From: Candidatus Parcubacteria bacterium | GTDB lineage: Bacteria > Patescibacteriota > Minisyncoccia > UBA6257 > HR35 | Assembly: GCA_025999335.1 (NCBI GenBank) | Contig: AP024681.1 | Span: forward strand, 523,547 to 587,546 | Direction of reading: 5' to 3' | Length of the DNA stretch: 64,000 nucleotides | Shown here: one piece after another, positions 1 to 64,000 of the stretch | Numbering within the stretch: the first letter of the stretch is position 1 | How the letters are laid out: each line of letters opens with the position of its first letter | Notes under the pieces: model-generated | Seen by the model: only the letters and a program-made list of their open reading frames with translations | The model's database searches: none | What the model was told of the DNA's origin: nothing | Translations under genes and position numbers: made by a program

Positions 1-99
1 ATCGCCTAATTTTTTTGCTTCTTGGAAAAGTTTTAGATGACCCAAATGAGGAGGATCGAAACCGCCACTAACAGCTACAATAATTTTTTTCTTTTTCAT
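1..99 (-). CDS. Cytidylyl/adenylyltransferase (TagD/RfaE-like), N-terminal part; runs off the window edge
   Basis: Manual translation MKKKKIIVAVSGGFDPPHLGHLKLFQEAKKLGD has the GxFD..HxGH nucleotidyltransferase motif. Confidence 0.85.
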   Translation of the reverse strand, partial: MKKKKIIVAVSGGFDPPHLGHLKLFQEAKKLGD

Positions 100-225
100 T
101 TTTATTAAAAATTTTATTATTTTTCTAAAAATTTTTTGACTTTTTCTTAAAATTTTACTAAATTTGTTTCGTTTTATTAATCTAAAAAGGAACAGCAAAA
201 CTTTTTTATGTCTACAAAATTAATG

Positions 226-486
226 TCAAAATTGTTTTTTAACTGTACTTGCTAATTCAGGATTGTTTTTAATAGTTTTAGTTAATGTTTTATTTTGTTC
301 CAAAATAGTTGCTAATTGTGCTGTAAAACAAAAATAAATTTTAATCTTATTATGATACTCTGTTTCATTAATATATTTTTTATTGGTTATTTTATTTGTT
401 TTTAGCTTTGCTAAAATTTCATCAAGATTTTTTGAATTTAAAGCACTATTTTGTTTTTCTTGATAATTTTGTCTATAATTTTTCAT
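226..486 (-). CDS. Hypothetical protein
   Basis: 86-aa ORF on the same strand as the neighbouring cytidylyltransferase; no motif. Confidence 0.4.
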   Translation of the reverse strand: MKNYRQNYQEKQNSALNSKNLDEILAKLKTNKITNKKYINETEYHNKIKIYFCFTAQLATILEQNKTLTKTIKNNPELASTVKKQF

Positions 487-565
487 TGCTTTGCATTGGT
501 TGGTTGACGATGATCTTAATATAATAAAATTATATTATATATTTGATTTTTTAAAACTTAGTTTA

Positions 566-3142
566 ATGACAAAGGAACTTATTACTAAAATAATAATAGT
601 TATATTATTGATTGTTAATATTAATGTTTTTTATTTTATTTTTAGAAACAATGCTATCAAAAATTTTTCTTCCAATGATAATTTAATAGCTTCTTTAATA
701 GATGCTGAGAGCTATTTTTCGACTGTTTCTTCAAACTTTACGAACTACCAAAAATTAAGTTTAGATAAGCAAAAAGAAGATAATGAAAATAATCTTAGCA
801 ACAAAAAATATTTAGCTAATAATAAAACTCGCTACAATACAAACCAAGAACAGAGTTTAGACAGTGGTTTATTTTATTTTGAAGAAATACGAAAAAATTT
901 ATTAATCAATAAACAAAGCAGTAATTTTCTTCAAAATAATCAGTCATTGAATGCAAATATAGATTTTATAAATCAAAGTCAATTTTTTAATAAAGCTAAT
1001 AATCCATCAGCAGAAATAACTAATTTGCAATTTTCATCTAGTTCTGTTAAGGCAATTAACATTTTAAGTTCTTCAGTAATTATTAATTCTTCATCCGATA
1101 ATAACTTCCAAAATAATTATTATAATTACGCTTTTTTAAAGGCAACAATTAGCGCTCAAGATGATAAGAAAAATGATAATATTGTTTCATCGTTATCTCA
1201 TAAAAACGATATTTGTGAAGCGTATAAATCGAAAAATTATCCTAAAATTTTAATTTCCGAGATAAAATTTGAAGCAAAAGATAATCCTGATGATGAATAT
1301 ATAGAACTTTATAATCCAACTGATATAGAAATAGATTTGACCTGTTGGTCCTTAGAAAAATATGCTTCAAAACAAGACTCAAATTCATTGCCTAATGTGA
1401 CTATTTTATTGCCTGCTTCAAAATTTAACGGCGTCATAAGACCTTATTCGTTTTTTTTAATTACTTCTTCGTCGACAAAAGAAAAATATAAGGGTGATTT
1501 GGCTTATGCTCAAAGTTATTCTTTAGCTAAAAATAATACTATTATTCTTAAAAAACCTAACGGTGAAGTTGTCGATCTAATTGGTTATGGCGATAATAAA
1601 GAAAAAATTTATCAATATGAAGCAAATCCATTTTTAAGCCAAAATTTTTATAATAAATCAATTCAAAGAAAAAATTTACAAGATTCAGGCAATAATTCAG
1701 AAGATTTTTGGCTTAAAGATCCTAATCCTGAAAATTCAACTTTTCCTATTCGAAAACCAAGAGAAGATTTTATTGATTTAAGTAAAATAAACCTCGGTCA
1801 ACTTCAAGTTTTTATAATTACTAACGAAGAGAAAACATTATTAAAGTTAGTTCTTAATAGTCAACCATCTAATATTTTTTCGTCTAATTATGTTTACAAT
1901 CTTTTGATTGCAACTTCGGCTAATATTATGCGAATCGGTGAAAATCAATTAAATACGACAATGAATGTAAGTACTAACGGCGATTTGCTTGATAAGAATA
2001 TTAGTGTTTATTCGCATTTAGAAGATTTTGGTTCAACTTCAAGTTTGCTGTTATCGAAATTTGACTTTTCAACAACAGCTTTTGAAACAATAATCACTAA
2101 ATGTCCTTCAACTTCAACTTTATATTACTTTGCTATTTATCTTCAAGACTTGTTAGATAAAGAGAACAGAACAAGTTTTGCGATAGCTTCAACAACTTTG
2201 CCGGAACATTTGTGTAATCCTGAAGCTGAAGAAAAAATAACTTTTACTTCAACAACTACTTCAGCAACAGCGACGGTTAAAATTTTAATTTCCGAAGTAA
2301 GAGTTATTGAAGGAACATCTACGAACGAATATATTGAGCTTTATAATCCTAATAATACACCAATCAATTTAGCAGGATGGAAATTATTAAAATATAATAG
2401 TGAAAATAAAGCATCTACAATTATAAGTGATCGGACAAAATCTAAATTTAAGGATATTACTTTACAACCTTTTAGCTATTTGCTTCTTGCCAATACTTCA
2501 ACTTTATTGATTAATGGTAAAAATATTAATGTTGATTTGATTTATGCTTTATCTAATGATTTAGCTAAAAATAACTCGCTTGCTCTTGTTAATGATAAAG
2601 ATGTAATTGTTGATCAATTTTCTTGGGATAGGGCGAGTGATCATAAATCTTATTCAAGAAAAAAAATTGATGTTACTAGCGAAGATAATTATTTTACAGA
2701 TTTTACGGATTTAGGCAATGCTTATGATACTAACAATATTTCGGATTTTATTTTAGTTGATCCTAATCCTCAAAATTCATCAATCAGCAAACCCATTCCT
2801 CTTGATATTATAATGTCTAACTATGAATTGGAAAACAATAATTCTGAGGCTTTATTAAATATCATTCTTTCTTGGATAACGCCTTTTGTTTATGATAATG
2901 CTAATTATGAATATAGATTATTTTTTGCAACATCAGCAGATAACTTTTATTCTTTAGATGGCAAGGCTTCTTTTGTTTTGCCTCAATTTCAAGCTTTGTC
3001 TTTGCAGAAAGTTAAAATTACTAATTTAAATATCAATTCTTTAATTTCGGGAGATAGTTTTGATATCGCTGAATTAAAATTGAAATTAGAGTTATATAAA
3101 AATAATAATAAAATATCAGAAATAATCTATCGTAAAAATTGA
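566..3142 (+). CDS. Membrane-anchored surface protein with two lamin-tail (LTD) domains
   Basis: Two ILISE..EYIELYNP..I.L..W.L repeats and an N-terminal TM helix; ATG 566 preferred over TTG 491. Confidence 0.8.
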   Translation: MTKELITKIIIVILLIVNINVFYFIFRNNAIKNFSSNDNLIASLIDAESYFSTVSSNFTNYQKLSLDKQKEDNENNLSNKKYLANNKTRYNTNQEQSLDSGLFYFEEIRKNLLINKQSSNFLQNNQSLNANIDFINQSQFFNKANNPSAEITNLQFSSSSVKAINILSSSVIINSSSDNNFQNNYYNYAFLKATISAQDDKKNDNIVSSLSHKNDICEAYKSKNYPKILISEIKFEAKDNPDDEYIELYNPTDIEIDLTCWSLEKYASKQDSNSLPNVTILLPASKFNGVIRPYSFFLITSSSTKEKYKGDLAYAQSYSLAKNNTIILKKPNGEVVDLIGYGDNKEKIYQYEANPFLSQNFYNKSIQRKNLQDSGNNSEDFWLKDPNPENSTFPIRKPREDFIDLSKINLGQLQVFIITNEEKTLLKLVLNSQPSNIFSSNYVYNLLIATSANIMRIGENQLNTTMNVSTNGDLLDKNISVYSHLEDFGSTSSLLLSKFDFSTTAFETIITKCPSTSTLYYFAIYLQDLLDKENRTSFAIASTTLPEHLCNPEAEEKITFTSTTTSATATVKILISEVRVIEGTSTNEYIELYNPNNTPINLAGWKLLKYNSENKASTIISDRTKSKFKDITLQPFSYLLLANTSTLLINGKNINVDLIYALSNDLAKNNSLALVNDKDVIVDQFSWDRASDHKSYSRKKIDVTSEDNYFTDFTDLGNAYDTNNISDFILVDPNPQNSSISKPIPLDIIMSNYELENNNSEALLNIILSWITPFVYDNANYEYRLFFATSADNFYSLDGKASFVLPQFQALSLQKVKITNLNINSLISGDSFDIAELKLKLELYKNNNKISEIIYRKN

Positions 3143-3242
3143 AATTTTTTATTAATGGTTTAAAGAATTTTGCAAGCGCTTAGGGTTATGAGATTTAAAT
3201 AATAATTATTAAAGCTTTTAGAATTTATAATATAGATTACCA

Positions 3243-4868
3243 ATGAAACTTCTTTTAGTTGAATCACCGATAAAAGCACGAACAATTAAAAAATTTTTAA
3301 AAGGTTATTTTGTCATTGCTACTTATGGACATTTTTTAGATTTACCGCAAAGAGAATTTGGAATTTATTTAAAAGATAATCAACTTGAAGCTAAATATGT
3401 GCCTTTAAAAGGAAAAAAGAAAATTATTGAAAAAATTAAAAAATTAGCTAAAAATAGCGAGGAAATTTTAATTGCCTCCGATCCTGATCGAGAAGGAGAA
3501 ATGATTGCTTATGAAATTAAAATGATTTTGCCGCAAAAAGAGCATAAAAAAATTAAAAGAATCAGTGTTCATGAAATTACTCAAAAAGCATTTTTAGAGG
3601 CTTTAAAAAATAAATCAGAAATTCTTGAAAGTTTAGTTAATGCTCAAAAAGGAAGAAGATATTTAGATAGAATTTTTGGTTATAAAATTTCACCACTTCT
3701 TTGGAGTTTTGGTAAAGCTTTATCAGCTGGAAGAGTTCAATCCGCAGCCCTGAGAATAATTATTGAGCGAGAAAAAGAGATTAGAGATTTCAAAAAAGAA
3801 GAATTTTTTGAGGTTTATTTAATTTTGGAAAACTTTTCTGCCTCTCGTCAGACAGGTCACTTAAAAGCTGTTTTAGTTGATAAAAATTTGCAAACCCTTA
3901 AGCTTAAAAAAGAAGACCTAGAAAAAGTTAAAAAAGATATTTTAAAAATTGAAAAGGTAAAACTAGAAACAATTATTGACGAAAAAAAGAAAATTTTTCC
4001 TCCTTTGCCTTTAGATACTGAGAATTTACAAAGATTAGCATATCGATTTTTAAAATTTCCACCTAAAAAGACAATGTTTTTAGCGCAAAAACTTTTTGAA
4101 ATGGGGCTGATTACATATCATCGTACTCAAAGCCATTTTATTAATAAAGATTTTTCCTTGAAATTGAAAAAATTTATTGAAGAGAATTATGGTAAAAAAT
4201 ATTTTTCTTTTCCTCGAAGCAAAAAAGAAAAATTCAGTTTTGAAGCTCATGAAGCTATAAGACCAACAAAAGTGGAAAAGCCCGATATTTATAATGATTT
4301 TTTGAAACTGTGGCAATTAATTTTAATGATAACGATTGCCTCTCATCTCAAACCTTTAGAATATTTAGAATCAAAATTTGTTTTCAAAAGCAATGATTTT
4401 TATTTTTTAGCAACTAATAAAGAACTTATTTTTGATGGTTTTGCGAAAGTTTTTCCAGTTAAAGAAAAGTTTACTCCGAAACCAAAAGTAAAAAAAGGCG
4501 CAGAATTTTCTATTTTAGATAAAGAATTTAAAAAAGTTGAAACTAAACCACCAGCAAGATTTACTGAAGCAAGTTTAATTAGAAAATTAAAAGAATTAGG
4601 AATTGGCAGACCTTCAACTTATGTGCAGACAATTGAAACTTTAAAAAAAAGAAGATATATAATTTTAGAAAAAAAGTATTTAAAGCCAACTGAACTTGGC
4701 GAGAAAGTTTATGAATATTTAAGCAAAAATTTTCCTGACCTAATTGATTTAAAATTTACAGCCTTAATGGAAGAAAATTTAGATAAAATTGCCCAAGATT
4801 TATTAGATTATCAAGAGTTTGTTATTAATTTTTTAAAAGAAGTAGAGAAAAAAATAAAACAAAATTGA
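3243..4868 (+). CDS. topA: DNA topoisomerase IA, short form without C-terminal Zn ribbons
   Basis: VESPxKA, DPDREGE, SAGRVQS, ITYHRT (active-site Tyr) and GIGRPSTY motifs. Confidence 0.95.
   Translation: MKLLLVESPIKARTIKKFLKGYFVIATYGHFLDLPQREFGIYLKDNQLEAKYVPLKGKKKIIEKIKKLAKNSEEILIASDPDREGEMIAYEIKMILPQKEHKKIKRISVHEITQKAFLEALKNKSEILESLVNAQKGRRYLDRIFGYKISPLLWSFGKALSAGRVQSAALRIIIEREKEIRDFKKEEFFEVYLILENFSASRQTGHLKAVLVDKNLQTLKLKKEDLEKVKKDILKIEKVKLETIIDEKKKIFPPLPLDTENLQRLAYRFLKFPPKKTMFLAQKLFEMGLITYHRTQSHFINKDFSLKLKKFIEENYGKKYFSFPRSKKEKFSFEAHEAIRPTKVEKPDIYNDFLKLWQLILMITIASHLKPLEYLESKFVFKSNDFYFLATNKELIFDGFAKVFPVKEKFTPKPKVKKGAEFSILDKEFKKVETKPPARFTEASLIRKLKELGIGRPSTYVQTIETLKKRRYIILEKKYLKPTELGEKVYEYLSKNFPDLIDLKFTALMEENLDKIAQDLLDYQEFVINFLKEVEKKIKQN
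3837..3856 (+). repeat. Degenerate copy of the 20-bp CCTGCCTACCGGCAGGCAGG palindromic element, in frame within topA
   Basis: TCTGCCTCTCGTCAGACAGG is 15/20 identical to 31773-31792 and reads SASRQTG. Confidence 0.55.
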
Positions 4869-5021
4869 TTTGAGATTTAATTTATTTTAATTAAATTTTT
4901 TATCCACTCGTATCATTGAATGTGATAAAATTTGCTAATATATTGTTAATATAAATTTTGTTATTATAATATAATTATACTTTTGTGTAACTAAGTAAAA
5001 CGCATAATTAAAAAATATTTA

Positions 5022-5738
5022 ATGAAGAAGATATTAAAATTAGTTAGCAAAAGAGAAATAGCCGAAAATACTTTGGAGTTTTGTTTTGAAAAGCCAGATG
5101 ATTTGAATTTTAAAAATGGTCAACATTTTGTAATAAAAATTGATAACTTATCTATGATTGACGAAAAAGGTAATGAGCGAGTTTTTTCTGTGGTTTCATC
5201 AGCTAATGATAAAAATTTATGTTTTGCCACAAGAATACGAGATTCTGCCTTTAAAAAAACTTTGAAAAGTTTAAACCAAGGAGATGAAGTGGAAGTTGAT
5301 GGTCCTTATGGCTATATGACATTACCTAAAAGTATTGACAAAGATTTAGTATTTATTGCCGGCGGGATAGGTATTACGCCTTTTATTGGAATGATTAGAT
5401 ACGCAATTCAAGAAAATTTACAATTTAGGATTTATCTTTTTTATTCTAATCGTCGTCCTGAAGATGCTGCTTATTTAGATGAACTTTTAAATTACAATAA
5501 AGAAGGCAAGATTAAATTAATAGCTACGATGACTCAATGGCAAGATTCTCGTATAAGCTGGGAAGGAGAGAAAGGTTATATTGATGAAACAATGTTAAAA
5601 AAATATATTCCTGATTTAAATAATGTTATTTTTTATATTGCTGGTCCTCCAGAAATGGTTTCAGCTATGCGTTCTTTACTTGAAAATCTTAATGTTGATG
5701 ATAGTAGCATTAAAAGTGAGGATTTTACTGGTTATTAA
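5022..5738 (+). CDS. FAD/NAD(P)-binding ferredoxin-reductase-like oxidoreductase
   Basis: RVFS, GPYG, IAGGIGITP, YIAGPPEM motifs and C-terminal EDF. Confidence 0.9.
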   Translation: MKKILKLVSKREIAENTLEFCFEKPDDLNFKNGQHFVIKIDNLSMIDEKGNERVFSVVSSANDKNLCFATRIRDSAFKKTLKSLNQGDEVEVDGPYGYMTLPKSIDKDLVFIAGGIGITPFIGMIRYAIQENLQFRIYLFYSNRRPEDAAYLDELLNYNKEGKIKLIATMTQWQDSRISWEGEKGYIDETMLKKYIPDLNNVIFYIAGPPEMVSAMRSLLENLNVDDSSIKSEDFTGY

Positions 5739-5808
5739 ATAGCTTATTATTTTAATAAATAATTGTTTTTATGTTTTAAAACTTCGATATTTGAAAGATA
5801 AATAAAAA

Positions 5809-6096
5809 TTGATAAAACCTAATAAATTAAATTTTTGTCATATTGTTTTCGGAAAATCAACTTATGCTCGTTGTGGTATTATTGTTAATGTTACACCTTT
5901 AGAGCCCCAGTGGGAAGGAACATTGGTTATCGAAATTTCTAACACAACCCCTCTGCCAGCAAAAATTTACGCTAATGAAGGAATTGCTCAACTAATCTTT
6001 TTAGAAGCTGATGAACCTTGCAAAATTTCTTATGCTGATCGTAAGGGAAAATATCAAAAACAAAAAAGTATAGTTTTACCAAAAGTTGAAAAATAA
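5809..6096 (+). pseudogene. dcd: dCTP deaminase, 5'-truncated (C-terminal half only)
   Basis: [23 protein letters not shown]...YANEGIAQ...YADRKGKYQ; N-terminal half absent, TTG start only. Confidence 0.8.
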
Positions 6097-6124
6097 TGTT
6101 CGAAATTAAAAAAATTTATAAAAA

Positions 6125-6817
6125 TTGAAATATATTTTTCTTCTTTCAAGGTTAATTTTAGGGTTTTATTTTTTATCGAATGCTTTTAACCATTTTAAGA
6201 ATTTGAGCATACTTGCTGAATATGCTAAAAGCAAAAATGTTCTAAAGCCGAAATTAGCTGTTATATTTACTGGCTTTCTTCTTTTAATAGGAGGCCTTTC
6301 GATTTTATTAGGAGTTTATATTGAAATTGGAGTTTTAGCTTTAACTTTATTCTTTTTACCGGTAAGTTTTATAATGCATAATTTTTGGAAAGTTCAAGAT
6401 CCGCAAATGAAAATGATTGAGATGGTAAATTTTACTAAAAATATGGCGATTTGGGCATGTATTTTGCTTTTACTTTTTGTTCCTCAACCTTTGAGTTATC
6501 TTGAACAATTAAAAATTTGCAAAGATTTGTCCGAAGAAGCCTGCTTTGCAAATGATAATTGTATCGGAATATACGGACCAAGTTATTGTTCTCCTTCTCC
6601 TTTGGAAATGTGTACAACAGATTTAGTTTTTAAGTACTGTTGGGCATCTGGTTTAAATGCTTATGAAATTCAACAAATAAAAAACGAATGTAGTAAAATC
6701 GGTGGCAAATTTAGAAAAGATAAAATTAGTGGTTATGAATGCCTTTGCGAGAAATCAGGTTATATTGGGGACTATGGATGTTTAGAAGATTTGATATATA
6801 AATTAGAATCGAACTAA
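6125..6817 (+). CDS. DoxX-family membrane protein fused to a Cys-rich extracellular domain
   Basis: Four TM segments with MHNFW...F.KN.A, followed by a ~100-aa Cys-rich tail. Confidence 0.75.
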   Translation: MKYIFLLSRLILGFYFLSNAFNHFKNLSILAEYAKSKNVLKPKLAVIFTGFLLLIGGLSILLGVYIEIGVLALTLFFLPVSFIMHNFWKVQDPQMKMIEMVNFTKNMAIWACILLLLFVPQPLSYLEQLKICKDLSEEACFANDNCIGIYGPSYCSPSPLEMCTTDLVFKYCWASGLNAYEIQQIKNECSKIGGKFRKDKISGYECLCEKSGYIGDYGCLEDLIYKLESN

Positions 6818-6943
6818 TTTTTGCTTTAAGTTTTTATTAATAATATAATATAATTTGAAAAAGAATTTAATTATTGTTTGCCTTCTGATAGCTTTCCGGT
6901 TAAATAAAACAAGTCGATATCCATTAAAACTAGAATATTAAAA

Positions 6944-7360
6944 ATGATTATCAAAAAGTTTAAGGGAAATTATCTTTTAAGAATTGAGCCAAACGAAGAA
7001 TTGTTTATTTCTTTATTAAATTTTAGTCGCAAGCATAACATTAAGTCAGGTTTTTTTTATGGTTTTGGCGCTTCAAAAAGTTGCATAATTGGAAGATATA
7101 ACGAAAAGAAAAAAGATTATGATTGGAAAAAAATTAATCAACAAATGGAAATTGGAAGCTTAACTGGCAATATAACTTACAAAGAAGGTCATCATTATTT
7201 ACACATCCATGCTGTTTTAGGAGATAAAAACTTAAAAACACTTTCGGGACACTTAAAAGAACTCGTTATTTTCCCAACCTGTGAAATAATGCTTTTTATT
7301 TTTAATAAGAAAATTGAAAGAAAATATGACCAATTAACAAATTTATTTTTGATTGATTAA
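6944..7360 (+). CDS. PPC/DUF296 domain protein
   Basis: EIGSLTGNI, HIH and GHL..TCE motifs. Confidence 0.9.
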   Translation: MIIKKFKGNYLLRIEPNEELFISLLNFSRKHNIKSGFFYGFGASKSCIIGRYNEKKKDYDWKKINQQMEIGSLTGNITYKEGHHYLHIHAVLGDKNLKTLSGHLKELVIFPTCEIMLFIFNKKIERKYDQLTNLFLID

Positions 7361-8319
7361 TGTATCTTCTAGGAGATATTGGGGGAACAAAGACAAGGCT
7401 AATATTTTGTAAATCAGACGAAGATTTTAGAAAACAAAAATTGCAAATTTTCATAACACCTCAAAACTACAGAGAATTTTTAGAATTATTAAAAAGTATT
7501 CTTCATTCGTATAAATCAGCATCTATTACGCATTTATCTGCGTGTATTTTTGGTTTTGCAGGAATGTTGGATAAAAAGAAAGAAAAATTGATTTATGCTC
7601 CCAATCTAAGAAATTTTGAAAACAAAAATTTAAAAAGAGATTTAGAGAAAATTTTGAAGACAGAAGTTATTTTAGAAAATGATGCTGCTTTAGCTGGTTT
7701 AGGAGAAGGGAAATACGGAGTAGCTCGCCTGTCCGGCGGACAGGGGAAAAATTTTGATGTTTTTGGATATATAACTTTATCAACAGGAATAGGAGGAGTG
7801 AAGATTATTAAAGTTAAAATAAGCCGTCTGAATGAAGATCGAATAAATCACCTGAATGAAGATCGAATAAATTCGGTAAATATTCGAGTAAATAATTCGG
7901 TTTTTAATTCGGGTAATAATAATTCGGTAAATATTCGGGTAGATTTTAACACATTCGGTTTTGAGCCAGGACATTCTTTTTTGTTAACGGATAATTTTTT
8001 ATTCGAGGTAGAAGAACTGCTTGGTGGCGAAAATATTAGAAAAACTTTTGGTAAAAAACCTGAAGATATAAAAGATAAAAAGTTTTGGAACTTTTATCAT
8101 CAAATTCTTTCAATTTTTTTAATCAATGTTTCAATTTTCTGGTCTATTGATAAAATAATTTTAGGTGGTAGTGTAATAAAAAGTTTAGATTTTAAAAAAT
8201 TAAATTTATTGGTTAACAAACTTCACCCTTTACCGATCAAAATAAAAATAATAAAATCAAAACTCGGTGAAATGAGTGTTTTATATGGGGGATTGGCAAT
8301 AGTGAAGCAAAATTTATGA
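7360..8319 (+). CDS. ROK-family sugar kinase carrying in-frame insertions
   Basis: DIGGT, LENDA, STGIGG, EPGH and ILGG motifs. Confidence 0.9.
   Translation: MYLLGDIGGTKTRLIFCKSDEDFRKQKLQIFITPQNYREFLELLKSILHSYKSASITHLSACIFGFAGMLDKKKEKLIYAPNLRNFENKNLKRDLEKILKTEVILENDAALAGLGEGKYGVARLSGGQGKNFDVFGYITLSTGIGGVKIIKVKISRLNEDRINHLNEDRINSVNIRVNNSVFNSGNNNSVNIRVDFNTFGFEPGHSFLLTDNFLFEVEELLGGENIRKTFGKKPEDIKDKKFWNFYHQILSIFLINVSIFWSIDKIILGGSVIKSLDFKKLNLLVNKLHPLPIKIKIIKSKLGEMSVLYGGLAIVKQNL
7505..7543 (+). repeat. Degenerate half-element of paired ATC(A/C/T)GCGT-like units within ROK
   Basis: ATTCGTAT-AA-ATCAGCAT..ATTACGCAT-TT-ATCTGCGT has the same layout as the tgt insert arm. Confidence 0.45.
7728..7744 (+). 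repeat. GC-rich palindrome CCTGTCC-GGC-GGACAGG, in frame in ROK
   Basis: Perfect 7-bp arms; adds ARLSGGQ within the usual YGAGK motif. Confidence 0.7.
7828..7941 (+). repeat. In-frame inverted array of CGAAT / ATTCG units in ROK
   Basis: Left arm (CTGAATGAAGATCGAATAAAT)x2; right arm has six ATTCG(G/A) units; ~40-aa insert. Confidence 0.85.
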
Positions 8320-8331
8320 TATAATATAAAA

Positions 8332-8508
8332 ATGGGAACAAAACTTAGAGAAAAAATTTTAAATATTCAAAGTGAATTGGAGATTTTAAAAAGGGTTTTC
8401 TTGAAAAAGCCTGATTTTTCTATTGATGAAAAGAATTGGAAAAAGATTAGAACTGAGATTAAAAAACTTAGAAAAGAGCTTTCTAAAAAGATCTATGCAA
8501 AAAAATAA
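8332..8508 (+). CDS. Putative antitoxin (58 aa), not in the ORF track
   Basis: MGTKLREKILNIQSELEILKR...KKIYAKK; extended -10 TGATATAAT 6 nt upstream; overlaps the PIN gene start. Confidence 0.7.
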   Translation: MGTKLREKILNIQSELEILKRVFLKKPDFSIDEKNWKKIRTEIKKLRKELSKKIYAKK

Positions 8509-8938
8509 AGTCTTTTTAGATAGCAGTATTTTAATCACTGCTCTTCTTTTCTCTAAAGGTGTATCTTTCTATATACTGACAAACTTAAAAGACAAATTTC
8601 ACTTTCAAATTAACGATTATGTTTTAGAAGAAATTCTTAGAGTTTTGGATAAAAAATTTTCTGTAAAAAGAAAACTGAAAAATTACCTCTTTCTGCTTTT
8701 AGGTTTAGCTAAAGTAGAAATTTTACCTCTGCCTTCTAAAGCTTCTTTAAAAAATGTATCCAAAGTTCTTAACAAAGAAGATGCAATTATTTTAGCCTCT
8801 GCGGTTTATAATAGTAACTATCTTCTTACTTTAGATAAAGATTTTTTAACTGAAAAAGTTAGAAATTTTGCTAAGAATAATGACTGTTTAATTTTAACCC
8901 CTAAAGAATTTATTGAAGATTATCTCCCTAACGACTAG
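8495..8938 (+). CDS. PIN-domain toxin (VapC/PIN_3-like)
   Basis: VFLDSSIL, EEILR, EDAIIL and LLTLDKDF acidic PIN motifs; ATG 8495 preferred. Confidence 0.85.
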   Translation: MQKNKVFLDSSILITALLFSKGVSFYILTNLKDKFHFQINDYVLEEILRVLDKKFSVKRKLKNYLFLLLGLAKVEILPLPSKASLKNVSKVLNKEDAIILASAVYNSNYLLTLDKDFLTEKVRNFAKNNDCLILTPKEFIEDYLPND

Positions 8939-8963
8939 GGGCTAGCGGTAAGAAACTGATATT

Positions 8964-9035
8964 CGGGCTGTGGTGCAGTGGTAGCACGCTGGCTTCGGGT
9001 GCCAGAGGTCGTGGGTTCAAGTCCCACCAGCCCGA
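8964..9035 (+). tRNA. tRNA-Pro(CGG)
   Basis: Acceptor CGGGCTG/CAGCCCG, anticodon arm CTGGC-TTCGGGT-GCCAG, T-loop GTTCAAG; CCA not encoded. Confidence 0.95.
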
Positions 9036-9055
9036 CAGAATGACTTTTAGCTATT

Positions 9056-9097
9056 TAACAACGCTATTTTTTTTATAGATGTTTTTTTTGTATAATT
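9056..9097 (+). promoter_or_regulatory. Upstream motif ending in TATAAT, copy 1
   Basis: Near-identical to 10790-10830. Confidence 0.55.
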
Positions 9098-9312
9098 ATT
9101 TATTAATTGTAATTAATAGGTCGTTAATTTATTGCGATAAAAGTAATTGCTGATTTTATTAGTTATGGAAAATTAATTACAATTTTATTTTTAGTTAATT
9201 TCATTATTAAAAATTAATTGTTTTAAAGGTCAATCAATTAATTTAATAAATATTAAAGGTTAAAAATTATCAATTTTATAAAATAAGAAGTAAAAAATTT
9301 TTAATAATATTT

Positions 9313-10545
9313 ATGTTGAGTATGGCGATCTCGTTTTTAATATTTTCAACTGCAATTAACGCTCAAAGCACTAAAGATTCTGATCAGGATGGCATTTTTG
9401 ATGATAAAGATAACTGCCCTAATGTTTATAATCCTAAACAGGAAGATAAAAATCAAAACGGCATTGGTGATGCTTGTGAAGCAGTTCAATGTCCTGATAG
9501 CTCAACGATTGAGGGATATGTTATGCAATGCAAACAATCAGGTTTAGGTTATGAAACTTATCAAGATCAATCAGGTTGTACTCAAGTAAAATGCGTAACG
9601 ACTCAAAATATTTGTCCAAGCGAAACAGAGATAAATAATGCTGTTCAAAAATGTCAACAATCAGGTTCTGATTTTACTTATTACTATGACAACAATAAAT
9701 GCAAGCAAGTTCAATGTATCCCTAAGCAAAATACCTGTCCATCAGAAGCTGATGTTAATAAAAAAATTGAAACTTGCAGATCTCAAGGTTTAGATTATAA
9801 ATTAGAGTATGATAGTAATAAATGCAAGCAAGTTCAATGTATCCCTAAGCAAAATACCTGTCCATCAGAAGCTGATGTTAATAAAAAAATTGAAACTTGC
9901 AGATCTCAAGGTTTAGATTATAAATTAGAGTATGATAGTAATAAATGCAAGCAAGTTCAATGTATCCCTAAGCAAAATACCTGTTCAAGCTCAGAGACAT
10001 TAAATAGTATTATGGAAGATTGCAAGAAAAAAGGATTGGATTATGAATTTTATGAAGAGAATGGTTGTAAACAAGTAAAATGCAAGATACCCGAAAGAAA
10101 AGAATCAACTGAATGTAAAAAAACTGTACAGGGACAATGCATTACAATAACCTGTGGCGATGGTTATACTTTTAATTCTTGTGATGTTCAAAATATGTGT
10201 AAGAATGTTGAATGCAAAAAATTTACCAATGAAAAAGGTTGTTCAGTGTTAAAATGTTCAAATGGTTATGAAGAGTCAGAATGTCCATCAGAGCCTATCA
10301 AGCCAGAAAAACCAGATAAACCTAAGATAGAGTGCAAAACATTTAAAGATGAAAAAGGATGCACAGTTAAGAAATGTTCTGATGGTTCAGAAACTAAGGA
10401 TTGTCGCAATGTTAGGCCAACAAGAAATAAATGTAAAATTTCTACTTATCAATTAATTACTGGAAGACAGTGCGTGGTTAAAGAATGTACCAATGGTTAT
10501 CGCTCAGATAGTTGTAAGCCAAGCAAAAATAAGACAACGCAATAA
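9313..10545 (+). CDS. Secreted Cys-rich repeat protein with a TSP type-3 Ca-binding repeat
   Basis: Signal peptide, DSDQDGIFDDKDNCP..NPKQED..GIGDAC, many Cys modules. Confidence 0.8.
   Translation: MLSMAISFLIFSTAINAQSTKDSDQDGIFDDKDNCPNVYNPKQEDKNQNGIGDACEAVQCPDSSTIEGYVMQCKQSGLGYETYQDQSGCTQVKCVTTQNICPSETEINNAVQKCQQSGSDFTYYYDNNKCKQVQCIPKQNTCPSEADVNKKIETCRSQGLDYKLEYDSNKCKQVQCIPKQNTCPSEADVNKKIETCRSQGLDYKLEYDSNKCKQVQCIPKQNTCSSSETLNSIMEDCKKKGLDYEFYEENGCKQVKCKIPERKESTECKKTVQGQCITITCGDGYTFNSCDVQNMCKNVECKKFTNEKGCSVLKCSNGYEESECPSEPIKPEKPDKPKIECKTFKDEKGCTVKKCSDGSETKDCRNVRPTRNKCKISTYQLITGRQCVVKECTNGYRSDSCKPSKNKTTQ
9694..9984 (+). repeat. Perfect 123-bp tandem repeat (~2.4 copies)
   Basis: Copies start at 9694, 9817 and 9940. 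Confidence 0.95.
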
Positions 10546-10627
10546 ATATTTAGTGATGTAATGATGTTTTTCATTTAAAAAGGTTAAGCAAATATAGAGA
10601 TTATAAATTTTTTAATAAACATTAAGC

Positions 10628-10670
10628 AAAAGTCTGTATCTATGTAAAATAGATACAGACTTTTTGTTTT
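10628..10670 (+). terminator. Intrinsic terminator
   Basis: AAAAGTCTGTATCTAT / ATAGATACAGACTTTT stem followed by a T-run. Confidence 0.85.
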
Positions 10671-10789
10671 TAAAAAACATTTTAAAATAATAACAATTAA
10701 AATTATTTTTTATTATAGTTTTTTATAAAAAGATTTTATTCGATTGAGTAAAAATATAATTGTTAATTCTAAAAAATATGCAACTAAAT

Positions 10790-10830
10790 TAACAACACTA
10801 TTTTTTTTATAGATATTTTTTTGTATAATT
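10790..10830 (+). promoter_or_regulatory. Upstream motif ending in TATAAT, copy 2
   Basis: Near-identical to 9056-9097. Confidence 0.55.
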
Positions 10831-10873
10831 TATTTAATAGGTTGTTAAATAATTAATATATTTCTTATAAACA

Positions 10874-12208
10874 ATGAAAAAATTTTCTTTGTTAGCTCTA
10901 AGCGCTCTTTTAATCTTCAATTTTTCTTTTGCTCAACTGCAATCTTCAGAAGATGAAGAAGATTTGCTTTTTATTCAGTTATATAATTTAAGGGTTTTAA
11001 AAGTTGAGGAAGAAAATGACACTGATCTCAATTCTCAGCTAACTATTACCTCTAAAGTTTATAGATTTTCAAAATGTATAGTTTTTGAAGACGAAGAAGA
11101 CACAAAAGGTAAGATATGTCCTCCAGACATAAGAAAGAAAATTATCTCTAAAGAATTAAAAATAACAATATCAGATGAAACAAAAATTCTTGGAAAAGAT
11201 AGAAAACCATCTACGTTTGAAGATTTAAAAAATGCTTATAGAATTAATGTTTATGGCTATCTTGATTTAGAAGATAATTCACTTGAAGCTTTGGTTGTAA
11301 GAGTTATAGCTAAAAAAATAAAACCCTCTCCAAGTTTACCAAACACATCTGACACATCTGACGGTTATTTTGAAGTTATGGATGTCGATACGGGATTTGC
11401 TATTGATAATGTAAAGATAATAGCAAAATCTTTTCCTAAAATAACATTGGAAGAATGCAAAAAAATTGCTGATTGCAAAAAGCATTTATACAACCCAAAC
11501 CCGAGAGAACCTTCTCAAGAACCTGTGAGTCCTACAGAAGGGATGACTTTTACAAAAGAAGAGTTTAAAAAATACTTCAAAGAAGGACCAGAGGGATTAT
11601 ATTTTTATACCATCGAAGCAGAAGGGTATAAAAGAATGAATCTTCATAGAGTTAAATTAGATAAATCTGAGAAATTTAGTGACACAATAATGATGTCACC
11701 ACTATCGAGGAGTAATAATGGTAGATACAGGAATGATATACCAGAACTTCGCGAAGAATATATTCGTTCATTATTAAAACAAGGTACAGTTTTAGTTGTT
11801 GGTTTTGTGCACGACTCTTATTCGGGTGAACCAATTGCTGGAGTAAAAGTAAGAATACCAAAATTTAATTTAGTGACAACGACTAATGAACGAGGATTCT
11901 ATTTCTTTAATATTCCTGAATATTCATATTCAAATTCAGGCAAAAATAAAAATAATGTTATTGAAAATAAAAATAATGTTATTGATTATATGTGCAAAGA
12001 AATAATGAATACAGCCATAACATATATTTTTTCTAAGGACGGTTATAAAACCATTGAAAGACGCGAAGCATATCCTCTAAATTCTAATAATTATAATGAT
12101 GAGCTAGGACCATATTCTAAGTTAAATATAGAAATGGTTAAAGGAAAAGGCAAAATTTTCAATGATATTGTTCTTCCCGGCGCGTGTTTTCCGAAACCCT
12201 CTAATTAG
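10874..12208 (+). CDS. Secreted protein with a carboxypeptidase-regulatory-like domain
   Basis: Signal peptide; GFVHDSYSGEPIAGVKV..TTTNERGFY..KDGYKT. Confidence 0.7.
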   Translation: MKKFSLLALSALLIFNFSFAQLQSSEDEEDLLFIQLYNLRVLKVEEENDTDLNSQLTITSKVYRFSKCIVFEDEEDTKGKICPPDIRKKIISKELKITISDETKILGKDRKPSTFEDLKNAYRINVYGYLDLEDNSLEALVVRVIAKKIKPSPSLPNTSDTSDGYFEVMDVDTGFAIDNVKIIAKSFPKITLEECKKIADCKKHLYNPNPREPSQEPVSPTEGMTFTKEEFKKYFKEGPEGLYFYTIEAEGYKRMNLHRVKLDKSEKFSDTIMMSPLSRSNNGRYRNDIPELREEYIRSLLKQGTVLVVGFVHDSYSGEPIAGVKVRIPKFNLVTTTNERGFYFFNIPEYSYSNSGKNKNNVIENKNNVIDYMCKEIMNTAITYIFSKDGYKTIERREAYPLNSNNYNDELGPYSKLNIEMVKGKGKIFNDIVLPGACFPKPSN

Positions 12209-12280
12209 GTTTTATTTCTTGTAATCACTGTTTTTTTACTAAATTTTTCTTAATAAAATTAATTTAATTTTAGATACTTT

Positions 12281-13216
12281 CTATTTTTTGTTGTTATTTT
12301 TATTGTTATTTTTTTGAATAGATGCTTTGATGAATTCATCTGGTTCTCTGTGATAGACGGCTGCTTGTTTAATTGTTCAGTCATCTATATGAGGATATTT
12401 TTGTTTTAGGCGTTGAATAGTCTTTAATACTTGCTTAATAAATTGATCCGTTGTACTGGGATGGTGAACAGCGGCGTGTTTAATTATCCAATCATCTATG
12501 TTGTATTTTTCTTTGAGACGCTCAATTTCTCTTAATACTTTTTCAATAAATTGATCGGGTGTTTCATCTTTAATATAATGAACAGCGGCATGTTTGATTA
12601 TTCGTTCATCTATTTGGGGATATTTTTCTTTTAAGCGTTCAATTTCAGTCATTACTTGTTGAATAAATTCATCTATTTTTTTTGGATAATTAATAATAGT
12701 ATGTTTAATAATCCATTCGTCTATAAGAGGATATTTTTTCTTTAATTCTTTTAGAATATTTGGACCTAAAAGATGTTGTCGTTTGGCAATATTAAGAATA
12801 AGCGATGGTGTTAGGCTACTGCCTTTTTTTATCTCGTTTTTTGCTTTTTTTAATACTGATCTAAAACTTAAACCATAAGCTCCAATTATTTTTTTTAATC
12901 TTTCTTTTTGTATTTGTATATTTTGTTTAGGATGTAGAATGCCTATTCTAAATGCAGCTTTGATATTTAATCTTAAACCATCTAAAAAAGTTTGTTCCAC
13001 ATCTTTTATTTCAAGGCCTAATTCTTGAGCAAGATTCAAGATTTTAATTTCATTTAATTTCACTTCAGGATCTGTTTGCCTTAATTCTTCCAAAATATTT
13101 TCAGCTATATTGATAAAACTCTCAACTTTTGCAGTATATTGACCTCTTATTTCTACTTTTTCTTCACGTATTTTTTGTTGTTGTTGCAATTCTTCTTTGG
13201 CTCTTTTTATATCCAT
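12281..13216 (-). CDS. Helical-repeat protein with an internal TGA at 12377-12379 (truncated allele)
   Basis: LKEKY..ID.WIIKHAAVH..PDQFI repeats; the repeat continues 31 codons past the TGA to TAG at 12281. Confidence 0.65.
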
Positions 13217-13309
13217 TATTCATTATTATTTTAAGTTATTTTTTATTATTATTTAAAATAAATTTTTATTAATACAATTATTATCTTAAAATATATAAAA
13301 AATATTACA

Positions 13310-13720
13310 ATGACCGCCTTAGCATTAATTTTTACTTTAGCAGCGATTGGTATTAGCGAGACTGTTTATCTTATTCGTAAAAGAATTGCTTCAGAAAAAC
13401 CAGTGTGTATTATTGGCGAGGATTGCACAAAAGTTTTAACTAGTAAGTATAGTCGACTGTTTTTAATTCCTAATGATGTTTTAGGATTTTTAGCATACAT
13501 TGTTATAGCAACAATTTCAGCTTTTTTAGTTATCGGCGTTGAACCGGTTTCTTTTTGGAATTTTGTTCTTAAAATTTTAATTATTACTGCTTCTTTGATA
13601 TCTATCTTATTTACTTATCTTCAATGGCGAGTTATTAAAGCTTGGTGTTTTTGGTGTTTAATGTCAGCTTTTACGATTTGGCTAATGGGTGTTATAATAT
13701 TAGTGAGCCGAGTGATTTAA
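13310..13720 (+). CDS. Vitamin K epoxide reductase family protein
   Basis: C....C..V..S.YS loop and CFWC redox motif. Confidence 0.9.
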   Translation: MTALALIFTLAAIGISETVYLIRKRIASEKPVCIIGEDCTKVLTSKYSRLFLIPNDVLGFLAYIVIATISAFLVIGVEPVSFWNFVLKILIITASLISILFTYLQWRVIKAWCFWCLMSAFTIWLMGVIILVSRVI

Positions 13721-13733
13721 ATAATTATTTTCA

Positions 13734-14756
13734 ATGGGAAATTTTCAAGGAGGACAACCAACAATATCGACTCCAGATGATAATGAAAGATTTAAAAAAA
13801 TTGAAGAAGCGATTAATTTTCTTCGAGGAGTTAATATTGATTTTGAAGATGGAACAAAAATAACTTTTACTGATAAAGAATTGGAAGGAGTAAAAAAAAG
13901 TATTATTCAAAACCCAACATTTTTAAAAATATTTCTTGATATGATAAAACAACAATCAACTGAAGGCTTTGTCACAAAGTTTAAGCTTAATGTTCAAAAC
14001 CTACAAATTTCTCCTGAAGAGTGGAAAACTTGTGTTTTAGAACAACCATCACTTTTTGTTAGCTCACCAGAAACAATTAAATTCAATATCGAAGGAGTGG
14101 CTAGCTTTATAGCTGATATTTTACAAATATCTAAAGAAGAAGCTGAAAAACTTTATATTAGCAAAATTGCCTTGAAACATAGCTTTATAGCTGATATTTT
14201 ACAAATATCTAAAGAAGAAGCTGAAAAACTTTATATTAGCAAAATTGCCTTGAAACAACCATCACTTTTTACTCAATCTCCGGAAACAATAAAAACAAAA
14301 TTTGATCTTTATAATCTTTTTATAAATCAAGAAGAAAGTGGAATCACAGACTATTTGATTACCCAGCCTTCATATTTTACCCTTGCTTCCGAGAGAATAA
14401 TGGCTTTTTATGTTTTAGCAAAATTAATGAATAAAGAGTTAAGGTTTCGGATGTTAAAGGAAAATCCTCTTAATTTAGCTAGAGAAATGCTTTTTGGAGA
14501 AAATCGAGAAATTTTTGAGACATTATATGAATATTTCCGAAAACTTTTTGAACGAAGAAGAAGAATAAAAAGAAAAATAACTGACAGTGCTGAAATAGAA
14601 GCAAAAACAACCCTACGACATGCTGAAGTTCTTCTTAAATATTTTGGACCGAAGGAGCAAACGGGATTAACCCCAGAGCAGATTGAAAATATTAAAGAAT
14701 TAGTAACAAAAGTAAGAAATCATCTTAGAAAAGAGGAACTTAAAAAGAATAAATAA
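13734..14756 (+). CDS. mTERF-like helical repeat protein
   Basis: Repeated QPSLF..SPETIK motif. Confidence 0.55.
   Translation: MGNFQGGQPTISTPDDNERFKKIEEAINFLRGVNIDFEDGTKITFTDKELEGVKKSIIQNPTFLKIFLDMIKQQSTEGFVTKFKLNVQNLQISPEEWKTCVLEQPSLFVSSPETIKFNIEGVASFIADILQISKEEAEKLYISKIALKHSFIADILQISKEEAEKLYISKIALKQPSLFTQSPETIKTKFDLYNLFINQEESGITDYLITQPSYFTLASERIMAFYVLAKLMNKELRFRMLKENPLNLAREMLFGENREIFETLYEYFRKLFERRRRIKRKITDSAEIEAKTTLRHAEVLLKYFGPKEQTGLTPEQIENIKELVTKVRNHLRKEELKKNK
14102..14257 (+). repeat. Perfect 78-bp tandem duplication
   Basis: 14102-14179 equals 14180-14257. Confidence 0.95.
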
Positions 14757-14758
14757 AA

Positions 14759-15154
14759 ATGAAAAAAGCTTCATTTCATATTTTAAGAGTTGGTTTAGGG
14801 ATAACATTTTTGTGGATTGGAGTTTTAATTTTTAAACAACCTGAAGCTTGGGGTGGATATTTACAACCATGGGCAGCTGGTCTTTTGCCGGTTTCACTTT
14901 CTCAAGCGATGATGGGAACGGCAATTTTAGATATTATTATCGGCTTTTTGTTTCTTGTTGATACTTTAACTTGGTTAGCTTCTTTTTTAGCGATTTTACA
15001 TCTTGTTATTGTTTTAACTGTTAGCGGAATTACTGACATTACCGTAAGAGATATTGCTATTTTAGCTGCTGCTATTAGTATTATGCTTGATGCTTTGCCA
15101 CCAAAATTAATAGATAAATTAAAAATTTTGCATAAAGATAATAAAATTATATAA
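14759..15154 (+). CDS. DoxX-like membrane protein
   Basis: ILRVGLGITFLWIG, VRDIAIL, four TM segments. Confidence 0.75.
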   Translation: MKKASFHILRVGLGITFLWIGVLIFKQPEAWGGYLQPWAAGLLPVSLSQAMMGTAILDIIIGFLFLVDTLTWLASFLAILHLVIVLTVSGITDITVRDIAILAAAISIMLDALPPKLIDKLKILHKDNKII

Positions 15155-15187
15155 TTATAAAAAGTCGTAATTTATTAAAAAGTTATT

Positions 15188-15763
15188 ATGTCAAATAAAA
15201 ATATTATTATTTTCGTTGTTTTGGCTATTGTTTTAGTAGTTGCTGCTTATTTTTTCTTTCAAAGTTCAGGTTTAAATTCAAGTTCTGAGTCATTATCGTT
15301 ACCACCGGTGAGTACTCCATCACCAACGGGAGAGTTCTCGACTGATTATTCAGCGCTTGAAACGACAACTAAAAAACCTTTAGAAACTGCTACTCAAACG
15401 CAAACAGAAAACACAACAACAAAATATACATCAACATCTTCAATGGAAACTCCAAAGGTGATTATTTATACTGATTCTGGTTATTCGCCAAATACTTTGA
15501 AAATAAAAGTCGGGGAATCGGTTACTTTTAAAAACCAGAGTTCACAAGCAATGTGGCCTGCTTCGGCTATGCATCCAAGTCATACAGTCTACAGCGGTAC
15601 ATCTTTAGTAGAGCACTGTCCTGATACCGCTGGAATTGCTTTTGATGCTTGCACGAGTATTCAACCAGGCAATTCTTGGAGTTTTACTTTTAATAAAAAA
15701 GGAAGCTGGAGATATCATGATCATTTAATTCCTTCTTTTACTGGAACAATTATTGTTGAATAA
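15188..15763 (+). CDS. Membrane-anchored cupredoxin-fold protein
   Basis: GYSP..L.IK.G..V.F.N, HPSH, YHDHL...GTIIVE. Confidence 0.8.
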   Translation: MSNKNIIIFVVLAIVLVVAAYFFFQSSGLNSSSESLSLPPVSTPSPTGEFSTDYSALETTTKKPLETATQTQTENTTTKYTSTSSMETPKVIIYTDSGYSPNTLKIKVGESVTFKNQSSQAMWPASAMHPSHTVYSGTSLVEHCPDTAGIAFDACTSIQPGNSWSFTFNKKGSWRYHDHLIPSFTGTIIVE

Positions 15764-15802
15764 ATAAAGTTGAAAATTAATTAGATAGACAATTAAAATA
15801 AA

Positions 15803-16981
15803 ATGAATTACTTAAAAATAATTATCTTTAATCTAATAGGAGCTGTATTAATAATTGCATTTTTCCATATGCAATTATCTTTGGCTGAAGAAAATAATGG
15901 GTTAAGGAAAATTGTTGTTTTTCAAACAATTTTTAATGAATCTGCCAAAGATGAACTTATTGCTAAAGTTGGCGGTGTAAAACTTAAGAATCTTGATTTA
16001 ATTGGCGCTAAAGCTGTATGGTTGCCTGATCGAGCTGCGGTTGAAAAATTAAAATTACTACCAGGAGTTTTGCGTGTTGATGATGATGTGATTGTTGAAG
16101 CTCTTCAAAAAGGTTCAAATCAGTCAACTCAAATTTTACCTTGGGGAATTGACCGTATTGATGCTGAGTTAGTTTGGCCATTAGGAAATACAGCTGATTC
16201 AATAAAAGTTGGCATTATTGACACAGGCATTTCCAATAAACATCCAGATTTAACTTTAAATATTAGAGGCGGCTACAATGCTATTAATCCTCAAAAATCA
16301 TGGAATGATGATAATGGACATGGTTCGCATGTAGCTGGAATAGTTGCTGCCTTAAATAATACTATTGGCGTTGTTGGCGTTGGTCCACAAATAGATCTTT
16401 ATGCTATTAAAGTTTTAAATGCCAATGGTTCGGGTTATCTTTCTGATGTTATTGAAGGGATTCAATGGGCAATAGCTAACGGAATGCAAGTTGTTAATAT
16501 GAGTTTAGGCACAAGTCAAAATGTTCAATCATTGCATGATGCAGTTGTTGTCGCTAAAAATGCAGGCGTAATCATTGTAGCTGCTGCCGGTAATTCTGGT
16601 GGTTCGGTTTCATATCCAGCTGCTTATAATGAAGTAATTGCTGTTTCTGCCATTGATAAAAATAATCAAATTGCTTCTTGGTCGAGTAGAGGTCCAGAAG
16701 TTGATTTTGCTGCTCCCGGTGTATCTATTTATTCAACTTATAAAGGTACAAGTTATGCTACTCTTTCAGGCACATCAATGGCAGCGCCTCATGTTTCTGG
16801 AGCAATAGCTTTAGTTTTAAATACTTCTGTTGGTTCTTATGATATAAATAATAACGGAAAATGGGATCCTGATGAAATAAAAACAAAACTTTGTGATCGA
16901 GCGGTTGATTTAGGCGATCCAGGAGTAGATAATTTGTATGGTTGCGGTTTAGTTAATGCTTTTAACTCTATTCAGCCATAA
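15803..16981 (+). CDS. Subtilisin-like S8 peptidase with propeptide
   Basis: IIDTG, HGSHVAG, AAGN and GTSMAAPHV catalytic motifs. Confidence 0.97.
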   Translation: MNYLKIIIFNLIGAVLIIAFFHMQLSLAEENNGLRKIVVFQTIFNESAKDELIAKVGGVKLKNLDLIGAKAVWLPDRAAVEKLKLLPGVLRVDDDVIVEALQKGSNQSTQILPWGIDRIDAELVWPLGNTADSIKVGIIDTGISNKHPDLTLNIRGGYNAINPQKSWNDDNGHGSHVAGIVAALNNTIGVVGVGPQIDLYAIKVLNANGSGYLSDVIEGIQWAIANGMQVVNMSLGTSQNVQSLHDAVVVAKNAGVIIVAAAGNSGGSVSYPAAYNEVIAVSAIDKNNQIASWSSRGPEVDFAAPGVSIYSTYKGTSYATLSGTSMAAPHVSGAIALVLNTSVGSYDINNNGKWDPDEIKTKLCDRAVDLGDPGVDNLYGCGLVNAFNSIQP

Positions 16982-17007
16982 GATAAGCAAACGATAAAAA
17001 ATTAATA

Positions 17008-19083
17008 ATGATAATATTTCATAAACAAGCAATGAAAAAATTTTTATCACTTTTTACACTTATTATTTTTATTTACCTTACCCCTATATTTGTTTTTGCT
17101 CAAGAAAGATTTAATTGGGAGCAAATTTTATTAGATAGAAAAAATACAGGAACTTTGTCAACAAGCTCCTTTTATTTTATGAAAGAAGGGGAAAAGGGGA
17201 AAAAATCTGTTAAGCTTGATCCTGTAAAAAAAGTTGAATTAGAACTAAAATATGGCGATGAAAAGTTAATTGAAATTCAAAAATTAGTAAAAGAGAAACC
17301 GATGAAAGGAAAAATAGTAGCTGTAGGCAGTGGTAAAAAATCTGAAGAAAAATTTATTAAAGCTTTAAAAAAAGCTTTTGACAATTATTTTAAATCTCAA
17401 GAGAGATTAACTGAAATATTAAAATCTTTACCCCAAAATAAAAATACCGAAGAATTAAAACAGAAGATTGCCGAAAGAGTAATTCTTCATCAGGCACTTT
17501 TTGATGAGATAACTGATCAGTTAGGAACAATTACGCAAGGTCAAGAAGTATTAAGAGGAATAGAAAAAAAAGATATTCGTCGCGGAATGGTGATAGCTAA
17601 ACCCGGAACGATAATAGCTCCTCGTTTTGAACAAGTGGTTAATAAACTTCCTTATCCTGAAGGTATTCGTGAGTTAAAAGCTTTAGAAATTTTAACCAGA
17701 ATAGAAGAAAATTTGCCTGAAAAAGCTAAAGAAGAAATCGAGACAGCAAAAAAAGCTATTCAAGAAAAGTTTATTAAAGGAAGAGAGACGCTAAAGCCAA
17801 CTGTGAGTGGGACGGCGGAAGCTGACGCGAAAATAGGAGAATTAAAAATAGAACAAGGAGCTTCGGGTTATCTTAAAGTTGAAGGCGTACCAGTAGAGAT
17901 AAAAGCATTCAATAAAGTCATTGAAGAATTAGAAAAAGAAGTCCAAAAACCTTCATTAGTTACTCAAAGACCAAATGTTGTTAATATTGAAGCATTAAGA
18001 TTATTAACAGAAAAAGTTAAAGAAGCAACTAAAGACGTGCGAAAAATTCAACAAACAACCGATAAATTAGAACAGACTAGAGTACGTTGGTTTAAGCTAA
18101 TAATAGATGATGTTGTCTTTGGCGAATTTAAAGAGATTTCAACAAATGGAGTAAAATCAGAAGGCGAAGATGGATATATTCTTTTGAAAAGCGGTTTTAT
18201 TTCTAAGGGCGGCAGAAAAGCAATGATAGATTGGATTAATGCTACAACCAGAAGAGAAGATCCAAGACGAACCGTTACAATACAACCACTTGATAGCAAT
18301 GGCAATCCTATAAAAACATATACATCCAAATGCGTAGTTATTAATAGCGAAAAAATTAATCTTAACGATAAAACAAAATCTACCATTGAAGAACTCAAAT
18401 TGAAATGCGAACAGAGAATAAAAATAAATGATGTTCCAAGTGAATCTGATTTTAAACAGAAATCAATGGATGAAAATGCCGGCGAGATAGAAAGAAGGTC
18501 TTGCCCCACAATTACTCCCGATATTTTAAAAGGAAAAGAAGAATGCTTAAAAGCAGCTAAGTATCTTGATGAAATATATCCGGGATGCGATTACACAAGT
18601 GCTTGTAAGGTAATGGATAATGATGCTGATGAAGTTCCAGGCTCTCAAAAACCATCTTTAGATTGCGGTCCCGCTCCAGGTGCTCCTGGAAATTGGAGGT
18701 GTATTGACGGCGCCTGGAAAGATGTAAGTCAATGTGGAAAAATTCAATGTATAAAATATTATCCGGTTTGTGGAAGCGATGGTAAAACTTATTCTTGCGG
18801 TGAAATTGATGCTGAATCTTGCGGCGTAAAAGTTGCTTATAAAGGAGAGTGTAAAAAAGAGGAACTTTTAACTCCACCTTTACCTTTGCCACGACAGCCA
18901 CCAGCAACATCGTCACTAAGCGTTCCAGCATTAAGATTACCTCAGGCAATTTTTTGTACCCAGGAATGGAATCCAGTTTGCGGAACAGATAATAAAACTT
19001 ATTCTAATGAATGCACTGCAAAAGCAGCCGAAGTTGGGATTCAATATAGAGGTGAATGTAGATCTTTTGTTTCTCCTTACTAA
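17008..19083 (+). CDS. Secreted mosaic protein: DUF5667-like scaffold, tail-tube gp19-like domain, two Kazal domains
   Basis: Signal peptide; DPVKKVELELK.DEKL.E; PVCGSDGKTY and PVCGTDNKTYSNEC; real start may be the second Met (MKKF). Confidence 0.75.
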   Translation: MIIFHKQAMKKFLSLFTLIIFIYLTPIFVFAQERFNWEQILLDRKNTGTLSTSSFYFMKEGEKGKKSVKLDPVKKVELELKYGDEKLIEIQKLVKEKPMKGKIVAVGSGKKSEEKFIKALKKAFDNYFKSQERLTEILKSLPQNKNTEELKQKIAERVILHQALFDEITDQLGTITQGQEVLRGIEKKDIRRGMVIAKPGTIIAPRFEQVVNKLPYPEGIRELKALEILTRIEENLPEKAKEEIETAKKAIQEKFIKGRETLKPTVSGTAEADAKIGELKIEQGASGYLKVEGVPVEIKAFNKVIEELEKEVQKPSLVTQRPNVVNIEALRLLTEKVKEATKDVRKIQQTTDKLEQTRVRWFKLIIDDVVFGEFKEISTNGVKSEGEDGYILLKSGFISKGGRKAMIDWINATTRREDPRRTVTIQPLDSNGNPIKTYTSKCVVINSEKINLNDKTKSTIEELKLKCEQRIKINDVPSESDFKQKSMDENAGEIERRSCPTITPDILKGKEECLKAAKYLDEIYPGCDYTSACKVMDNDADEVPGSQKPSLDCGPAPGAPGNWRCIDGAWKDVSQCGKIQCIKYYPVCGSDGKTYSCGEIDAESCGVKVAYKGECKKEELLTPPLPLPRQPPATSSLSVPALRLPQAIFCTQEWNPVCGTDNKTYSNECTAKAAEVGIQYRGECRSFVSPY
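19010..19062 (+). repeat. 53-bp direct repeat, copy 1 (3' end of Kazal coding sequence)
   Basis: Identical to 20728-20780. Confidence 0.95.
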
Positions 19084-19141
19084 ATATATAAATTTTTTGA
19101 AATTTATATAATTTGATATTTTGAGTAATATATGTTAAAAT

Positions 19142-20704
19142 ATGATAGTCGCAAAAAGTTTTTTACTCATTATGAAAATTACAAAAACAATCCTGTTTAA
19201 TTTACTTTTTCTTATCGTCGCTTTATTATTTTCAATTGGCTTTAAACCTATTTTTAGCGCCAGCGTACCTCCTGAATTAGTTCAAGGCAATCCAACTTGT
19301 CAAAGCCTTGGTTATCAATATGAATTTAAAATAAGTCCTCCTAATAGTGGAACCTATTATCTTTTTGGAGATGTTGGTTCAATAACAGTGACCACCACTG
19401 GTCAAGGTACATTTGATTGGAGCTCTACTTTTGCTATTGATGCTGTTATTGCTAAGGGTGGTCCTAGCGCTAATGTTTATAAATATGATCCTCCTTCTGA
19501 ATCATTTAGCGATATAAATTTATCAACGCCTATTAACCAACAAAATAATAAACCTTATGGTTTGGGTCATATTAGTTTTTGTTTTGACATTGATCATCTT
19601 CAAATTTTTAAAACTGCTACTACTTCCTATGATAGAACTTGGAATTGGGATATAGAGAAAACAGCTAATCAATCAGATTTTGGAACAATTAATTTTGGAG
19701 AAATTAAAACAGCTACCTATACAGTAACACTTAGTGCGACTTCAACAGATAGTAACTGGAATGTTAGTGGAACAATAACCATTTTTAATGCCACCACAAA
19801 TCCAGCTGCAATTATTCAAAGTGTTTCTGATTTTCTTAACTTTTCAGGCACAGCGACAGTTACTTGCGGAGTAAGCTTCCCATATACTCTTCCAGGAGGG
19901 CAAACCTTAATTTGTACTTATTCTAAAAATGTTAACGGAACTAATGATAGTTTAAACACTGTTGAAGTTATGGCAATTACTTATTACGGTACTACTACCA
20001 ATAGTTCTGTTCTGATCGGTGGCGGAGTAACCGCTCCAGTAATTTGGGGAAATCCAAATCAAATTGATGAATGTGTGACTGTTAATGATTCTAATTCAAA
20101 TGGTCCTAAAAATCAAATAATTTGTAATACAGATTTAACTAATAATTCTTATACTTTTAATTATTCGGTAACGTTCAGCAAAGATCAAAACTCAGATGTT
20201 ATTTGGCAATGTAATCAAACCGAATATCAAAACACTGCTTCATTTATTGCTTCCGATACTTACACTGCTTCTTCGTCAAGTTGGATAATTAGAGGTAATA
20301 TTGAATGTCAAACTCAACAATTTTGTGCTTTCTCTCAAGGTTATTGGTTTGCTAAGCCTAATGTTGTTTGGCCAGATGTAAATGGTGGAAATTATGGACA
20401 AGTAACAATTGGTGGTTTCGATTATACCCAAAATGAGGGAAAAACAATCTGGAATACTTCTAATAAGGGAGGAATTAAAACAGTAAAGAAAGCTTTTTTA
20501 CAGGTTGCAGCAATTAAATTAAGCGGAGGTACGTCAAATAATTTGCCAGCCTCTGTTTGGGCAGATGTTCAACTTATAGAAAGTTGGCTTAATCAATTTG
20601 GTAAATTAAATCTTAATAATTTTCCTTCAATCAAAGATCAAGCAGTTTTTTCAGCTGCTGGTCGTTTGGGTGACTGGATTGACCAAAATCATTGCTCGGA
20701 CTAA
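19142..20704 (+). CDS. Secreted beta-rich surface protein
   Basis: Signal peptide; Thr/Asn/Ser-rich Ig-like strands; SQGYW motif. Confidence 0.7.
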   Translation: MIVAKSFLLIMKITKTILFNLLFLIVALLFSIGFKPIFSASVPPELVQGNPTCQSLGYQYEFKISPPNSGTYYLFGDVGSITVTTTGQGTFDWSSTFAIDAVIAKGGPSANVYKYDPPSESFSDINLSTPINQQNNKPYGLGHISFCFDIDHLQIFKTATTSYDRTWNWDIEKTANQSDFGTINFGEIKTATYTVTLSATSTDSNWNVSGTITIFNATTNPAAIIQSVSDFLNFSGTATVTCGVSFPYTLPGGQTLICTYSKNVNGTNDSLNTVEVMAITYYGTTTNSSVLIGGGVTAPVIWGNPNQIDECVTVNDSNSNGPKNQIICNTDLTNNSYTFNYSVTFSKDQNSDVIWQCNQTEYQNTASFIASDTYTASSSSWIIRGNIECQTQQFCAFSQGYWFAKPNVVWPDVNGGNYGQVTIGGFDYTQNEGKTIWNTSNKGGIKTVKKAFLQVAAIKLSGGTSNNLPASVWADVQLIESWLNQFGKLNLNNFPSIKDQAVFSAAGRLGDWIDQNHCSD

Positions 20705-20727
20705 AATATTTTTAATTTACTTTAACT

Positions 20728-20780
20728 AATGCACTGCAAAAGCAGCCGAAGTTGGGATTCAATATAGAGGTGAATGTAGA
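20728..20780 (+). repeat. 53-bp direct repeat, copy 2 (orphan Kazal 3' end)
   Basis: Identical to 19010-19062; continues ECRPSVNY* instead of ECRSFVSPY*. Confidence 0.95.
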
Positions 20781-20998
20781 CCATCAGTTAATTATTAATT
20801 CTTAAAATTATAAGCAATATAAACAGAAATAAAACATTCAATCCTTTAATGATAAATACCGATATCTGGTTATTTTGCTTTATTAGATTTGTCTTTATTA
20901 AGCAATGCTTTACCCAAGAAAAGATCTCTCTTTAAAAATTTATTCTTTTTAAAAAAGATTGTTAAAATTGAATTAATAAAAACTTTATTGTTATTTAA

Positions 20999-22762
20999 AT
21001 GAAAAAATTTTTATATCTGGGTATAGCTTTTTCTTTTTTATTATTGCCAACCGTTTTTGCAAATGTTGAGAATGCGTATGCTAACCCATATATTAAAGAT
21101 TTTGAAGCAAAAATTATCGTTAATAAGGATTCATCATTATTCATAACAGAAAAAATTGCTGTTTACTTTGGAGATAGTTTTGATAAAGGTATTTTATTGC
21201 GCGAATTACCAACCCAGATCAAAGTAGAGCAGGGAGTAATTAAAACGCCAGTTGAATTACTAATCGTAACTGATTTTGATACTAGAATTTTATATTATAA
21301 AGAAGATTATGATAATTTAAATCATGTAAAAATATTGAAAATTGAAAATCCTAATAAAACTACTAATGGTGTTAAATACTACAAAATATATTATTTAGTA
21401 AAGAATGCTATCGTTTCGCAAAATTCAGAATTCGATAAACTTTATTGGAATTTAAATGGTTACTTTGGTGACTTAATGATAGAAAATTTTAAAGCAGTAA
21501 TTACGTTTCCTAAAGAAATTAATTCACATAATACAAAAGTAGATTATTATATTGATTATTTTAATTTTAAAGACAAAAATTTGGTCAAATATCGTTGGTT
21601 GGATAATAATATTTTAGAATTTACTTCTTCAGCGATTCCTCAAAAAGGAAAAAGTATTATTGTTTCGTTAACTTTACCTAAAGGAATTTTTGCTTCACGT
21701 CAAATAAGTTTTTTTGAAAAATATAACGATTATTTAAATTATTTATCATTTTCAATCCCTCTAGTGACTTTAATTCTTTGCTTTTATTGGTGGTTAAAAT
21801 ATGGTAAAGATCCTATAGTCAGAAAACCCGTAGTTCCTGAATATGAACCTCCTGAAGGCTTATCTCCTCTAGAAATGGGAGTATTAATAATGAATGGAAG
21901 GTTTACTCCGGAATTGCTTGCTGCTGGAATTATGTATTTAGCTGGAAATGGATTAATAACGATTACAAGGTTGGAACAATCTTTGCTTGGTATTCCAGCA
22001 ACAGATTACAAAATTAAAAAAACAGAACTTGGGAAACAAAAAAGTAATATTGATATTAGCGATCAAAAAAATATTCTTCCCGAATTTGTGCTTCTTGCGA
22101 AACTTCCTGATGAATTTTTGATTTCATCTTTAAAGCATAAATTTAACAAAGAATTTATAGATATTCAAAATTATATTCATAATTCTTTAATAAAAAAGAA
22201 TATTTTTACTAGCGAAGGATTAAGATTAGTGAATTTTTGCTTTAGTATGGTTTTTGTTCTTTTTTTATTAGGAATTTTATCAACTTTTATATCGTTGGTA
22301 TTAGATGAAGTATTATTTACTATGATGATATTTGCAAGCGCTTTTATATTTTTTTTATTTGGACTAATTATGTCTAAAGTAACTCCAAAGGGTGCTGAAA
22401 TTTTATGGAGAATCAAAGGGTTTGAGCTTTATCTTGAAACTGCCGAACAATATCGTCAACAATTTTATGAACAGGAAAATGTTTTTGATAAATTTCTTCC
22501 CTATGCGATGGTCTTTGGTATTGCCCATTCGTGGGTTAGAACAATCAGTGAACTTTACGAAAAAAGTCCTGGCACAACTGATCCTTTGTGGTACCGTAAA
22601 TTCTATGATAACACGTCTAATGTTAATGTTGACGAATTTATTTCTACTTTAAATAATACTTCTTTAAGTGTTGCTTCTATTGTTGATATTAATAAAAGCG
22701 ATTCTAATGCCGACCGTAATGTTGGAGATAAGAAAGGGAAGGATAGTGAAGTTAAAATGTAA
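20999..22762 (+). CDS. DUF2207 membrane protein
   Basis: LYWN, YGKDP..PEYEPP.LSP, GF.LYL..AE and LPYAMVFG motifs. Confidence 0.9.
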   Translation: MKKFLYLGIAFSFLLLPTVFANVENAYANPYIKDFEAKIIVNKDSSLFITEKIAVYFGDSFDKGILLRELPTQIKVEQGVIKTPVELLIVTDFDTRILYYKEDYDNLNHVKILKIENPNKTTNGVKYYKIYYLVKNAIVSQNSEFDKLYWNLNGYFGDLMIENFKAVITFPKEINSHNTKVDYYIDYFNFKDKNLVKYRWLDNNILEFTSSAIPQKGKSIIVSLTLPKGIFASRQISFFEKYNDYLNYLSFSIPLVTLILCFYWWLKYGKDPIVRKPVVPEYEPPEGLSPLEMGVLIMNGRFTPELLAAGIMYLAGNGLITITRLEQSLLGIPATDYKIKKTELGKQKSNIDISDQKNILPEFVLLAKLPDEFLISSLKHKFNKEFIDIQNYIHNSLIKKNIFTSEGLRLVNFCFSMVFVLFLLGILSTFISLVLDEVLFTMMIFASAFIFFLFGLIMSKVTPKGAEILWRIKGFELYLETAEQYRQQFYEQENVFDKFLPYAMVFGIAHSWVRTISELYEKSPGTTDPLWYRKFYDNTSNVNVDEFISTLNNTSLSVASIVDINKSDSNADRNVGDKKGKDSEVKM

Positions 22763-23062
22763 AGAAGAATTTTTTGCTTTTGCCTTAATTATATTAAAGT
22801 GATGTTTTTTAAGCTTGTTAGAAGAAAAAGCAACTAAAGAGTTAGAAGATGATTTTGAAATTAAAACAAAAAAACTGAAAGAAAGTTGATAAAATAGTAA
22901 TTATGTAATTTTTAGTTTTTTATAATAAAGTTTTTTATTTCTAATTAAATTATTAAAAACTGTTAAACTATAAAAAATAGAATTTTGGCGATAAAACTCA
23001 ATTAGCTTTGAATAAAGTTAATTAAAATAATATTAACAATTAGCATAATCTTGCAAAAAATG

Positions 23063-23094
23063 ATATTCCAACATTCTTAAGAATGTTGGAATAT
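23063..23094. repeat. Perfect 32-bp palindrome, copy 1
   Basis: ATATTCCAACATTCTT|AAGAATGTTGGAATAT. Confidence 0.95.
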
Positions 23095-23121
23095 TTTTTA
23101 TAGTAAAATAATAGTTAGAAG

Positions 23122-23418
23122 ATGAAAGATAAAGATAAAAAGGTAAAAACAGCAAAGCAATTAGAAAGATATTTTAAAGGAGTAGCTAATCATCGGAGGA
23201 TCGAAATTTTATATTTAATCGCTGAACAAGAAGGCATAACCCTTGATGGTATCGCCGGAATTTTAAATTGTAATTTTAAAACAGCTTCTGAACATACACG
23301 TCGATTGGTCCAAGCTGGTCTTGTTAAGAAAGAATATCAAGGAAGATGGGTTGTTCATTTTCTTACTCCTTATGGTAAGCGTTTTTTAGAATTCATAAAA
23401 ACATTCCAACATTCTTAA
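23122..23418 (+). CDS. ArsR-like winged-helix protein
   Basis: FKGVANHRRIEIL..SEHTRRLVQAGLV..GRWV; stop codon lies inside palindrome copy 2. Confidence 0.85.
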   Translation: MKDKDKKVKTAKQLERYFKGVANHRRIEILYLIAEQEGITLDGIAGILNCNFKTASEHTRRLVQAGLVKKEYQGRWVVHFLTPYGKRFLEFIKTFQHS

Positions 23419-23433
23419 GAATGTTGGAATGTT
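23400..23433. repeat. Perfect 34-bp palindrome, copy 2
   Basis: AACATTCCAACATTCTT|AAGAATGTTGGAATGTT. Confidence 0.95.
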
Positions 23434-23452
23434 GTTTGTTATTTAATTCATT

Positions 23453-24109
23453 ATGAAACTTTATATTGTTCCAACGCCGATTGGAAATTTAAAGGATATT
23501 ACTTTGAGAGCTTTGGAGGTTTTAAGGTCAGTTAATTATATTGTTTGTGAAGACACCCGAAGAACAAAAATTTTACTTGATCATTATGACATTAAAGATA
23601 AAAAGTTAATTTCCTATTTTGCGCCAAGAGAAGAGAAGAAAATTCCAATGATTTTAGAAGTTTTAGAAAAAGAGGATATTGCTTTAGTTGTTGACGCCGG
23701 AATGCCAGGAATTTCTGACCCGGGATATAAATTGATTAAAACATCCTTAGAGCAGGGAATTGAAGTTGAAACTTTACCAGGACCGTCGGCATTTTTGACT
23801 GCTCTTATTGGTTCAGGATTGCCAACTGATAAGTTTTTATTTTTAGGATTTTTGCCAAAAAAAGGATTAGAAAATTATTTAAACAAATTTAAAGATTTAG
23901 AAGCTACAATAATTTTTTACGAATCGCCGCAAAGAATTTTAAAAACTTTAGATGTTATTGAAAATATTTTTGGAGATGGTTATCTTGTTATCGCTCGTGA
24001 GATTTCAAAAATCTATGAAGAATACATAAGAGGTAAGTTAAAAGAAATAAAAGAAAAATTAAAAGATAAAAAACTAAAAGGAGAGATGACGGTTGTTTTT
24101 AGAAGTTAA
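23453..24109 (+). CDS. rsmI: 16S rRNA C1402 2'-O-methyltransferase
   Basis: LYIVPTPIGNL.DIT.RA, CEDTR, DAG.PGISDPG, YESP.R and KGE motifs. Confidence 0.95.
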   Translation: MKLYIVPTPIGNLKDITLRALEVLRSVNYIVCEDTRRTKILLDHYDIKDKKLISYFAPREEKKIPMILEVLEKEDIALVVDAGMPGISDPGYKLIKTSLEQGIEVETLPGPSAFLTALIGSGLPTDKFLFLGFLPKKGLENYLNKFKDLEATIIFYESPQRILKTLDVIENIFGDGYLVIAREISKIYEEYIRGKLKEIKEKLKDKKLKGEMTVVFRS

Positions 24110-24164
24110 GCTTTTGCAGGGAGGATAAATAAAATTATATGTTTTTTATTTTTTTTAAAGAAGA

Positions 24165-24200
24165 AAGCGACATTAATGTCGCTTCTTTCTTTTTTTCTTT
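24165..24200. terminator. Likely bidirectional terminator
   Basis: Palindrome AAGCGACATTAATGTCGCTT flanked by A-rich and T-rich runs between convergent genes. Confidence 0.65.
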
Positions 24201-24331
24201 CGCGGTGGTGGTGGTATGTATGGTTTTAGAGGAAAGAGCTTATAATAAATTATTCCTCCAATTATCACAAAAGAAAATCTTATAAGAACCACCGGAAAGA
24301 AAACATTCATAAAATAATCAAAATAGTTCAT
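24173..24331 (-). CDS. Small membrane protein (52 aa), not in the ORF track
   Basis: MNYFDYFMNVFFPVVLIRFSFVIIGGIIYYKLFPLKPYIPPPPRKKKRKKRH; strong SD AAAGGAGGTG just upstream. Confidence 0.7.
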   Translation of the reverse strand: MNYFDYFMNVFFPVVLIRFSFVIIGGIIYYKLFPLKPYIPPPPRKKKRKKRH

Positions 24332-24406
24332 AACACACCTCCTTTAGTATTCTAACCTAAATTATAAAATATTTTTTATTAAATAGTGAATAGGTGAATA
24401 AATTTT

Positions 24407-24997
24407 TTATAAATATTCAGGTATTGAGAAACTAGCAAATTCTTTTAAGATATTCTTTTTGTATATTAATCTAGCCAATGCTTCTGCTTCTAATTTGGCA
24501 CCTGTAAGAGCATTGTGGGGTTTGGGTTCATCAGGTAAGCCAACATAGTTTAATATTTTGTCTAAATTTAAATCTGTGCGTCCATTTTTTATAGGTATAG
24601 GGATATTTTTTTGTAAACAATGAGCAAAACATATAGAATGTAAATCAATAATACGATGACCTAATTTCCAGTCAATGTTATATCTTAAAAAACTATGCCT
24701 TAAGAATTCTAAGTCAAAAAATGTGTTATGGCCAGCTAAAATTTTATTTTCAATTGGAGTTATCCATTCTATAAATAATTTAATAATTTCTTCTAAACTT
24801 TTTTTCTTAGGGTTTTTAATCTCGTTTTCAGTAAAGCCATTAATTGCTAAAGCCTCTAGAGATATTTCAGCTCCTTCAAATATATAGCATTCTTCATAAA
24901 ATTGATTTTCTGGTTGTTTAAAATCAATAGCTCCTATGCTTAAAATAGAATGTTTACGTGGATCAACTCCGCTTGTTTCTATGTCAACAACTATCAT
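24407..24997 (-). CDS. DEDDh 3'-5' exonuclease
   Basis: DIETSG, GHN..FD, ID and HNAL motifs. Confidence 0.9.
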   Translation of the reverse strand: MIVVDIETSGVDPRKHSILSIGAIDFKQPENQFYEECYIFEGAEISLEALAINGFTENEIKNPKKKSLEEIIKLFIEWITPIENKILAGHNTFFDLEFLRHSFLRYNIDWKLGHRIIDLHSICFAHCLQKNIPIPIKNGRTDLNLDKILNYVGLPDEPKPHNALTGAKLEAEALARLIYKKNILKEFASFSIPEYL

Positions 24998-25101
24998 TTT
25001 TAAACAATCATAATTTAATTAAGGTAAAATAAATATCAAAATTGGGCATTTTTATATTATAACATAATATATAAATATATAATTTAAAATATATTAAATA
25101 A

Positions 25102-27777
25102 ATGAATTTTCATAGTTTATCAATCGAAGAAGCAATAAATAATTTAGAAAGTCATATAAAAGGTTTATCTTCCGAGGAAGCCGAGAAAAGATTAAAAAAA
25201 TTTGGTTTTAACATTTTGCCTGAAGAAAAAGAAGAATCTTATATATTTATATTTATAAAACAATTTAAAAATATTTTTAACATTGTTTTGGGATTAGTTT
25301 TAGTAATTTCTTTGTATCTTGGCAAAAATAACGATGCTTTAGTTGTTGCTGTTATAATGTTGATTAATGCTTTATTAGGTTTTGTATTTGAAATTAGAAC
25401 AAAAAATGCTTTGACTAAACTGCGGGCTTTATTTAGGCCCATGGCAAAAGTTTTTCGTGATCATGAATTGATTGAATTAGATGCTGCTTTTTTAGTTCCA
25501 GGTGACATTATTTTAGTTGAAGAAGGAGATTATTTGCCTGCAGATGTGAGATTTATAGAAGTTGATAGTTTAAAAATTGACGAGTCTACTTTAACGGGAG
25601 AATCTTTGCCAGTAGAAAAAAATATTGATAAGTTGCCAGAGGATACTAATATTGCCGATCAAAATAATATCGGTTTTATGGGAACTTATACGCTTGAAGG
25701 CAAAGGAAGGGGAATTGTTTTTAGAACCGGCGTTAATACTTATATAGGTACTATTTACGAGAAATATAAAGCTATCGAAGTACTTTCGCCTCATTTTCAA
25801 AAGTTATTTAGAGATTTGATATTAAAAATGATTTTAATTGCAGCTGCTTCGGGATTACTATTAATTTATTTTACTTTACGCAATCATTATACCTTTATTG
25901 ATTCTCTTGTTTTTATGTTAGCTGCTTTTGTTTCGGCAGTTCCCGAAGGTTTACCGGTGATAATTAGTGTTTTACTTGTTTTAAGCGCCTATAATTTGTA
26001 TAAAAAAAATGTTTTAGTAAAAAATTTACAGGCAACAGAAAACTTTTCAGTTATAAATTTACTTCTTTCTGATAAAACCGGTACTCTGACTAAAAATGTA
26101 ATGACGATACGAAAAATTTATGCAGATAACAAAGAAATAGAGGTTACTGGAGATGGTTATGATATGAAAGGTGACTTTATGATTGCTGATAAATATTTTG
26201 ATGTTTTAAATAATCAGGTTATGAAAAAACTTTTTGAAGCGATAGCTACGCTTGTTGAAGGTGAAATTATTAAAGATCATTCAGCGATTTTTAAAGGTAA
26301 TGCTCGTGACATAGCTTTATTAATTTTATTGGAGAAAGCTCGTCTTAAAAAGGAATTGCTTTTGGAAGATGTAACAATTACTAATAAAGAACCTTTTTCA
26401 CGAAGTAGTAAATTAAAATCAGTCACTATAAACAATAAAGGTGAGATTATTAATTATTATATAGGAGCGTTTGAAAATATTTTGCATCAAAGTCAAAAAG
26501 TGTTTACTTCTGAAGGTATTGTCGATTTTAATAACAAGGAGGCAATTTTGAATAAAGCTTTAGAGTATACTAATAAAGGTTTTTCTGTTTTAGGCATTAG
26601 TTTTAAAAACGAGGGTGCTGATCAACCTGTTGTATTTATTGGTTTATTAGCTTTTTATGATCCTCCCAAAGAAGAAGTTAAAGATGTTTTGCTTAAATTA
26701 AAAAGAGCGGGCATTGATGTGCGTATTTTAACCGGTGATCATAAAAACACAGCTATTGCTATAGCAAAAGAAATAGGTTTTGAAAATTGCAATGCTTTGA
26801 ATAACGAAGAAGTAGAACAATTATTGAACCATCCTGATAGTATAAATGATAAAAGAATTGTGCAACAGATGTTAGATACATATATTTTTGCACGTATTAC
26901 CCCTGAAACAAAAATGACGATTTTAGATTTTTATCAAAAACTGAATTTTTCTGTAGCTTACATAGGTGATGGCGTGAATGATGTTTTATGTCTTAAAAAA
27001 GCTGACATAGGAGTTAGTATGGGAAGTCGCAGCGCTGATATTGCTAAATCAGCTAGCGATATTATTTTAGTTGACGATAATCTGACGAGTTTGTTATCAG
27101 GCGTTGTTGAAGGTAGAAGAATTTTTGATAATTTAAGAAGAGTTGTTTTCTTTCTTATTACTACTAATGTCGCTGAAAGTTTAACGATTATTGGTGCTTT
27201 GTTTTTGGGTTATCCTTTTATTTTAAAACCTACACATATTTTATTTTTGAATTTTGTTACTGATACTTTAGTAGGAACAAGTTTAGCTTTTGAAAAAGGA
27301 TCAGGCAATGAATTAAAGTTACCTCCGCGTAATCCTAAAGAATCAATAATCACCTGGCAATTATTGCCGTTTCTTATTATTATGGCTTCATCGATGATGG
27401 TTTTAGCGATTTATACTTTTGATAGTTTCTATAGGATAACAGGTGACTATAATTTAGACACAGCGCGAACCTATGCTTTTTTAGTAATGAGCTTTACGCA
27501 ATTATATAATGCTATTAATTTACGAAGTTTGCATAACAGTTCACTTAAATTAAGTTTTAGACAAAATAAATATTTATTAACAGGCATAATTCTTTCATCT
27601 TTTTTACAAATTTTTGTTTTATATAATGAAAGATTAAGGAATTTTTTAGGTTTTGATTTTGTGAATATTTTTGATATAGTAATCATAATATTAATGAGTT
27701 CTATTGTTTTAGTTGTTGGCGAGTTATACAAATATACAAGGAAAAAGTTATACAATAGAACCAGCGAGAATAAATAA
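25102..27777 (+). CDS. Cation-transporting P-type ATPase (type II, Ca2+-like)
   Basis: TGES, PEGL, DKTGT, TGD and GDGVND motifs. Confidence 0.95.
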   Translation: MNFHSLSIEEAINNLESHIKGLSSEEAEKRLKKFGFNILPEEKEESYIFIFIKQFKNIFNIVLGLVLVISLYLGKNNDALVVAVIMLINALLGFVFEIRTKNALTKLRALFRPMAKVFRDHELIELDAAFLVPGDIILVEEGDYLPADVRFIEVDSLKIDESTLTGESLPVEKNIDKLPEDTNIADQNNIGFMGTYTLEGKGRGIVFRTGVNTYIGTIYEKYKAIEVLSPHFQKLFRDLILKMILIAAASGLLLIYFTLRNHYTFIDSLVFMLAAFVSAVPEGLPVIISVLLVLSAYNLYKKNVLVKNLQATENFSVINLLLSDKTGTLTKNVMTIRKIYADNKEIEVTGDGYDMKGDFMIADKYFDVLNNQVMKKLFEAIATLVEGEIIKDHSAIFKGNARDIALLILLEKARLKKELLLEDVTITNKEPFSRSSKLKSVTINNKGEIINYYIGAFENILHQSQKVFTSEGIVDFNNKEAILNKALEYTNKGFSVLGISFKNEGADQPVVFIGLLAFYDPPKEEVKDVLLKLKRAGIDVRILTGDHKNTAIAIAKEIGFENCNALNNEEVEQLLNHPDSINDKRIVQQMLDTYIFARITPETKMTILDFYQKLNFSVAYIGDGVNDVLCLKKADIGVSMGSRSADIAKSASDIILVDDNLTSLLSGVVEGRRIFDNLRRVVFFLITTNVAESLTIIGALFLGYPFILKPTHILFLNFVTDTLVGTSLAFEKGSGNELKLPPRNPKESIITWQLLPFLIIMASSMMVLAIYTFDSFYRITGDYNLDTARTYAFLVMSFTQLYNAINLRSLHNSSLKLSFRQNKYLLTGIILSSFLQIFVLYNERLRNFLGFDFVNIFDIVIIILMSSIVLVVGELYKYTRKKLYNRTSENK

Positions 27778-27823
27778 GTTTAGCGGTTTATTTAATTAAA
27801 ATATTAATTAAATATTTTTAATA

Positions 27824-29527
27824 ATGCTTAATAATTTTTTTTTAAAAAAGAAAAACGTTAAATATATTTTTGTTTGTGGCGGAGTTATGTCGGGCGTTGG
27901 TAAGGGAATAGCTACCTCATCTATTGCACGAATATTAGCTTGGCATGGCTATCAAACTACTTGTATCAAAATTGATCCTTATGTTAATGTTGATGCGGGG
28001 ACAATGAATCCGGTTGAACATGGCGAAGTTTTTGTTTTAAAAGATGGCACTGAATGTGATCAAGATATGGGACACTATGAAAGATTTTTAAATAAAGAAT
28101 TGACTAAGGAAAATTATATGACTACTGGCAGTGTTTATTTATCTTTAATCCAAAAAGAAAGAAGTTTATATTTTGATGGCAAGTGCGTTGAGGTTGTGCC
28201 GCATGTACCTCTTGAAGTTATTGATAAAATAAACAAAGCTCAAAAATTATCAAAAGCTGACATTGTTATTACCGAAATAGGTGGAACGATTGGCGAGTAT
28301 CAAAATCTTTTGTTTCTTGAAGCTGTTAGAATTTTAAAATTAAAATATCCCCAAGATGTTCTTTTGATTATGGTTAGCTATCTTCCTTATCAAGGCGAAG
28401 GTATGGAATTAAAAACTAAACCAACTCAATATGCTATTAGAAGTTTAAATTCCGCTGGTTTACAGCCAGATTTTATTTTAGCCCGCGCTATTATACCTCT
28501 TGACGATAATCGTAAGCAAAAAATTGCTTTTAATTGCAATTTAAATCCTGATGATGTTATTTCAGCTCCGGATGAGAATAATATTTATAAAATTCCCTTA
28601 AATTTTGAGAAAGATAAGCTTGGTATTAAAATTCTGTCTAAACTTAAGTTACGTCCTAAACGATCGCTTGCAAATGGTAGATCATTGTGGATTAAAAGAT
28701 TAGAGCAGATTAGACGAGCTACGAAAGAGATAAAAATTGGTATTGTTGGTAAATATTTTAAAACAGGCGATTTTGTTCTTTCTGATTCTTATATTTCAGT
28801 AATCGAGGCTATTAAGCATGCTAGTTGGTTTTTAGGTTATTTACCAAAAATTGATTGGTTAAATGCAGACGAGTTTGAAATAAATTCATCTAATTTATCG
28901 ATTTTAAAAAATTATCACGGTATTATTATCCCTGGTGGTTTTGGTAGTCGTGGCGTTGAAGGGAAGATTATGGCAATTAAATATTGTCGTCAAAATAAAA
29001 TTCCTTGTTTTGGTTTATGTTATGGTTTGCAGTTGATGATTGTTGAATTTGCTCGTAATATTTGTGGTTTGAAGGGTGCACACACAACCGAAGTTAATCC
29101 AAAAACAAAATATCCTGTTGTTGATATTTTAGAGGAACAAAAGAAATTGTTGAAGGAAAAACTTTATGGAGGTACTATGAGATTAGGAGATTGGGAATGC
29201 CAAATTAAAAAAGGGACAATTGCTTATGAAGCTTATAAAAAGATCTATGTTAATCAGCGTAAGCAACCTGCATTCATTAGTGTTCTTGAAAGACATCGTC
29301 ATCGTTATGAAATCAATCCTAAATATCATAAAATCTTACAAAAATACGGTTTTGTTTTTTCGGGTACGTCGCAAAAAGGTATTTTAGTGGAGATTGGTGA
29401 ACTTCCTCAAAAAATTCATCCTTTCTTTCTCGGTACTCAATTTCATCCTGAATTTAAGTCAAGATTTCTTCATCCTCATCCTTTATTTGTTGAATTTATC
29501 AGAGCTTCTAGTTTAAATGCAGCTTAA
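27824..29527 (+). CDS. pyrG: CTP synthase
   Basis: GGVMSGVGKG, KIDPYVNVDAGTM, KTKPTQ, GLCYGLQ, RHRHRYE, QFHPEF. Confidence 0.98.
   Translation: MLNNFFLKKKNVKYIFVCGGVMSGVGKGIATSSIARILAWHGYQTTCIKIDPYVNVDAGTMNPVEHGEVFVLKDGTECDQDMGHYERFLNKELTKENYMTTGSVYLSLIQKERSLYFDGKCVEVVPHVPLEVIDKINKAQKLSKADIVITEIGGTIGEYQNLLFLEAVRILKLKYPQDVLLIMVSYLPYQGEGMELKTKPTQYAIRSLNSAGLQPDFILARAIIPLDDNRKQKIAFNCNLNPDDVISAPDENNIYKIPLNFEKDKLGIKILSKLKLRPKRSLANGRSLWIKRLEQIRRATKEIKIGIVGKYFKTGDFVLSDSYISVIEAIKHASWFLGYLPKIDWLNADEFEINSSNLSILKNYHGIIIPGGFGSRGVEGKIMAIKYCRQNKIPCFGLCYGLQLMIVEFARNICGLKGAHTTEVNPKTKYPVVDILEEQKKLLKEKLYGGTMRLGDWECQIKKGTIAYEAYKKIYVNQRKQPAFISVLERHRHRYEINPKYHKILQKYGFVFSGTSQKGILVEIGELPQKIHPFFLGTQFHPEFKSRFLHPHPLFVEFIRASSLNAA
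29243..29284 (+). repeat. Degenerate half-element of paired ATC(A/T)GCGT-like units, in frame in pyrG
   Basis: ATCTATGT-TA-ATCAGCGT..ACCTGCAT-TC-ATTAGTGT; extra residues just before ERHRHR. Confidence 0.5.
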
Positions 29528-29572
29528 TCTACATCGACGTACGCAAACTCAAACACACCATACCTTTTGAAA

Positions 29573-29604
29573 ACATTCCAACATTCTTAAGAATGTTGGA
29601 ATGT
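29573..29604. repeat. Perfect 32-bp palindrome, copy 3 (intergenic, between convergent genes)
   Basis: ACATTCCAACATTCTT|AAGAATGTTGGAATGT. Confidence 0.95.
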
Positions 29605-29661
29605 CCTTAAAAATTACTTTTATTTTTTGTTTCTCTTGATTTCTTAAAAAATAAGAATAAA

Positions 29662-30993
29662 TTATCGGATTTTTTCAAATAAAAAAATTAAAGGATCAAT
29701 GTAACCATAATTTTGAGGACTATGAGGAGCATAGCCATAGCATTTAACTTTTTGACCTTTGATATTGCATTTAGCCGGCACTGGCGTTTCTAGTACAGGT
29801 TTAGTTTTAATTTCTAAATGTAAATGAGTATCCAAAGGGGTTTCTTTGTCGCATCCATCTTCTCCAATTCGCCAATAATTACAGCCAAAACCTGTTGCTC
29901 CAACCTTACCTAAAATTTGTCCAGCTTTTATAAAATCTTCTTCTTTAATTTTTGGATTAATTTCAGCCATATGACCATAAAGAGCATATAATTTTTCAGA
30001 TGTGAACTCTTGCGAACCTTCACGCGAACTTTTGCGAAAATCATTTTCAAACGCAAACTCCTGATATCTAGTTCGCACAGGTTCGCGATTATTATAGTTG
30101 TTTGCATCAGTTCGCGTCGCATTATTCTCTGTTTGCATTAGTTCGCGTTCGTTATAATTGTTCGCATTAGTTCGCGTTATTTCCACAATCACCGTATTTC
30201 CTAAGCCATGATCTTTTTCACCGTTTTTTATAATTTTTACAACTTTTCCGTCAGCTATTGAATAAACATTTAAATCTTTAGCTGACGGTAAAGGAGCAAT
30301 GTCAATGCCAGCATGTTGAATATAATCATTTTCTCTATCTTTTGAGTAAGTATAAGTTGTTCTTAAAGGATTGTTAAATTTTTGACGAATGAAGAATTCT
30401 TTAATATTTACTGGCTGATGAAATCCTTCTTTAATTTTAAAATTTTTGAAAGTTAAATAACTAATTACCAAATCTCCTGCTTTAGCAAGCTTGAAAAACT
30501 CTTGAGCATATTTATCTTCTAAACGGATACAACCACCTGTAAAATTTGAATTTACTCGTCTTCCATCGAGGTAATAAGGAATTTCATGGATGAAGAAATC
30601 TTCATACATTTGGACAGCATAATTCATATAAACAGGAAATAATGATGAAAAAAGCTTTTCTTTTTTGACGCCGATTCGAAAATAACCTGCTGGTGTTTGA
30701 TACCATTTTCCATAAGGAGCTTGATAAGCGATAGGAATTGTTTTTTTAAGTTCTCCGTTTTCAAAAAAATAAATTTTATTGTCAGTTAAATCGACTTCAA
30801 AAACCCTGTTTTCATTAATTTTTGGTTGTAAAACTTTATTTGTTTCTGTTAGGATGCTATTTTGGGGATCTCTATTATTAAAATTCAAAATAATTATTTT
30901 TGGTGTTAAGAATGAATCTAAATTATTAGTCGTTATTGCCGTTATATTGAAAATTGCTCCTAGTAATATAAAACTAAAAAATATATTTTGCAT
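29662..30993 (-). CDS. L,D-transpeptidase (YkuD) fused to an M23 peptidase
   Basis: FFIHE..TGGCIRL; HAGID, YGHM and HLHLE motifs. Confidence 0.88.
   Translation of the reverse strand: MQNIFFSFILLGAIFNITAITTNNLDSFLTPKIIILNFNNRDPQNSILTETNKVLQPKINENRVFEVDLTDNKIYFFENGELKKTIPIAYQAPYGKWYQTPAGYFRIGVKKEKLFSSLFPVYMNYAVQMYEDFFIHEIPYYLDGRRVNSNFTGGCIRLEDKYAQEFFKLAKAGDLVISYLTFKNFKIKEGFHQPVNIKEFFIRQKFNNPLRTTYTYSKDRENDYIQHAGIDIAPLPSAKDLNVYSIADGKVVKIIKNGEKDHGLGNTVIVEITRTNANNYNERELMQTENNATRTDANNYNNREPVRTRYQEFAFENDFRKSSREGSQEFTSEKLYALYGHMAEINPKIKEEDFIKAGQILGKVGATGFGCNYWRIGEDGCDKETPLDTHLHLEIKTKPVLETPVPAKCNIKGQKVKCYGYAPHSPQNYGYIDPLIFLFEKIR
30000..30177. repeat. In-frame inverted array of GCGAAC / GTTCGC units in the M23 domain
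   Basis: About five GCGAAC-like units followed by eight GTTCGC-like units, mostly in pairs 10 bp apart; ~58-aa insert. Confidence 0.9.
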
Positions 30994-31179
30994 TTCTAAT
31001 CTTTATTAGATAATTTTAATTTTATTATTTTTCTTATTATATTATAATTATGTTAGTTTTACTTTGAATTTGTTAATTAGATATTGTATTTAATCAAAAT
31101 AATTTTCGATGTCTTTTATAATTTTGTATAAATTATATAATGTTATATAATAATATTTATAATTAATTTAATATTATAA

Positions 31180-31710
31180 ATGCAAAAAATTGCTTTTATT
31201 ATAGCTAAAAGATATTTTCGAGATGAAGAATTTTTTGTGCCAGCTAGGATGTTAGAAAATGCTGGTTATGAAGTAGTTGTTGTGAGTAATGCTAAGAAAG
31301 GAGAAAGTGCTGTTGGTGCAAATGGCGGTGAGGTTGTTGTTGATTTAGAATTAGAAAATTTAAATCCTGAAAATTTTGATATGGTAGTTTTTGTTGGTGG
31401 TCCAGGAGCTTTGGAAAATTTGGATAATGAAATTAGTTATAAAATTGCCCAAAAAACTGTTGAGTTGAAGAAAAAATTAGCAGCGATTTGCATTGCGCCA
31501 ACGATTTTAGCTAAAGCTGGAGTTTTGAAAGGCAAGAAAGCAACCTGTTGGTCAAGTGAAGAAAACAAAAAACCAATTAAAGTTTTAGAAGAAAATGGCG
31601 CAGAATATACTGGTGAAGATGTTGTTCGCGATGGGGATTTAGTTACTGCCAATGGTCCAGCAGCTGCTGAAAAATTTGGTAAAATATTATTAGAAATATT
31701 GAAAGAATAA
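31180..31710 (+). CDS. DJ-1/PfpI family protein
   Basis: F.DEE, VGGPGA, AICIAP and TANGP motifs. Confidence 0.93.
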   Translation: MQKIAFIIAKRYFRDEEFFVPARMLENAGYEVVVVSNAKKGESAVGANGGEVVVDLELENLNPENFDMVVFVGGPGALENLDNEISYKIAQKTVELKKKLAAICIAPTILAKAGVLKGKKATCWSSEENKKPIKVLEENGAEYTGEDVVRDGDLVTANGPAAAEKFGKILLEILKE

Positions 31711-31752
31711 AGAAAAGAAAGTTCTCTACAAAATAAAAACAACAATCATTAT

Positions 31753-31805
31753 TCCGGGGTAGTTCAGTGGTACCTGCCTACCGGCAGGCAGGGAACGCGC
31801 GGCTG
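31753..31805 (+). pseudogene. tRNA-Asn 5' half, interrupted in the D-loop and truncated in the anticodon
   Basis: TCCGGGGTAGTTCAGTGGTA-[20 bp]-GAACGCGCGGCTG is otherwise identical to 32052-32084. Confidence 0.9.
31773..31792. repeat. 20-bp palindromic element CCTGCCTACCGGCAGGCAGG
   Basis: Precise insertion relative to the intact tRNA copies; 7-bp arms. Confidence 0.92.
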
Positions 31806-31821
31806 CATAATATAAAATAAA

Positions 31822-32061
31822 ATGAATTATTACGTGTATGTTTTGAGAAGTTTGAAAACAGGAAAACATTATATAGGTATAAGCAAAAATCCAGAGAAGA
31901 GACTAAAAGAGCACAACAAAGGGGATAGTAAATTTACGAAAGGTCATAGACCATGGGTTTTGGTTTATAAAGAGTTTGTTGGTAATAGATTAAAAGCTAG
32001 AGTAAAAGAAAAAGAATTGAAAAGATCATACACAAAACGAAAAAATTTTATTCCGGGGTAG
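31822..32061 (+). CDS. Small GIY-YIG nuclease (UPF0213/SLX1-like)
   Basis: YVYVL..HYIG.S.N..RL.EHN.G..T..RPW.LVY.E..A..E..LK; stop codon lies inside the tRNA. Confidence 0.93.
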   Translation: MNYYVYVLRSLKTGKHYIGISKNPEKRLKEHNKGDSKFTKGHRPWVLVYKEFVGNRLKARVKEKELKRSYTKRKNFIPG

Positions 32062-32123
32062 TTCAGTGGTAGAACGCGCGGCTGTTAACCGCGATGTCGT
32101 AGGTTCGAATCCTACCCCCGGAG
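32052..32123 (+). tRNA. tRNA-Asn(GTT), intronless
   Basis: TCCGGGG/CCCCGGA acceptor, CGCGG-CTGTTAA-CCGCG anticodon arm, GTAGG-TTCGAAT-CCTAC T arm. Confidence 0.96.
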
Positions 32124-33710
32124 CAAAGAGGACTGATTTTCGCTTAAATTCTCAAAATCCCTATTAAAATCTTGCTTTTCTTGATTTTTAGCTGGTTCGA
32201 ATACACCCTCTTTCTCTAACTCACCAGGAAGATCCATTATTCGAACCGTAAATATAGGCTCAATCTTTACATTCAGCTTTTTATCCTTTACTATAAATTC
32301 AGAACCTATACACTTTAAAATAGTCCTTTTAGTGGCAATATCTCCGTTAAGATAAGCTTCTTTTATCTTTCCCACGATATTTACATAGTCAATAGCATAA
32401 TCAATCCATCTATCATCTTCATATTCTTGTTCTCTTAACATAGTTTCAATAGCTTGCTTTCTTTTTCTTAGCGGTTCAATATTCCTTTGAAATTCCTCCT
32501 CAGTAATCTCTCCGCTTGATTTCATATTTATTAAGTTATCAATCTGATTAGTTATAGCAGAATACATTCTTTTATAATGACCTAAATTCTTTTCTCTTTC
32601 TTCTTTTCTTTTTCTTTGTTCTTCTTTCAAAGTACTAATAGCCCAGTTATGAATAGCTTCAGGAATGCTAATATTTGATAAAACTTCTAAAATTTCATTT
32701 TCTAACTCCTCCTCTCTTATTGGTTTTTGATGGCAAATTCCAGGATAATTTTTCTTTTTAGCACATTCATAATAAACATATCTCAGAACCCTACCATTTT
32801 TGTTTCTTTTCAATTTTTCATAGCTAGTTAAAACACCACCGCATTCACCACATCTTAATAAGCCTCTAAACATATGAACGATTTTCCTCTTTTTAGGACT
32901 TCCTTTTCTATTTAAAATTTCTTGAACCAATAACCAAGTTTCTTTATCAATAACAGGCTCATAATTTCCTTTATACCAATTACCAGAACCTTTAGGATAT
33001 TCAAACTCACCATAATAATCAGGACATCTTAACATTGCATAAAATTTACTCGGAGATAATCTTTTGCCATATCTATTTGTTAATCCCCACTCATCAACAG
33101 CTATTCTATAAACTTCTTTAGGAGTGTATTGACCACTTGCTAATGTTTCAAATACTTTTCTTATAATATGAAATCTTTCTGGATCAGGAAAATAGTTATG
33201 TTCGCCTTTAGGAGAATATTTGTTATTGAGATAACCCAAAGGAGCTAATCCTGGTTTAAATCCTTTTTCAGCTTTCTTTCTCAGCCCTCTTTTAGTATTA
33301 GTAGCGAGATCTCTAATATACTGGTTAGCCATTCCAGTTTCTACAGCCCATAATAAAGCGTTATCTTCTGGCTTATAAACTCTTTCTGGTGTTCTAATTT
33401 CTTTAATTATTTCTTTTTGTAAAAGCCATTGAATTGTTCCTGAATCAATAGGGTTCCTGCTAAGTCTATCAACTTTCCAACATAAAATAGCATTAGCCTC
33501 TCCTTTTTTAATTTTTTCAATCATTAAGTTAAAAATCTCCCTTCCCGGCTCTTTAGCACTTTTAGCTTCTGTTAAAATATCAACAACTTCTAAACCCTCT
33601 TTTTCTGCTAATTTTTGTAATTCTTCAACCTGAGATTCTAAAGATAAGACCTGTCTATCTTCTGACTCTGAACTTTTTCTAGCATATATAATGTATCTAA
33701 GTTTTCCCAT
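32112..33710 (-). CDS. Large serine recombinase (resolvase, recombinase and Zn-ribbon domains)
   Basis: YARKS catalytic Ser, DRLSRN, PLGY, C..C..Y.C; the last codons are the antisense of the tRNA 3' end. Confidence 0.95.
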   Translation of the reverse strand: MGKLRYIIYARKSSESEDRQVLSLESQVEELQKLAEKEGLEVVDILTEAKSAKEPGREIFNLMIEKIKKGEANAILCWKVDRLSRNPIDSGTIQWLLQKEIIKEIRTPERVYKPEDNALLWAVETGMANQYIRDLATNTKRGLRKKAEKGFKPGLAPLGYLNNKYSPKGEHNYFPDPERFHIIRKVFETLASGQYTPKEVYRIAVDEWGLTNRYGKRLSPSKFYAMLRCPDYYGEFEYPKGSGNWYKGNYEPVIDKETWLLVQEILNRKGSPKKRKIVHMFRGLLRCGECGGVLTSYEKLKRNKNGRVLRYVYYECAKKKNYPGICHQKPIREEELENEILEVLSNISIPEAIHNWAISTLKEEQRKRKEEREKNLGHYKRMYSAITNQIDNLINMKSSGEITEEEFQRNIEPLRKRKQAIETMLREQEYEDDRWIDYAIDYVNIVGKIKEAYLNGDIATKRTILKCIGSEFIVKDKKLNVKIEPIFTVRIMDLPGELEKEGVFEPAKNQEKQDFNRDFENLSENQSSLLRG

Positions 33711-33806
33711 TATTTATGTGAATTATAATAAATTTTTCTTAAAATCGCTAAACTTTATTAAATTAATTTCGCCCATTTTTTCTATGTTTTTTGTATATAC
33801 CCCCTC

Positions 33807-33956
33807 AACGATGTCCCGAAATTCCAGTTACTTAACCTGACCTAACCAGGGGGTTCTTATATAGGACAGGTTAGGTTGAAAAAGGGTATTTAACGATGTC
33901 GGAAAATTCCAACCTGACCTGCCTATATAAACACCCCCTTAGGTAGGTTAGGTTGA
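33807..33956. repeat. Putative replication origin: nested inverted repeats / iterons
   Basis: AACCT(G/A)ACCT x4 in alternating orientation, two ~45-bp units inverted to each other, AACGATGTC..GAAATTCCA-like motif x2. Confidence 0.7.
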
Positions 33957-33980
33957 CAACTTTTTCACATAACTAATAGG

Positions 33981-35924
33981 TTAGAACTGAATGTCTAAAA
34001 TTGATAAACTCTCTTTACTCGATACTTCTGCATCTTCACTCTTTTCGTTTAAAAACCAACGATATGTAGCTCCCTTTTTATTTTCTTTTGGGTTTCTGCA
34101 AATTGAACCCTTATCATAAAGGCGGTCTAATGAAGCTTTTAGTTTTTTTCTTGTTATTTTGATTCCTTCATTCTCGAGTTCTTCTTTTATTGCGCTATAG
34201 ATTTCTGATGTTGTTAGCTCTTTTCCAGAATTTTCCTGTAAAAAATTAATTACAGCTTCTTCAATTAAAATGTTTTCTTCTTCAGAGATGTTAATTGATT
34301 TCAATTTCCCATTTTCGTCGAATTCATAAACAAGCTCTTTTGGTTCAATTATTCTTCCCTGCGATCTTAAAATTCTTCTTTTTTTATTATTTTCATGAAT
34401 GTTTAGGGTAATAAGAATGTCAAACATACCAGCGAGTGCGTGTGTTCCTGCAATTGACTTAATCCCTTGTTCGCTTTTGATCGTATGATGCAGTACAATT
34501 AGCGTTGTCCTTCTTTCTTGAAGAAATCTCAAAAAATTTAGCAATAAATTGCTTACTTCACTAGCAGAGGTTTCGTCTCTAATGTCATTACCAACGATAC
34601 TTCTTAGAGTATCTATAATCAAGATATCGGGGCTTAAATTTTTCACAATCTCATTAACTCCTTCAATCCCTAACGCTAATGCTGGTAGTATCAAAAGATT
34701 CTCCTTAATCTTTTCGAAATCCAAGCCTTCAAATAGACCAAACTCTTCATAATTTTTGATTCTTTTCTTCCATAAACTTTTAGATTCTTCTGAGAGATAT
34801 AGAATTTTATAATTTTCAGCCCATCCTAAACAATTTCTAAAAATAAGCTCTGTTTTTCCAGTTTTAGGATACGCAGAAAGAATATGCGTCCACCCCTTAA
34901 CAATAAACCCATTTTCTCCAATTAAGGGTATGAACTCTAGTTGATCTTCTGTTTCGCTTAAGAGATCATCGATAGTAAAGAAGCCCTTCTTTAATTTTTC
35001 GATATAGTCATAATTTAATGTTTTTAAATCACCGCCCTGTTGGTAAAATTCGGTGACATCTTTCCCGCAGGGGAGATTTATTATATAAACATCGCTCACT
35101 GAAAGGCTTAATTTGTTTATTAGATTATTCAACCAAGTTTTTCCAGTCTCATCACGGTCTGGAATAAGAAAAATTTTCTTAAACCTCCTAATTATATCAA
35201 CCCATTCATCAAGCCATTTAGTTGTTCCGCCTCCTGCGATTGTCAGGACGTTGAAACCTTCTTGATTCAGTAAAATAGCATCCAATTCTCCTTCTACCAG
35301 ATATATTTCTTCCTTTTCAAAGTCAACACAGTTAATTGGAAATAAAGTTTTCTTTGTTCCCGATCTTAACCACTTATACTTTTCCAGGTTTGGATTTTCC
35401 TTTAAGGGATCACGCCTGATTTTATAGTTTACAATTTTTCCGCTTTCGTCAAAAATTGGGATCCCAATCCAATAATTTCCTTTTTTATCTTTAAAACAAC
35501 TAAAACCAAATTTAGCAATAGTTTCATCAGTTAGTTTTCTTTTCTTTAACCAATCCTTTAGCTCTTCCGTTAAATCAATCAATTTATAAAACCCTTCACT
35601 AGCTGCCTCTTCTGTTTTTTCTTCAATATCATCAATTTCTCTTAAATAATGTTTTTTTAGATACCTAATGGCATCTTTGGTTGTTAAATTATGACAAATT
35701 TTAATGAAAGAAATAACATTTCCGCCTTTTCCGCAACCAAAGCAATACCAACTATTGGTTTTAGGATATATAGTAAATGAAGGATGGTTATCGTTATGAA
35801 AAGGACATTTTATTTGAGGTGTTCTTCTATTAGGAATTGCAATATCAGTTTCTCTTTGAATTACTTCTTTAATATCGAGATTATTTATTTTTTCAAATAT
35901 GTTATAATTATTTTGTAAAGACAT
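33981..35924 (-). CDS. Primase-helicase (zf-CHC2, TOPRIM, RecA-like AAA_25, C-terminal wHTH)
   Basis: CPFHND..PSF..WYCFGC, VEGELD, DRDETG, AYPKTGKT, ILIIDT and LHH motifs. Confidence 0.9.
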   Translation of the reverse strand: MSLQNNYNIFEKINNLDIKEVIQRETDIAIPNRRTPQIKCPFHNDNHPSFTIYPKTNSWYCFGCGKGGNVISFIKICHNLTTKDAIRYLKKHYLREIDDIEEKTEEAASEGFYKLIDLTEELKDWLKKRKLTDETIAKFGFSCFKDKKGNYWIGIPIFDESGKIVNYKIRRDPLKENPNLEKYKWLRSGTKKTLFPINCVDFEKEEIYLVEGELDAILLNQEGFNVLTIAGGGTTKWLDEWVDIIRRFKKIFLIPDRDETGKTWLNNLINKLSLSVSDVYIINLPCGKDVTEFYQQGGDLKTLNYDYIEKLKKGFFTIDDLLSETEDQLEFIPLIGENGFIVKGWTHILSAYPKTGKTELIFRNCLGWAENYKILYLSEESKSLWKKRIKNYEEFGLFEGLDFEKIKENLLILPALALGIEGVNEIVKNLSPDILIIDTLRSIVGNDIRDETSASEVSNLLLNFLRFLQERRTTLIVLHHTIKSEQGIKSIAGTHALAGMFDILITLNIHENNKKRRILRSQGRIIEPKELVYEFDENGKLKSINISEEENILIEEAVINFLQENSGKELTTSEIYSAIKEELENEGIKITRKKLKASLDRLYDKGSICRNPKENKKGATYRWFLNEKSEDAEVSSKESLSILDIQF

Positions 35925-35934
35925 TTTGTATCAT

Positions 35935-35971
35935 AAAGCCTCGCTACTCTAAAAAGATAGCGGGGCTTTTT
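35935..35971. terminator. GC hairpin just upstream of the primase start (terminator or attenuator)
   Basis: AAAGCCTCGCTA / TAGCGGGGCTTT followed by a T-run on the + strand. Confidence 0.55.
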
Positions 35972-36025
35972 CTTTTTTAATTTTGACCTTTAAGATGTTT
36001 AAGTACTTCTTCAATATCAAATCTT

Positions 36026-36313
36026 CTAATACTTCTTTCGTAACTTCTGATTGATTTCAGAACACCCATCTTCTCCCACCTTCTTAAAGTCTGTGGATGC
36101 ACGTTTAGGATTTTTGCAAGCTCTCCAATCTTGATAAATTTTTTCTCCATTTTTTGCTTTATTTTTTAATGATCGACCTTTAATTTTTTCAAAATTGAAA
36201 ATAACTTTATAAAGCTCCAAAATTTTTATTTTCTGTCTTAAAACTTCATCTTCTTTTAGCTTCAAGCCCGTTTCTTTGAATGCCTTTTCAAATTCTTTTA
36301 AATCTCTTTCCAT
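36026..36313 (-). CDS. Hypothetical protein of the element
   Basis: 95-aa ORF co-oriented with the primase. Confidence 0.45.
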   Translation of the reverse strand: MERDLKEFEKAFKETGLKLKEDEVLRQKIKILELYKVIFNFEKIKGRSLKNKAKNGEKIYQDWRACKNPKRASTDFKKVGEDGCSEINQKLRKKY

Positions 36314-36515
36314 TTCTCTTAAATTCTTACATTTGCTATAGGGGGAGTAAGGGAGATTTTTTTAAATATTTACTCTCACCATAGCTAAAAAATGTAGAAA
36401 AAATTAGGCAAAATAAAAAAGGAGTCTAATTAGCCTTCTTAAATTTCTAGCTCTTGACAAGGTTTAATCAAAGCAAACAAATCTTATTAGTACTGTTGTT
36501 TTTTTATTAATTTTT

Positions 36516-38159
36516 CTAAAAACTTTTAACTGCTTTTATAAAATCTCTGTAATCCTCTTTATTAACACTCCCCAATTTTAAAAGAGAACATAGCTCATTT
36601 AACGCTCGCCATGATTTTTGAGATTTTTCTAATATTTTCAGTATTATTTCCTTTAACTGAGGTAAATCATCGAGAGCATCAGCCAACATCCATAACAAAT
36701 GAATTTTTTCTCCCTCGAATGGAGTCATATTTTGATCTGCAAAAACATCTGAATAATTGCTTTCAAACTTTTCTACAAAAATAATAGCCTCTTTTATCGA
36801 CTGAAATTCTGATAAAATTTTTGATTTAAGATCTTTTAATTCTTGCCTGTTTTTATTTAAGTGCCTTTGTCTTGTTCTAATTTCCTGTTGATTTCTTGTA
36901 TGAATAGGTGGGTTAACTTTTACTATACCACTTTTTACATAGTTAATTAATTGAGATTGTTTTTTAAGTTCTTTTATTTCTTTCTTCCCATTTTTAATCA
37001 GGCTATTAAATCTCATAAACAGTCTTATAGTGTGCCTCAACTCATATTCTTTAGAATTTTTTATCTCTAAAATAGTTTTTAATCTTTTTCTGAATTCATT
37101 GTTTTCAGTTAATAGATAGCAAAGAACCCTTTTAGTATATGTTTTTTCGTCTTTAAATACTTTTTTGTTTTTTATCCGTTCCCTCATATATAGCCTCCAA
37201 TCATCAGGGTTGAACTCATCATAAAAAACATAATTTTTTAGCAAAGAACCATAAATATCAGGAATTTTGAATTTTTCAATAAAGTTTTTGGTAATTATTT
37301 TATAAGGGACAATCCTGTTTTCTTTATAAGAGACCTCTAATAAAGCTAAATAACCATAAACATCTTCCGTGTTAATTTGTTGTCCCTTAAGTATGTTGAA
37401 GTTTGTAAGATTATCAATATAAACGAAAGTTTCGCTTAATGGAATTTCTAAAATGTTTCTAATTTTCCCTGCATTCTTTAATTTCTGGTTGTTATTCAGT
37501 TCATTAATTTTCTTTTCTAATATTTCTAATGTCCAAAACCTATAATCTCTAAAAACTTTTTCTAAAGAAAAATTTTCGTCTAATTTCTTATATTTTTCTT
37601 CAATTTTCTTTCTTAAATTTAAAAAATCTTGAACATTAATTTTATATTTTTTTCGAAACTTTGCTACCTCTTTTTTGAAATTGTCTAAATTATTAAAATC
37701 CCAGTAAGATAAATATCCATCAAAATAAAGAAGTAATTTTTCCTGAATTATTTCGAATTTATCTAAAGTAGCAGCTTTTTTAAAAAGACTAACTACTTCA
37801 TTCTCATTATTTTTTAAGTAATTTCTAATCACCCCCACAGCATCTCCAATTTTTTCATCTACATATTCCGTCTCTTCTTTTTTTCTAAAAAATTTTTCTG
37901 TATGACTTAACTCCCCGCCAATTTCTTTTATTTCATAATCTAAATCGAAACCGCATTTTTCTAAGAAAAAATTGGATGTTAAATAATCGATAATGTAATC
38001 CACTTGATCTTCTCTTAACTTTATTTCCTTCAATTCTTTAGGGTAAATAGGAAAATAATAAATATCATCAGGTAGTTTTTCGAATAATCTATAACCATTT
38101 CCGCTTTTCAATTGCTCTTTAATACCATTTTTAATTTTCTCTACTAGATTTTTTATCAT
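36516..38159 (-). CDS. Hypothetical 547-aa protein of the element
   Basis: Long ORF; no recognised motif. Confidence 0.75.
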   Translation of the reverse strand: MIKNLVEKIKNGIKEQLKSGNGYRLFEKLPDDIYYFPIYPKELKEIKLREDQVDYIIDYLTSNFFLEKCGFDLDYEIKEIGGELSHTEKFFRKKEETEYVDEKIGDAVGVIRNYLKNNENEVVSLFKKAATLDKFEIIQEKLLLYFDGYLSYWDFNNLDNFKKEVAKFRKKYKINVQDFLNLRKKIEEKYKKLDENFSLEKVFRDYRFWTLEILEKKINELNNNQKLKNAGKIRNILEIPLSETFVYIDNLTNFNILKGQQINTEDVYGYLALLEVSYKENRIVPYKIITKNFIEKFKIPDIYGSLLKNYVFYDEFNPDDWRLYMRERIKNKKVFKDEKTYTKRVLCYLLTENNEFRKRLKTILEIKNSKEYELRHTIRLFMRFNSLIKNGKKEIKELKKQSQLINYVKSGIVKVNPPIHTRNQQEIRTRQRHLNKNRQELKDLKSKILSEFQSIKEAIIFVEKFESNYSDVFADQNMTPFEGEKIHLLWMLADALDDLPQLKEIILKILEKSQKSWRALNELCSLLKLGSVNKEDYRDFIKAVKSF

Positions 38160-38651
38160 TTTTGCTAAAATTTTATATTTCCTTATTAAAAAGTCAACTC
38201 TTAATTAAATTTTACCTAAAAGTTATAAAGCTTAAACCTTTTTAAAAGCTTACGGGCTTAAATGTATTTTGTGAAAATTTAAAAATTCCGCAGATTTTAC
38301 AAAAATTAAAAATCTTTATTATATTCACCACGAAGTCTATTCCTTGCTTTAAAAATAACTCCCTGTACCCCTCCCCTGGCTATGTTTAAACAAGCGCTCT
38401 TTACCACTATAGTTTCACTTTTTACTTTTTAAGTCATTCCATTATCTAACAAGAAGGAGATAATTTTTAAAGCAGAAATTTTTACTATAAAACACCATAA
38501 CACCATAACACTAAATTCTACAATCTGAATATTTAAATTAAATTTCAAAAATCCTCTCAAAAAACTAAGATTCCAAGCATAATTAAACCCTAAATTCCTT
38601 AAACAAAATTCACAATTTTTGATAAAATTTAATTAATAAAGGCTGAGAACA

Positions 38652-38804
38652 ATGGTTGATAAAAATAATAAAAAGAATGATAAAAAATTTGTAGAGTTGA
38701 TCTGGCATGGAAAATATAAAGAATTTAATTTGAAAGATAAAATTTCTATCGAGAGACCAAATCTGCCGTTCCAGTTTATAGAAACAATTAATGAACCTAT
38801 ATAA
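38652..38804 (+). pseudogene. N-terminal stub of a type III R-M Mod-like methyltransferase
   Basis: Manual translation ..VELIWHGKY..IERPNLPFQFIETINEPI* resembles Mod N-termini (recalled, not searched). Confidence 0.6.
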
Positions 38805-38940
38805 ATATGGAACAGCTTAAATATTTTCTAAATTAATTAAATTATACATAGCAACAGTTAGGTTATGAACAAGTTACTAGAAATTCGCATAAATTGCCCT
38901 AAGGAATATTTAAAAATAAATTAAAAAATAATGTTAAAAA

Positions 38941-41685
38941 ATGAGAAACTCGACAAACAATTGGAAGACGGTAGTATTAAAAAAGTTTGAGGAACTAGAT
39001 TATAAGAAAGAGATTCTTACAATTTTTGATGAAAGAACCAAAAAGATAGATTTTTCAAGTTGTATTAAGCAACATCAAAAACAGAACTTCGAAGACGAAG
39101 CTTACATAAGAGCCTATCTTGTTTTGAGACTCATAAAAGAGCTTAATTATCCATGTGAAGTGATAGAGTTAGAAAAAAAATATTCCATAGGTCATCCTTC
39201 TAAAAAAGAAGCCCGTTTAGATATTCTTGTTAAGACTAAAAGAGGAAATCCATTCATGTTATTAGAGTGCAAAACCCCAGATAACTTTATCAAAGAAAAA
39301 GATGATGCTCTAGAAAATCAACTTTTTGCAATTGCTAAGCACGAAATAAGAGGCGAAATAAAACCAAAATACTTAGTCTTATATACAATAGATATTGAAA
39401 ATGGAAAAGTTTTAGATAGAGCAATTATAATAGATTTCGAACAATACTCAACTTATGAAGATTGGAAAGAAGCAGGAGAATCTTCCTTGGATGAGATACC
39501 AGCAGATTATGGTATAGCAAAAAAATATACGTATGCCAACATAGAAAGACCAAATCCAAATGGTGGTTTAAAACCCCTAAGAAAAGATTATACTCTTGCA
39601 GATTTTGAAAAGCTAAGAGTAGATCTACATAACAAATTATGGGCTGGAGGTGAGGCTGATTACAACGATATCTTCTATCATCTAATAAAGATAATGCTCG
39701 TTAAAATATATGATGAGTTATTTACGCCCGAAGGAGGAATTTATGACTTTCAAATATTTTATAAGAATGGTGAACCAGAAACCCCAGAGGAACTAGCAGA
39801 AAGATTAGAAAAGAAATACAAAATCGCTTTAAAAGAACTTTTAAACTATGATGATGAAAAAATAAAGGAAATACCTTTGATTGAGAGAGATAAATTTACT
39901 TATGAAAAGTTATTCTATGCCGTAGAGAAACTCCAAGAAATTTCTTTAACAGAAAATATTCATAGCAAAGGAGAAGATGTTTTGGGCTTATTCTTTGAAA
40001 GCATATTACAAAACGAATTTAAACAAAGTAAAGGACAGTATTTCACTCATAAGAATATTGTAAGATTTTTAATTTATGCATTAGAATTAGATAAATTAGC
40101 GATAGACAAGTTGAATCAAACATATCCACACTTTCCATACATTATAGACCCTGCTGCTGGTAGTGGCACATTTCTTGTTGAAGCAATGAAAATTATTACA
40201 AAAGAAGTGTTGAGAAATAAAGATAAATTAAAACTTACTAGATCTTTAAAAGAAAAAATAAAGGACTTAGAAGACCCTAATAGGAAACATCGTTGGGCAG
40301 AAGATTATATTTATGGAATTGAGCCGAACGCCCGTTTAGGTTTAGCAACCAAACTAAACATGATTCTGCATGGCGATGGAAACATGAATATTTTTATTGA
40401 AGATGGTCTAATGCCTTTCAAAATAAAAGATGAAGCGTTTTACACGAGAAAGTGGAAAGGGAAGGATGTTGGTTTGTTGGCTGAGGGTGAAAATACGAGT
40501 ATTTACCCAAAACCAATAAATGGACGTTTTGATGTGGTACTATCAAACCCGCCTTTCTCTATGAAAATTGAGGCGATGAAAGCTTATAGGTACATAAAAG
40601 ATACCTTTGTTTTTTACGATAAGAAAAATTCAGAAAACTTATTTATAGAAAGATGGTTCCAGTTATTAGCCCCCAAAGGAAGATTAGGTGTTGTCTTGCC
40701 AGAAAGTGTTTTTGATACTAAAGAAAACCTATATATCAGGAATTTTCTTTATAAGTATTTCAAAATAAAGGCTATCATCAGCCTGCCTAAGGAAGCTTTT
40801 GAACCTTACACATCAACGAAGGTTAGTTTGTTAATTGCAGAAAAGAAAACCGATGAAGAAATTAAAGCATGGGAGGATAAATGGAGAGAGTATGCAAACA
40901 AATACAATAAATTAAGAAATTCAGAAATAATCCGGTTTTTCATAGAGAACGATAAAATTCTTAACTCTTTCAGAACACTTTTGGACAAACATAATATTGA
41001 AATAGATTATTCAAAAGTTTTGGTTCATGACTTGTTGGATGATAATTTGAAAGGTGAAATTGAAGCAAAAATATTACAAAATGATAAAAATAAATTTAAG
41101 GATTTGGTAAAGAAAATAAAATACTTTAAAGATAAATATAAACTGGACGAGTTAGATACTGAAGAAAATAAGAAAATTCTGAAGGAATTTCTGAAACAAT
41201 TTTATCCACAAGAGCAAGAGCTTAAGAGTTTTAAAGAACTCTTAGAATATGTTTATGATGATGTTCTGGAAATAGCCACTTTGGACTATCCACAAATTGA
41301 AGGGCAAAACAATTACTGTAATAGCTGGTGGGTTTTTGGAGAGGTATCTAAGCACTTTAATTATTCGATATTCTACGCTGAAGTTGAAAACATTGGGTAT
41401 AAGAGAACAAAGAGGGGCGAACAAGACAAAGACATTCCAATAAAAGATGAAAATGGAAATATCATCGCTTTTAAAAACGATTTCTTTAAAGTTAAAGCCG
41501 AGAAAGTGAAGAGAACATATTGGGTTAAGAAAGGGGATAAAGTAGTTCAGGAAGAAAAAGAGGAAATTATCAAAACCGACATAATAATAGATACAGAAAA
41601 TCCTGAAACTGTGCTTGACCATATAAGAAGTGCAAACATTTGGTCAGAAAATTCCAATTTTAATTTTGAGGTGAAAGAAAAATGA
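38941..41685 (+). CDS. Fused restriction endonuclease (HSDR_N-like) and N6-adenine methyltransferase
   Basis: RLDI..LLECK nuclease; GQYFT, DPAAGSG and NPPF methyltransferase motifs. Confidence 0.92.
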   Translation: MRNSTNNWKTVVLKKFEELDYKKEILTIFDERTKKIDFSSCIKQHQKQNFEDEAYIRAYLVLRLIKELNYPCEVIELEKKYSIGHPSKKEARLDILVKTKRGNPFMLLECKTPDNFIKEKDDALENQLFAIAKHEIRGEIKPKYLVLYTIDIENGKVLDRAIIIDFEQYSTYEDWKEAGESSLDEIPADYGIAKKYTYANIERPNPNGGLKPLRKDYTLADFEKLRVDLHNKLWAGGEADYNDIFYHLIKIMLVKIYDELFTPEGGIYDFQIFYKNGEPETPEELAERLEKKYKIALKELLNYDDEKIKEIPLIERDKFTYEKLFYAVEKLQEISLTENIHSKGEDVLGLFFESILQNEFKQSKGQYFTHKNIVRFLIYALELDKLAIDKLNQTYPHFPYIIDPAAGSGTFLVEAMKIITKEVLRNKDKLKLTRSLKEKIKDLEDPNRKHRWAEDYIYGIEPNARLGLATKLNMILHGDGNMNIFIEDGLMPFKIKDEAFYTRKWKGKDVGLLAEGENTSIYPKPINGRFDVVLSNPPFSMKIEAMKAYRYIKDTFVFYDKKNSENLFIERWFQLLAPKGRLGVVLPESVFDTKENLYIRNFLYKYFKIKAIISLPKEAFEPYTSTKVSLLIAEKKTDEEIKAWEDKWREYANKYNKLRNSEIIRFFIENDKILNSFRTLLDKHNIEIDYSKVLVHDLLDDNLKGEIEAKILQNDKNKFKDLVKKIKYFKDKYKLDELDTEENKKILKEFLKQFYPQEQELKSFKELLEYVYDDVLEIATLDYPQIEGQNNYCNSWWVFGEVSKHFNYSIFYAEVENIGYKRTKRGEQDKDIPIKDENGNIIAFKNDFFKVKAEKVKRTYWVKKGDKVVQEEKEEIIKTDIIIDTENPETVLDHIRSANIWSENSNFNFEVKEK

Positions 41686-43076
41686 AAGTACAAAATATTA
41701 CTTTACAAAATATTTCTCGGAATTACTATCTGCGTTTAGATTATAAAATTAATGCGTATCATTCTCATATTAGAAAAGATTATAAAAATGGTTGGAAAGT
41801 AAAGGACTTCCTTAAAATTATCAAGGCAAATCAAACAAAACCAGAAAACTTTGATGAAGGATATTTAATAGAATTAGAACATATTTTAAGCGGAGATGTG
41901 GAATTGAATAATGTTAAAAAAGTTAATGAGATTGGTTCAGATAAAGTTATTCTTAATCAAGCTAATTTTGCTTATTGTAAACTGGAAACAGGTAAAGGCT
42001 ATTTTATAGCTCTTCCTGAGGACATTCCTGATTATGATGGTGTATCATTAATTGTTGGGTCTACAGAGCTAGTACCATGTAGAGTAAGCATTAATAACAA
42101 AATTGCGAAATATTATCTTACACACTTTAAAGAAATTTTTAATATGTTCCTTTCTGGAAAAACGCATAGAAGGATACATGAAATAGAATTCTTAAATATA
42201 GAACTTCCAAAAATAAAAATTAGCAATACTCTATTGGATAAGATAATTTCAATTGAGAAAGAAATCTCTAAACTTAAAACTCAAATCAAGGAACCTAAAA
42301 TTATTGTAGATGAAGTTTTCAGCAAATACTTTAAACTTGATCTGAAACAATATTCAAATTTAGAAAAGAAACATATATTTGGAGAAGATTTGTTTAACTT
42401 ATCTAAATCTGCACAACTCAGGAGTTCTCTAAAGTTTCATCATCCAAAATTTGATTTTGTTTTGAAAAAAATAAAAGAGTTCAAAACTGTAAAACTGAAA
42501 CAATTACTGAAAGAACCTGTAAGAAGAGGCGTTCAACCAGAATATGAAGAAGAAGGGGGAATCCTCGTAATAAAAACTATTAATGTAAATAAAGAAGGAT
42601 ACATTGATTTAACCGAAACCGAATTTGTTAGTGATGAGTTTTATAACAAAGTAAAAAAGAAGGCAGGAATTCAACAAGGAGACATTCTTATAACATCTAC
42701 AGGCGAAGGACGGGGGAAGGTAAGCTTATATGACTTAGATGAACCCGCAATTATAGATACTCACATATCAATAGTCAGGTGCAAAGAAGATGTGAATAAA
42801 AAATATTTAACCTACTTTTTGCTATCAAGTATGGGAGAGAACCAATTAAGTATTTTAGAGCAAGCCATTAAAGGAACCCCAGAAATTTATCCACGAGAAA
42901 TAGAAAAACTTATTGTAATCTATCCTCCCTCTGAAATTCAGAACAAAATAGTTGAAGAAATAGAGACAAAACTTAACGAACAAAGAAAAATTACCAGGCA
43001 AATAGAGAAACTAAAACAAGAAATAGATAAACTGATAGAAAAAGCAATTTTGGATAACAAACTAAAAAATGATTAA
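41682..43076 (+). CDS. R-M specificity subunit (two TRDs)
   Basis: GSTEL, SGKTH.RI, GDILI.STG..GK, P.P..Q..IV motifs; ATGA overlap with the upstream gene. Confidence 0.9.
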   Translation: MKVQNITLQNISRNYYLRLDYKINAYHSHIRKDYKNGWKVKDFLKIIKANQTKPENFDEGYLIELEHILSGDVELNNVKKVNEIGSDKVILNQANFAYCKLETGKGYFIALPEDIPDYDGVSLIVGSTELVPCRVSINNKIAKYYLTHFKEIFNMFLSGKTHRRIHEIEFLNIELPKIKISNTLLDKIISIEKEISKLKTQIKEPKIIVDEVFSKYFKLDLKQYSNLEKKHIFGEDLFNLSKSAQLRSSLKFHHPKFDFVLKKIKEFKTVKLKQLLKEPVRRGVQPEYEEEGGILVIKTINVNKEGYIDLTETEFVSDEFYNKVKKKAGIQQGDILITSTGEGRGKVSLYDLDEPAIIDTHISIVRCKEDVNKKYLTYFLLSSMGENQLSILEQAIKGTPEIYPREIEKLIVIYPPSEIQNKIVEEIETKLNEQRKITRQIEKLKQEIDKLIEKAILDNKLKND

Positions 43077-43350
43077 GACTCTTGGGCGCGTGCGGGACTT
43101 TTTATTTAATTTTGTGAAGTTTATTTTTACAGTTCGCTAATAAACGAATATCTGATTCAAGCTTTTAGTCTTAGGTAAAATTATTCTAGAAATTTTAAAC
43201 ATTAATAATATTATTAAGTTGAAAGTAAAGAAGATGTCGAGAAGTCTAAAAGAAGGTTTTAATATCGCAAAACAACCCCAGCTGTATTCCTTATCTTCAA
43301 TTTCACTTTCCATTCTGTTTGTTTTATAATATTTTCAAGAGTTCGAATAA

Positions 43351-45144
43351 AATTTTCCCTGCGGAGGAGAAAGATTAGAAAAAGGAAAAACATACATCAT
43401 TAGATGGGAGTCCAATGGTGTTTCACATGTTTATCTTAAATTAAGAAAAGGTAATGATGCATACCCAGGACAGGAAGGAATGATATCCGGTATTATTTTT
43501 AATACAGGATTTTATCAGTGGACAGTTCCCAAAACATTACCATATGGAAATGATTACAAGATTAGGGTGATTGATGCTGATTTAATATCTTCAACAAATG
43601 TAGACACAGGACCTGTTATTGATGATAGCGATGCTTCATTTAGTATTGTCTCTTCAACAACTACTCCTTCAATCAGAGTTATTTCACCTAATGGAGGAGA
43701 AAATTGGACTATCGATTCTTATCAAAAAATAAAATGGAGCGCACTCAATGATAAAACAGTTAGTATTTATTTAAAAAGGTATATTTCTTGTCTTTATGCT
43801 CAGCCTAAGTGTCGATTAACAGAACCAATGCCTATAATTATTGCTGAGAATATTCCAAATATAGGTGAATATGATTGGCAAGTTGGGAATATTGTTAAAA
43901 AATTTGAATATCAAACTTTATCTTCAGGTAGTTATATTATTGAGATTAGAGGAAATAATTCAGGAGAAGTAGATGTTAGTGATAAACCGTTGCAAATTGT
44001 TTATACAAATAGTCCTTTAAATCCTTCAAAACAAGCTTGTATTCAGGCTACAACTTTTGCTTATGATCCTAAAAATCCATCAAAATGTCAAGAATTTTCA
44101 ACACCTTGCGATGTTCCCGAGGGTTGGCTAACAACAGATAAATGCCAACAAAAAAATACTTTCTTAGAACCTATGGAGGTGCCAGTATTGGTTATAAAAT
44201 ATTATCCTACTCAAAATGGACGAACTATTGATACTTCCATTACTTTGGATATTCCTCAAGGAAGAACTATCAAAGAACAAGATGAAATCACCAATAGTTT
44301 GAATAAAAAATTGATAAAAGCCCTAACTGAAGGAAGTAAATATCATGGTTATAAAAATTCTAATGCTTTACCTTTTTTAACTTATAAAGTGATTGCAGAA
44401 AAGACATTTTTGAAAAGATTACCTTTAACTGATAACAAAATAATAGATTACTTTAGTATTATGAAAGATCTTAATGTTTGTGATTATGTTGATAATAAAG
44501 GGGTTAAAGAAATTTGGATTTGGGCTTATGCTAGCAATTACGAAATAATGTGGGAATCTAATTTTTCATCTATTTATGGTGATATAAGTAATAGCAATCG
44601 AGACCCTAATGATTTGCCTGTTTGTAAAAAATCGTATACTGTTTACACTTATAATTATGGCAGAGAATATGCTACGGCTTTGGAGAATCATGGTCATCAA
44701 ATAGAGCATATCTTAAATTGGATTGATGGTCGAGATATAACACCAAATGATCAATGGGATAAGCTTTTATTCTGGGGTAAATTTGTTGGGCGAAATTTTG
44801 AAAATAAAATACTGCCTCCTGTTTCTGCTTGTGGTTGGATTCATTCTCCGCCAAATACAGAAAAAGATTATCATTGGTATGAGAAAACCCAAGTATTTTC
44901 AGACTGTGAGGATTGGAATCCAAATAGAACAGGCAAGAAAAAACCTGTAAACTGCGTTACCTGGACTGGTAATTCTGAATGTAAAGATGATGGCGGAGGA
45001 GAAATGTTTAAAATTTGGTGGATGCAAAATATTCCTGGCTATAAAAATGAGCTTTACTATAATAATATCAAACTAAGAAATTGGTGGGAATTTATTGGCG
45101 ATTTTGATGAAGCTTTGAAAATAGGGAAAAGTTTGACTTACTGA
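43351..45144 (+). pseudogene. 5'-truncated surface protein with Ser/Thr-rich (SPNGGE-type) Ig-like repeats
   Basis: Frame is open upstream of ATG 43480 (FPCGGERLEKGKTYIIRW, matching internal SPNGGENW..KIKW) back to a stop at 43348; no signal peptide. Confidence 0.65.
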
Positions 45145-45572
45145 ATAAATAATTTTTTTATTTTCAGTTAGATATTTTTTAATTAAATTTTGTTTCTAAA
45201 TTAGTTTTTAATTCATTAAGTAATCTTTTAGTTTCATCAAAAAATTTTCGTTGTTATTATAATTTTCAGTATAGAAAACAATTTTTAATTGATTTTGAGC
45301 AATTAGTTTTATAGTAAAAATTTCTTGAAGTTGAGAAGATATATTCAAATCTTTAGCTATCTTATTGTAAATATTTTCGATTTCATAAACAGATAATTTT
45401 TCAACTTCACCGCTAATATTAAAAAATGTTTTTTCTTTGAATTTCAGAAAAATTAAGTTTAATTTTTTTGTTTGTTTAATTTCGATTTCTTGAGATATTT
45501 GGCGTTTTTGTTTGTTTTTTTAAATAATTTTTCAAAAAATTTCATTTTTCATTTTTTATTTTAATAAGACTT

Positions 45573-46844
45573 TTATAATTTTAAAATAGTTTTTTTGAAA
45601 TTTGAAAACCTGTTTTCTTTAATTGACTTTCTAATTTCTTTAAATAAATTCAAAATCCAGAACACATTATGTTCAGTTAAAAGTATAATGCCGTAAATTT
45701 CTTTTTCGCGAAGCAGATGACAAATATATGCTCGTGAATATTTTCTACAAATATTACATTTGCATTTGGGATCAATAGGTTTTTTATCTGTTAAATATTT
45801 ACTTGCTTTTAAATTAATTCTTCCATTAAAACTAAATCCTGTTCCATGCCTTGCCCATCTGGTTGGAATTACACAATCAAATAAATCAATTCCTTGTTCA
45901 ATTGAATTCAAAATATCATCAATTTCTCCAATTCCCAAAAGATGTCGTGGTTTTTTATAATCAAGATAAGGCAAAGCCCAACTTAAAACTTTAATAATAT
46001 CTTTTTTACTTTTACCCAAACTTCCACCGATACCAAAACCAAAAAAGGGAAGTGAATTAATAAATTGAGCCGATTCTTTTCTTAAATCTTCATATTCTCC
46101 TCCTTGAACAATTCCAAACAAAACTTGATTTTTGGTTTTACCAAATTCATCCAAGCATTTAATTGCCCATTTATGAGTTCTTTTTAATGCTTCTTTTGTG
46201 TATTTATAATCAGACAAAGGGGAAGTGCATTCATCAAAAGCAAAAATAATATCTGCGCCCAAAATTTTTTGAACTTTAATTGAAATTTTTGGAGATAAAA
46301 ATAATTTTTGTCCATTGTAAGGATCAATAAATTCAACACCATCATCATAAATTCTAACCAGATTCTTTTTTAATGCAGATAAACGCGGATTTTTATCACG
46401 CGGATTTACGCCGATATTATTTTCTGTGTATATCCCGTTTTTTTTATTTTCCGCGTAGTTCCGCGTTAGTTCTGCAGAGTTTTTCATTTCCTCAGGAAAA
46501 ATATCTGCCACTTTTCCAACCCCATGTTCCATTCCGAAACCCAAACTAAAAACCTGAAATCCTCCACTATCAGTCATTAAAGGATAATTAATATTTAAAA
46601 ATTTATGCAAACTACCAAATTTTTTAATAATTTTATATTTTTCCTGACGAAAAAAATGAAAAGTATTAATCATAAAAATTTCAGCACCAAATTTTTTAGC
46701 TTGTTCAAAACTTAAACCTCGAATACCACCTTTTGTTGCAACAATTGCTAAATTAGGAGTTTTAATTAAACCATGAGGTGTTTTAAAAATTCCTAATCTT
46801 GCTTTTGTTGTTTTGTCTTTCTTTAATATTTTAAATTTAAACAT
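45573..46844 (-). CDS. tgt: tRNA-guanine transglycosylase
   Basis: TDSGGFQVFSL, FDECT, GIVQGG, PRHLLG, DCVIPTR and C.C..C motifs. Confidence 0.97.
   Translation of the reverse strand: MFKFKILKKDKTTKARLGIFKTPHGLIKTPNLAIVATKGGIRGLSFEQAKKFGAEIFMINTFHFFRQEKYKIIKKFGSLHKFLNINYPLMTDSGGFQVFSLGFGMEHGVGKVADIFPEEMKNSAELTRNYAENKKNGIYTENNIGVNPRDKNPRLSALKKNLVRIYDDGVEFIDPYNGQKLFLSPKISIKVQKILGADIIFAFDECTSPLSDYKYTKEALKRTHKWAIKCLDEFGKTKNQVLFGIVQGGEYEDLRKESAQFINSLPFFGFGIGGSLGKSKKDIIKVLSWALPYLDYKKPRHLLGIGEIDDILNSIEQGIDLFDCVIPTRWARHGTGFSFNGRINLKASKYLTDKKPIDPKCKCNICRKYSRAYICHLLREKEIYGIILLTEHNVFWILNLFKEIRKSIKENRFSNFKKTILKL
46373..46477. repeat. In-frame inverted array of ACGCGGA / TCCGCGT units in tgt
   Basis: GCAGAT-AA-ACGCGGAT..ACGCGGAT-TT-ACGCCGAT versus TTCCGCGT-AG-TTCCGCGT-TAG-TTCTGC. 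Confidence 0.88.
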
Positions 46845-46845
46845 T

Positions 46846-47724
46846 TTAGTAAAATATTGTTTTAATTTTTGGATAAGGAATCTTAAATTTAATTTTATGA
46901 GCCAAATTCCAAATTAAATTATCAACTAAATAAGACGGCAAAGCTAATTTTTTTGATAAATTTTCTCCTAAAATAATACTTGCCCACCTTAATTCATTTT
47001 CCAAGATTGAATGTGTTTTGATATTTTTTTTATTTTTTATTTTATTTAAAATGTTTTTTGGCAAAGAAATTAGGTTAAAGTTTATAAACAATTGTGGTAA
47101 TTTATAATCAACAAAAACAGTTAATTCTTCTAACTCAGTTTTGAATTTTTTATCTAGTTTATTACCAATAATAAATTCAAAATATAAAAGTTGGTTTGGT
47201 TTTAAAAAATAAAAATTTCGATAATAATCTTTAAATTTTTTCAAATAAAAAAGATTTAAACAAAATTTTAATGGATTTTTGTTTTCTTCAAAGTAATTTA
47301 AAAAATCACCATCATAATTTTTATTGAGCCAAGCTAAAGCTTGTTTGAAAATTTTATATCTTAAATTAGCTAAATTATAATTTTCTTTTGGTGAAATTAA
47401 TTTTCTAAAAATATCAAAATCTATTTTATTAAAATTAATATTGAATAAATTTTTTGTTTTTAACAAAAGTCCATAGAATCCTTTTTCGTTTTTAAATTGC
47501 CAATTTTTAGGAAATTCCCATAATCTAAAATCTAAAACTCTAAGAAAAAATAAGAAATTACTTAATTTTTTAAGCTCAATATTTTTTAAATATTTTTTAA
47601 ATTTATCAAAATCTTGTTTTTCTTTTTTTATTAACTTAAAAAAGTCTGTATTAATTTCATTTGTTTCTATAATCCTAAATTGATAATTTTTATTTTTGTC
47701 TAATATAAAATTTTTCAAACTCAT
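46846..47724 (-). CDS. Queuosine salvage glycosylase (DUF2419/QNG1-like)
   Basis: VDYKLPQ, E.ELR.ASI, VDNLIW and C-terminal TIFY; directly upstream of tgt. Confidence 0.8.
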   Translation of the reverse strand: MSLKNFILDKNKNYQFRIIETNEINTDFFKLIKKEKQDFDKFKKYLKNIELKKLSNFLFFLRVLDFRLWEFPKNWQFKNEKGFYGLLLKTKNLFNINFNKIDFDIFRKLISPKENYNLANLRYKIFKQALAWLNKNYDGDFLNYFEENKNPLKFCLNLFYLKKFKDYYRNFYFLKPNQLLYFEFIIGNKLDKKFKTELEELTVFVDYKLPQLFINFNLISLPKNILNKIKNKKNIKTHSILENELRWASIILGENLSKKLALPSYLVDNLIWNLAHKIKFKIPYPKIKTIFY

Positions 47725-47744
47725 TTATAATAATTATAAATATA

Positions 47745-49079
47745 ATGAAAAACTATTTAACTATTTTGGAAAAATTAATATCTTTTAAAACAGTTTCAGC
47801 TGATAGTTGCAAGATTAATGAATTTAAAAGAATTATTAATTTTATCAAAAGTATTTTAATAAAAGAAGGTTTTAAAATTGACATAATTGGCAAGCAACAT
47901 CCTCTTTTTATAGCTTCGAAATTTATTTCTACTTCTTCAAAAACTATTGGTGTTTATTGTCATTATGATGTTCAACCTGTTGAACCATTAGACCAATGGA
48001 ATTGCGATCCTTTTAAGATGGTAATTAAAAATAATAAAATTTATGGTCGTGGTGTTGCTGATGACAAAGGACATTTATCTCAAAATATTTCTGCTGTATT
48101 AGATTTATTAAAAGAAAAAAAATTAAAAAATAATATTATTTTTATATTTGAAGGGGAAGAGGAACTTGGCTCACTAAATTTTGAAAAATATGTTAATGAA
48201 GTTAAGAATCATTTAAATAAAGTTGATTTATTTTTATTAAATGATGTAGGTATGATAAAAAATAATGTACCAACAATTTATTATGCTTTAAGAGGAATTA
48301 TTTATTTTGAACTTGAAATTTGGACAGGTAGTAGGGATTTACATTCAGGAGTTTATGGTAATTTAGTTTATAATCCTATTCAAATATTAATTGAACTTTT
48401 TTATAGAATCAGAAATCTAAAAGGTAATTTGAAAATACCGAAATTTTATAATCAATGTAGAAAAATTTCTATAAAAGAAAAAAAAATGTTGATAACAGAA
48501 GAAAAGGATTTAAATACTATTAAAAAAGCAAGTGGAGTATTTGCCTTAAATCCTTTAGATAAAAATTTTCCTTTAATATCTTCCAAAATTCATCCATCTT
48601 TGGAGGTAAATGGTTTTATTTCTGGTTATACAGCAGAAGGACCAAAAACAATTATTCCAAATTATGCCAAAATTAAATTTTCCATAAGATTAATTGAATA
48701 TCAAGATCCAAAAAATATTATCAGTTTAGTGAAGGATTTTATTCATAACAATTTGCCATCACAAATTAAGTATTCCTTAAAAGTTTTATCAGCATCTAAA
48801 CCTTTTTATTGTGATTATAAAAATTATTATTTTAAAAAAGTTTCAAAAATTTTGGAAGAAGAATTTGGCAATAAATGTGTTTTTACTCGAGAAGGTGGTA
48901 GTATTCCTGCTGCTGAAATTTTGTTGACAAAATTTAACAAACCAATAATTTTAACAGGTTTTATTTTGCCTGGTTCAAACATTCATGCTCCTAACGAAAA
49001 TTTTGATTTAAAAAATTTCTTAAAAGGTATAAATGTATTAAAAAAAATTTATAGTTTTTATTTTTCAGAAAATGATTAA
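47745..49079 (+). CDS. M20 family dipeptidase
   Basis: HYDVQP, GRGVADDKG, EGEEE.GS, DLHSG and HAPNE motifs. Confidence 0.93.
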   Translation: MKNYLTILEKLISFKTVSADSCKINEFKRIINFIKSILIKEGFKIDIIGKQHPLFIASKFISTSSKTIGVYCHYDVQPVEPLDQWNCDPFKMVIKNNKIYGRGVADDKGHLSQNISAVLDLLKEKKLKNNIIFIFEGEEELGSLNFEKYVNEVKNHLNKVDLFLLNDVGMIKNNVPTIYYALRGIIYFELEIWTGSRDLHSGVYGNLVYNPIQILIELFYRIRNLKGNLKIPKFYNQCRKISIKEKKMLITEEKDLNTIKKASGVFALNPLDKNFPLISSKIHPSLEVNGFISGYTAEGPKTIIPNYAKIKFSIRLIEYQDPKNIISLVKDFIHNNLPSQIKYSLKVLSASKPFYCDYKNYYFKKVSKILEEEFGNKCVFTREGGSIPAAEILLTKFNKPIILTGFILPGSNIHAPNENFDLKNFLKGINVLKKIYSFYFSEND

Positions 49080-49986
49080 TAAAAGATTAAAAATTATTGC
49101 CGGACCTTGTTCTGTAAATAAAAACAATATTAAAGATATTTATGAAATTGCTGATTTGAAAATAAATAATCAAAAAGTTATTTGGGGATTAAGGGTTGTT
49201 GGTTTGAAATCAAGAACTAATTTTGTTAAAGATGGCAAAGGGATGGGCATTGATTTTAAAGATTATATTAATAACTTGCGACAAATAATTAAAAGTAAAA
49301 ATTTTAAAAATTTAAAGATTTTCAAAAGTATTAAGTTAGCCCAAAAAATTTATCAAGAGACAAAAATGTTGGTTGCCACAGAGGTAATGGATCCTTTAAT
49401 TCAGCCTTATTTATATGAAAAAATAATACCTGCTTATAAATTATTACTTTGGAATCCTGCTGTTAATCAACTTGGCTGGCCTATTTTTCTGATGAGTCAA
49501 TATATTAAAAAGAATAAATGGTATTTAGGCCTGAAAAATCCAAAATGGGTTGGTGATTATTTGAAAAATGTTGATAATCTAAACTATTCAGAACGAACAA
49601 CGATGGAAAGAACTTGGGAGGGTTTGGTAAGTTATGCTAATTTAGCAAAAGAAAGAATTATTTTAATTCATCGTGGTGTTGATGTGCCTGAAAAGAAAAA
49701 TTATCGTAATGCTCCTGTTCATTATTTAGCCTGGAGAGTAAAAAAACATACGGGATGTTTATTATTTTTTGACCCATCACATTCTCATGGGCCTCGAATG
49801 AGAGAAAAAATATTGCCAGCAACAATTAAGGCAATGAAAATTATGATTGATAATCAATATCTTTATGATGGCATTTTAATTGAAGTAGGTCATTCAGAAA
49901 CTGATACCGAACAACATATAAGTTTAGAAGAATTTAAAAATTTATGTCAAGAATTATCAAAATTTAGGGAGCTTGAATCACAATGA
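49072..49986 (+). CDS. Divergent DAHP/KDO8P synthase class I family protein
   Basis: IIAGPCSV, KSRT, TEVMD, HRG, DPSHSHG, DGILIEV and D..Q motifs. Confidence 0.75.
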   Translation: MINKRLKIIAGPCSVNKNNIKDIYEIADLKINNQKVIWGLRVVGLKSRTNFVKDGKGMGIDFKDYINNLRQIIKSKNFKNLKIFKSIKLAQKIYQETKMLVATEVMDPLIQPYLYEKIIPAYKLLLWNPAVNQLGWPIFLMSQYIKKNKWYLGLKNPKWVGDYLKNVDNLNYSERTTMERTWEGLVSYANLAKERIILIHRGVDVPEKKNYRNAPVHYLAWRVKKHTGCLLFFDPSHSHGPRMREKILPATIKAMKIMIDNQYLYDGILIEVGHSETDTEQHISLEEFKNLCQELSKFRELESQ

Positions 49987-50738
49987 TTTATGTTATTTCT
50001 TTAGGAGGTAGTATTTTAGTTCCTGAAGAAATAAATATTGGTTTTTTAAGAAAATTTAAAAATTTAATTTTAAAAGAAATTAATAAAAACAAAAAATTTA
50101 TTATTATTGTTGGTGGAGGTAAAACAGCAAGAAAATATCAAGAAGTAGCCAAAAAACTAACCAAAATTTCAAATGAACATTTTTATGATCCTTTCAAAAA
50201 TGCTATGGTATGTTATACAGGATTATTGAAAAAAGAATCAGTTAAAATTTTTAATGAAGATCTTGATTGGTTGGGAATTCATGCAACAAGAATCAATGCT
50301 CATCTTCTTTTGACTATTTTTAGAAAATATGCTTATTACAGAATTATCAAAAACCCAAAAGAAAAAGTTAACTTCAAAGAAAAAATTTTAATTGCTGCTG
50401 GTTGGAAACCTGGTTTTTCAACTGATTATGATGCTGTTTTATTAGCCAAAACTTATAAATCAGATACTGTAATAAACCTAACTAATGTTGACTATGTCTA
50501 TGATAAAGATCCAAACAAATTTAAGAATGCCCAACCTTTAAAAGAAATAAACTGGAAAGATTACTTAAAATTAATTGAAAATAAATGGATTCCTGGTATG
50601 TCAGCGCCTTTTGACCCAATCGCTTCAAAAATCGCTCAAAAATTTGGAATAAAATGTATCATTATTAATGGTAATAAATTAAATGAATTTCAAAGATTTT
50701 TAGAAGGCAGAAAATTTAGAGGAACAGTAATTAAGTAG
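49983..50738 (+). CDS. pyrH: UMP kinase (archaeal type) with a 27-aa insertion
   Basis: SLGGS, VGGGKTARKYQ, D.LGI.ATR.NA, PG.STD, TNVD.VY.KDP and PFDP motifs. Confidence 0.93.
   Translation: MIYVISLGGSILVPEEINIGFLRKFKNLILKEINKNKKFIIIVGGGKTARKYQEVAKKLTKISNEHFYDPFKNAMVCYTGLLKKESVKIFNEDLDWLGIHATRINAHLLLTIFRKYAYYRIIKNPKEKVNFKEKILIAAGWKPGFSTDYDAVLLAKTYKSDTVINLTNVDYVYDKDPNKFKNAQPLKEINWKDYLKLIENKWIPGMSAPFDPIASKIAQKFGIKCIIINGNKLNEFQRFLEGRKFRGTVIK
50163..50258 (+). repeat. 81-bp in-frame insertion bounded by a 15-bp imperfect direct repeat
   Basis: AAAATTTCAAATGAA ... AAAATTTTTAATGAA (KISNE...KIFNE). Confidence 0.75.
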
Positions 50739-50754
50739 TACTTCCTTCTTAGAT

Positions 50755-50800
50755 TTATCCACATTTTCAATTTGACATTAATAAAAAAATATATTATAAT
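50755..50800 (+). promoter_or_regulatory. DnaA box plus consensus sigma70 promoter; likely leaderless transcript
   Basis: TTATCCACA at 50755; TTGACA-17 bp-TATAAT at 50772-50800; ATG follows after 7 nt. Confidence 0.8.
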
Positions 50801-50807
50801 TTGAGTA

Positions 50808-52025
50808 ATGGTAATAGAAAGTTTTAAAGGACAACACCAGCAAAAAAAGATAGAGGAATATAAGAAAACTGCTGAAGCAACCCCTTCAACTGTTGAGGAA
50901 ATTTTAAAAGATAAATCAAGCGCAGAGTTATTTTTGAAAATTTTAAGCAGATATGAAATTGGTAAAGATGGGCAGATGACAGCAAGAGAAACCGGTGATA
51001 ATCCTTTGGCCCAAAAAATTCTTAAAGGAGAAACATTGGAAGAAAATGAGCTTAATCAATTAATAGAATATCAAAAAAAAATTAAAGAAATAACAGACAG
51101 CAGTAAAGAAACATTTGACTTAATAAAAAAAGAAGGAGGAGTTGAATATTTAGCATCTTTGTCTCCAGAATTTAGTAAGATTATTCAACTGGTAGGACCT
51201 GCCAAAGCTTCTCAATTATTAGAAAATTATTTAGCTTCAGTTTTAGTAGAACAACCTGAAAAATCTGAAAATCTAGCTCAACAAATAAAAAATGTTAATG
51301 AGAAGAGACAAGAATTAAAAGAACTTGATCAAGAAATTACTAAGTTAGCAAAGCAATATGGAATTCCAGAAGAAGAGATAAAAAAATTTTATGAATTAGC
51401 TCCTATTAATTACACTGAAGCTTGGCGATATCTTAAACAGGTAGTTGATAAGCATAGATCTTGGTTTGACAAGATTCTTTTATGGCGAAAAAACGAAATT
51501 ATTGAAGAGAGAATGATAAAATTAAACAAAGTTAATGACATAAAAAAATTATTAGAAGGTACAGTAAGATTCAACACAGAGAGTCGTAAGCTTGAAAAAA
51601 TTAACGGTATTAATCAATATATAGAAGAAATAGGTAAGATAATTGGAAGCGCTTTTTTAGAAACAAATGAGGGACGGGAATTATTAATCAAAGCCGTAGG
51701 AGGAAAAGAAATTCCAACGGAGAAAAGCAAAGAAGCATTGGAGATAAGTTTTCAAGAAGCTGGTAAAGAGTATCAAAACTTAACGAATAAAGAATATTTA
51801 GAAGAAGAATGGTATAAATTTTTAAAACAGGCGAGAAAAGGATGGGAGAGTATGACTTATGAACAAGTAAAAAATGAGTTTGACAAAATAGAGAACCAAC
51901 AAGAAAAAGAAAATTTAAAAAGCCAATTTAAAGAATCTCTTAAAAAGAAAAGAAAAGGGTCATTATTTAATTTCTTATGGAGCTTATTGGAGAACAAGAT
52001 TAACACAATTTTATGGAACCAATAA
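50808..52025 (+). CDS. Hypothetical coiled-coil protein
   Basis: 405-aa E/K-rich ORF behind a consensus promoter. Confidence 0.75.
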   Translation: MVIESFKGQHQQKKIEEYKKTAEATPSTVEEILKDKSSAELFLKILSRYEIGKDGQMTARETGDNPLAQKILKGETLEENELNQLIEYQKKIKEITDSSKETFDLIKKEGGVEYLASLSPEFSKIIQLVGPAKASQLLENYLASVLVEQPEKSENLAQQIKNVNEKRQELKELDQEITKLAKQYGIPEEEIKKFYELAPINYTEAWRYLKQVVDKHRSWFDKILLWRKNEIIEERMIKLNKVNDIKKLLEGTVRFNTESRKLEKINGINQYIEEIGKIIGSAFLETNEGRELLIKAVGGKEIPTEKSKEALEISFQEAGKEYQNLTNKEYLEEEWYKFLKQARKGWESMTYEQVKNEFDKIENQQEKENLKSQFKESLKKKRKGSLFNFLWSLLENKINTILWNQ

Positions 52026-52300
52026 CCGAAGAATTTATAAAAATATTGACAACAGAGAGTGAAGAGAATATAAGAAATTGGATAGTTAATAATTTTGATA
52101 AATTGCCAGAAGATTTGCAAACAGCTATCTTAGGAACATTTTTTGAAGAGGCATTAAATACTGCCTCTCAAGATTTATCTGAAAGAACTGATTACTTTCA
52201 GCAGATTTTGGATACCCATCAAAATTTAATTTCTCTAAAGAAAAGATTAGAAGATAAAATAAGAGAATTACAGATAAAAGAAGAAATAGATAAACTGTAG
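52013..52300 (+). CDS. Hypothetical protein
   Basis: 95 aa; overlaps the upstream gene in an operon-like way. Confidence 0.65.
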   Translation: MEPITEEFIKILTTESEENIRNWIVNNFDKLPEDLQTAILGTFFEEALNTASQDLSERTDYFQQILDTHQNLISLKKRLEDKIRELQIKEEIDKL

Positions 52301-52521
52301 TTGGTATTCATTTATTTTTACAATTTCAAATTGATAATTTTTATTTTCACTTAAAATTTTCTCTTTCAGTTCCTTTGATGATTCTTTCAAAAACGCTATA
52401 GCGTATTATAGAGGATTATTAACAGAGAAACGATTATTAAATAAAAATTTTTATCTGAAAGTTTTTTGGTATAATAATTTATATAGACAAAGAAAGCACT
52501 CTAAAATTTTTTTTTAAACAC

Positions 52522-52818
52522 TCCGGGGTAGTTCAGTGGTAGAACGCGCGGCTGTACTTAGTGCAGCTTCCATCCGTAAGGATGGATGAAAAACAGGGTG
52601 AAAACGGTGAAGCCCTCTAAAGGGTAATACCGTGCCAGCCTAAGCTGAAAAGCTTTGGAAGGTGTAGAGACTATTCCTTAATGGAAGTAGGCTTAGTAAT
52701 TTTACTAAGTCGAAGCACCCCGCCCCAGTAAAACTGGGTGAAGATATAGTCCACTCCTTAAGGAAACTTAAGGGAAAGTGTAACCGCGATGTCGCAGGTT
52801 CGAATCCTGCCCCCGGAG
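52522..52818 (+). tRNA. tRNA-Asn(GTT) with a group I intron (exons 52522-52555 and 52781-52818)
   Basis: Joining the exons gives a full cloverleaf with loop CTGT|TAA; differs from the 32052 copy by one compensatory T-stem pair. Confidence 0.93.
52556..52780 (+). ncRNA. Group I intron, 225 nt, no ORF
   Basis: P1 GCTGT/GCAGC with U-G at the 5' splice site; P3 GGGTG/CACCC; R GTAGAGACTA and S AAGATATAGTCC (P7); P9 GAAA loop; terminal G. Confidence 0.93.
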
Positions 52819-52859
52819 CACAGAAGAATAATTTTCATCCTCTTTTTCAAAAATTTTAA

Positions 52860-53777
52860 TTAATAAGGTTTTAAAAATTTTTCGCTTAGCCATTTTAAAA
52901 GTTCTTTTAAATATGGTAGAAATTGTGTAATAGTATCAACGACTGGGGCGAAGATATTTATTTTCTCAATAATAAGATTATTTAAACGATTAGTCCTATT
53001 AAGCTCTCTAATTAGATAGTTGTTTAATCTTGGAAGCCACTCTTCTTTATAAAGTTCTATAGTTTCGGGTTTTCCTTCTACATAAGATAAAGCTACTTTT
53101 TCTGGATTTAAGATCGAGCCATCAAGTATTTTTTTAATTCTTTCTTCTTTCATAACATAAATAATCCAAGAGTCTCCGTATAATTTTTTCAGCTCTTCAT
53201 CGCTGTAGCCACCTTTTATGATTTGAGAAGTTTCATAGAGTTGAGACCAGAAAGTAAATTCATGATTAAGTTTTGCTGCTCGCAACCTTTCTTTAGCATT
53301 CGTATATTCTTTAAAATACGGAAAGCTGATTAGATTTTCAATGTTCTTTCTAATCGGCGAATCGCTAGGAATTTTAGCCAATACATGATTGGCGATTTCT
53401 AAAACTATTAATTCATACCGCTTCTCTATTATATCCACCGGAGCCTTCTCTAATTTTTGAAAATCTTTAATGTAAATTTCAACTAATTCGTCATTAACAC
53501 CATATTGATTCAAAAGTTCCAATAATTTATATTTATCCAGTTTGTTTTTAGTTTCATCATTCGCTTTTTTCTCGTGTTTCTTTAACTCGGCTATTAATTT
53601 TTTTTCTTCAGTTTTCCAACCTTTTTCTAATCTTCTGATAATGTTTGCCAATCCAGGTGTGTTTAGTATGAAATTAATATAACTTGGCAATATATTTAAA
53701 AATGTTCTAGCATCTCCGTCTTTTAATTCATAATAATATCTTTCTAAAGTTTCTTTAATTGAATTTTTATAATTCAT
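52860..53777 (-). CDS. Hypothetical protein
   Basis: 305-aa helical ORF convergent on the tRNA. Confidence 0.7.
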   Translation of the reverse strand: MNYKNSIKETLERYYYELKDGDARTFLNILPSYINFILNTPGLANIIRRLEKGWKTEEKKLIAELKKHEKKANDETKNKLDKYKLLELLNQYGVNDELVEIYIKDFQKLEKAPVDIIEKRYELIVLEIANHVLAKIPSDSPIRKNIENLISFPYFKEYTNAKERLRAAKLNHEFTFWSQLYETSQIIKGGYSDEELKKLYGDSWIIYVMKEERIKKILDGSILNPEKVALSYVEGKPETIELYKEEWLPRLNNYLIRELNRTNRLNNLIIEKINIFAPVVDTITQFLPYLKELLKWLSEKFLKPY

Positions 53778-54178
53778 TTTTTAATTCTCATAATCTCAAT
53801 ATATTTTAGCAAAATTCAAAATCGTTCTATACAGCAACAACAATTTTTCCTTTGAAGTTTCGTTTAGATCGGGAACGTTCTTTACTACAATTTTCTTTTT
53901 TGACATCCTCAATGCTTTTAATTACGACGACCAAACCAAAAAATCTTCAATTTTCTTTTCTGATTCAATCTCAAAATCTTTTTAAGCTTAGAACCAGTTA
54001 CAAGCTCTGTATCAAAGTAACTTTTTAAACAGAAAATCAGTTAAAAATCTTTTAAATCGTTAATTTTTTCATCTTTGTTGAGCCCCATTATACTAAATTT
54101 CCGCAACTTGTCAAGATCTTTAAAGATATTGAATTTTTGGTAAAATTTAATCATAATTAATTTTAAAGACCTAAGATA

Positions 54179-54874
54179 ATGGAAAAAGAAAATTTTATTA
54201 GTTTTATTAGAGAAAATTGGCTTAGGTTACTTATTAGTATCCTGTTATTTGTTGCAGTTTCAGGAATTATAGCTGGATTTTTTATGAGGATGTCCCAAAA
54301 TAAACAATTTGAAGAATTAAAAAACGAAATGAATCAATCATTTGTAGAATTATTTCAGGCATCACAAGAGGCAAAATTTTGTTTGCAGTCAGAATTTTTA
54401 GAAGATAAAAAATTAATTGAAGAGTGCTATACGAGTTTAAAAAATTACAAAGAAAAATTTAATGAAGTTCAGTTGCTTTTAGGTAAAATAACAGATTACT
54501 TTAAAAAATACCAAAAGAGCATTTCCGATGAAAGAGATAAAAAATTTATTGGAGATTTTATTCGTTTTTTTGAATCAAATTATTATAAAGATATGCGAGA
54601 TGGAATATTAATTTATGCTGGAGTTCTAATTAATTTTTTTGATTATTTAAGAACCAAAGATTTAGATAATCTTACAAACCCTGAGAAAGCAGAATTACGA
54701 GAACTTATTGATGATGTGGCGAACACTGAGAATTCTTTAATTATTAAAGCTAAAAGATTGAAAAATTTTCTTTATGAAAACTTCGATGAAGAATTTATAA
54801 ATTACGCTAAAAAATATATGCCACAAATACTTAGCATAGAAGATACATTAGAAACAGAAAAGCGAGATAATTAA
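54179..54874 (+). CDS. Membrane-anchored hypothetical protein
   Basis: N-terminal TM helix. Confidence 0.7.
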   Translation: MEKENFISFIRENWLRLLISILLFVAVSGIIAGFFMRMSQNKQFEELKNEMNQSFVELFQASQEAKFCLQSEFLEDKKLIEECYTSLKNYKEKFNEVQLLLGKITDYFKKYQKSISDERDKKFIGDFIRFFESNYYKDMRDGILIYAGVLINFFDYLRTKDLDNLTNPEKAELRELIDDVANTENSLIIKAKRLKNFLYENFDEEFINYAKKYMPQILSIEDTLETEKRDN

Positions 54875-54939
54875 ATCTAGAAAAATATTAGGTAGGGGGC
54901 AAATAACGCAGAAATTCGATTTTACTATAACATTTCCAA

Positions 54940-56073
54940 ATGCAACGCGAAGATGAAATCAATAATAAAAATTTATACAATGAAAATCAAGATTTAAATT
55001 TTAAAGAATTCTTAGCTTATTTAATAGATTGTTTAATCTTAGCTATTATTTTCTTGTTTGTTTTGTTTGAGTTTATTTATACTGTTATCCCTGATCATCC
55101 ACAGCGGATCAGCAAAATAGATTTAAAAGAAATTTACCGCGAGCAACAAGAGCAGCTAGACAGACAAATATTTTTTAGCAATACACAAGAATATGAATAT
55201 GATAAACAATCCAACCAAGATTTAGTTCAACTTAAACAAGAACTTGAAAAAATTAAAAAAACGCTTATAGAAACCAAAAAAATAGTTGAGAAAGATAAAG
55301 AAAAAAGAATAGAAATAGAATTACAAAAAAATTATCTTTTAAGTATATCAAAAGATATAAATCAAAAACCAGTAGACGAGACAAATCAAGATTATACAAC
55401 AGAATATCTTATAGAAAAGGCAAAAATTTTCATAGTGAAAGTAGATTGTTTTGATAAACATGGAAACATAGTAGAGGGTTCGGGCATTTTGTATGGTTTG
55501 AATTCTAATAATCAAAGTATAGTTCTGACAAATAATCACATCACAAGGGATGCAGATTTTTGTATTATATCTTATTCTACCGATCCAACAAGAGGCTTAA
55601 TTGATTTTTATATTGCATATTCCGTTTATTACCCATCTGTTATACCTTTAAATATAATGGAACTAATAGATTTTGATTTTCTAAGAATAGAAGCAAAGTT
55701 TAGATTTAACGATGAAGGTAAAATAGAAATAATTCCCGATGCCTCTTTAAAAATCATTAACCATTCACCAACGGTTTGCAGAAGTGATCAAATAAAACTG
55801 GGAGATGGAATAATTGTATTTGGTTATCCTGGGGCTGGGGGGACTTATCTTACTGTCACCGAAGGAATAATTAGTGGTTACGATGGAGATTTTTATCTTG
55901 TTACTTCTGCTAAAATCGATAAAGGAAATTCTGGTGGCGGAGCATTTAGTAAAACGCGTCTTTGTTTAGTCGGGATGCCCACTTTTGCCATAAGAGGAAG
56001 AATGGAAAGCTTTGGTAGGTTAATAAATATGGCTTATATTGAACAAAATTTTCTTTCAAAGATATTTCAATAA
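54940..56073 (+). CDS. Membrane-anchored trypsin-like serine protease
   Basis: GSG, LTNNH, GYP, T.GIISG and GNSGG motifs. Confidence 0.88.
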   Translation: MQREDEINNKNLYNENQDLNFKEFLAYLIDCLILAIIFLFVLFEFIYTVIPDHPQRISKIDLKEIYREQQEQLDRQIFFSNTQEYEYDKQSNQDLVQLKQELEKIKKTLIETKKIVEKDKEKRIEIELQKNYLLSISKDINQKPVDETNQDYTTEYLIEKAKIFIVKVDCFDKHGNIVEGSGILYGLNSNNQSIVLTNNHITRDADFCIISYSTDPTRGLIDFYIAYSVYYPSVIPLNIMELIDFDFLRIEAKFRFNDEGKIEIIPDASLKIINHSPTVCRSDQIKLGDGIIVFGYPGAGGTYLTVTEGIISGYDGDFYLVTSAKIDKGNSGGGAFSKTRLCLVGMPTFAIRGRMESFGRLINMAYIEQNFLSKIFQ

Positions 56074-56193
56074 GTAAATTCAATTTTTTTTAATAAGTAC
56101 TTTTACTTTTTAGACTTTTTATTTTTGAAGTTACTAAAGAGATGAAAAAAATTAAAGAACAACAAAGGTCGGAATTATTAACAACAAAATAAG

Positions 56194-56466
56194 ATGAACA
56201 AAGATAAAACGATAATTTGGTCAATAGTTATTTTGATTGTTTATTTAATTTTGGTATCTGCTTTTGTTGTTTATTGGCAATTGGTAAGACCAGCAATGAT
56301 TGTTAAAAAATGTTGGGGAGATGCCGAAAAAGTAATGGAAGAAATAAAAGGAGAAGAAAACTCAAGCGAAAGGATTAGGTTGATTTGGGATGTTCGTTTT
56401 AAAAGATTTTGTTTAGCTAAACAGGGGTTGTTACAATCAATTTTCACTGGAGATTTAAGCGAATAA
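56194..56466 (+). CDS. Small membrane protein
   Basis: TM helix plus two Cys. Confidence 0.65.
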   Translation: MNKDKTIIWSIVILIVYLILVSAFVVYWQLVRPAMIVKKCWGDAEKVMEEIKGEENSSERIRLIWDVRFKRFCLAKQGLLQSIFTGDLSE

Positions 56467-56593
56467 TTACCAATGAAATTTGTTTTATTTACTTATAGCG
56501 GAGAAGGACTTCCAATTGCTTATAAAATGCCGGTTTAATTATATTTCAAATAATTTTTTAAAAGTTGATTAATTTTAGATTTTCGAATAAAAT

Positions 56594-56854
56594 TTGAATA
56601 AGATTAATATTAACCTGCCAAAAATGAAAAAGATATTTACCGTCGGTTTAATAGTCCTATTATTAAACTTTCTCTTTTTTAATTTTGCCGAAGCTTATGT
56701 TAGAGTAAGAGGTTATTCTAGGAAAGATGGAACTTATGTAATGCCTCATTATAGAACTTATCCCAATAGATATAAATGGGATAACTGGTCAAGCAGGGAT
56801 AATTATAATCCATTTACTGGTAAAAAAGGATATAAAAGATTGTATTCATGGTAA
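56594..56854 (+). CDS. Small secreted protein of the VRGY.RKDGTYV.PHYRT family
   Basis: Signal peptide; DNWS..N.NP.TGK.G motif; real start probably MKKIF. Confidence 0.8.
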   Translation: MNKININLPKMKKIFTVGLIVLLLNFLFFNFAEAYVRVRGYSRKDGTYVMPHYRTYPNRYKWDNWSSRDNYNPFTGKKGYKRLYSW

Positions 56855-57804
56855 AACACGAAGAAGCAAAAGAAGTAAAATCTAAAATTATGAGAACAGT
56901 GTTTAATAAATTTATCGTGTTGATAGTTGTATCAAGTTTTATTTTCAGTATAAATATTGGTTACGCTCATCCAGGTAGAACTGATAAATATGGTTGCTAC
57001 GTATGTAGAACCAATTGTTCACGATGGGGGTTGCAATACGGTGAATACCATTGCCATAATAAGAAATTAATGGGTGGTAATAAGAAAAAATCCTCAGAGT
57101 TGAACAAGGAAAATAGCGTAGACAAAGATAAACTTACTAAGCTCTTGCTTGACTTTATAGATTTAAATAAAAGAGTTAGAGATGTCCAAACAAACCTGGA
57201 GAAAGTTAATGCCCAATTAAGTGATATAGAAGAAAAATTTAATTTTTTGAAGAACGAATATAATCTTGAACCGAAAGACGAAGACTCCTTGATAGAGTTA
57301 ATAAATATATTAAAACCTCATATAGAAGAAATGAATAAAAAACTTCCTATAGCTATTGATGTTATAAATAGCTCTTTTAAATTAATATCCGATATTAAGA
57401 CGCAGCAAGAATATTCTGATGTTTTGGGGGTTTATATTACCACTGAAGCTTTTGTAAGTAGTGCCGAAATTCGATTAAAGGATCTCCCTAAAATCCTCAA
57501 TGACCTTACAAAATTGTTAGATATGACCATAAATGCATATGAGCACCGAAAACAATATGAACAATTTCGCCAAGGTGAATACGAAACATTGCAACGATGT
57601 AATAGATTATTATCAGAAATAGATAATCTACGTAGTCAGATAAATAGCATAAGACAAATGGCTTTAGATGAGGCAGCTAAGGCTGGTGGGATTGTGACGC
57701 AATCACAAGTTGAGGAGATTGTTTATAATAGGACTCGAGAAATTTATAATAAAATTCAAGACAAGATTTTAGAAATGAAAATGGCGGGATGCGATGTTTT
57801 TTAA
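56848..57804 (+). CDS. Secreted protein with a YHYH-like N-terminal motif and coiled coil
   Basis: AHPGRTDKYGC..C..NC..WG...GEYHCH. Confidence 0.75.
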   Translation: MVKHEEAKEVKSKIMRTVFNKFIVLIVVSSFIFSINIGYAHPGRTDKYGCYVCRTNCSRWGLQYGEYHCHNKKLMGGNKKKSSELNKENSVDKDKLTKLLLDFIDLNKRVRDVQTNLEKVNAQLSDIEEKFNFLKNEYNLEPKDEDSLIELINILKPHIEEMNKKLPIAIDVINSSFKLISDIKTQQEYSDVLGVYITTEAFVSSAEIRLKDLPKILNDLTKLLDMTINAYEHRKQYEQFRQGEYETLQRCNRLLSEIDNLRSQINSIRQMALDEAAKAGGIVTQSQVEEIVYNRTREIYNKIQDKILEMKMAGCDVF

Positions 57805-57836
57805 ACTCAGTTTGTTTCTATACGTACAATGGATTT

Positions 57837-58190
57837 TTAATCTTCCTCATCCAGCACAATCAAAGGCTTTCTTTCTATCTCTACCTCTTGCTTTTCAGTA
57901 TACCCTTGCTTAGACGAAAGAAGTTTAGCTATAGCAATGTTTACCTTATTCAATAACCCAGCATTGATTAATAACTTAGTTTGTTTAAGGTTCAAAATCT
58001 CAAGCGTGTCGGAAAATTCTTTATATTGTCTTTTCCATTCATAAATCGTATCTCTGTTAACGCCTAATACCAAAGCCAATCCCTCAATTGAGGGAATAAC
58101 ATCGCCGTATTTTTGATGATTCTCAACATAATCTTTTGCTATTTTTACTACATCCTGACTATATTTTGTTGGTCTTCCTCTTTTAGCCAT
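57837..58190 (-). CDS. Phage terminase small subunit / DNA-packaging protein (gp3-like)
   Basis: GRPTKY, PSIEGLA..LGV.RDTIYEW, IAKLL..GY.EK motifs. Confidence 0.85.
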   Translation of the reverse strand: MAKRGRPTKYSQDVVKIAKDYVENHQKYGDVIPSIEGLALVLGVNRDTIYEWKRQYKEFSDTLEILNLKQTKLLINAGLLNKVNIAIAKLLSSKQGYTEKQEVEIERKPLIVLDEED

Positions 58191-58365
58191 GATCGGTTAT
58201 TAATTTTATCACAAACTAATTTAACCAAAATATATAAAGTAGTAGTGGGGGTTGTTGAAAATATATAAAGTTAAGGTGTGGGTATTAATATTTCATCGCC
58301 AATACCTTCATTTTCATTATCTGTGTTATACTATAACTATCCAAGGTTCGCAATGAATTAATATA

Positions 58366-58473
58366 GGCGAGCCACGTGCCAGAGTTTGCTTCACAAACAC
58401 GGTACATTGCCGTGAACCGTACTATGCTCTGGTTCACGGTCGTACCAGAGCGAAGCACGGTTTACAGCTCCGC
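58366..58473. repeat. Cluster of three REP-like hairpins sharing CC-AGAG..(C/T)AC-GGT
   Basis: GC-rich island in AT-rich intergenic DNA; central copy inverted with 9-bp perfect arms CCGTGAACC/GGTTCACGG. Confidence 0.7.
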
Positions 58474-58591
58474 AACAGAGATTAAATTTTTTATCGGTGC
58501 TTTGAGTTTTCGGGTTTTTATTTTGTGAAATTTAATTTGGTAAATTTTTAATTGCCGAGTAGATTATTTTTTAGTAAAATAAAATTGAGAT

Positions 58592-59554
58592 ATGGTAATA
58601 AAAGATAAAGTATACGGAAAAATAAAAATTAAAGAACCTGTTTTGTTAGAATTATTGAAGTCCCCATCGGTTTTGAGATTGAAAAATATTGCTCAATTTG
58701 GCATTCCCGATAAATATTATCACCTTAAAAATTTTAATCGGTACGAACATAGTGTTGGGGTTATGATTCTTTTAAAGAAATTGGGAGCGACGCTAGAAGA
58801 ACAAATCGCGGGTCTTTTACATGATGTTTCAGTTCTGGCTTTTTCTCACATTTCTGATTGGGTTTTCGGAGAGGGACAAAAAGGAATAGAAGATTATCAT
58901 GATAAACTACATAAAATTTTTGTTAAAAATACAGAAATACCGAAAATTTTGGTAAAGCACGATTTTGATCTAGAAAGGATTTTAGATCAGCGTAATTTTA
59001 GTTTACTGGAAAGAAGCGCACCCGATTTATGTGCCGATAGAGTTGATTATTCTTTAAGAGAATTTAAGCATTGGTTAAATCCAAAAATAGTAAGCCTTTG
59101 TATCAAAGGGTTGGTAAATTACAATGGCGAAATGGTTTTCTCAAATCAAAAAACGGCTTTTAATTTTGCAGTTAATTATTTAAAACTTCAAACTCAACAC
59201 TGGGGAGGATATGAAGCTATGATGAGATACTACTTGTTTTCTAGTATTTTGAAAATTGCGATAGAAGAAAAAACTTTGGTAGAAAAAGATTTTTGGAAAG
59301 ACGATAGATGGGTATTAAATAAATTAGAAAGGAGTAAAAAACAAAAAATAAAAGAAGTTTTAAAAGTGTTAAAAAACAAGAGATTAAAAAGAATAAAGAA
59401 CAGTTCAGGTGATAAAATTATTAAAAAATTTAGATACGTTGATCCGAAAGTAATATCAAATGGAAAATTAATTAGATTAAGTCAGTTACTTCCTAAATTT
59501 AAAACAATAATTGATAAACACCGAAAAATAAACGAAAGAGGATTAATTGTATAA
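58592..59554 (+). CDS. HD-domain phosphohydrolase
   Basis: RYEHS.G, LLHD, FSH and ADR.DY motifs. Confidence 0.9.
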   Translation: MVIKDKVYGKIKIKEPVLLELLKSPSVLRLKNIAQFGIPDKYYHLKNFNRYEHSVGVMILLKKLGATLEEQIAGLLHDVSVLAFSHISDWVFGEGQKGIEDYHDKLHKIFVKNTEIPKILVKHDFDLERILDQRNFSLLERSAPDLCADRVDYSLREFKHWLNPKIVSLCIKGLVNYNGEMVFSNQKTAFNFAVNYLKLQTQHWGGYEAMMRYYLFSSILKIAIEEKTLVEKDFWKDDRWVLNKLERSKKQKIKEVLKVLKNKRLKRIKNSSGDKIIKKFRYVDPKVISNGKLIRLSQLLPKFKTIIDKHRKINERGLIV

Positions 59555-59835
59555 ATTTTCGAAAAATACTTTTTATTGAATTAAATTTCAAAAAGTGAGT
59601 CCGCCGAATAGTAGGCGAGTGAAAATTACAGTTGTTTTAAATTTCTCTTTTTTGATTTGCAAATTAAATTAGGTAAAATTACAGTAAAAGTTTGAAACAA
59701 GCTTGATTGCAAAGCACAGAGACTAATTTTCGCTTTTTTCAAAATCACTATTAATTTCTTCGTTTTTCTTTAGTTTTTGCTGGTTTGATAAATTTTTGAG
59801 ATATTTTTAGATTTATCATTTTGTTTAAATAATTT

Positions 59836-59881
59836 TTATCCACACATTGTATTTGCTGTTCTAAGATTAATTAACTATAAT
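59836..59881 (+). promoter_or_regulatory. DnaA box plus sigma70 promoter; likely leaderless
   Basis: TTATCCACA at 59836; TTGCTG-17 bp-TATAAT; ATG follows after 6 nt. Confidence 0.65.
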
Positions 59882-59887
59882 GAAATT

Positions 59888-61897
59888 ATGAATAGATTAT
59901 TAAAATTATTATTTATAATATTTGTCTTTGTGTTGATGATTGTTGGAATAATAAATGTTAAAGCGGAGAAATTATCTATAAAAAATTCCTTAACAAATCA
60001 TTCATTCTATTCTATAAATTCTACAAAAGACATTTTTGGAAATAAAATCGCCTTTTTTAGTTTTAAGAAAGACAATAAAACTAATTTAACAAGCAAACAA
60101 GATATGATGACAAAAATTTCTGTGCCGCAAGTATTAGCTTTAAATGTTAATAAACAAAATCTTGTAAATAAAAATTTACAAACTTCAAAGAAAAAACAAC
60201 CCTTACGACTTCAAAAAAAATCACGAACCATAAAACAAAATAAAAATGCACCGAAACCAATAAATAAAAATTTAAATAAAAGACAATTACAACAAGATGA
60301 TCAAATTTTTAAAGCAATAAGTCAATATCAAGGAAGTGATTCGTTTGGACAATGCGATTCTTTTTCTCCTCAGGTTATTATCAAGGATATTCAAGATACA
60401 AAGGCGCTGGGTTTTGGTTGGGCAAGGCCTATTGGCGATGTATTTGCCCAAGAAACAGTTGAAAGACAGAATGGTAATTACGATTTTTCTACTCCTGATG
60501 CTGCAGTTAGAAAATTGCAAGCGGCAGGTTTAAGGATTTTTGGCACTCTTTTTCCAACAGGTATGCCTAGAATACCACAATCTGTTGATATAAAAAGTTT
60601 TGAAAATTATGTCAAAGTAATAGTTGATCGTTATAATGGCGATGGCAAAAATGATATGCCAGGACTTGTTACTAAAATTACTCATTGGCAAGTTGGCATA
60701 GAACCATTTTGCACTACTGCTGGCGAGAGTTGTTACAAAAATTTCTTTGATTTAGTGAAAACTGCTTACCAAGCAGCAAAAAGTGTTGATACATCGTTAA
60801 TGATTTCTCCTGGAGGACCAGCTCCTATTTTTGATCCTAACGGCAATGAGGATAGAATGGCTGCTGGTATTTTTGGTTATTTTTTTGAAAATGGTGGCGC
60901 AAATTATATGGACTTTTTCAACTTTCATTATCTTGTTGGAGCAAAAAATCATGATATTAAAAGATACATTGATTATTGGAGAAAGTATATTCCTCAAAAT
61001 AAAGAAATTTGGCTCTCGGAAACTGGTAGTCGTGATGTTGGTGATCGACACACTATATCTTCAAATGTTCAAGAAGAAGCGGATTGGGTAAGAAAACATA
61101 TTAATGATTCTTTCCAAGGTGGCATTGCTAAGATTTTTTGGTGTCGCGCTGAACATTCTTATTCTGATATGCCCGAAGTTGTAAAAGTACTTCAAGAATT
61201 CGCAAAGCAATACGGCGGTAATCCTATATGTTCTGTAACTAAAAGGCAAACTCAACCAATATCTATGCAGTCTAATCAGCAAGGAGTAGTTATGCAAGGA
61301 GGTAACATTCAGGAAGGAAATATGCAGCAATTTGGTGGAACAATACCAGCAACTGGAATGGTTCAACAGGGAGGACAATCCCAGATGTTTGGTATGCCTA
61401 ATTTTTCTCAACAACAAAGTGGAAGTATGATGTCTCCTGGAGGTATGCCAATGCAGGGCAATCAAACGCAAGGAGGACAAACGCAAGGTGGGCAACAACA
61501 ATTTGGAGGTATGATGCAACAATCATTAGGAGGGTTTCAGCAATTTGGAGGCAGTTTTCAACAGCCCGGTGGTATGATGCAACAACAAGTTGGTAGTTTT
61601 CAACAGCCCGGTAATTTTCAGCAATTTGGAGGATTTAGTGGCGGAGGTTATTGTGGCGACAATCAATGCGATTTAATCGAACAACAAACTGGAGGTTGTC
61701 CCCAAGATTGTCGTCAGAATAGTGGGACTTTTAAATCTGGTAGTTTTCAACAATTTAGTACTATGATGCAAACAGATGGAAAAACGCAACCTGTTAATAC
61801 TTTTCAACAAATTAAAAATAATTTGCAGCAACCCGAAAGTTTTAGCTCAGATTGTATTCAGGAATTAAATAGGCAAAATACTAGTTTTCAACAATAG
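59888..61897 (+). CDS. Secreted clan GH-A-like glycoside hydrolase with a Q/G-rich tail
   Basis: HWQVGIEP, DFFNFHY and IWLSETG motifs; QQFGG repeats. Confidence 0.75.
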   Translation: MNRLLKLLFIIFVFVLMIVGIINVKAEKLSIKNSLTNHSFYSINSTKDIFGNKIAFFSFKKDNKTNLTSKQDMMTKISVPQVLALNVNKQNLVNKNLQTSKKKQPLRLQKKSRTIKQNKNAPKPINKNLNKRQLQQDDQIFKAISQYQGSDSFGQCDSFSPQVIIKDIQDTKALGFGWARPIGDVFAQETVERQNGNYDFSTPDAAVRKLQAAGLRIFGTLFPTGMPRIPQSVDIKSFENYVKVIVDRYNGDGKNDMPGLVTKITHWQVGIEPFCTTAGESCYKNFFDLVKTAYQAAKSVDTSLMISPGGPAPIFDPNGNEDRMAAGIFGYFFENGGANYMDFFNFHYLVGAKNHDIKRYIDYWRKYIPQNKEIWLSETGSRDVGDRHTISSNVQEEADWVRKHINDSFQGGIAKIFWCRAEHSYSDMPEVVKVLQEFAKQYGGNPICSVTKRQTQPISMQSNQQGVVMQGGNIQEGNMQQFGGTIPATGMVQQGGQSQMFGMPNFSQQQSGSMMSPGGMPMQGNQTQGGQTQGGQQQFGGMMQQSLGGFQQFGGSFQQPGGMMQQQVGSFQQPGNFQQFGGFSGGGYCGDNQCDLIEQQTGGCPQDCRQNSGTFKSGSFQQFSTMMQTDGKTQPVNTFQQIKNNLQQPESFSSDCIQELNRQNTSFQQ

Positions 61898-61955
61898 AAT
61901 AACGTGATGCAAACTATATTATAATTTTAAATATTAATTAGTTCTTTATTAAAAC

Positions 61956-62363
61956 ATGAACGATTGTGTTTTTTGTAAAATTGTTCGGAGAGAAGAACCT
62001 GCAAAAATAATCTATGAAAATGAAGATGTTATCTGTTTTTTGCCGAAGACAATTCAAGTTTATGGACATACTTTGGTTGTTCCTAAGAAGCACTTTCAAG
62101 ATCTTTATGATATTCCGGAAAATTTACTATGCGAGTTAATTAAAATTGTTCAATTTTTAACTAAAGAGTACAAAACAAAAATTGGAGCTACCGGAATGAA
62201 TGTTTTGCATGCTAGCGGCAAAGACGGTCAACAATCTGTATTTCACTTCCACTTCCATTTATTCCCGCGCTTCAAAGATGATGGTTTAGACACTTGGCCT
62301 CAATTGCCTAAAAAAGATTTTGATGCTGATGAGATGTGGCAGAAACTAAAAATAACTAATTAA
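61956..62363 (+). CDS. HIT family hydrolase
   Basis: DCVFC, GHTLVVPK.H and HFHFH motifs. Confidence 0.95.
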   Translation: MNDCVFCKIVRREEPAKIIYENEDVICFLPKTIQVYGHTLVVPKKHFQDLYDIPENLLCELIKIVQFLTKEYKTKIGATGMNVLHASGKDGQQSVFHFHFHLFPRFKDDGLDTWPQLPKKDFDADEMWQKLKITN

Positions 62364-62893
62364 ATTTATTGTGCTCAAATATATTTTGAAATGAAATATA
62401 TATGAGGCTATAACCTTCATAAAAATCGTAAGTCTCGAAGCGAAGAGGAATAGATTTAGTGTTCAGAGAGAAAAATAAGTTACGATGATTGGCGGGGGAT
62501 AAAGGATAAAGTATATTGAATAAGCGATACAGTTGTAATAAAACGCTTGTTTTAACAGAAAGACACGAACTTCAAGATGCTGTGATATTTGTTTTTTGCT
62601 TACGAAAAGAAATTTTACATCATTTAAGCTTTTAAATTTTGTTCAAAAAATTTAACACAAAGTTTAGTATTCAAATATTTTAGTCTCTATATCTTTTAGC
62701 AATAAAAACCTAAAATTCATTGAACATCTTTTAATAGACATAGAAGAAAAAAGAAAAATTGTATAAAATATTATAAAGTATATCGAAGACGAATCCGCTA
62801 AAACTGTTAGAAAGTTATTAAAATAGAAGTTTGATTTTTAAAAATTATTTAGTGAGGTGACCATTGAGTTTGTTGGAATAAGGATTAAATTTT

Positions 62894-63928
62894 ATGAAAA
62901 CATATTTTTCAACATTTATAACTGGCGCACAAGAAATAATAAAAGAATTTCTTGAAAAAAGAGGATGTAAAGTTAAATTATTGCTTGATGGTTTGGTTGT
63001 GTTCGAGTCTAATCGCCCCGCAAACGAAATTAGGCGCTTCCTGATTTTTAATAATACATTTATATTGCTGCGTTCCTTTAGCAACTTTAAGCCAAACATT
63101 AAATCTTTGGAGAGGATACTTGTTATTATTAGCCATAGCAAAGATTTGCTATCAAAAATTGCAAACAATCTTCCTTCGGGCCGAAGGAATTTTAAAATTA
63201 TATGTTCACTAGAGAATCGAATGGTTTCAGTCCGACGTTCTTTATTAAAAGCACTCGAAGCGATTATTTTAAAAATATATGGCATGAGATTAAACATCAA
63301 AAATCCAGATCTTGAATTTTGGTTTCTTTTAAGGCGCGAAGGGTATGGATTTTTTGGTATAAGAATTACTTATCAATCTAGAAAGGAAAAATATCGTGAG
63401 AGAGGTGAACTTAGAAAAGAAATTGCGTATATTATGAGCTTAATATCTGATCCGAGCCCAGAAGATATTGTAATCGATCCATTTGCTGGGTATGGAAGTA
63501 TACCATTAGAACGAGCAAAGAATTTTTCTTATAAGGAAATTATAGCTGTGGATAAAGATAAAAATCTAGTTTCCCGGCTTAAGGAAAAAGTAAAAACTTT
63601 TAAAAGAAAGATAACTATAATTTGGGGTGATGCGTTAGCTTTGGATGAGACACCCGATTTTTATGTTACTAAAATTATTTCTGATCCACCTTGGGGAGAA
63701 TATAAGAAAATTCCGAATCTAGAGAAATTTTATGAAGCTATGCTTAGAGAATTTAACCGAATTTTAAAACCAAACGGTATTATTGTTCTTCTTATTGGTG
63801 CTAAAGAAATTTTTGAGAAGGTTCTACAAGCTAAATTCTCTCGTGTTTTATTGCTTAAAAGAAAATACGACATTCTTGTATCTGGCAAAAAGGCAGCTAT
63901 TTATTGTTTAGTTAAAAATATTTTATAA
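62894..63928 (+). CDS. UPF0020/Trm11-like RNA methyltransferase
   Basis: GEL..IA, DPFAGYGSI and DPPWG motifs. Confidence 0.8.
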   Translation: MKTYFSTFITGAQEIIKEFLEKRGCKVKLLLDGLVVFESNRPANEIRRFLIFNNTFILLRSFSNFKPNIKSLERILVIISHSKDLLSKIANNLPSGRRNFKIICSLENRMVSVRRSLLKALEAIILKIYGMRLNIKNPDLEFWFLLRREGYGFFGIRITYQSRKEKYRERGELRKEIAYIMSLISDPSPEDIVIDPFAGYGSIPLERAKNFSYKEIIAVDKDKNLVSRLKEKVKTFKRKITIIWGDALALDETPDFYVTKIISDPPWGEYKKIPNLEKFYEAMLREFNRILKPNGIIVLLIGAKEIFEKVLQAKFSRVLLLKRKYDILVSGKKAAIYCLVKNIL

Positions 63929-64000
63929 AGATTAAGCCTAACCTATATATTAGTTTAAGAATTATTATATTTCTTATATATTATAAAATTCAATAAGATA

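Follow-up and report, generated by a model that had tools for sequence, protein, structure and literature searches.

In-frame inverted-array inserts in core enzyme genes of a Patescibacteria genome: probable gene-less arms of GxxExxY nuclease cassettes

Inteins place a homing nuclease in frame within conserved proteins, and nuclease-less mini-inteins occur at the same site. For palindromic inserts that keep the frame, as in Rickettsia, we know of no identified enzyme. The Rickettsia palindromic elements (RPE), as described in the accessible part of PMC10969869, are gene-less palindromes that lie in frame in unrelated metabolic genes, are predicted to be compatible with the fold of the host protein and encode a conserved peptide per family. 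REPINs are described as non-autonomous pairs in inverted orientation that appear to rely in trans on an enzyme encoded once per genome (RAYT) and that leave single-arm remnants (PMC3337134, accessible part). The intervening sequences (IVS) of 23S rRNA are sporadic and apparently selfish; a small ORF (S23p / 23S_rRNA_IVP) lies inside their inverted-repeat stem, and RNase III cuts them out with no ligation (PMC4990558; 10.1101/2024.02.27.582315, accessible parts). In translational bypass of the gene 60 type, a coding gap is skipped from a stop or hungry codon at the take-off site (10.1101/2022.08.31.505936, accessible part). The GxxExxY or PDDEXK_3 family (TIGR04256, PF13366) is listed with function 'Unknown' and multiple transfers in the accessible text of PMC3424549, where flanking arms, in-frame fusions and gene-less copies are not given; it is mentioned once in that of PMC12085832.

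The window analysed here, a stretch of 64,000 nt from a Parcubacteria bacterium with a tiny genome, contains three full inserts and two single-arm relics (Table 1). All five had been proposed in a sequence-only reading, and all were present where it had placed them, with host reading frames open and stop-free throughout, as it had also claimed.

Table 1. Host genes and inserted segments in the window.
Feature	Position	Strand	Remarks
ROK-family sugar kinase gene, host	7360..8319	+	PF00480; ORF
Right-arm-only relic in ROK	7505..7543	+	CGCNGA-type units at 7516, 7526, 7537
GC-rich 21-nt palindrome in ROK, in frame	about 7723..7743	+	7 extra residues; different kind
Gene-less element in ROK, CCGAAT-type arms	7828..7941	+	4 left + 6 right units
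CTP synthase PyrG, host, single copy	27824..29527	+	TIGR00337 above cut-off; no paralogue
Right-arm-only relic in PyrG	29243..29284	+	net +11 residues vs empty orthologues
YkuD + M23 peptidase gene, host	29662..30993	-	PF03734, PF01551
Gene-less element in M23 gene, GCGAAC-type arms, left arm duplicated	30000..30177	-	
tRNA-guanine transglycosylase Tgt, host	45573..46844	-	TIGR00430
Gene-less element in TGT, CGCGGA-type arms	46373..46477	-	

In the full ROK insert the left units (YYGAAT) are spaced 11, 13 and 11 nt apart and the right units (ATTCG(G/A)) 11, 13, 12, 15 and 11, with a net gain of 40 residues relative to empty orthologues. The left arm in M23 has eight phased GC(G/A)AAC units, grouped in twos at a spacing of 10, with 19-21 from one pair to the next, and one further unit off-phase; the five right units are spaced 19, 10, 12 and 10, and the gain is about 56 residues relative to empty orthologues. 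In TGT, left units are spaced 11 and 10 with one more 27 further in, right units 10, 15 and 10, and about 29 residues are gained relative to the second tgt of the same genome. The proposed 10-11 bp spacing is not strict, the actual range being 10-13. The inserts do share an architecture, as claimed, but the claim that they do not share sequence was overstated. A single consensus, C-R-C-N-R-A-Y, underlies both the M23 and the TGT units, which are variants of it, and 17 exact bases are common to the M23 insert and the copA insert. Catalytic and zinc residues of the Tgt host are invariant in the family alignment, and the inserts appear from the alignments to sit in loops of the host proteins. Like RPE and intragenic MITEs, they are palindromic, about 100-180 bp long, gene-less and in frame in unrelated genes. 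They differ from RPE in consisting of 6-8-bp units that are set in phase and separated by spacers of varying length, and in nesting and recombining into mosaics, and they do not encode one conserved peptide. The GC-rich palindrome in ROK had not been on the earlier list of inserts.

At these sites relatives are empty or carry arms of other types. The insert is absent from 15 of 19 ROK orthologues and from 98 of 120 PyrG orthologues, and none of the 22 longer PyrG alleles contains a nuclease. The best 150 ROK homologues are all of 318 aa or less, and in almost every one the match is split into two parts with the break at the 7828-7941 segment. At the ROK relic site, G001, G003, G018 and G023 carry either right arms of a similar kind or an entire gene-less element, and other relatives carry nothing; the PyrG relic site has arm inserts in five relatives. 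Arms are nested and mosaic at the tgt and pyrG sites, and only short arm words are common to the alleles, whose length and arm type vary. The flanks of the inserts have diverged, host junction or loop residues apparently having been replaced, and neither a near-identical strain with an empty site nor a target duplication was found. One DNA sequencing run, compared outside the ROK region, yielded no empty allele in near-identical contigs and only two diverged alleles of tgt, in which the insert site is occupied by different sequence; a metagenome scan with ROK returned four loci, and the single locus inspected showed no further allele type. Loci recovered by motif matching numbered 27 of 31 for tgt, 12 of 20 for M23 and 23 of 30 for pyrG.

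Arrays also exceeded chance. A detector that used no preset motif (two copies of any 5-mer containing CG, then two reverse-complement copies) found eight loci genome-wide, one of them a tRNA, leaving seven strict inverted arrays of which six lie inside ORFs; each of 30 codon shuffles gave 0-1 loci. The detector picked up M23 and TGT and missed ROK 7828-7941 because its left units are degenerate; a tuned scan recovered it. A fixed-spacing pattern for ROK-type arms missed even the source genome and was uninformative. Array matches at genome position 190517 (secA) and in tRNAs were rejected as false positives. Clade-wide conservation of the segments without enrichment of the units, named beforehand as evidence against insertion, is not what the empty orthologues and the shuffles show, and the proposal that the segments are recent insertions is supported; they are not conserved protein. 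A close Tgt homologue (P0002) has a diverged insert of equal length, so the Tgt copy in the source genome was inherited, which might speak for a conserved functional loop. Given the empty orthologues and the differing arm types of filled alleles, such loops are scarcely credible as a general account, and so, given the shuffles, is chance low-complexity sequence.

Of 401 genomes in the order, 138 encode a nuclease of the GxxExxY family (PF13366), and 51 of about 150 PF13366 matches listed lie in open frames of more than 250 codons. The list covers the stronger matches, 102 weaker ones lying outside it. Of the 69 domains examined, 49 are in-frame fusions with a host gene (LepA, RecG, transketolase, CopA and others), most of them bracketed by arms. 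Catalytic D, E and K are retained in 48 of these 49. The cassette protein exceeds both family cut-offs (TIGR04256, PF13366). Inverted shared 6-mers (at least two per side) flank 70 of 114 cassette domains, compared to nine of 114 in direct orientation; 61 of the 114 domains are a sample of standalone cassettes. The predicted structure (pLDDT 93.5) has conserved D, ExK and QxxxY residues. Its best Foldseek match was SSO0001 (4ic1, a Cas4 protein; E 1e-5); TnsA was not among the fold matches listed, and a sequence search of solved structures gave at best E 0.6-0.8. On the model, the cargo of the cassettes is a predicted PD-(D/E)XK nuclease of Cas4/RecB-like fold, unlike known transposases.

Scored against cassette arms, the M23 insert reached 90 and the TGT insert 64 (null maximum 53). 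Their best matches were the arms of full GxxExxY cassettes, in CopA of G001 and in transketolase of G008, respectively. The ROK insert (51) and the two relics (43 and 39) fall within the null (maximum 49-53) and resemble cassette arms by unit type only. Arm similarity drops with nuclease distance (rho -0.24, 0 of 300 permutations, kin not being independent), and most same-genome cassette pairs (n=37) lack any common arm word. Arm type tracks the nuclease tree and not the genome; this co-travel is expected of simple co-inheritance and is no proof of recognition. GxxExxY, named in the sequence-only reading as a possible partner, is upheld as an association, similar arms bracketing GxxExxY genes in relatives; no four-helix-bundle gene, the other candidate, was found in the source genome. 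That reading had not anticipated that the complete cassette also lies in the open frames of host enzymes. Profile searches found no GxxExxY gene in the source genome, which is 98.9% complete (best E 0.85 with a custom six-frame profile), and no match to 23S_rRNA_IVP or to TIGR02436.

We consider that the inserts are gene-less arms of a GxxExxY cassette, retained in the protein, with a probability of roughly 85%. They are probably translated as extra surface loops, and the source-genome copies are likely orphaned and non-autonomous. In the proposed mechanism, the nuclease would recognise phased CRCNRAY-type units on DNA and cut or process the element ends, and host repair or recombination would copy the arms, gene included or not, to new places. 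New copies would often land within existing elements, and selection would retain only those in permissive loops and open frames. We lean towards this whole chain, copying in trans included. Several findings weigh against it, among them the null-level scores of the ROK insert and the relics, the missing close empty allele and target duplication, and the fold. In addition, with a ranking that disfavours long insertions, no full cassette was found at the window's own sites: 0 of 120 in Tgt, 0 of 120 in PyrG, 0 in M23 loci and none in the best 150 ROK homologues, all too short for one. In 94 left/right unit pairs taken from 31 cassettes, covariation is clear at the last base of the unit (76 vs 34 expected) and slight at the central one (36 vs 28 expected), and on the mRNA strand A-C mismatches number 20 and G-U pairs 6; covariation at the last base together with the A-C excess favours units that behave as DNA sites.

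A GCGAAC right-arm pattern occurs in 3-18 copies in all four family genomes with the GCGAAC-arm nuclease clade, compared to two of 21 other family genomes, which favours the proposed mechanism; against it, G023 and the source genome have GCGAAC arms without that clade. Of 29 right-arm loci, 19 lie in long frames with the orientation and phase of full cassettes, and reversed arms occur at two gene starts only although reverse frames are open in 12 of 16 stretches. Such fixed polarity would be expected if a full cassette had inserted at each site and its nuclease had then disappeared through a deletion inside the element, the arms alone being immobile and expanding by slippage only. The transketolase site, which has empty, left-arm relic and full-cassette alleles and speaks for the proposed mechanism as well, and the duplicated arm blocks in M23 and ROK fit the same account. 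We nevertheless regard it as unlikely. The heavily invaded PyrG and Tgt sites have many arm-only alleles and no full one among those compared. In addition, one genome has 18 arm-pattern copies and one nuclease, and intergenic copies are piled up in stacks that mix several arm types.

Alternatively, host processes (slippage, template switching and gene conversion between hairpin repeats) might have spread the arms, with the nuclease as an inert passenger. Each of the three full inserts does have a stable predicted fold on one strand or both (z about -4 to -6). An unrelated palindrome family is present in gdh of the source genome and, in G023, in the same CopA loop that holds full cassettes in other relatives, suggesting that permissive loops gather several repeat kinds. 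Apparent deletions between arrays in two cop operons, possibly misassemblies, would also fit. An inert passenger would not be expected to keep its catalytic residues in nearly every fused copy, nor arm type to follow nuclease clade instead of genome, nor arm copies to be numerous where the matching clade is present; this explanation is quite improbable.

The sequence-only reading had also raised excision or bypass of the inserts as mRNA hairpins, which the sequence evidence does not support. Arms might pair in the mRNA so that the insert is excised and religated, for example by the nuclease and RtcB, or skipped during translation by the ribosome. In its favour, pairing is stronger between the two arms of one element than between crossed arms (-44.8 vs -33.6 kcal/mol), the ROK insert folds on the mRNA strand (z -4.0) and not on the other (z -0.3), the outer inverted repeats of standalone cassettes are perfect, and the source genome encodes RtcB and RNase III homologues; tRNA splicing endonucleases are also among the fold matches, at low rank (Z 5-6). 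However, pairing on the mRNA strand is not superior overall, the antisense strand being better in 36 of 48 cases, largely through composition (p 0.051 against shuffles). In-gene copies keep an open frame and add whole codons, whereas intergenic copies have stops in all frames; single-arm relics are in frame though unable to form a hairpin, the fused nuclease reads into the downstream host part without a stop, and the source genome has inserts in single-copy genes yet no nuclease. An Rfam scan of the window and four cassette loci returned two tRNAs only and no intron. Unlike 23S rRNA IVS, the cassettes lie in mRNA frames that need to stay intact and encode a different protein. In a comparison of stops, the inserts differ from the gene 60 take-off site, being stop-free in the host frame. 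Removal or bypass at the RNA level is very improbable.

More tentatively, the GxxExxY cassettes may form an undescribed class of prokaryotic mobile element. In this joint reading a minimal Cas4/RecB-like nuclease would recognise the helically phased inverted arrays that flank it and would live within essential proteins as an additional domain that is not spliced out, while arm-only copies would be mobilised, nest, swap types and add loops to the Patescibacteria core proteome. Literature searches, with most subscription papers and all supplements outside their scope, found no description of such cassettes. A large orphan nuclease family of 'unknown function' would gain a candidate substrate in its own arms, and gene-less and gene-carrying forms can be matched here by arm type. 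Streamlined genomes would be seen to gather selfish DNA inside single-copy enzymes without splicing, and insert sites might map insertion-tolerant loops and explain oddly long Patescibacteria proteins.

Set against the described systems, the inserts differ from RPE in having a candidate gene-carrying form, with the nuclease between equivalent arms. They resemble REPINs as inverted non-autonomous pairs with single-arm remnants; in contrast to REPIN/RAYT, they are mostly intragenic and not extragenic, no Y1/HUH transposase was found in the 98.9% complete source genome (PF01797, 0 matches), and the candidate enzyme is the PD-(D/E)XK nuclease. The cassettes resemble inteins in having a nuclease translated inside conserved proteins and short nuclease-less forms, but Pfam found no Hint splicing domain (two fused transketolases, ROK and M23), and cassette ends are set by DNA arms of many types at many unrelated sites, whereas in inteins each allele has a single homing site. 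For nucleases found at one and the same site, monophyly was rejected only marginally in transketolase (p-AU 0.04, for a group picked after viewing the tree) and was not rejected in LepA (0.36) or RecG (0.12), so that part of the cassettes may be ancient and have passed down vertically, a further point against the proposed mechanism.

The arrays that the sequence-only reading had placed in the window were borne out when the sequence was read again, each full array having a run of left units and then right units in reverse complement. The steps between units ran from 10 to 13 bases rather than strictly 10-11 bp. A motif-free detector applied genome-wide returned 8 loci (one of them a tRNA) compared to 0-1 in 30 shuffles; it picked up the M23 and TGT inserts, and the ROK insert required a degenerate unit. 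The window inserts are a real feature and not a product of chance. A looser list for the genome (680 kb, 28.5% GC, single contig, 98.9% complete), checked by hand, comprised 16 stretches, spread over 13 genes plus the leader of copA, and each host was present in single copy with the exception of tgt. Close homologues carry the Candidatus Parcubacteria label in their source records.

Full orthologue checks on arm stretches covered the four window genes. These alignments showed that the inserts in core enzymes are not conserved protein: most alleles were empty or differently armed. The insert span of Tgt was 81 residues; empty alleles had 48-57 residues there, and the second tgt of the genome had 52. 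The position of the insert corresponds to a two-residue link in a solved Tgt, and the catalytic residues were invariant. In five other genomes of the family the tgt site held other arms, some of them mosaic (for example, GCGAAC on the left and GTCCG on the right), and one arm type was nested within another among Tgt protein homologues. The ROK site had no arm insert in 15 of 19 other loci and GCGAAC-type arms in 4, and the source genome carries the CCGAAT type. The M23 site was empty in 9/11 other matched loci, and the PyrG site was empty in 98 of 120 homologues and longer in 22.

Features of the window and of the source genome (contig G000:C1)
Feature	Position	Remarks
ROK kinase gene	window 7360..8319 (+)	assigned by family/domain profiles; insert 7828-7941, right-arm relic 7505-7543
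PyrG gene	window 27824..29527 (+)	assigned by family/domain profiles; right-arm relic 29243-29284
YkuD-M23 protein gene	window 29662..30993 (-)	assigned by family/domain profiles; insert 30000-30177
Tgt gene	window 45573..46844 (-)	assigned by family/domain profiles; insert 46373-46477
Second tgt	G000:C1:595790-596980	71-77% identical; insert site empty
copA-leader arm-only element	G000:C1:656753-656858	
Palindrome in ROK	window 7723-7743	21 nt, GC-rich, +7 residues
'SASRQTG' stretch in TopA	near window 3843-3863	similar-looking
Perfect intergenic palindrome	window 23066, 23404, 29576; genome 587550, 677177	26-28 nt, five copies
Small gene	window 23122-23418	bracketed by two copies of the 26-28-nt palindrome
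Probable integrated element	window 31735-45144	beside tRNA 32052-32123
38-nt repeat	window 31735 and 32034	
Repeat-rich proteins	window 9313-10545, 12377-13216, 14102-14257, 59888-61897	
GC-rich palindrome family, gdh	G000:C1 ~9050-9220	

The favored reading takes the inserts to be arms, without the gene, orphaned from a cassette that appears to be undescribed and in which a GxxExxY (PF13366) nuclease gene lies between two inverted arms. A search of the source genome turned up neither a GxxExxY gene nor a remnant of one, and the family is present in 138/401 genomes of the order. Frames longer than 250 codons held 51 of the approximately 150 matches listed, and 49 of the 69 domains first examined were fused within host genes, among them LepA (16), RecG (14), transketolase (4), glycosyltransferases, CopA, RtcB and SecA. 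Hosts were named by sequence motifs, by blastp against the source genome and by Pfam domains. A further 78 GTDB loci gave 13 fusions (9/40 CPR-labelled and 4/38 otherwise labelled). The usual left arm had four CRCNRAY units in steps of 10-12-10 and the right arm steps of 10-11-10; inverted shared words surrounded 70 of 114 cassettes, compared to 9 in the direct-repeat control. Tested against random segments, the M23 and TGT inserts matched cassette arms better than the null; the ROK insert and both relics stayed within it and are linked by unit type only. At a single transketolase site, empty, left-arm-only and full alleles were all present. Searches of Tgt, PyrG, ROK and M23 homologues found no full cassette at the four window sites, which favors independent spread of arm-only copies, while the fixed polarity of these copies favors descent from full cassettes in the same orientation, and the two routes may act together.

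Standalone cassettes (loci L196-L240 and L018) often spanned exactly from a stop codon to the next ATG, with perfect outer inverted repeats of 20-23 bases. At L049 and L062 the right arm would encode the hydrophobic beginning of the next protein, and at L051 (G363) one membrane glycosyltransferase-like protein held two separate in-frame cassettes with different arm types.

Arm similarity dropped with nuclease distance (rho -0.24, 0/300 permutations), also across different hosts and genomes (rho -0.22), and cassettes of the same genome mostly had no arm word in common. One nuclease clade spanned CopA, transketolase and NDH-2 (support 100/99 and 84/86 in two trees); all four genomes with this clade held 3-18 copies of the GCGAAC right-arm pattern, compared to 2/21 genomes without it, one of the two being the source genome. 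These comparisons show that arms and nuclease gene travel together, as an association and not as evidence of recognition. Tests of repeated invasion of single sites, made with 31 selected rows, gave weak results, with p-AU at 0.04 for the transketolase site, 0.36 for the LepA site and 0.12 for the RecG site. The GxxExxY domain gave a confident model with a PD-(D/E)XK fold, closest in Foldseek to SSO0001 and lambda-type exonucleases; Z was middling (<=8.6) in a wide fold search.

The arms could act as protein sites on DNA or as hairpins in mRNA. Left and right arms of one cassette paired better than crossed arms. A comparison of 94 unit pairs, drawn from 31 of the 48 cassettes with registers picked by spacing and kin non-independent, showed strong co-variation of the last unit base and only weak co-variation of the central base and spacers; A-C mismatches outnumbered G-U on the mRNA strand. 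Degenerate protein sites would fit this pattern better than an mRNA helix, although the ROK insert folds on the mRNA strand only and the overall antisense pairing advantage is mostly compositional. The perfect outer repeats of standalone cassettes are compatible with either model.

Copies within genes had no stops and a single polarity and phase; intergenic copies were stacked and contained stops. Since the in-gene copies are free of stops, solo arms remain in frame, the fused nuclease active site is kept in 48/49, and the source genome lacks the nuclease but has inserts in single-copy genes, retention in the protein would be the simplest account.

The nearest described elements are the Rickettsia palindromic elements (RPEs; PMC10969869). 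The window elements behave like RPE/MITE or REPIN elements and were placed in neither by membership tests. Our literature search found no account of a GxxExxY arm cassette. The passage on GxxExxY in 10.1101/2021.01.26.428298 deals with a gene adjoining a reverse transcriptase, PDDEXK_3 is entered as unknown in PMC3424549, and the family is absent from the main text of the CPR rRNA insertion preprint.

The copA-leader element was nearly identical in G023 (L266), a genome of a different genus, possibly by recent operon transfer or co-option. In the cop operons L264 (G021) and L257 (G002) the front part of copA was missing beside arm arrays, through either arm-mediated deletion or misassembly. 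Intergenic stacks of 500-600 bases at L249 (G020) and L257 mixed several arm types, and one of the stacks directly followed a tRNA-like sequence. The separate palindrome family seen in gdh recurs in the CopA loop of G023, the place of full GxxExxY cassettes in other relatives. The ROK palindrome is absent in G023 and had one copy in the genome by pattern scan. The small gene between palindromes presumably encodes a helix-turn-helix-like protein. The probable integrated element carries a large serine recombinase, a primase-like gene and restriction-modification genes, and the repeat-rich proteins show cysteine-rich tandem repeats of 123 nt, repeats of 117 nt, one exact duplication of 78 nt and a tail rich in Q, G and M.

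Follow-up and report, generated by a model that had tools for sequence, protein, structure and literature searches.

Borrowed peptide pieces in the loops of a putatively secreted DUF5667-type protein from a Candidatus Parcubacteria bacterium, and their recurrence in exported proteins of other phyla

The window analyzed here, a 64,000-nucleotide stretch of a Candidatus Parcubacteria genome (GCA_025999335.1 AP024681.1:523547-587546), contains a gene for a putatively secreted protein whose loops hold short pieces of unrelated proteins. Very probably, four features hold together: the loop pieces are foreign and in frame; they belong to a vocabulary common to several phyla; those of identified source derive from abundant proteins and injection machines; and the peptides stay fixed while the codons follow the carrier genome. 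The window gene appears to be one instance of this cross-phylum vocabulary of borrowed, selected peptides. The sources identified, for the window and for the shared vocabulary, are EF-Tu (five pieces), GroES, HU, and LpdA of one Bacteroidia family, gp19 (tail-tube) proteins, and two Myxococcota proteins of a type III secretion locus.

Architecture and foreign pieces of the carrier gene

The carrier is predicted to be a secreted helical scaffold of the DUF5667 type with an eroded tube domain and two Kazal domains (Table 1). The likely start of the open reading frame (ORF) agrees with the database protein P0002 (683 aa) and with homologues, which begin at MKK. The scaffold runs on beyond the DUF5667-type domain to about 18080; close homologues are annotated with PF18915, and L200 (56.3 bits) and L202 (41.3 bits) both score above the cut-off of 27. 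At 52.9 bits over two stretches, vs. a cut-off of 21, the protein belongs to the Kazal family (PF00050). The tube domain, which the initial annotation had not mentioned, stays below the PF06841 cut-off (19.5 vs. 28.2 bits), and is read as an eroded homologue because its positional counterparts in P0005 and P0019 score above the TIGR02241 cut-off. An intact tube domain lies at this place in P0005, P0019, and P0168, that of P0005 being 84% identical to a standalone tube of 147 residues. In the AlphaFold model (built from 17 sequences; mean pLDDT 66.6), the GroES, EF-Tu, and third pieces are low-confidence loops between helices, and YLKVEGVP is a well-predicted hairpin. A fold search with the whole model gives no match at an E-value of 0.001 or better, and no function is described in the literature searched for DUF5667 proteins with Kazal domains.

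Table 1. Features of the carrier gene and its upstream neighbor, in window coordinates.
Feature	Coordinates	Strand	Evidence or remark
S8 subtilase gene, directly upstream of carrier	15803..16981	+	PF00082, E 5.8e-63
Carrier gene	17032..19083	+	683 aa from likely start; 691 aa from 17008
Putative signal peptide	17032..17100	+	Read from sequence and homologues
DUF5667-type domain (helical scaffold)	17161..17436	+	PF18915, 15.9 bits, cut-off 27; includes MKEGEKG
Loop 1, GroES piece, 17 residues	17290..17340	+	17/17 identical to G453 GroES
Loop 2, EF-Tu piece, 19 residues	17551..17607	+	About EF-Tu residues 280-298
Loop 3, TLKPTVSGTAEADAKI, 16-residue piece	17788..17835	+	Foreign codon usage; common only to P0003
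YLKVEGVP, scaffold beta-hairpin	17869..17892	+	Homologue alignment, model, variation in homologues
Eroded gp19 / contractile-injection tube domain	18085..18420	+	PF06841, E 9e-4, under cut-off
Kazal domain 1	18748..18858	+	Comes after Cys-rich region
Kazal domain 2	18952..19059	+	PF00050, 52.9 bits for whole protein

The genome that holds the window (G000) is one contig of 680 kb, with 28.5% GC and 98.9% completeness; we infer a small-genome symbiont of the Patescibacteria type. Metagenome runs containing the window stretch carry the label hot springs metagenome, and there is no RNA holder among the runs listed with it. The order of subtilase and carrier gene is kept in G109, whose syntenic orthologue has none of the motifs searched for (a piece-free orthologue), and carriers in Thermomonas, Thiomonas, and L184 likewise have a subtilase as neighbor. 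Elsewhere in the window, a secreted protein rich in Cys (9313-10545) opens with a TSP3-like segment and contains internal repeats, near-perfect and about 45 residues long, and 12377-13216 encodes a small protein of repeated helical units with no confident Pfam match.

The four peptides singled out in the initial annotation are all present at the positions given, in frame, in the ORF (17008 or 17032 to 19083), and its impression that the GroES and EF-Tu versions are Bacteroidota-like proved correct, the donors being Bacteroidota. The loop 1 piece also matches the G453 GroES at 18 of the 19 residues of the span originally marked (NCBIfam GroES, E 1.8e-4), and among the 28 EF-Tu loci listed for G443 relatives, 13 have the loop 2 piece exactly (19/19; TIGR00485, E 3.2e-5). 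Only these 17 and 19 residues match, with scores far under the cut-offs for full-length GroES or EF-Tu. Comparison with the genome's own genes, which had been proposed as a check, gives 9/20 for GroES and 14/19 for EF-Tu, and rules out an own-genome origin. Identity to the donors ends sharply at the edges of both pieces. In 200 shuffles of the protein, searched against a donor set of 1.2 million residues, the longest exact match is at most 9 residues vs. 19 in the real protein; no other ORF among the 622 of the genome has such a match in a non-homologous protein. The GroES piece differs from G453 at 8 of 17 codons, always synonymously and at the third position, and the EF-Tu piece from G448 at 9 of 19, all synonymously.

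A degenerate DNA scan of genomes for the 11-residue EF-Tu core returned at least 120 loci, among which those listed are 115 EF-Tu genes (with titles nearly all Bacteroidota), one archaeal EF-1alpha, and four non-EF-Tu genes. The EF-Tu version of the carriers is a minority one (4 of the 115 EF-Tu genes among the matches listed), of the type of 'Bacteroidia bacterium SKW94' (G443). By sequence comparison, the GroES and EF-Tu pieces can be called proven foreign to this genome, and both trace to one Bacteroidia family. Both pieces appear to be old, because their codons are adapted to this genome and 8-9 synonymous differences separate them from the nearest donor. An assembly artefact is ruled out: the pieces recur in contigs from three other studies, and the EF-Tu piece is also present in two cultured isolates.

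The third piece, TLKPTVSGTAEADAKI, is probably foreign, judging from its DNA. Its GC is 0.54 and its GC3 0.50, vs. 0.34 and 0.19 for the gene, and its codon z of -4.65 is a value so low that 0.09% of genome windows reach it; one synonymous change towards host usage is seen in it in 3 of 4 runs. The piece occupies a variable loop, and the label of a bacterial Ig repeat, suggested for it at the outset, is unconfirmed because no donor was found: among 27 candidates the piece occurs only in P0003, it is present in 0 of 301 Bacteroidota genomes, and its four viral matches stand in unrelated contexts. Both middle pieces had been described as locally GC-richer than the gene, which is so for the third piece and not for the EF-Tu piece (GC 0.38, normal codon use). 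Two of the five pieces originally proposed are scaffold, not captured. YLKVEGVP, once compared with Hcp, is a scaffold beta-hairpin found at the same place, with variation, in close homologues, and MKEGEKG, once likened to a cold-shock protein, aligns as an eroded form to the conserved scaffold motif LKEWGRG. Both segments occupy scaffold positions common to homologues, and the Hcp and cold-shock readings are not supported. Outside the window, the genome encodes a secreted cupredoxin-like protein (G000:C1 647190-648014) whose N-terminus has a 13-residue piece in common with loop 2 of the homologue P0024, and in part with P0019; this protein is possibly a second carrier.

Homologues, carriers in other phyla, and sources

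Alignment of homologues had been proposed as a check on the pieces, and in the 162 collected by scaffold similarity, different pieces fill the same three loops with clear boundaries. At least one of 11 motif classes is borne by 31 of the 162, vs. one in reversed sequences, a count that is descriptive only since the motifs were defined from these same proteins; the other 131 are without any of the motifs searched for. Loop 2 holds, according to the homologue, EF-Tu 280-298, the EF-Tu C-terminus, the HU N-terminus, an LpdA piece, or a Myxococcota piece, and in close pairs the loop contents are swapped on otherwise similar backbones. Three sites, in 14 of the 162 homologues altogether, hold the window's EF-Tu piece. 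Of 27 homologues compared at site three, 7 have it and 20 do not, and the 7 carriers are identical there at 15/15 residues, their whole proteins being 62-83% identical; loop 2 of P0007 holds a decayed EF-Tu version (9/19). The homologue tree (43 rows caught by pattern) has weak support except for the branch that splits off the site-three clade. The NCBI labels of P0009 and P0011 (archaeal) and of P0168 (Omnitrophica) may be binning errors, and these proteins were left out of the evidence on range. The product of window 59888-61897 has a C-terminal half very similar to a domain that P0011 bears fused to its DUF5667 scaffold, which suggests that whole domains are also swapped onto the scaffold.

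The four non-EF-Tu carriers among the at least 120 genome loci belong to Thermomonas haemolytica DSM 13605, Thermoflavifilum thermophilum DSM 14807, a Thiomonas MAG, and a Verrucomicrobiota MAG. In a metagenome scan whose pattern was designed to leave out EF-Tu genes, 41 of 41 loci were classed as non-EF-Tu by script; in about 20 carriers recovered without this pattern, the piece reaches at most two residues to the left of the EF-Tu core. Carriers of the EF-Tu piece form about ten scaffold clusters, among them Rhs proteins, outer-membrane-type proteins of large size, and tiny proteins of a signal peptide plus pieces. Some carriers (L184, L405, L437, and L438) are scarcely more than a putative signal peptide followed by pieces. 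An Atlas search with L184 returned unnamed clusters only, and no upstream DNA is common to the 37 carrier loci compared. The distribution is patchy, given one clear further EF-Tu-piece carrier among 60 Thermomonas relatives. Third-position GC of the EF-Tu piece tracks carrier GC from 0.13 to 0.93; codons thus follow carrier GC while peptides stay fixed (the 11-residue core being fixed by construction in loci found by DNA pattern), which argues that selection acts on the peptide.

Five carrier pieces match EF-Tu, with the G443 type as the best match for four, and two others correspond to HU of that Bacteroidia family. In a scan of 2.0 of the 2.6 Mb of G451, the only proteins matched over more than 9 residues are EF-Tu, HU, GroES, and three others, with a maximum of 8 residues in the reversed control; at least two of the three other proteins resemble carriers inside the donor family. 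The donor-family genome has such pieces in two proteins, one of them without an evident signal peptide. Several recurring pieces have no donor in the part of G451 scanned, and the remaining ~0.6 Mb may hold donors; recognizable donors are biased towards conserved proteins. Several families of short dispersed intergenic repeats (G451 loci L299, L305, L313, L341, and others) appeared as repeated spurious peptides in the six-frame self-scan of that genome.

Among the Myxococcota sources, the HDT-type piece is the C-terminus of a protein encoded beside an SctI-like gene, whose match of 18.4 bits lies under the cut-off of 39, and pieces of both type III-locus proteins recur in homologues. In Thermomonas and a relative (L437 and L438, in G805 and G301), exported mosaics are composed of pieces from the two proteins. 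A 174-kb contig of a viral collection (L434, IMGVR_UViG_3300036985_006248) bears two Myxococcota-type type III-locus genes among small phage-like ORFs. Four gp19 tube proteins (P0169, P0171, P0172, and P0173) start with signal-peptide-like segments, which is unusual for contractile-injection tubes, and are possible exported decoys. No prior description of such pieces was found in the full texts searched, which include few subscription journals.

Entry and persistence of the pieces

Uptake of environmental DNA followed by short-patch illegitimate recombination would bring the pieces in, and they may often come from another carrier instead of the original gene. The reuse of one fixed EF-Tu segment suggests one capture, then spread between carriers. 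ComEC is encoded in 5 of the 5 genomes tested, G000 included. SPDIR is reported to yield foreign patches of 3 to about 100 bp and to be boosted by natural transformation (10.1101/2023.11.22.568220); the window's pieces, of 51, 57, and 48 bp, lie inside this size. Saturation of synonymous sites leaves any microhomology at the junctions of the GroES and EF-Tu pieces unreadable.

The search for a reverse transcriptase that had been suggested at the outset found no PF00078 in G000, and domain searches found no reverse transcriptase in G000, G216, or G302; Cas1 is likewise absent from the four genomes searched for it, G000 and relatives. Three other studies yielded contigs that cover the pieces at about 99% identity, with no indel or swap in the gene. 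Two changes fall inside pieces, both synonymous, among 40 of 148 differences listed, from contigs that drop rare variants. This stability implies a slow turnover and, together with the absence of reverse transcriptase and Cas1, argues against a live array of the CRISPR kind. No repeat family flanks the pieces (direct repeats of the spacer-array kind were searched for), and tblastn of the protein against its own genome returns itself, a 3' duplicate, the genome's own EF-Tu, and weak matches only, with no template repeat. Among 84 neighboring or carrier proteins from 24 loci (84 of 107 ORFs), there is no common mobility gene, and transposase-like domains lie beside carriers only at L188 and L190. 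A phage or plasmid vector was considered and rejected: the EF-Tu and HU patterns have no matches in viral contigs, and tblastn finds nothing meaningful in phages or plasmids. The single viral-contig match to the HDT motif was likewise dismissed as a carrier, being a native gene.

An exact 53-bp direct repeat (19010-19062 and 20728-20780) corresponds to the 3' end of the carrier gene and flanks a 1.7-kb segment containing the secreted ORF 19142-20704. Contigs of runs X2 and X6 pass from 19062 into the sequence after the second copy, which suggests that the segment is absent in some strains. In the donor family, L296 (G453:C36) encodes a reverse transcriptase with, by reading, a DGR-like motif; reverse transcriptase domains also occur in G449 and G450.

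Function, rival explanations, and known systems

The retention of exact peptides in exported loops of unrelated folds points to a reader outside the cell, and the pieces would be kept for what that reader sees. Anti-predator mimicry by exported epitope display is given about an even chance as the function of the carrier. The most likely reader would be a contact-dependent predator or competitor, which the display might lead to mistake the cell for kin or for one already under attack; the Kazal domains may shield the display against proteases. The source proteins are those offered in large amounts by a predator or a lysed cell. Myxococcus xanthus is reported to kill prey with a type III-like system, and its self/non-self mechanism is stated to be unknown (PMC10433427). 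Against mimicry, pieces of cytoplasmic EF-Tu, GroES, and HU are no obvious surface marks of 'self'; against the Bacteroidia donor family as the predator imitated, tube genes are sparse there (9 of 41 genomes, and none in the closest six listed); and the decayed piece of P0007 (9/19) and the eroded tube domain of the window speak against universal conservation. It is rather unlikely that a dedicated process enters in-frame fragments of the weapon subunits and most abundant proteins of predators into exported proteins, as a heritable camouflage or immune memory shared by prokaryotic communities, with the fragments circulating between phyla and predators (such as Myxococcota and some Bacteroidia) recognizing kin by these very peptides.

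Carriers could also be precursors of secreted signal peptides, from which the subtilase frees pieces that resemble what lysed cells leave behind and serve to alarm or jam sensors common to a community; plant phytocytokines are an analogue of such debris-imitating signals. A subtilase does stand beside the carrier in the window, G109, G301, G303, and L184, an ECF sigma factor adjoins L184, a Y_Y_Y sensor kinase with a LytTR regulator lies upstream of L157/L196, the small carriers are strings of pieces with linkers, and the sources are abundant proteins that lysis would free. This is nevertheless unlikely, since most carrier neighborhoods are without a protease (84 proteins scanned), G109 keeps its subtilase next to a piece-free orthologue, pieces are also embedded in Rhs proteins and in large proteins of outer-membrane type, tube domains are captured whole, and no common cleavage motif flanks the pieces. 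The initial annotation had proposed a display scaffold filled, like a spacer array, with pieces possibly derived from a host. Its scaffold stands, with exposed loops bearing foreign pieces of abundant proteins; a host-filled array is not supported. Both identified window pieces trace to one family, the third looks recent, and the 680-kb genome is symbiont-like, all of which would suit a small symbiont capturing pieces of a host in the Bacteroidia donor family for host recognition. That reading is very unlikely given that the same pieces occur in free-living carriers of several phyla (the EF-Tu piece in Proteobacteria, Bacteroidota, and Verrucomicrobiota), that the GroES and EF-Tu pieces are old, that the pieces are stable across runs, that the genome has no Cas1 or reverse transcriptase, and that one fixed EF-Tu segment is reused in place of staggered captures.

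Exported tubes and type III C-terminal helices might instead poison the assembly of attackers' injection machines, with EF-Tu, HU, and GroES pieces absorbing toxins or proteases, as the intact tube domains of P0005, P0019, and P0168, the signal-peptide-bearing tubes P0169 and P0171-P0173, and the Kazal domains in the same chain would allow. Bait for the carrier's own attackers should copy its own EF-Tu, not a foreign version, and the window tube is eroded, which leaves this explanation very improbable. Neutral debris, left by mutation (possibly templated on RNA) that inserts bits of abundant transcripts into loops able to tolerate them, is most improbable: zero amino-acid changes vs. 8-9 synonymous ones largely refute it, the pieces are better conserved than their own scaffolds, and the transcripts used would be foreign, not own, with no reverse transcriptase in G000, G216, or G302. 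It is favored by sources of highly expressed gene types, by the placement of pieces in low-confidence loops, by the decay of some, and by DGR-like reverse transcriptases in 3 of 6 donor-family genomes searched.

The pieces represent horizontal transfer at a scale of 10-25 codons, in which housekeeping and weapon genes of one phylum contribute to unrelated exported proteins in many other phyla and selection keeps the peptide exact; they escape standard annotation because every piece scores far under family cut-offs. That one borrowed set recurs in exported proteins that are unrelated and belong to distant bacteria suggests a molecular disguise or signal held in common. If, as in epitope display, predators read the pieces, these constitute a list of candidate ligands for predator self/prey discrimination, whose mechanism is stated to be unknown (PMC10433427). 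The phenomenon is testable in two cultured carriers, Thermomonas haemolytica DSM 13605 and Thermoflavifilum thermophilum DSM 14807, and provides a first functional handle on the DUF5667 surface proteins of small symbiotic bacteria.

Among known systems, SPDIR resembles the window in its foreign patches (3 to about 100 bp; 48-57 bp here) and in its increase by transformation, ComEC being present; SPDIR is rare, mostly harmful, and random, whereas pieces of the window type recur in frame in several phyla, with conservation at the peptide level. CRISPR spacer acquisition (by RT-Cas1 also) is alike in its short foreign sequences of similar length, taken from abundant genes and exchangeable in series; in contrast, no repeats flank the pieces here, the genome has neither Cas1 nor reverse transcriptase, and the pieces are translated, drift synonymously, and are common to several phyla. 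Diversity-generating retroelements act by adenine mutagenesis on variable loops of exported proteins in small-genome bacteria, and variable loops, export, and small genomes recur here; G000, however, has no reverse transcriptase and no template repeat was seen, and variation is by foreign segments instead of adenine mutagenesis. Epitopes of EF-Tu and of type III rod and needle proteins are read by plant and animal immune receptors. Short-linear-motif mimicry similarly involves the display or outside reading of epitopes that are short, conserved, and drawn from abundant proteins or machine parts, although the motifs here are homologous copies from other prokaryotes, in environmental bacteria, with no known receptor. 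The closest proteins in architecture are the DUF5667-Kazal proteins (PF18915, PF00050), which have the same scaffold and C-terminal domains, and among which 31 of the 162 homologues have recognizable borrowed pieces.

Follow-up and report, generated by a model that had tools for sequence, protein, structure and literature searches.

A nuclease gene between two copies of tRNA-Asn

In the genome of a Candidatus Parcubacteria bacterium, the gene for a 79-residue protein lies between a partial and a complete copy of tRNA-Asn and ends inside the complete one, which raises the question of whether this arrangement is a mobile unit and, if so, how such a unit enters a tRNA gene and leaves it intact. 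The window analysed here (64,000 nucleotides) is part of a single 680,436-bp contig with 28.5% GC. The homologues and loci that bear names belong to Parcubacteria/Patescibacteria, in keeping with this lineage. Its source genome is designated G000, G023 is a genome of another genus, and L followed by a number denotes a locus sampled elsewhere. A PfpI gene is followed by a tRNA-Asn fragment, the GIY-YIG gene, an intact tRNA-Asn and a serine-recombinase island containing primase, restriction-modification and queuine genes:

31180..31710, + strand: PfpI/DJ-1 family gene (PF01965, E 5e-40), the upstream host neighbour, also 5' of the unit in G023 and 85% identical in L008
31753..31772, + strand: block 1 of the left tRNA-Asn fragment (nt 1-20), with the same sequence as in the intact tRNA, the putative crossover or homology segment
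31773..31792, + strand: near-perfect palindrome of 20 nt that interrupts the D arm with no duplication of the target and belongs to a family of dispersed micro-repeats
31793..31805, + strand: block 2 of the left fragment (D stem to G34), common to the G023 unit though the stem of G023's own tRNA differs
31806..31821, + strand: AT-rich spacer of 16 nt up to the start codon, near-identical in G023
31822..32061, + strand: gene for the 79-residue single-domain GIY-YIG nuclease (PF01541), with its stop codon within the tRNA
32052..32124, + strand: complete intronless tRNA-Asn(GUU) (ARAGORN; Rfam RF00005, 73.7 bits)
32112..33710, - strand: gene of a large serine recombinase, part of a separate island located at the 3' end of the tRNA
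52522..52819, + strand: second copy of tRNA-Asn, interrupted after U35 by a group I intron of 225 nt (52556-52780) that has no ORF (ARAGORN; Rfam Intron_gpI)

The first-pass annotation read this locus as a selfish element of about 280 bp consisting of a tRNA-Asn 5' half that ends at G34, a GIY-YIG gene and a complete tRNA-Asn. The gene is as described, and its terminal FIPG and stop codon are indeed encoded by the ten bases with which the complete tRNA begins. The last matching base of the fragment, which starts at 31753, is G34 at 31805, but the fragment is no clean half: the palindrome interrupts its D arm and splits it into 20 + 13 matching bases. The repeat period of the unit is 299 bp, the smaller figure being obtained only when the palindrome is omitted. 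The first 18 nt of the tRNA occur three times in the window, versus none in 100 shuffles. Folded as DNA, the left fragment is no better than its shuffles (z -0.46), and the whole unit folded as RNA gives z -2.07. A promoter scan (7 sites versus 4.9 expected) found nothing informative. A single nuclease gene of this kind is present in the G000 genome, and the palindrome occurs there twice, the other time in degenerate form at a distant site.

The same large serine recombinase is found at tRNA-Asn without the nuclease in genomes G010 and G018 (97% identical in G010, pS 0.22). In the window its gene ends within the 3' end of the tRNA, and att-like copies of that end occur twice downstream (52791-52836 and 59713-59760), which suggests stacked islands. 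A block of TGT, queuosine-salvage and pyrH genes (45573-50738), in an island-like stretch of the window, precedes tRNA-Asn in G010 (C1:621202-626271) and was possibly captured through imprecise excision. An isolated terminase small-subunit-like gene (PF16677) lies at 57837-58190 in the segment after the intron-bearing tRNA. Degenerate repeats of about 60 bp within a YkuD/M23 gene (30010-30177) have short matches at several sites of G001 and G023. Two more long-intron tRNAs called by ARAGORN elsewhere in G000 (C1:63673-64563 and 135529-136156) may be false calls.

The nuclease is a lone GIY-YIG domain

The 79-residue protein matches PF01541 with 55.9 bits (cut-off 22.6, E 5e-15), and its predicted structure is a single domain (pLDDT 88). 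All 27 homologues compared have Y6, Y17, G19, H31 and E63, and 90% or more of these rows have R27, so that the superfamily core (Tyr, Tyr, Gly, Arg, His, Glu) is found together with the superfamily fold. The nearest solved sequences are those of UPF0213 and Slx1/HIGLE proteins (PDB 6SEH, 7WME, 1ZG2 and 1YWL, E 4e-15 to 7e-7), the nearest folds are likewise theirs, and I-TevI ranks far below UPF0213 and Slx1 in the structure comparison. The match to TIGR01453 covers residues 5-35 only (23.9 bits, cut-off 56). With a single domain of 79 residues the protein fits the size range of Ssn nucleases (single domain, about 80-100 residues), but membership of the Ssn (cd10448) clade was rejected: the protein stands on a separate branch from four Ssn proxies and scores 35.5 bits against their profile, versus 177-183 for the proxies themselves. 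These proxies are four NTS-flanked GIY-YIG proteins from 134 viral loci, stand-ins chosen by their NTS flank rather than assigned by CDD; all four share a C-terminal W-x-R-x-W-K motif that occurs in none of 88 proteins of the present family. On its sequence the protein thus consists of one GIY-YIG domain of the Slx1/UPF0213 kind and falls outside the Ssn clade.

By analogy, it may work like Ssn or Slx1. It has no separate DNA-binding region next to the catalytic domain, such as Seg-type homing nucleases possess, to which a specificity for tRNA-Asn might be traced, and this speaks against the account favoured below. Presence or absence at homologous sites and lateral spread, which are further marks of Seg-type genes, are both observed here (nine of 104 tRNA-Asn loci filled, with low synonymous divergence between genera). 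Cleavage of the tRNA itself is judged unlikely because the analogous SsnA is inactive on RNA, according to the available text of its description (PMC11893778). A phage origin was considered and rejected, the viral collection yielding one distant match, away from any tRNA.

Distribution and exchange between genera

The unit is common to G000, G023 and two metagenome assemblies (L036 and L037), in each case with its own substitutions and different hairpins, and the same layout occupies nine of 104 sampled tRNA-Asn loci; an assembly artefact generated by the tRNA repeat is therefore barely credible. The nucleases of G000 and G023 are identical at 77 of 79 residues and 231 of 240 nucleotides (9 differences). 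Their synonymous divergence is pS 0.153 (7/46) and their non-synonymous divergence pN 0.010 (2/191), versus pS 0.45-0.61 in seven other, neighbouring genes (Fisher p 4e-4 versus PfpI and 9e-6 versus HIT), the contrast being that of one genome pair and 46 synonymous sites. As far as sequence comparison goes, this low divergence indicates a recent exchange between genera under purifying selection. Divergence of the neighbouring PfpI gene is also somewhat lower toward the unit (pS 0.64, 0.38 and 0.33 by thirds).

Distribution in the family is patchy, with any member of the nuclease family present in 8 of 25 genomes; at the level of the class, 248 of 301 genomes have the nuclease family, a single genome having as many as 18 matches. 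When copies were sampled irrespective of tRNA, about 40-50% adjoined a tRNA (11 of 28 and 16 of 30 in two samples), and 12/28 and 5/30 lay between short inverted repeats. Inverted repeats of about 13 bp bound the relatives L061, L064-L068, L072, L073, L075, L076, L081 and L082, which form clades of their own; in these the stop codon overlaps an ATG and the left end often has an ATGA as well, a pattern that resembles insertion at gene starts.

The closest relatives of the G000 nuclease are all at tRNA-Asn and form an eight-member clade (SH-aLRT 97 in a quick tree of 41 rows), to which a ninth locus, L042-L044, adds a tandem array with a period of 296. In a tree of 88 proteins (ten duplicate or self loci left out, 86 columns), in which many forks are unresolved and the bootstrap had not settled, the Asn label requires 7 changes versus 15.8 when shuffled, none of 500 shuffles being as low; at least two origins of Asn units are needed, and a Lys clade is supported at 100/94. 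A different GIY-YIG gene of the same genus (L185, G001 C32:190-426) lies about 90 nt downstream of an intron-bearing tRNA-Asn, after two hairpins.

The suggestion of a small selfish GIY-YIG unit associated with tRNA genes is supported by the patchy spread, the recent exchange between genera, the purifying selection, the tRNA-Asn location of all nearest relatives and the tandem array. The survey of homologues that the first-pass annotation had called for turned up the tRNA-fragment flanks and the tandem array that it anticipated, but no enrichment of introns, and the association with tRNA genes is not exclusive, 12 of 28 copies being those between inverted repeats.

Fragment ends, flanks and the half that travels

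A breakpoint in the anticodon, at G34, had been proposed, together with a duplicated TTAT flank and a replacement 5' half brought by the element. Eighteen tRNA-Asn units were compared, nine of the present clade and nine from a sample across the order (105 of 151 genomes matched the pattern; 107 loci outside G000 were read and three with short flanks dropped, leaving 104). In the present clade the fragment ends in the anticodon loop in eight of nine units (U33 in four, G34 in two, U35 in one and 35-38 in one), whereas only two of the nine order-wide units end in the loop and the rest end near 24-29, the ends in both sets being read partly by eye. The breakpoint is accordingly not fixed but ranges from about 24 to 38, and the anticodon-loop end is a trait of the present clade, not of the whole nuclease family. 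TTAT does precede both tRNA copies in G000, but it is not conserved: the sister unit in G023 has AT alone in common, and AT precedes 86 of 98 unit-free tRNA-Asn genes (TTAT 10 of 98), so that a 4-bp flank duplication was rejected.

Which half travels with the gene is best seen in G023 and L038, where the left fragment has the G000-type anticodon stem and the intact tRNA has a different, self-pairing stem that is common to unit-free relatives; the left stem is unable to pair with the 3' half of the tRNA in its own genome. A foreign left stem beside a host-type intact tRNA implies that the dead fragment moves with the gene. A cut at the anticodon repaired with a new 5' half predicts a left piece of host type and a right half that tracks the nuclease, and the closest pair shows the opposite; the model of a replacement 5' half is thus not supported. 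L118, L177 and L040 (the last by a single base) likewise have a left fragment unlike their resident tRNA, which brings such units to 5 of 18. In 12 of the 18 the fragment and the resident allele agree, as a fresh target duplication at each insertion would also lead one to expect, and one more is degenerate.

Eight further loci (L026, L094, L095, L101, L102, L116, L142 and L168) have hairpin-bearing tRNA-Asn 5' fragments without the nuclease, some of them in tandem, consistent with loss of the element. At L160 the fragment continues for three bases that match the start of the neighbour's intron, and at L041 it runs on as an intronless anticodon loop though the neighbouring tRNA has an intron; either may be chance.

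Palindromes and hairpins

A hairpin insertion is present in the fragments of all 18 tRNA-Asn units, and the hairpin type tends to track the nuclease clade; G023, L038 and L039 have nested or extra hairpins. Like the hairpin repeats that flank Ssn genes these hairpins lie next to the gene, but on a single side, upstream, and they are not NTS-like; the palindrome itself occurs mostly at a distance from nuclease genes. The 20-nt palindrome is found in 69 of 151 genomes of the order, at up to 45 copies per genome, with no control matches. Among 29 palindrome sites outside G000, one has a nuclease gene within 1.5 kb and 12 have a tRNA nearby, and no flank consensus is visible around them; in four nuclease-rich genomes, 2 of 35 sites by hand count lie within 1 kb of a nuclease gene, a fifth such genome having none. 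Because so few sites adjoin nuclease genes, the palindrome is not supported as a dedicated element end; it is an independent micro-repeat that accumulates in tRNA fragments. One copy (L232, G436 C9) lies within an apparent group I intron of a tRNA.

The group I intron in the other tRNA-Asn

The second tRNA-Asn of the window does contain a group I intron, as had been stated (Rfam RF00028, 54.3 bits versus a gathering score of 50; the 5' exon ends in U and the intron in G). It lies 20.4 kb from the unit, on the far side of the serine-recombinase island; in both G000 and G023 the tRNA next to the nuclease has no intron. The 3' flank of the intron-bearing tRNA matches the flank in G023, and its leader and upstream pyrH/TGT block match the arrangement in G010; both a host copy split by the island and a copy captured with the island fit. 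Group I introns have reportedly been found at 35/36 in tRNAs of Patescibacteria.

The intron had been proposed to protect its gene from the nuclease or to be mobilised by it. Introns were called at 4 of the 9 tRNA-Asn loci with a unit and at 35 of the 95 without one (odds ratio 1.37, p=0.73), a comparison in which related loci are not independent and only nine units enter, so that a weak link is compatible with it; introns in the sample were called from three bases after U35, the Rfam check being confined to the window's intron. In the present clade, four of nine adjoining tRNAs have an intron. Ten of 39 extracted introns contain an ORF of 89-118 residues with weak HNH matches, two of them above the Pfam cut-off (one 63-residue ORF was left out of the scan). 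This conserved HNH-like protein is encoded near the 5' end of introns of about 520-570 nt (L087, L091, L096, L117, L130, L142, L150, L165, L167 and L182; also L024). The window's intron is closest (82%) to that of L130, which has the HNH-like ORF and sits beside another unit; this similarity suggests that the window's intron lost its ORF. The group I intron appears to be an independent occupant of the same gene, travelling with an HNH-like gene of its own.

How the unit may move

The account that we favour, with moderate confidence, is that the 299-bp unit is a likely selfish element that would nick empty tRNA-Asn genes and be copied in by recombination. The 79-residue protein would be an active DNase that acts on single-stranded or branched DNA, as its Slx1 and Ssn relatives do, and would drive its own spread by nicking an unoccupied tRNA-Asn gene. 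Recombination within some 20-26 bases at the 5' end of the tRNA would then copy the unit in, its left arm being the fragment that bears the hairpin. The anticodon-loop end of the fragment would be a scar handed down from the first insertion in the clade, and not the mark of a cut made at every move. The flanking direct repeat would permit tandem gain and loss, and the hairpins might persist either as marks recognised by the nuclease or because a broken repeat is deleted more slowly. Such a unit likely moves between ultra-small bacteria without destroying the tRNA.

A rather less probable explanation is that each unit results from a fresh insertion at or near the anticodon, the host's 5' part being left as the fragment and the tRNA being restored by a long target duplication or by a 5' half or whole tRNA borne by the element; this is in essence the first-pass model with the intron taken out. 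It accounts for the loop ends in eight of nine clade members, for the 12 units in which the left fragment equals the resident allele, for the sister proteins L112 and L158, each of which matches its own resident tRNA after the hairpin, and for the native-looking leader above the fragment in G023, L038 and L039. It does not account for left stems in G023 and L038 that cannot pair with their own 3' halves, for the 96%-identical gene and common left stem of G000 and G023 beside different intact tRNA alleles, or for the range of ends from about 24 to 38. Co-mobilisation with the intron, in which the nuclease would cut the 35/36 junction of intronless tRNA-Asn and the ORF-less intron would be both protected and carried along, is very unlikely. 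The ends at U35 in G023 and G34 in G000, the four introns among nine adjoining tRNAs of the clade and the resemblance of the window's intron to that of L130 speak for it, but there is no excess of introns at unit-bearing loci, the adjoining tRNAs of G000 and G023 have no intron, the L130 nuclease is distant from that of G000, and ten introns, that of L130 included, have their own HNH-like ORF.

It is also unlikely, though less so, that the nuclease is a passive passenger or is useful to the host, in repair or in the control of incoming single-stranded DNA as with SsnA, and is found at tRNAs as hot spots of recombination to which transformation or islands carry it. Purifying selection, the lower divergence of PfpI toward the unit and the recombinase island next door would all be expected, and SsnA modulates transformation in Neisseria, as described in the available text of PMC11893778. 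Against such a role are the patchy presence in the family, the presence of as many as 18 divergent copies in a genome elsewhere in the class, and the target-coherent clades, stop codons fused into tRNAs, tandem arrays and relatives bounded by inverted repeats.

If the favoured account of a self-spreading unit is right, such units are a major unrecognised force on the tRNA loci of ultra-small bacteria, and an essential gene is invaded yet kept intact. The absence of a link with the intron matters as well, the intron at the same tRNA apparently travelling independently with its own HNH-like gene. A broader reading, possible though doubtful, is that these units represent an undescribed class of autonomous mobile elements of roughly 300 bp without transposase or recombinase. 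In such elements a lone Slx1-like GIY-YIG domain would recognise single-stranded DNA in folded form, either the cloverleaf of a tRNA or a hairpin; each clade would have specialised in a particular tRNA or, where short inverted repeats bound the unit, in the starts of genes. These enzymes might also mobilise the 20-bp palindromes in trans, which would then be the smallest elements of a non-autonomous kind.

Comparison with known systems

No description of the layout of tRNA fragment and GIY-YIG gene was found in a literature search that covered main texts, with most subscription papers outside it. In their short, dispersed palindromes, at up to 45 per genome, and in the plausibility of spread in trans, the present genomes resemble those with REP/RAYT and Rickettsia palindromic elements. 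The RAYT enzyme is a tyrosine transposase, whereas the candidate enzyme here is a GIY-YIG nuclease, with a gene near only 1 of 29 palindrome sites and no flank consensus. Both kinds of element are named in the discussion of the Ssn paper (PMC11893778), as far as its available text goes.

Collaborative homing, as set out in the available texts of PMC3984707 and PMC10448857, needs a shared target and co-inheritance of nuclease and intron. The likeness consists in an ORF-less intron and a free-standing nuclease at the same gene, with a fragment that ends, in two genomes, at the intron site or 1 nt from it; the differences are that nuclease and intron are not adjacent in G000, show no signal of co-occurrence or co-inheritance, and that related introns encode the HNH-like protein. 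The Slx1/HIGLE and UPF0213 proteins, in turn, are the nearest relatives by solved sequence and by fold. Slx1 is a larger repair enzyme partnered with Slx4, and the UPF0213 proteins are uncharacterised; to our knowledge neither occurs in a mobile unit bracketed by tRNA sequence.

SegB of phage T4 is, like the present gene, a free-standing GIY-YIG gene at tRNA genes with a tRNA-Asn target, and it spreads with flanking DNA; its site of 27 bp is double-stranded, lies on the T-loop motif, is cut near the 3' end and is preferred in tRNA-Asn (available text of PMC2330249). Unlike the present gene it is a phage gene, and that text describes for it neither a tRNA-fragment duplication nor a hairpin. The 79-residue protein has no room for a DNA-binding domain and is far below the cut-off of TIGR01453.

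Together with SegB, the closest known system is Ssn, lone GIY-YIG nucleases of similar size (94 residues versus 79) that cut single-stranded DNA site-specifically and have NTS/SRM hairpins (Chenal et al. 2025, PMC11893778), whose catalytic residues Y6, Y17 and E64 in SsnA have equivalents in Y6, Y17 and E63 of the present protein. In both systems hairpins are found next to the gene and also dispersed. For Ssn, the authors of the paper note a layout like that of insertion sequences; the word tRNA does not occur in its main text. The present gene is distinguished by the direct repeat of tRNA sequence that brackets it and by its position on a branch apart from the NTS-flanked proxies, which have the W-x-R-x-W-K motif that the present family lacks. 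The element is real and probably selfish, a relative of the known small GIY-YIG systems, and a set of nucleases of some 80 residues that differed in the tRNA or hairpin they prefer would carry the Ssn idea over to a further clade.
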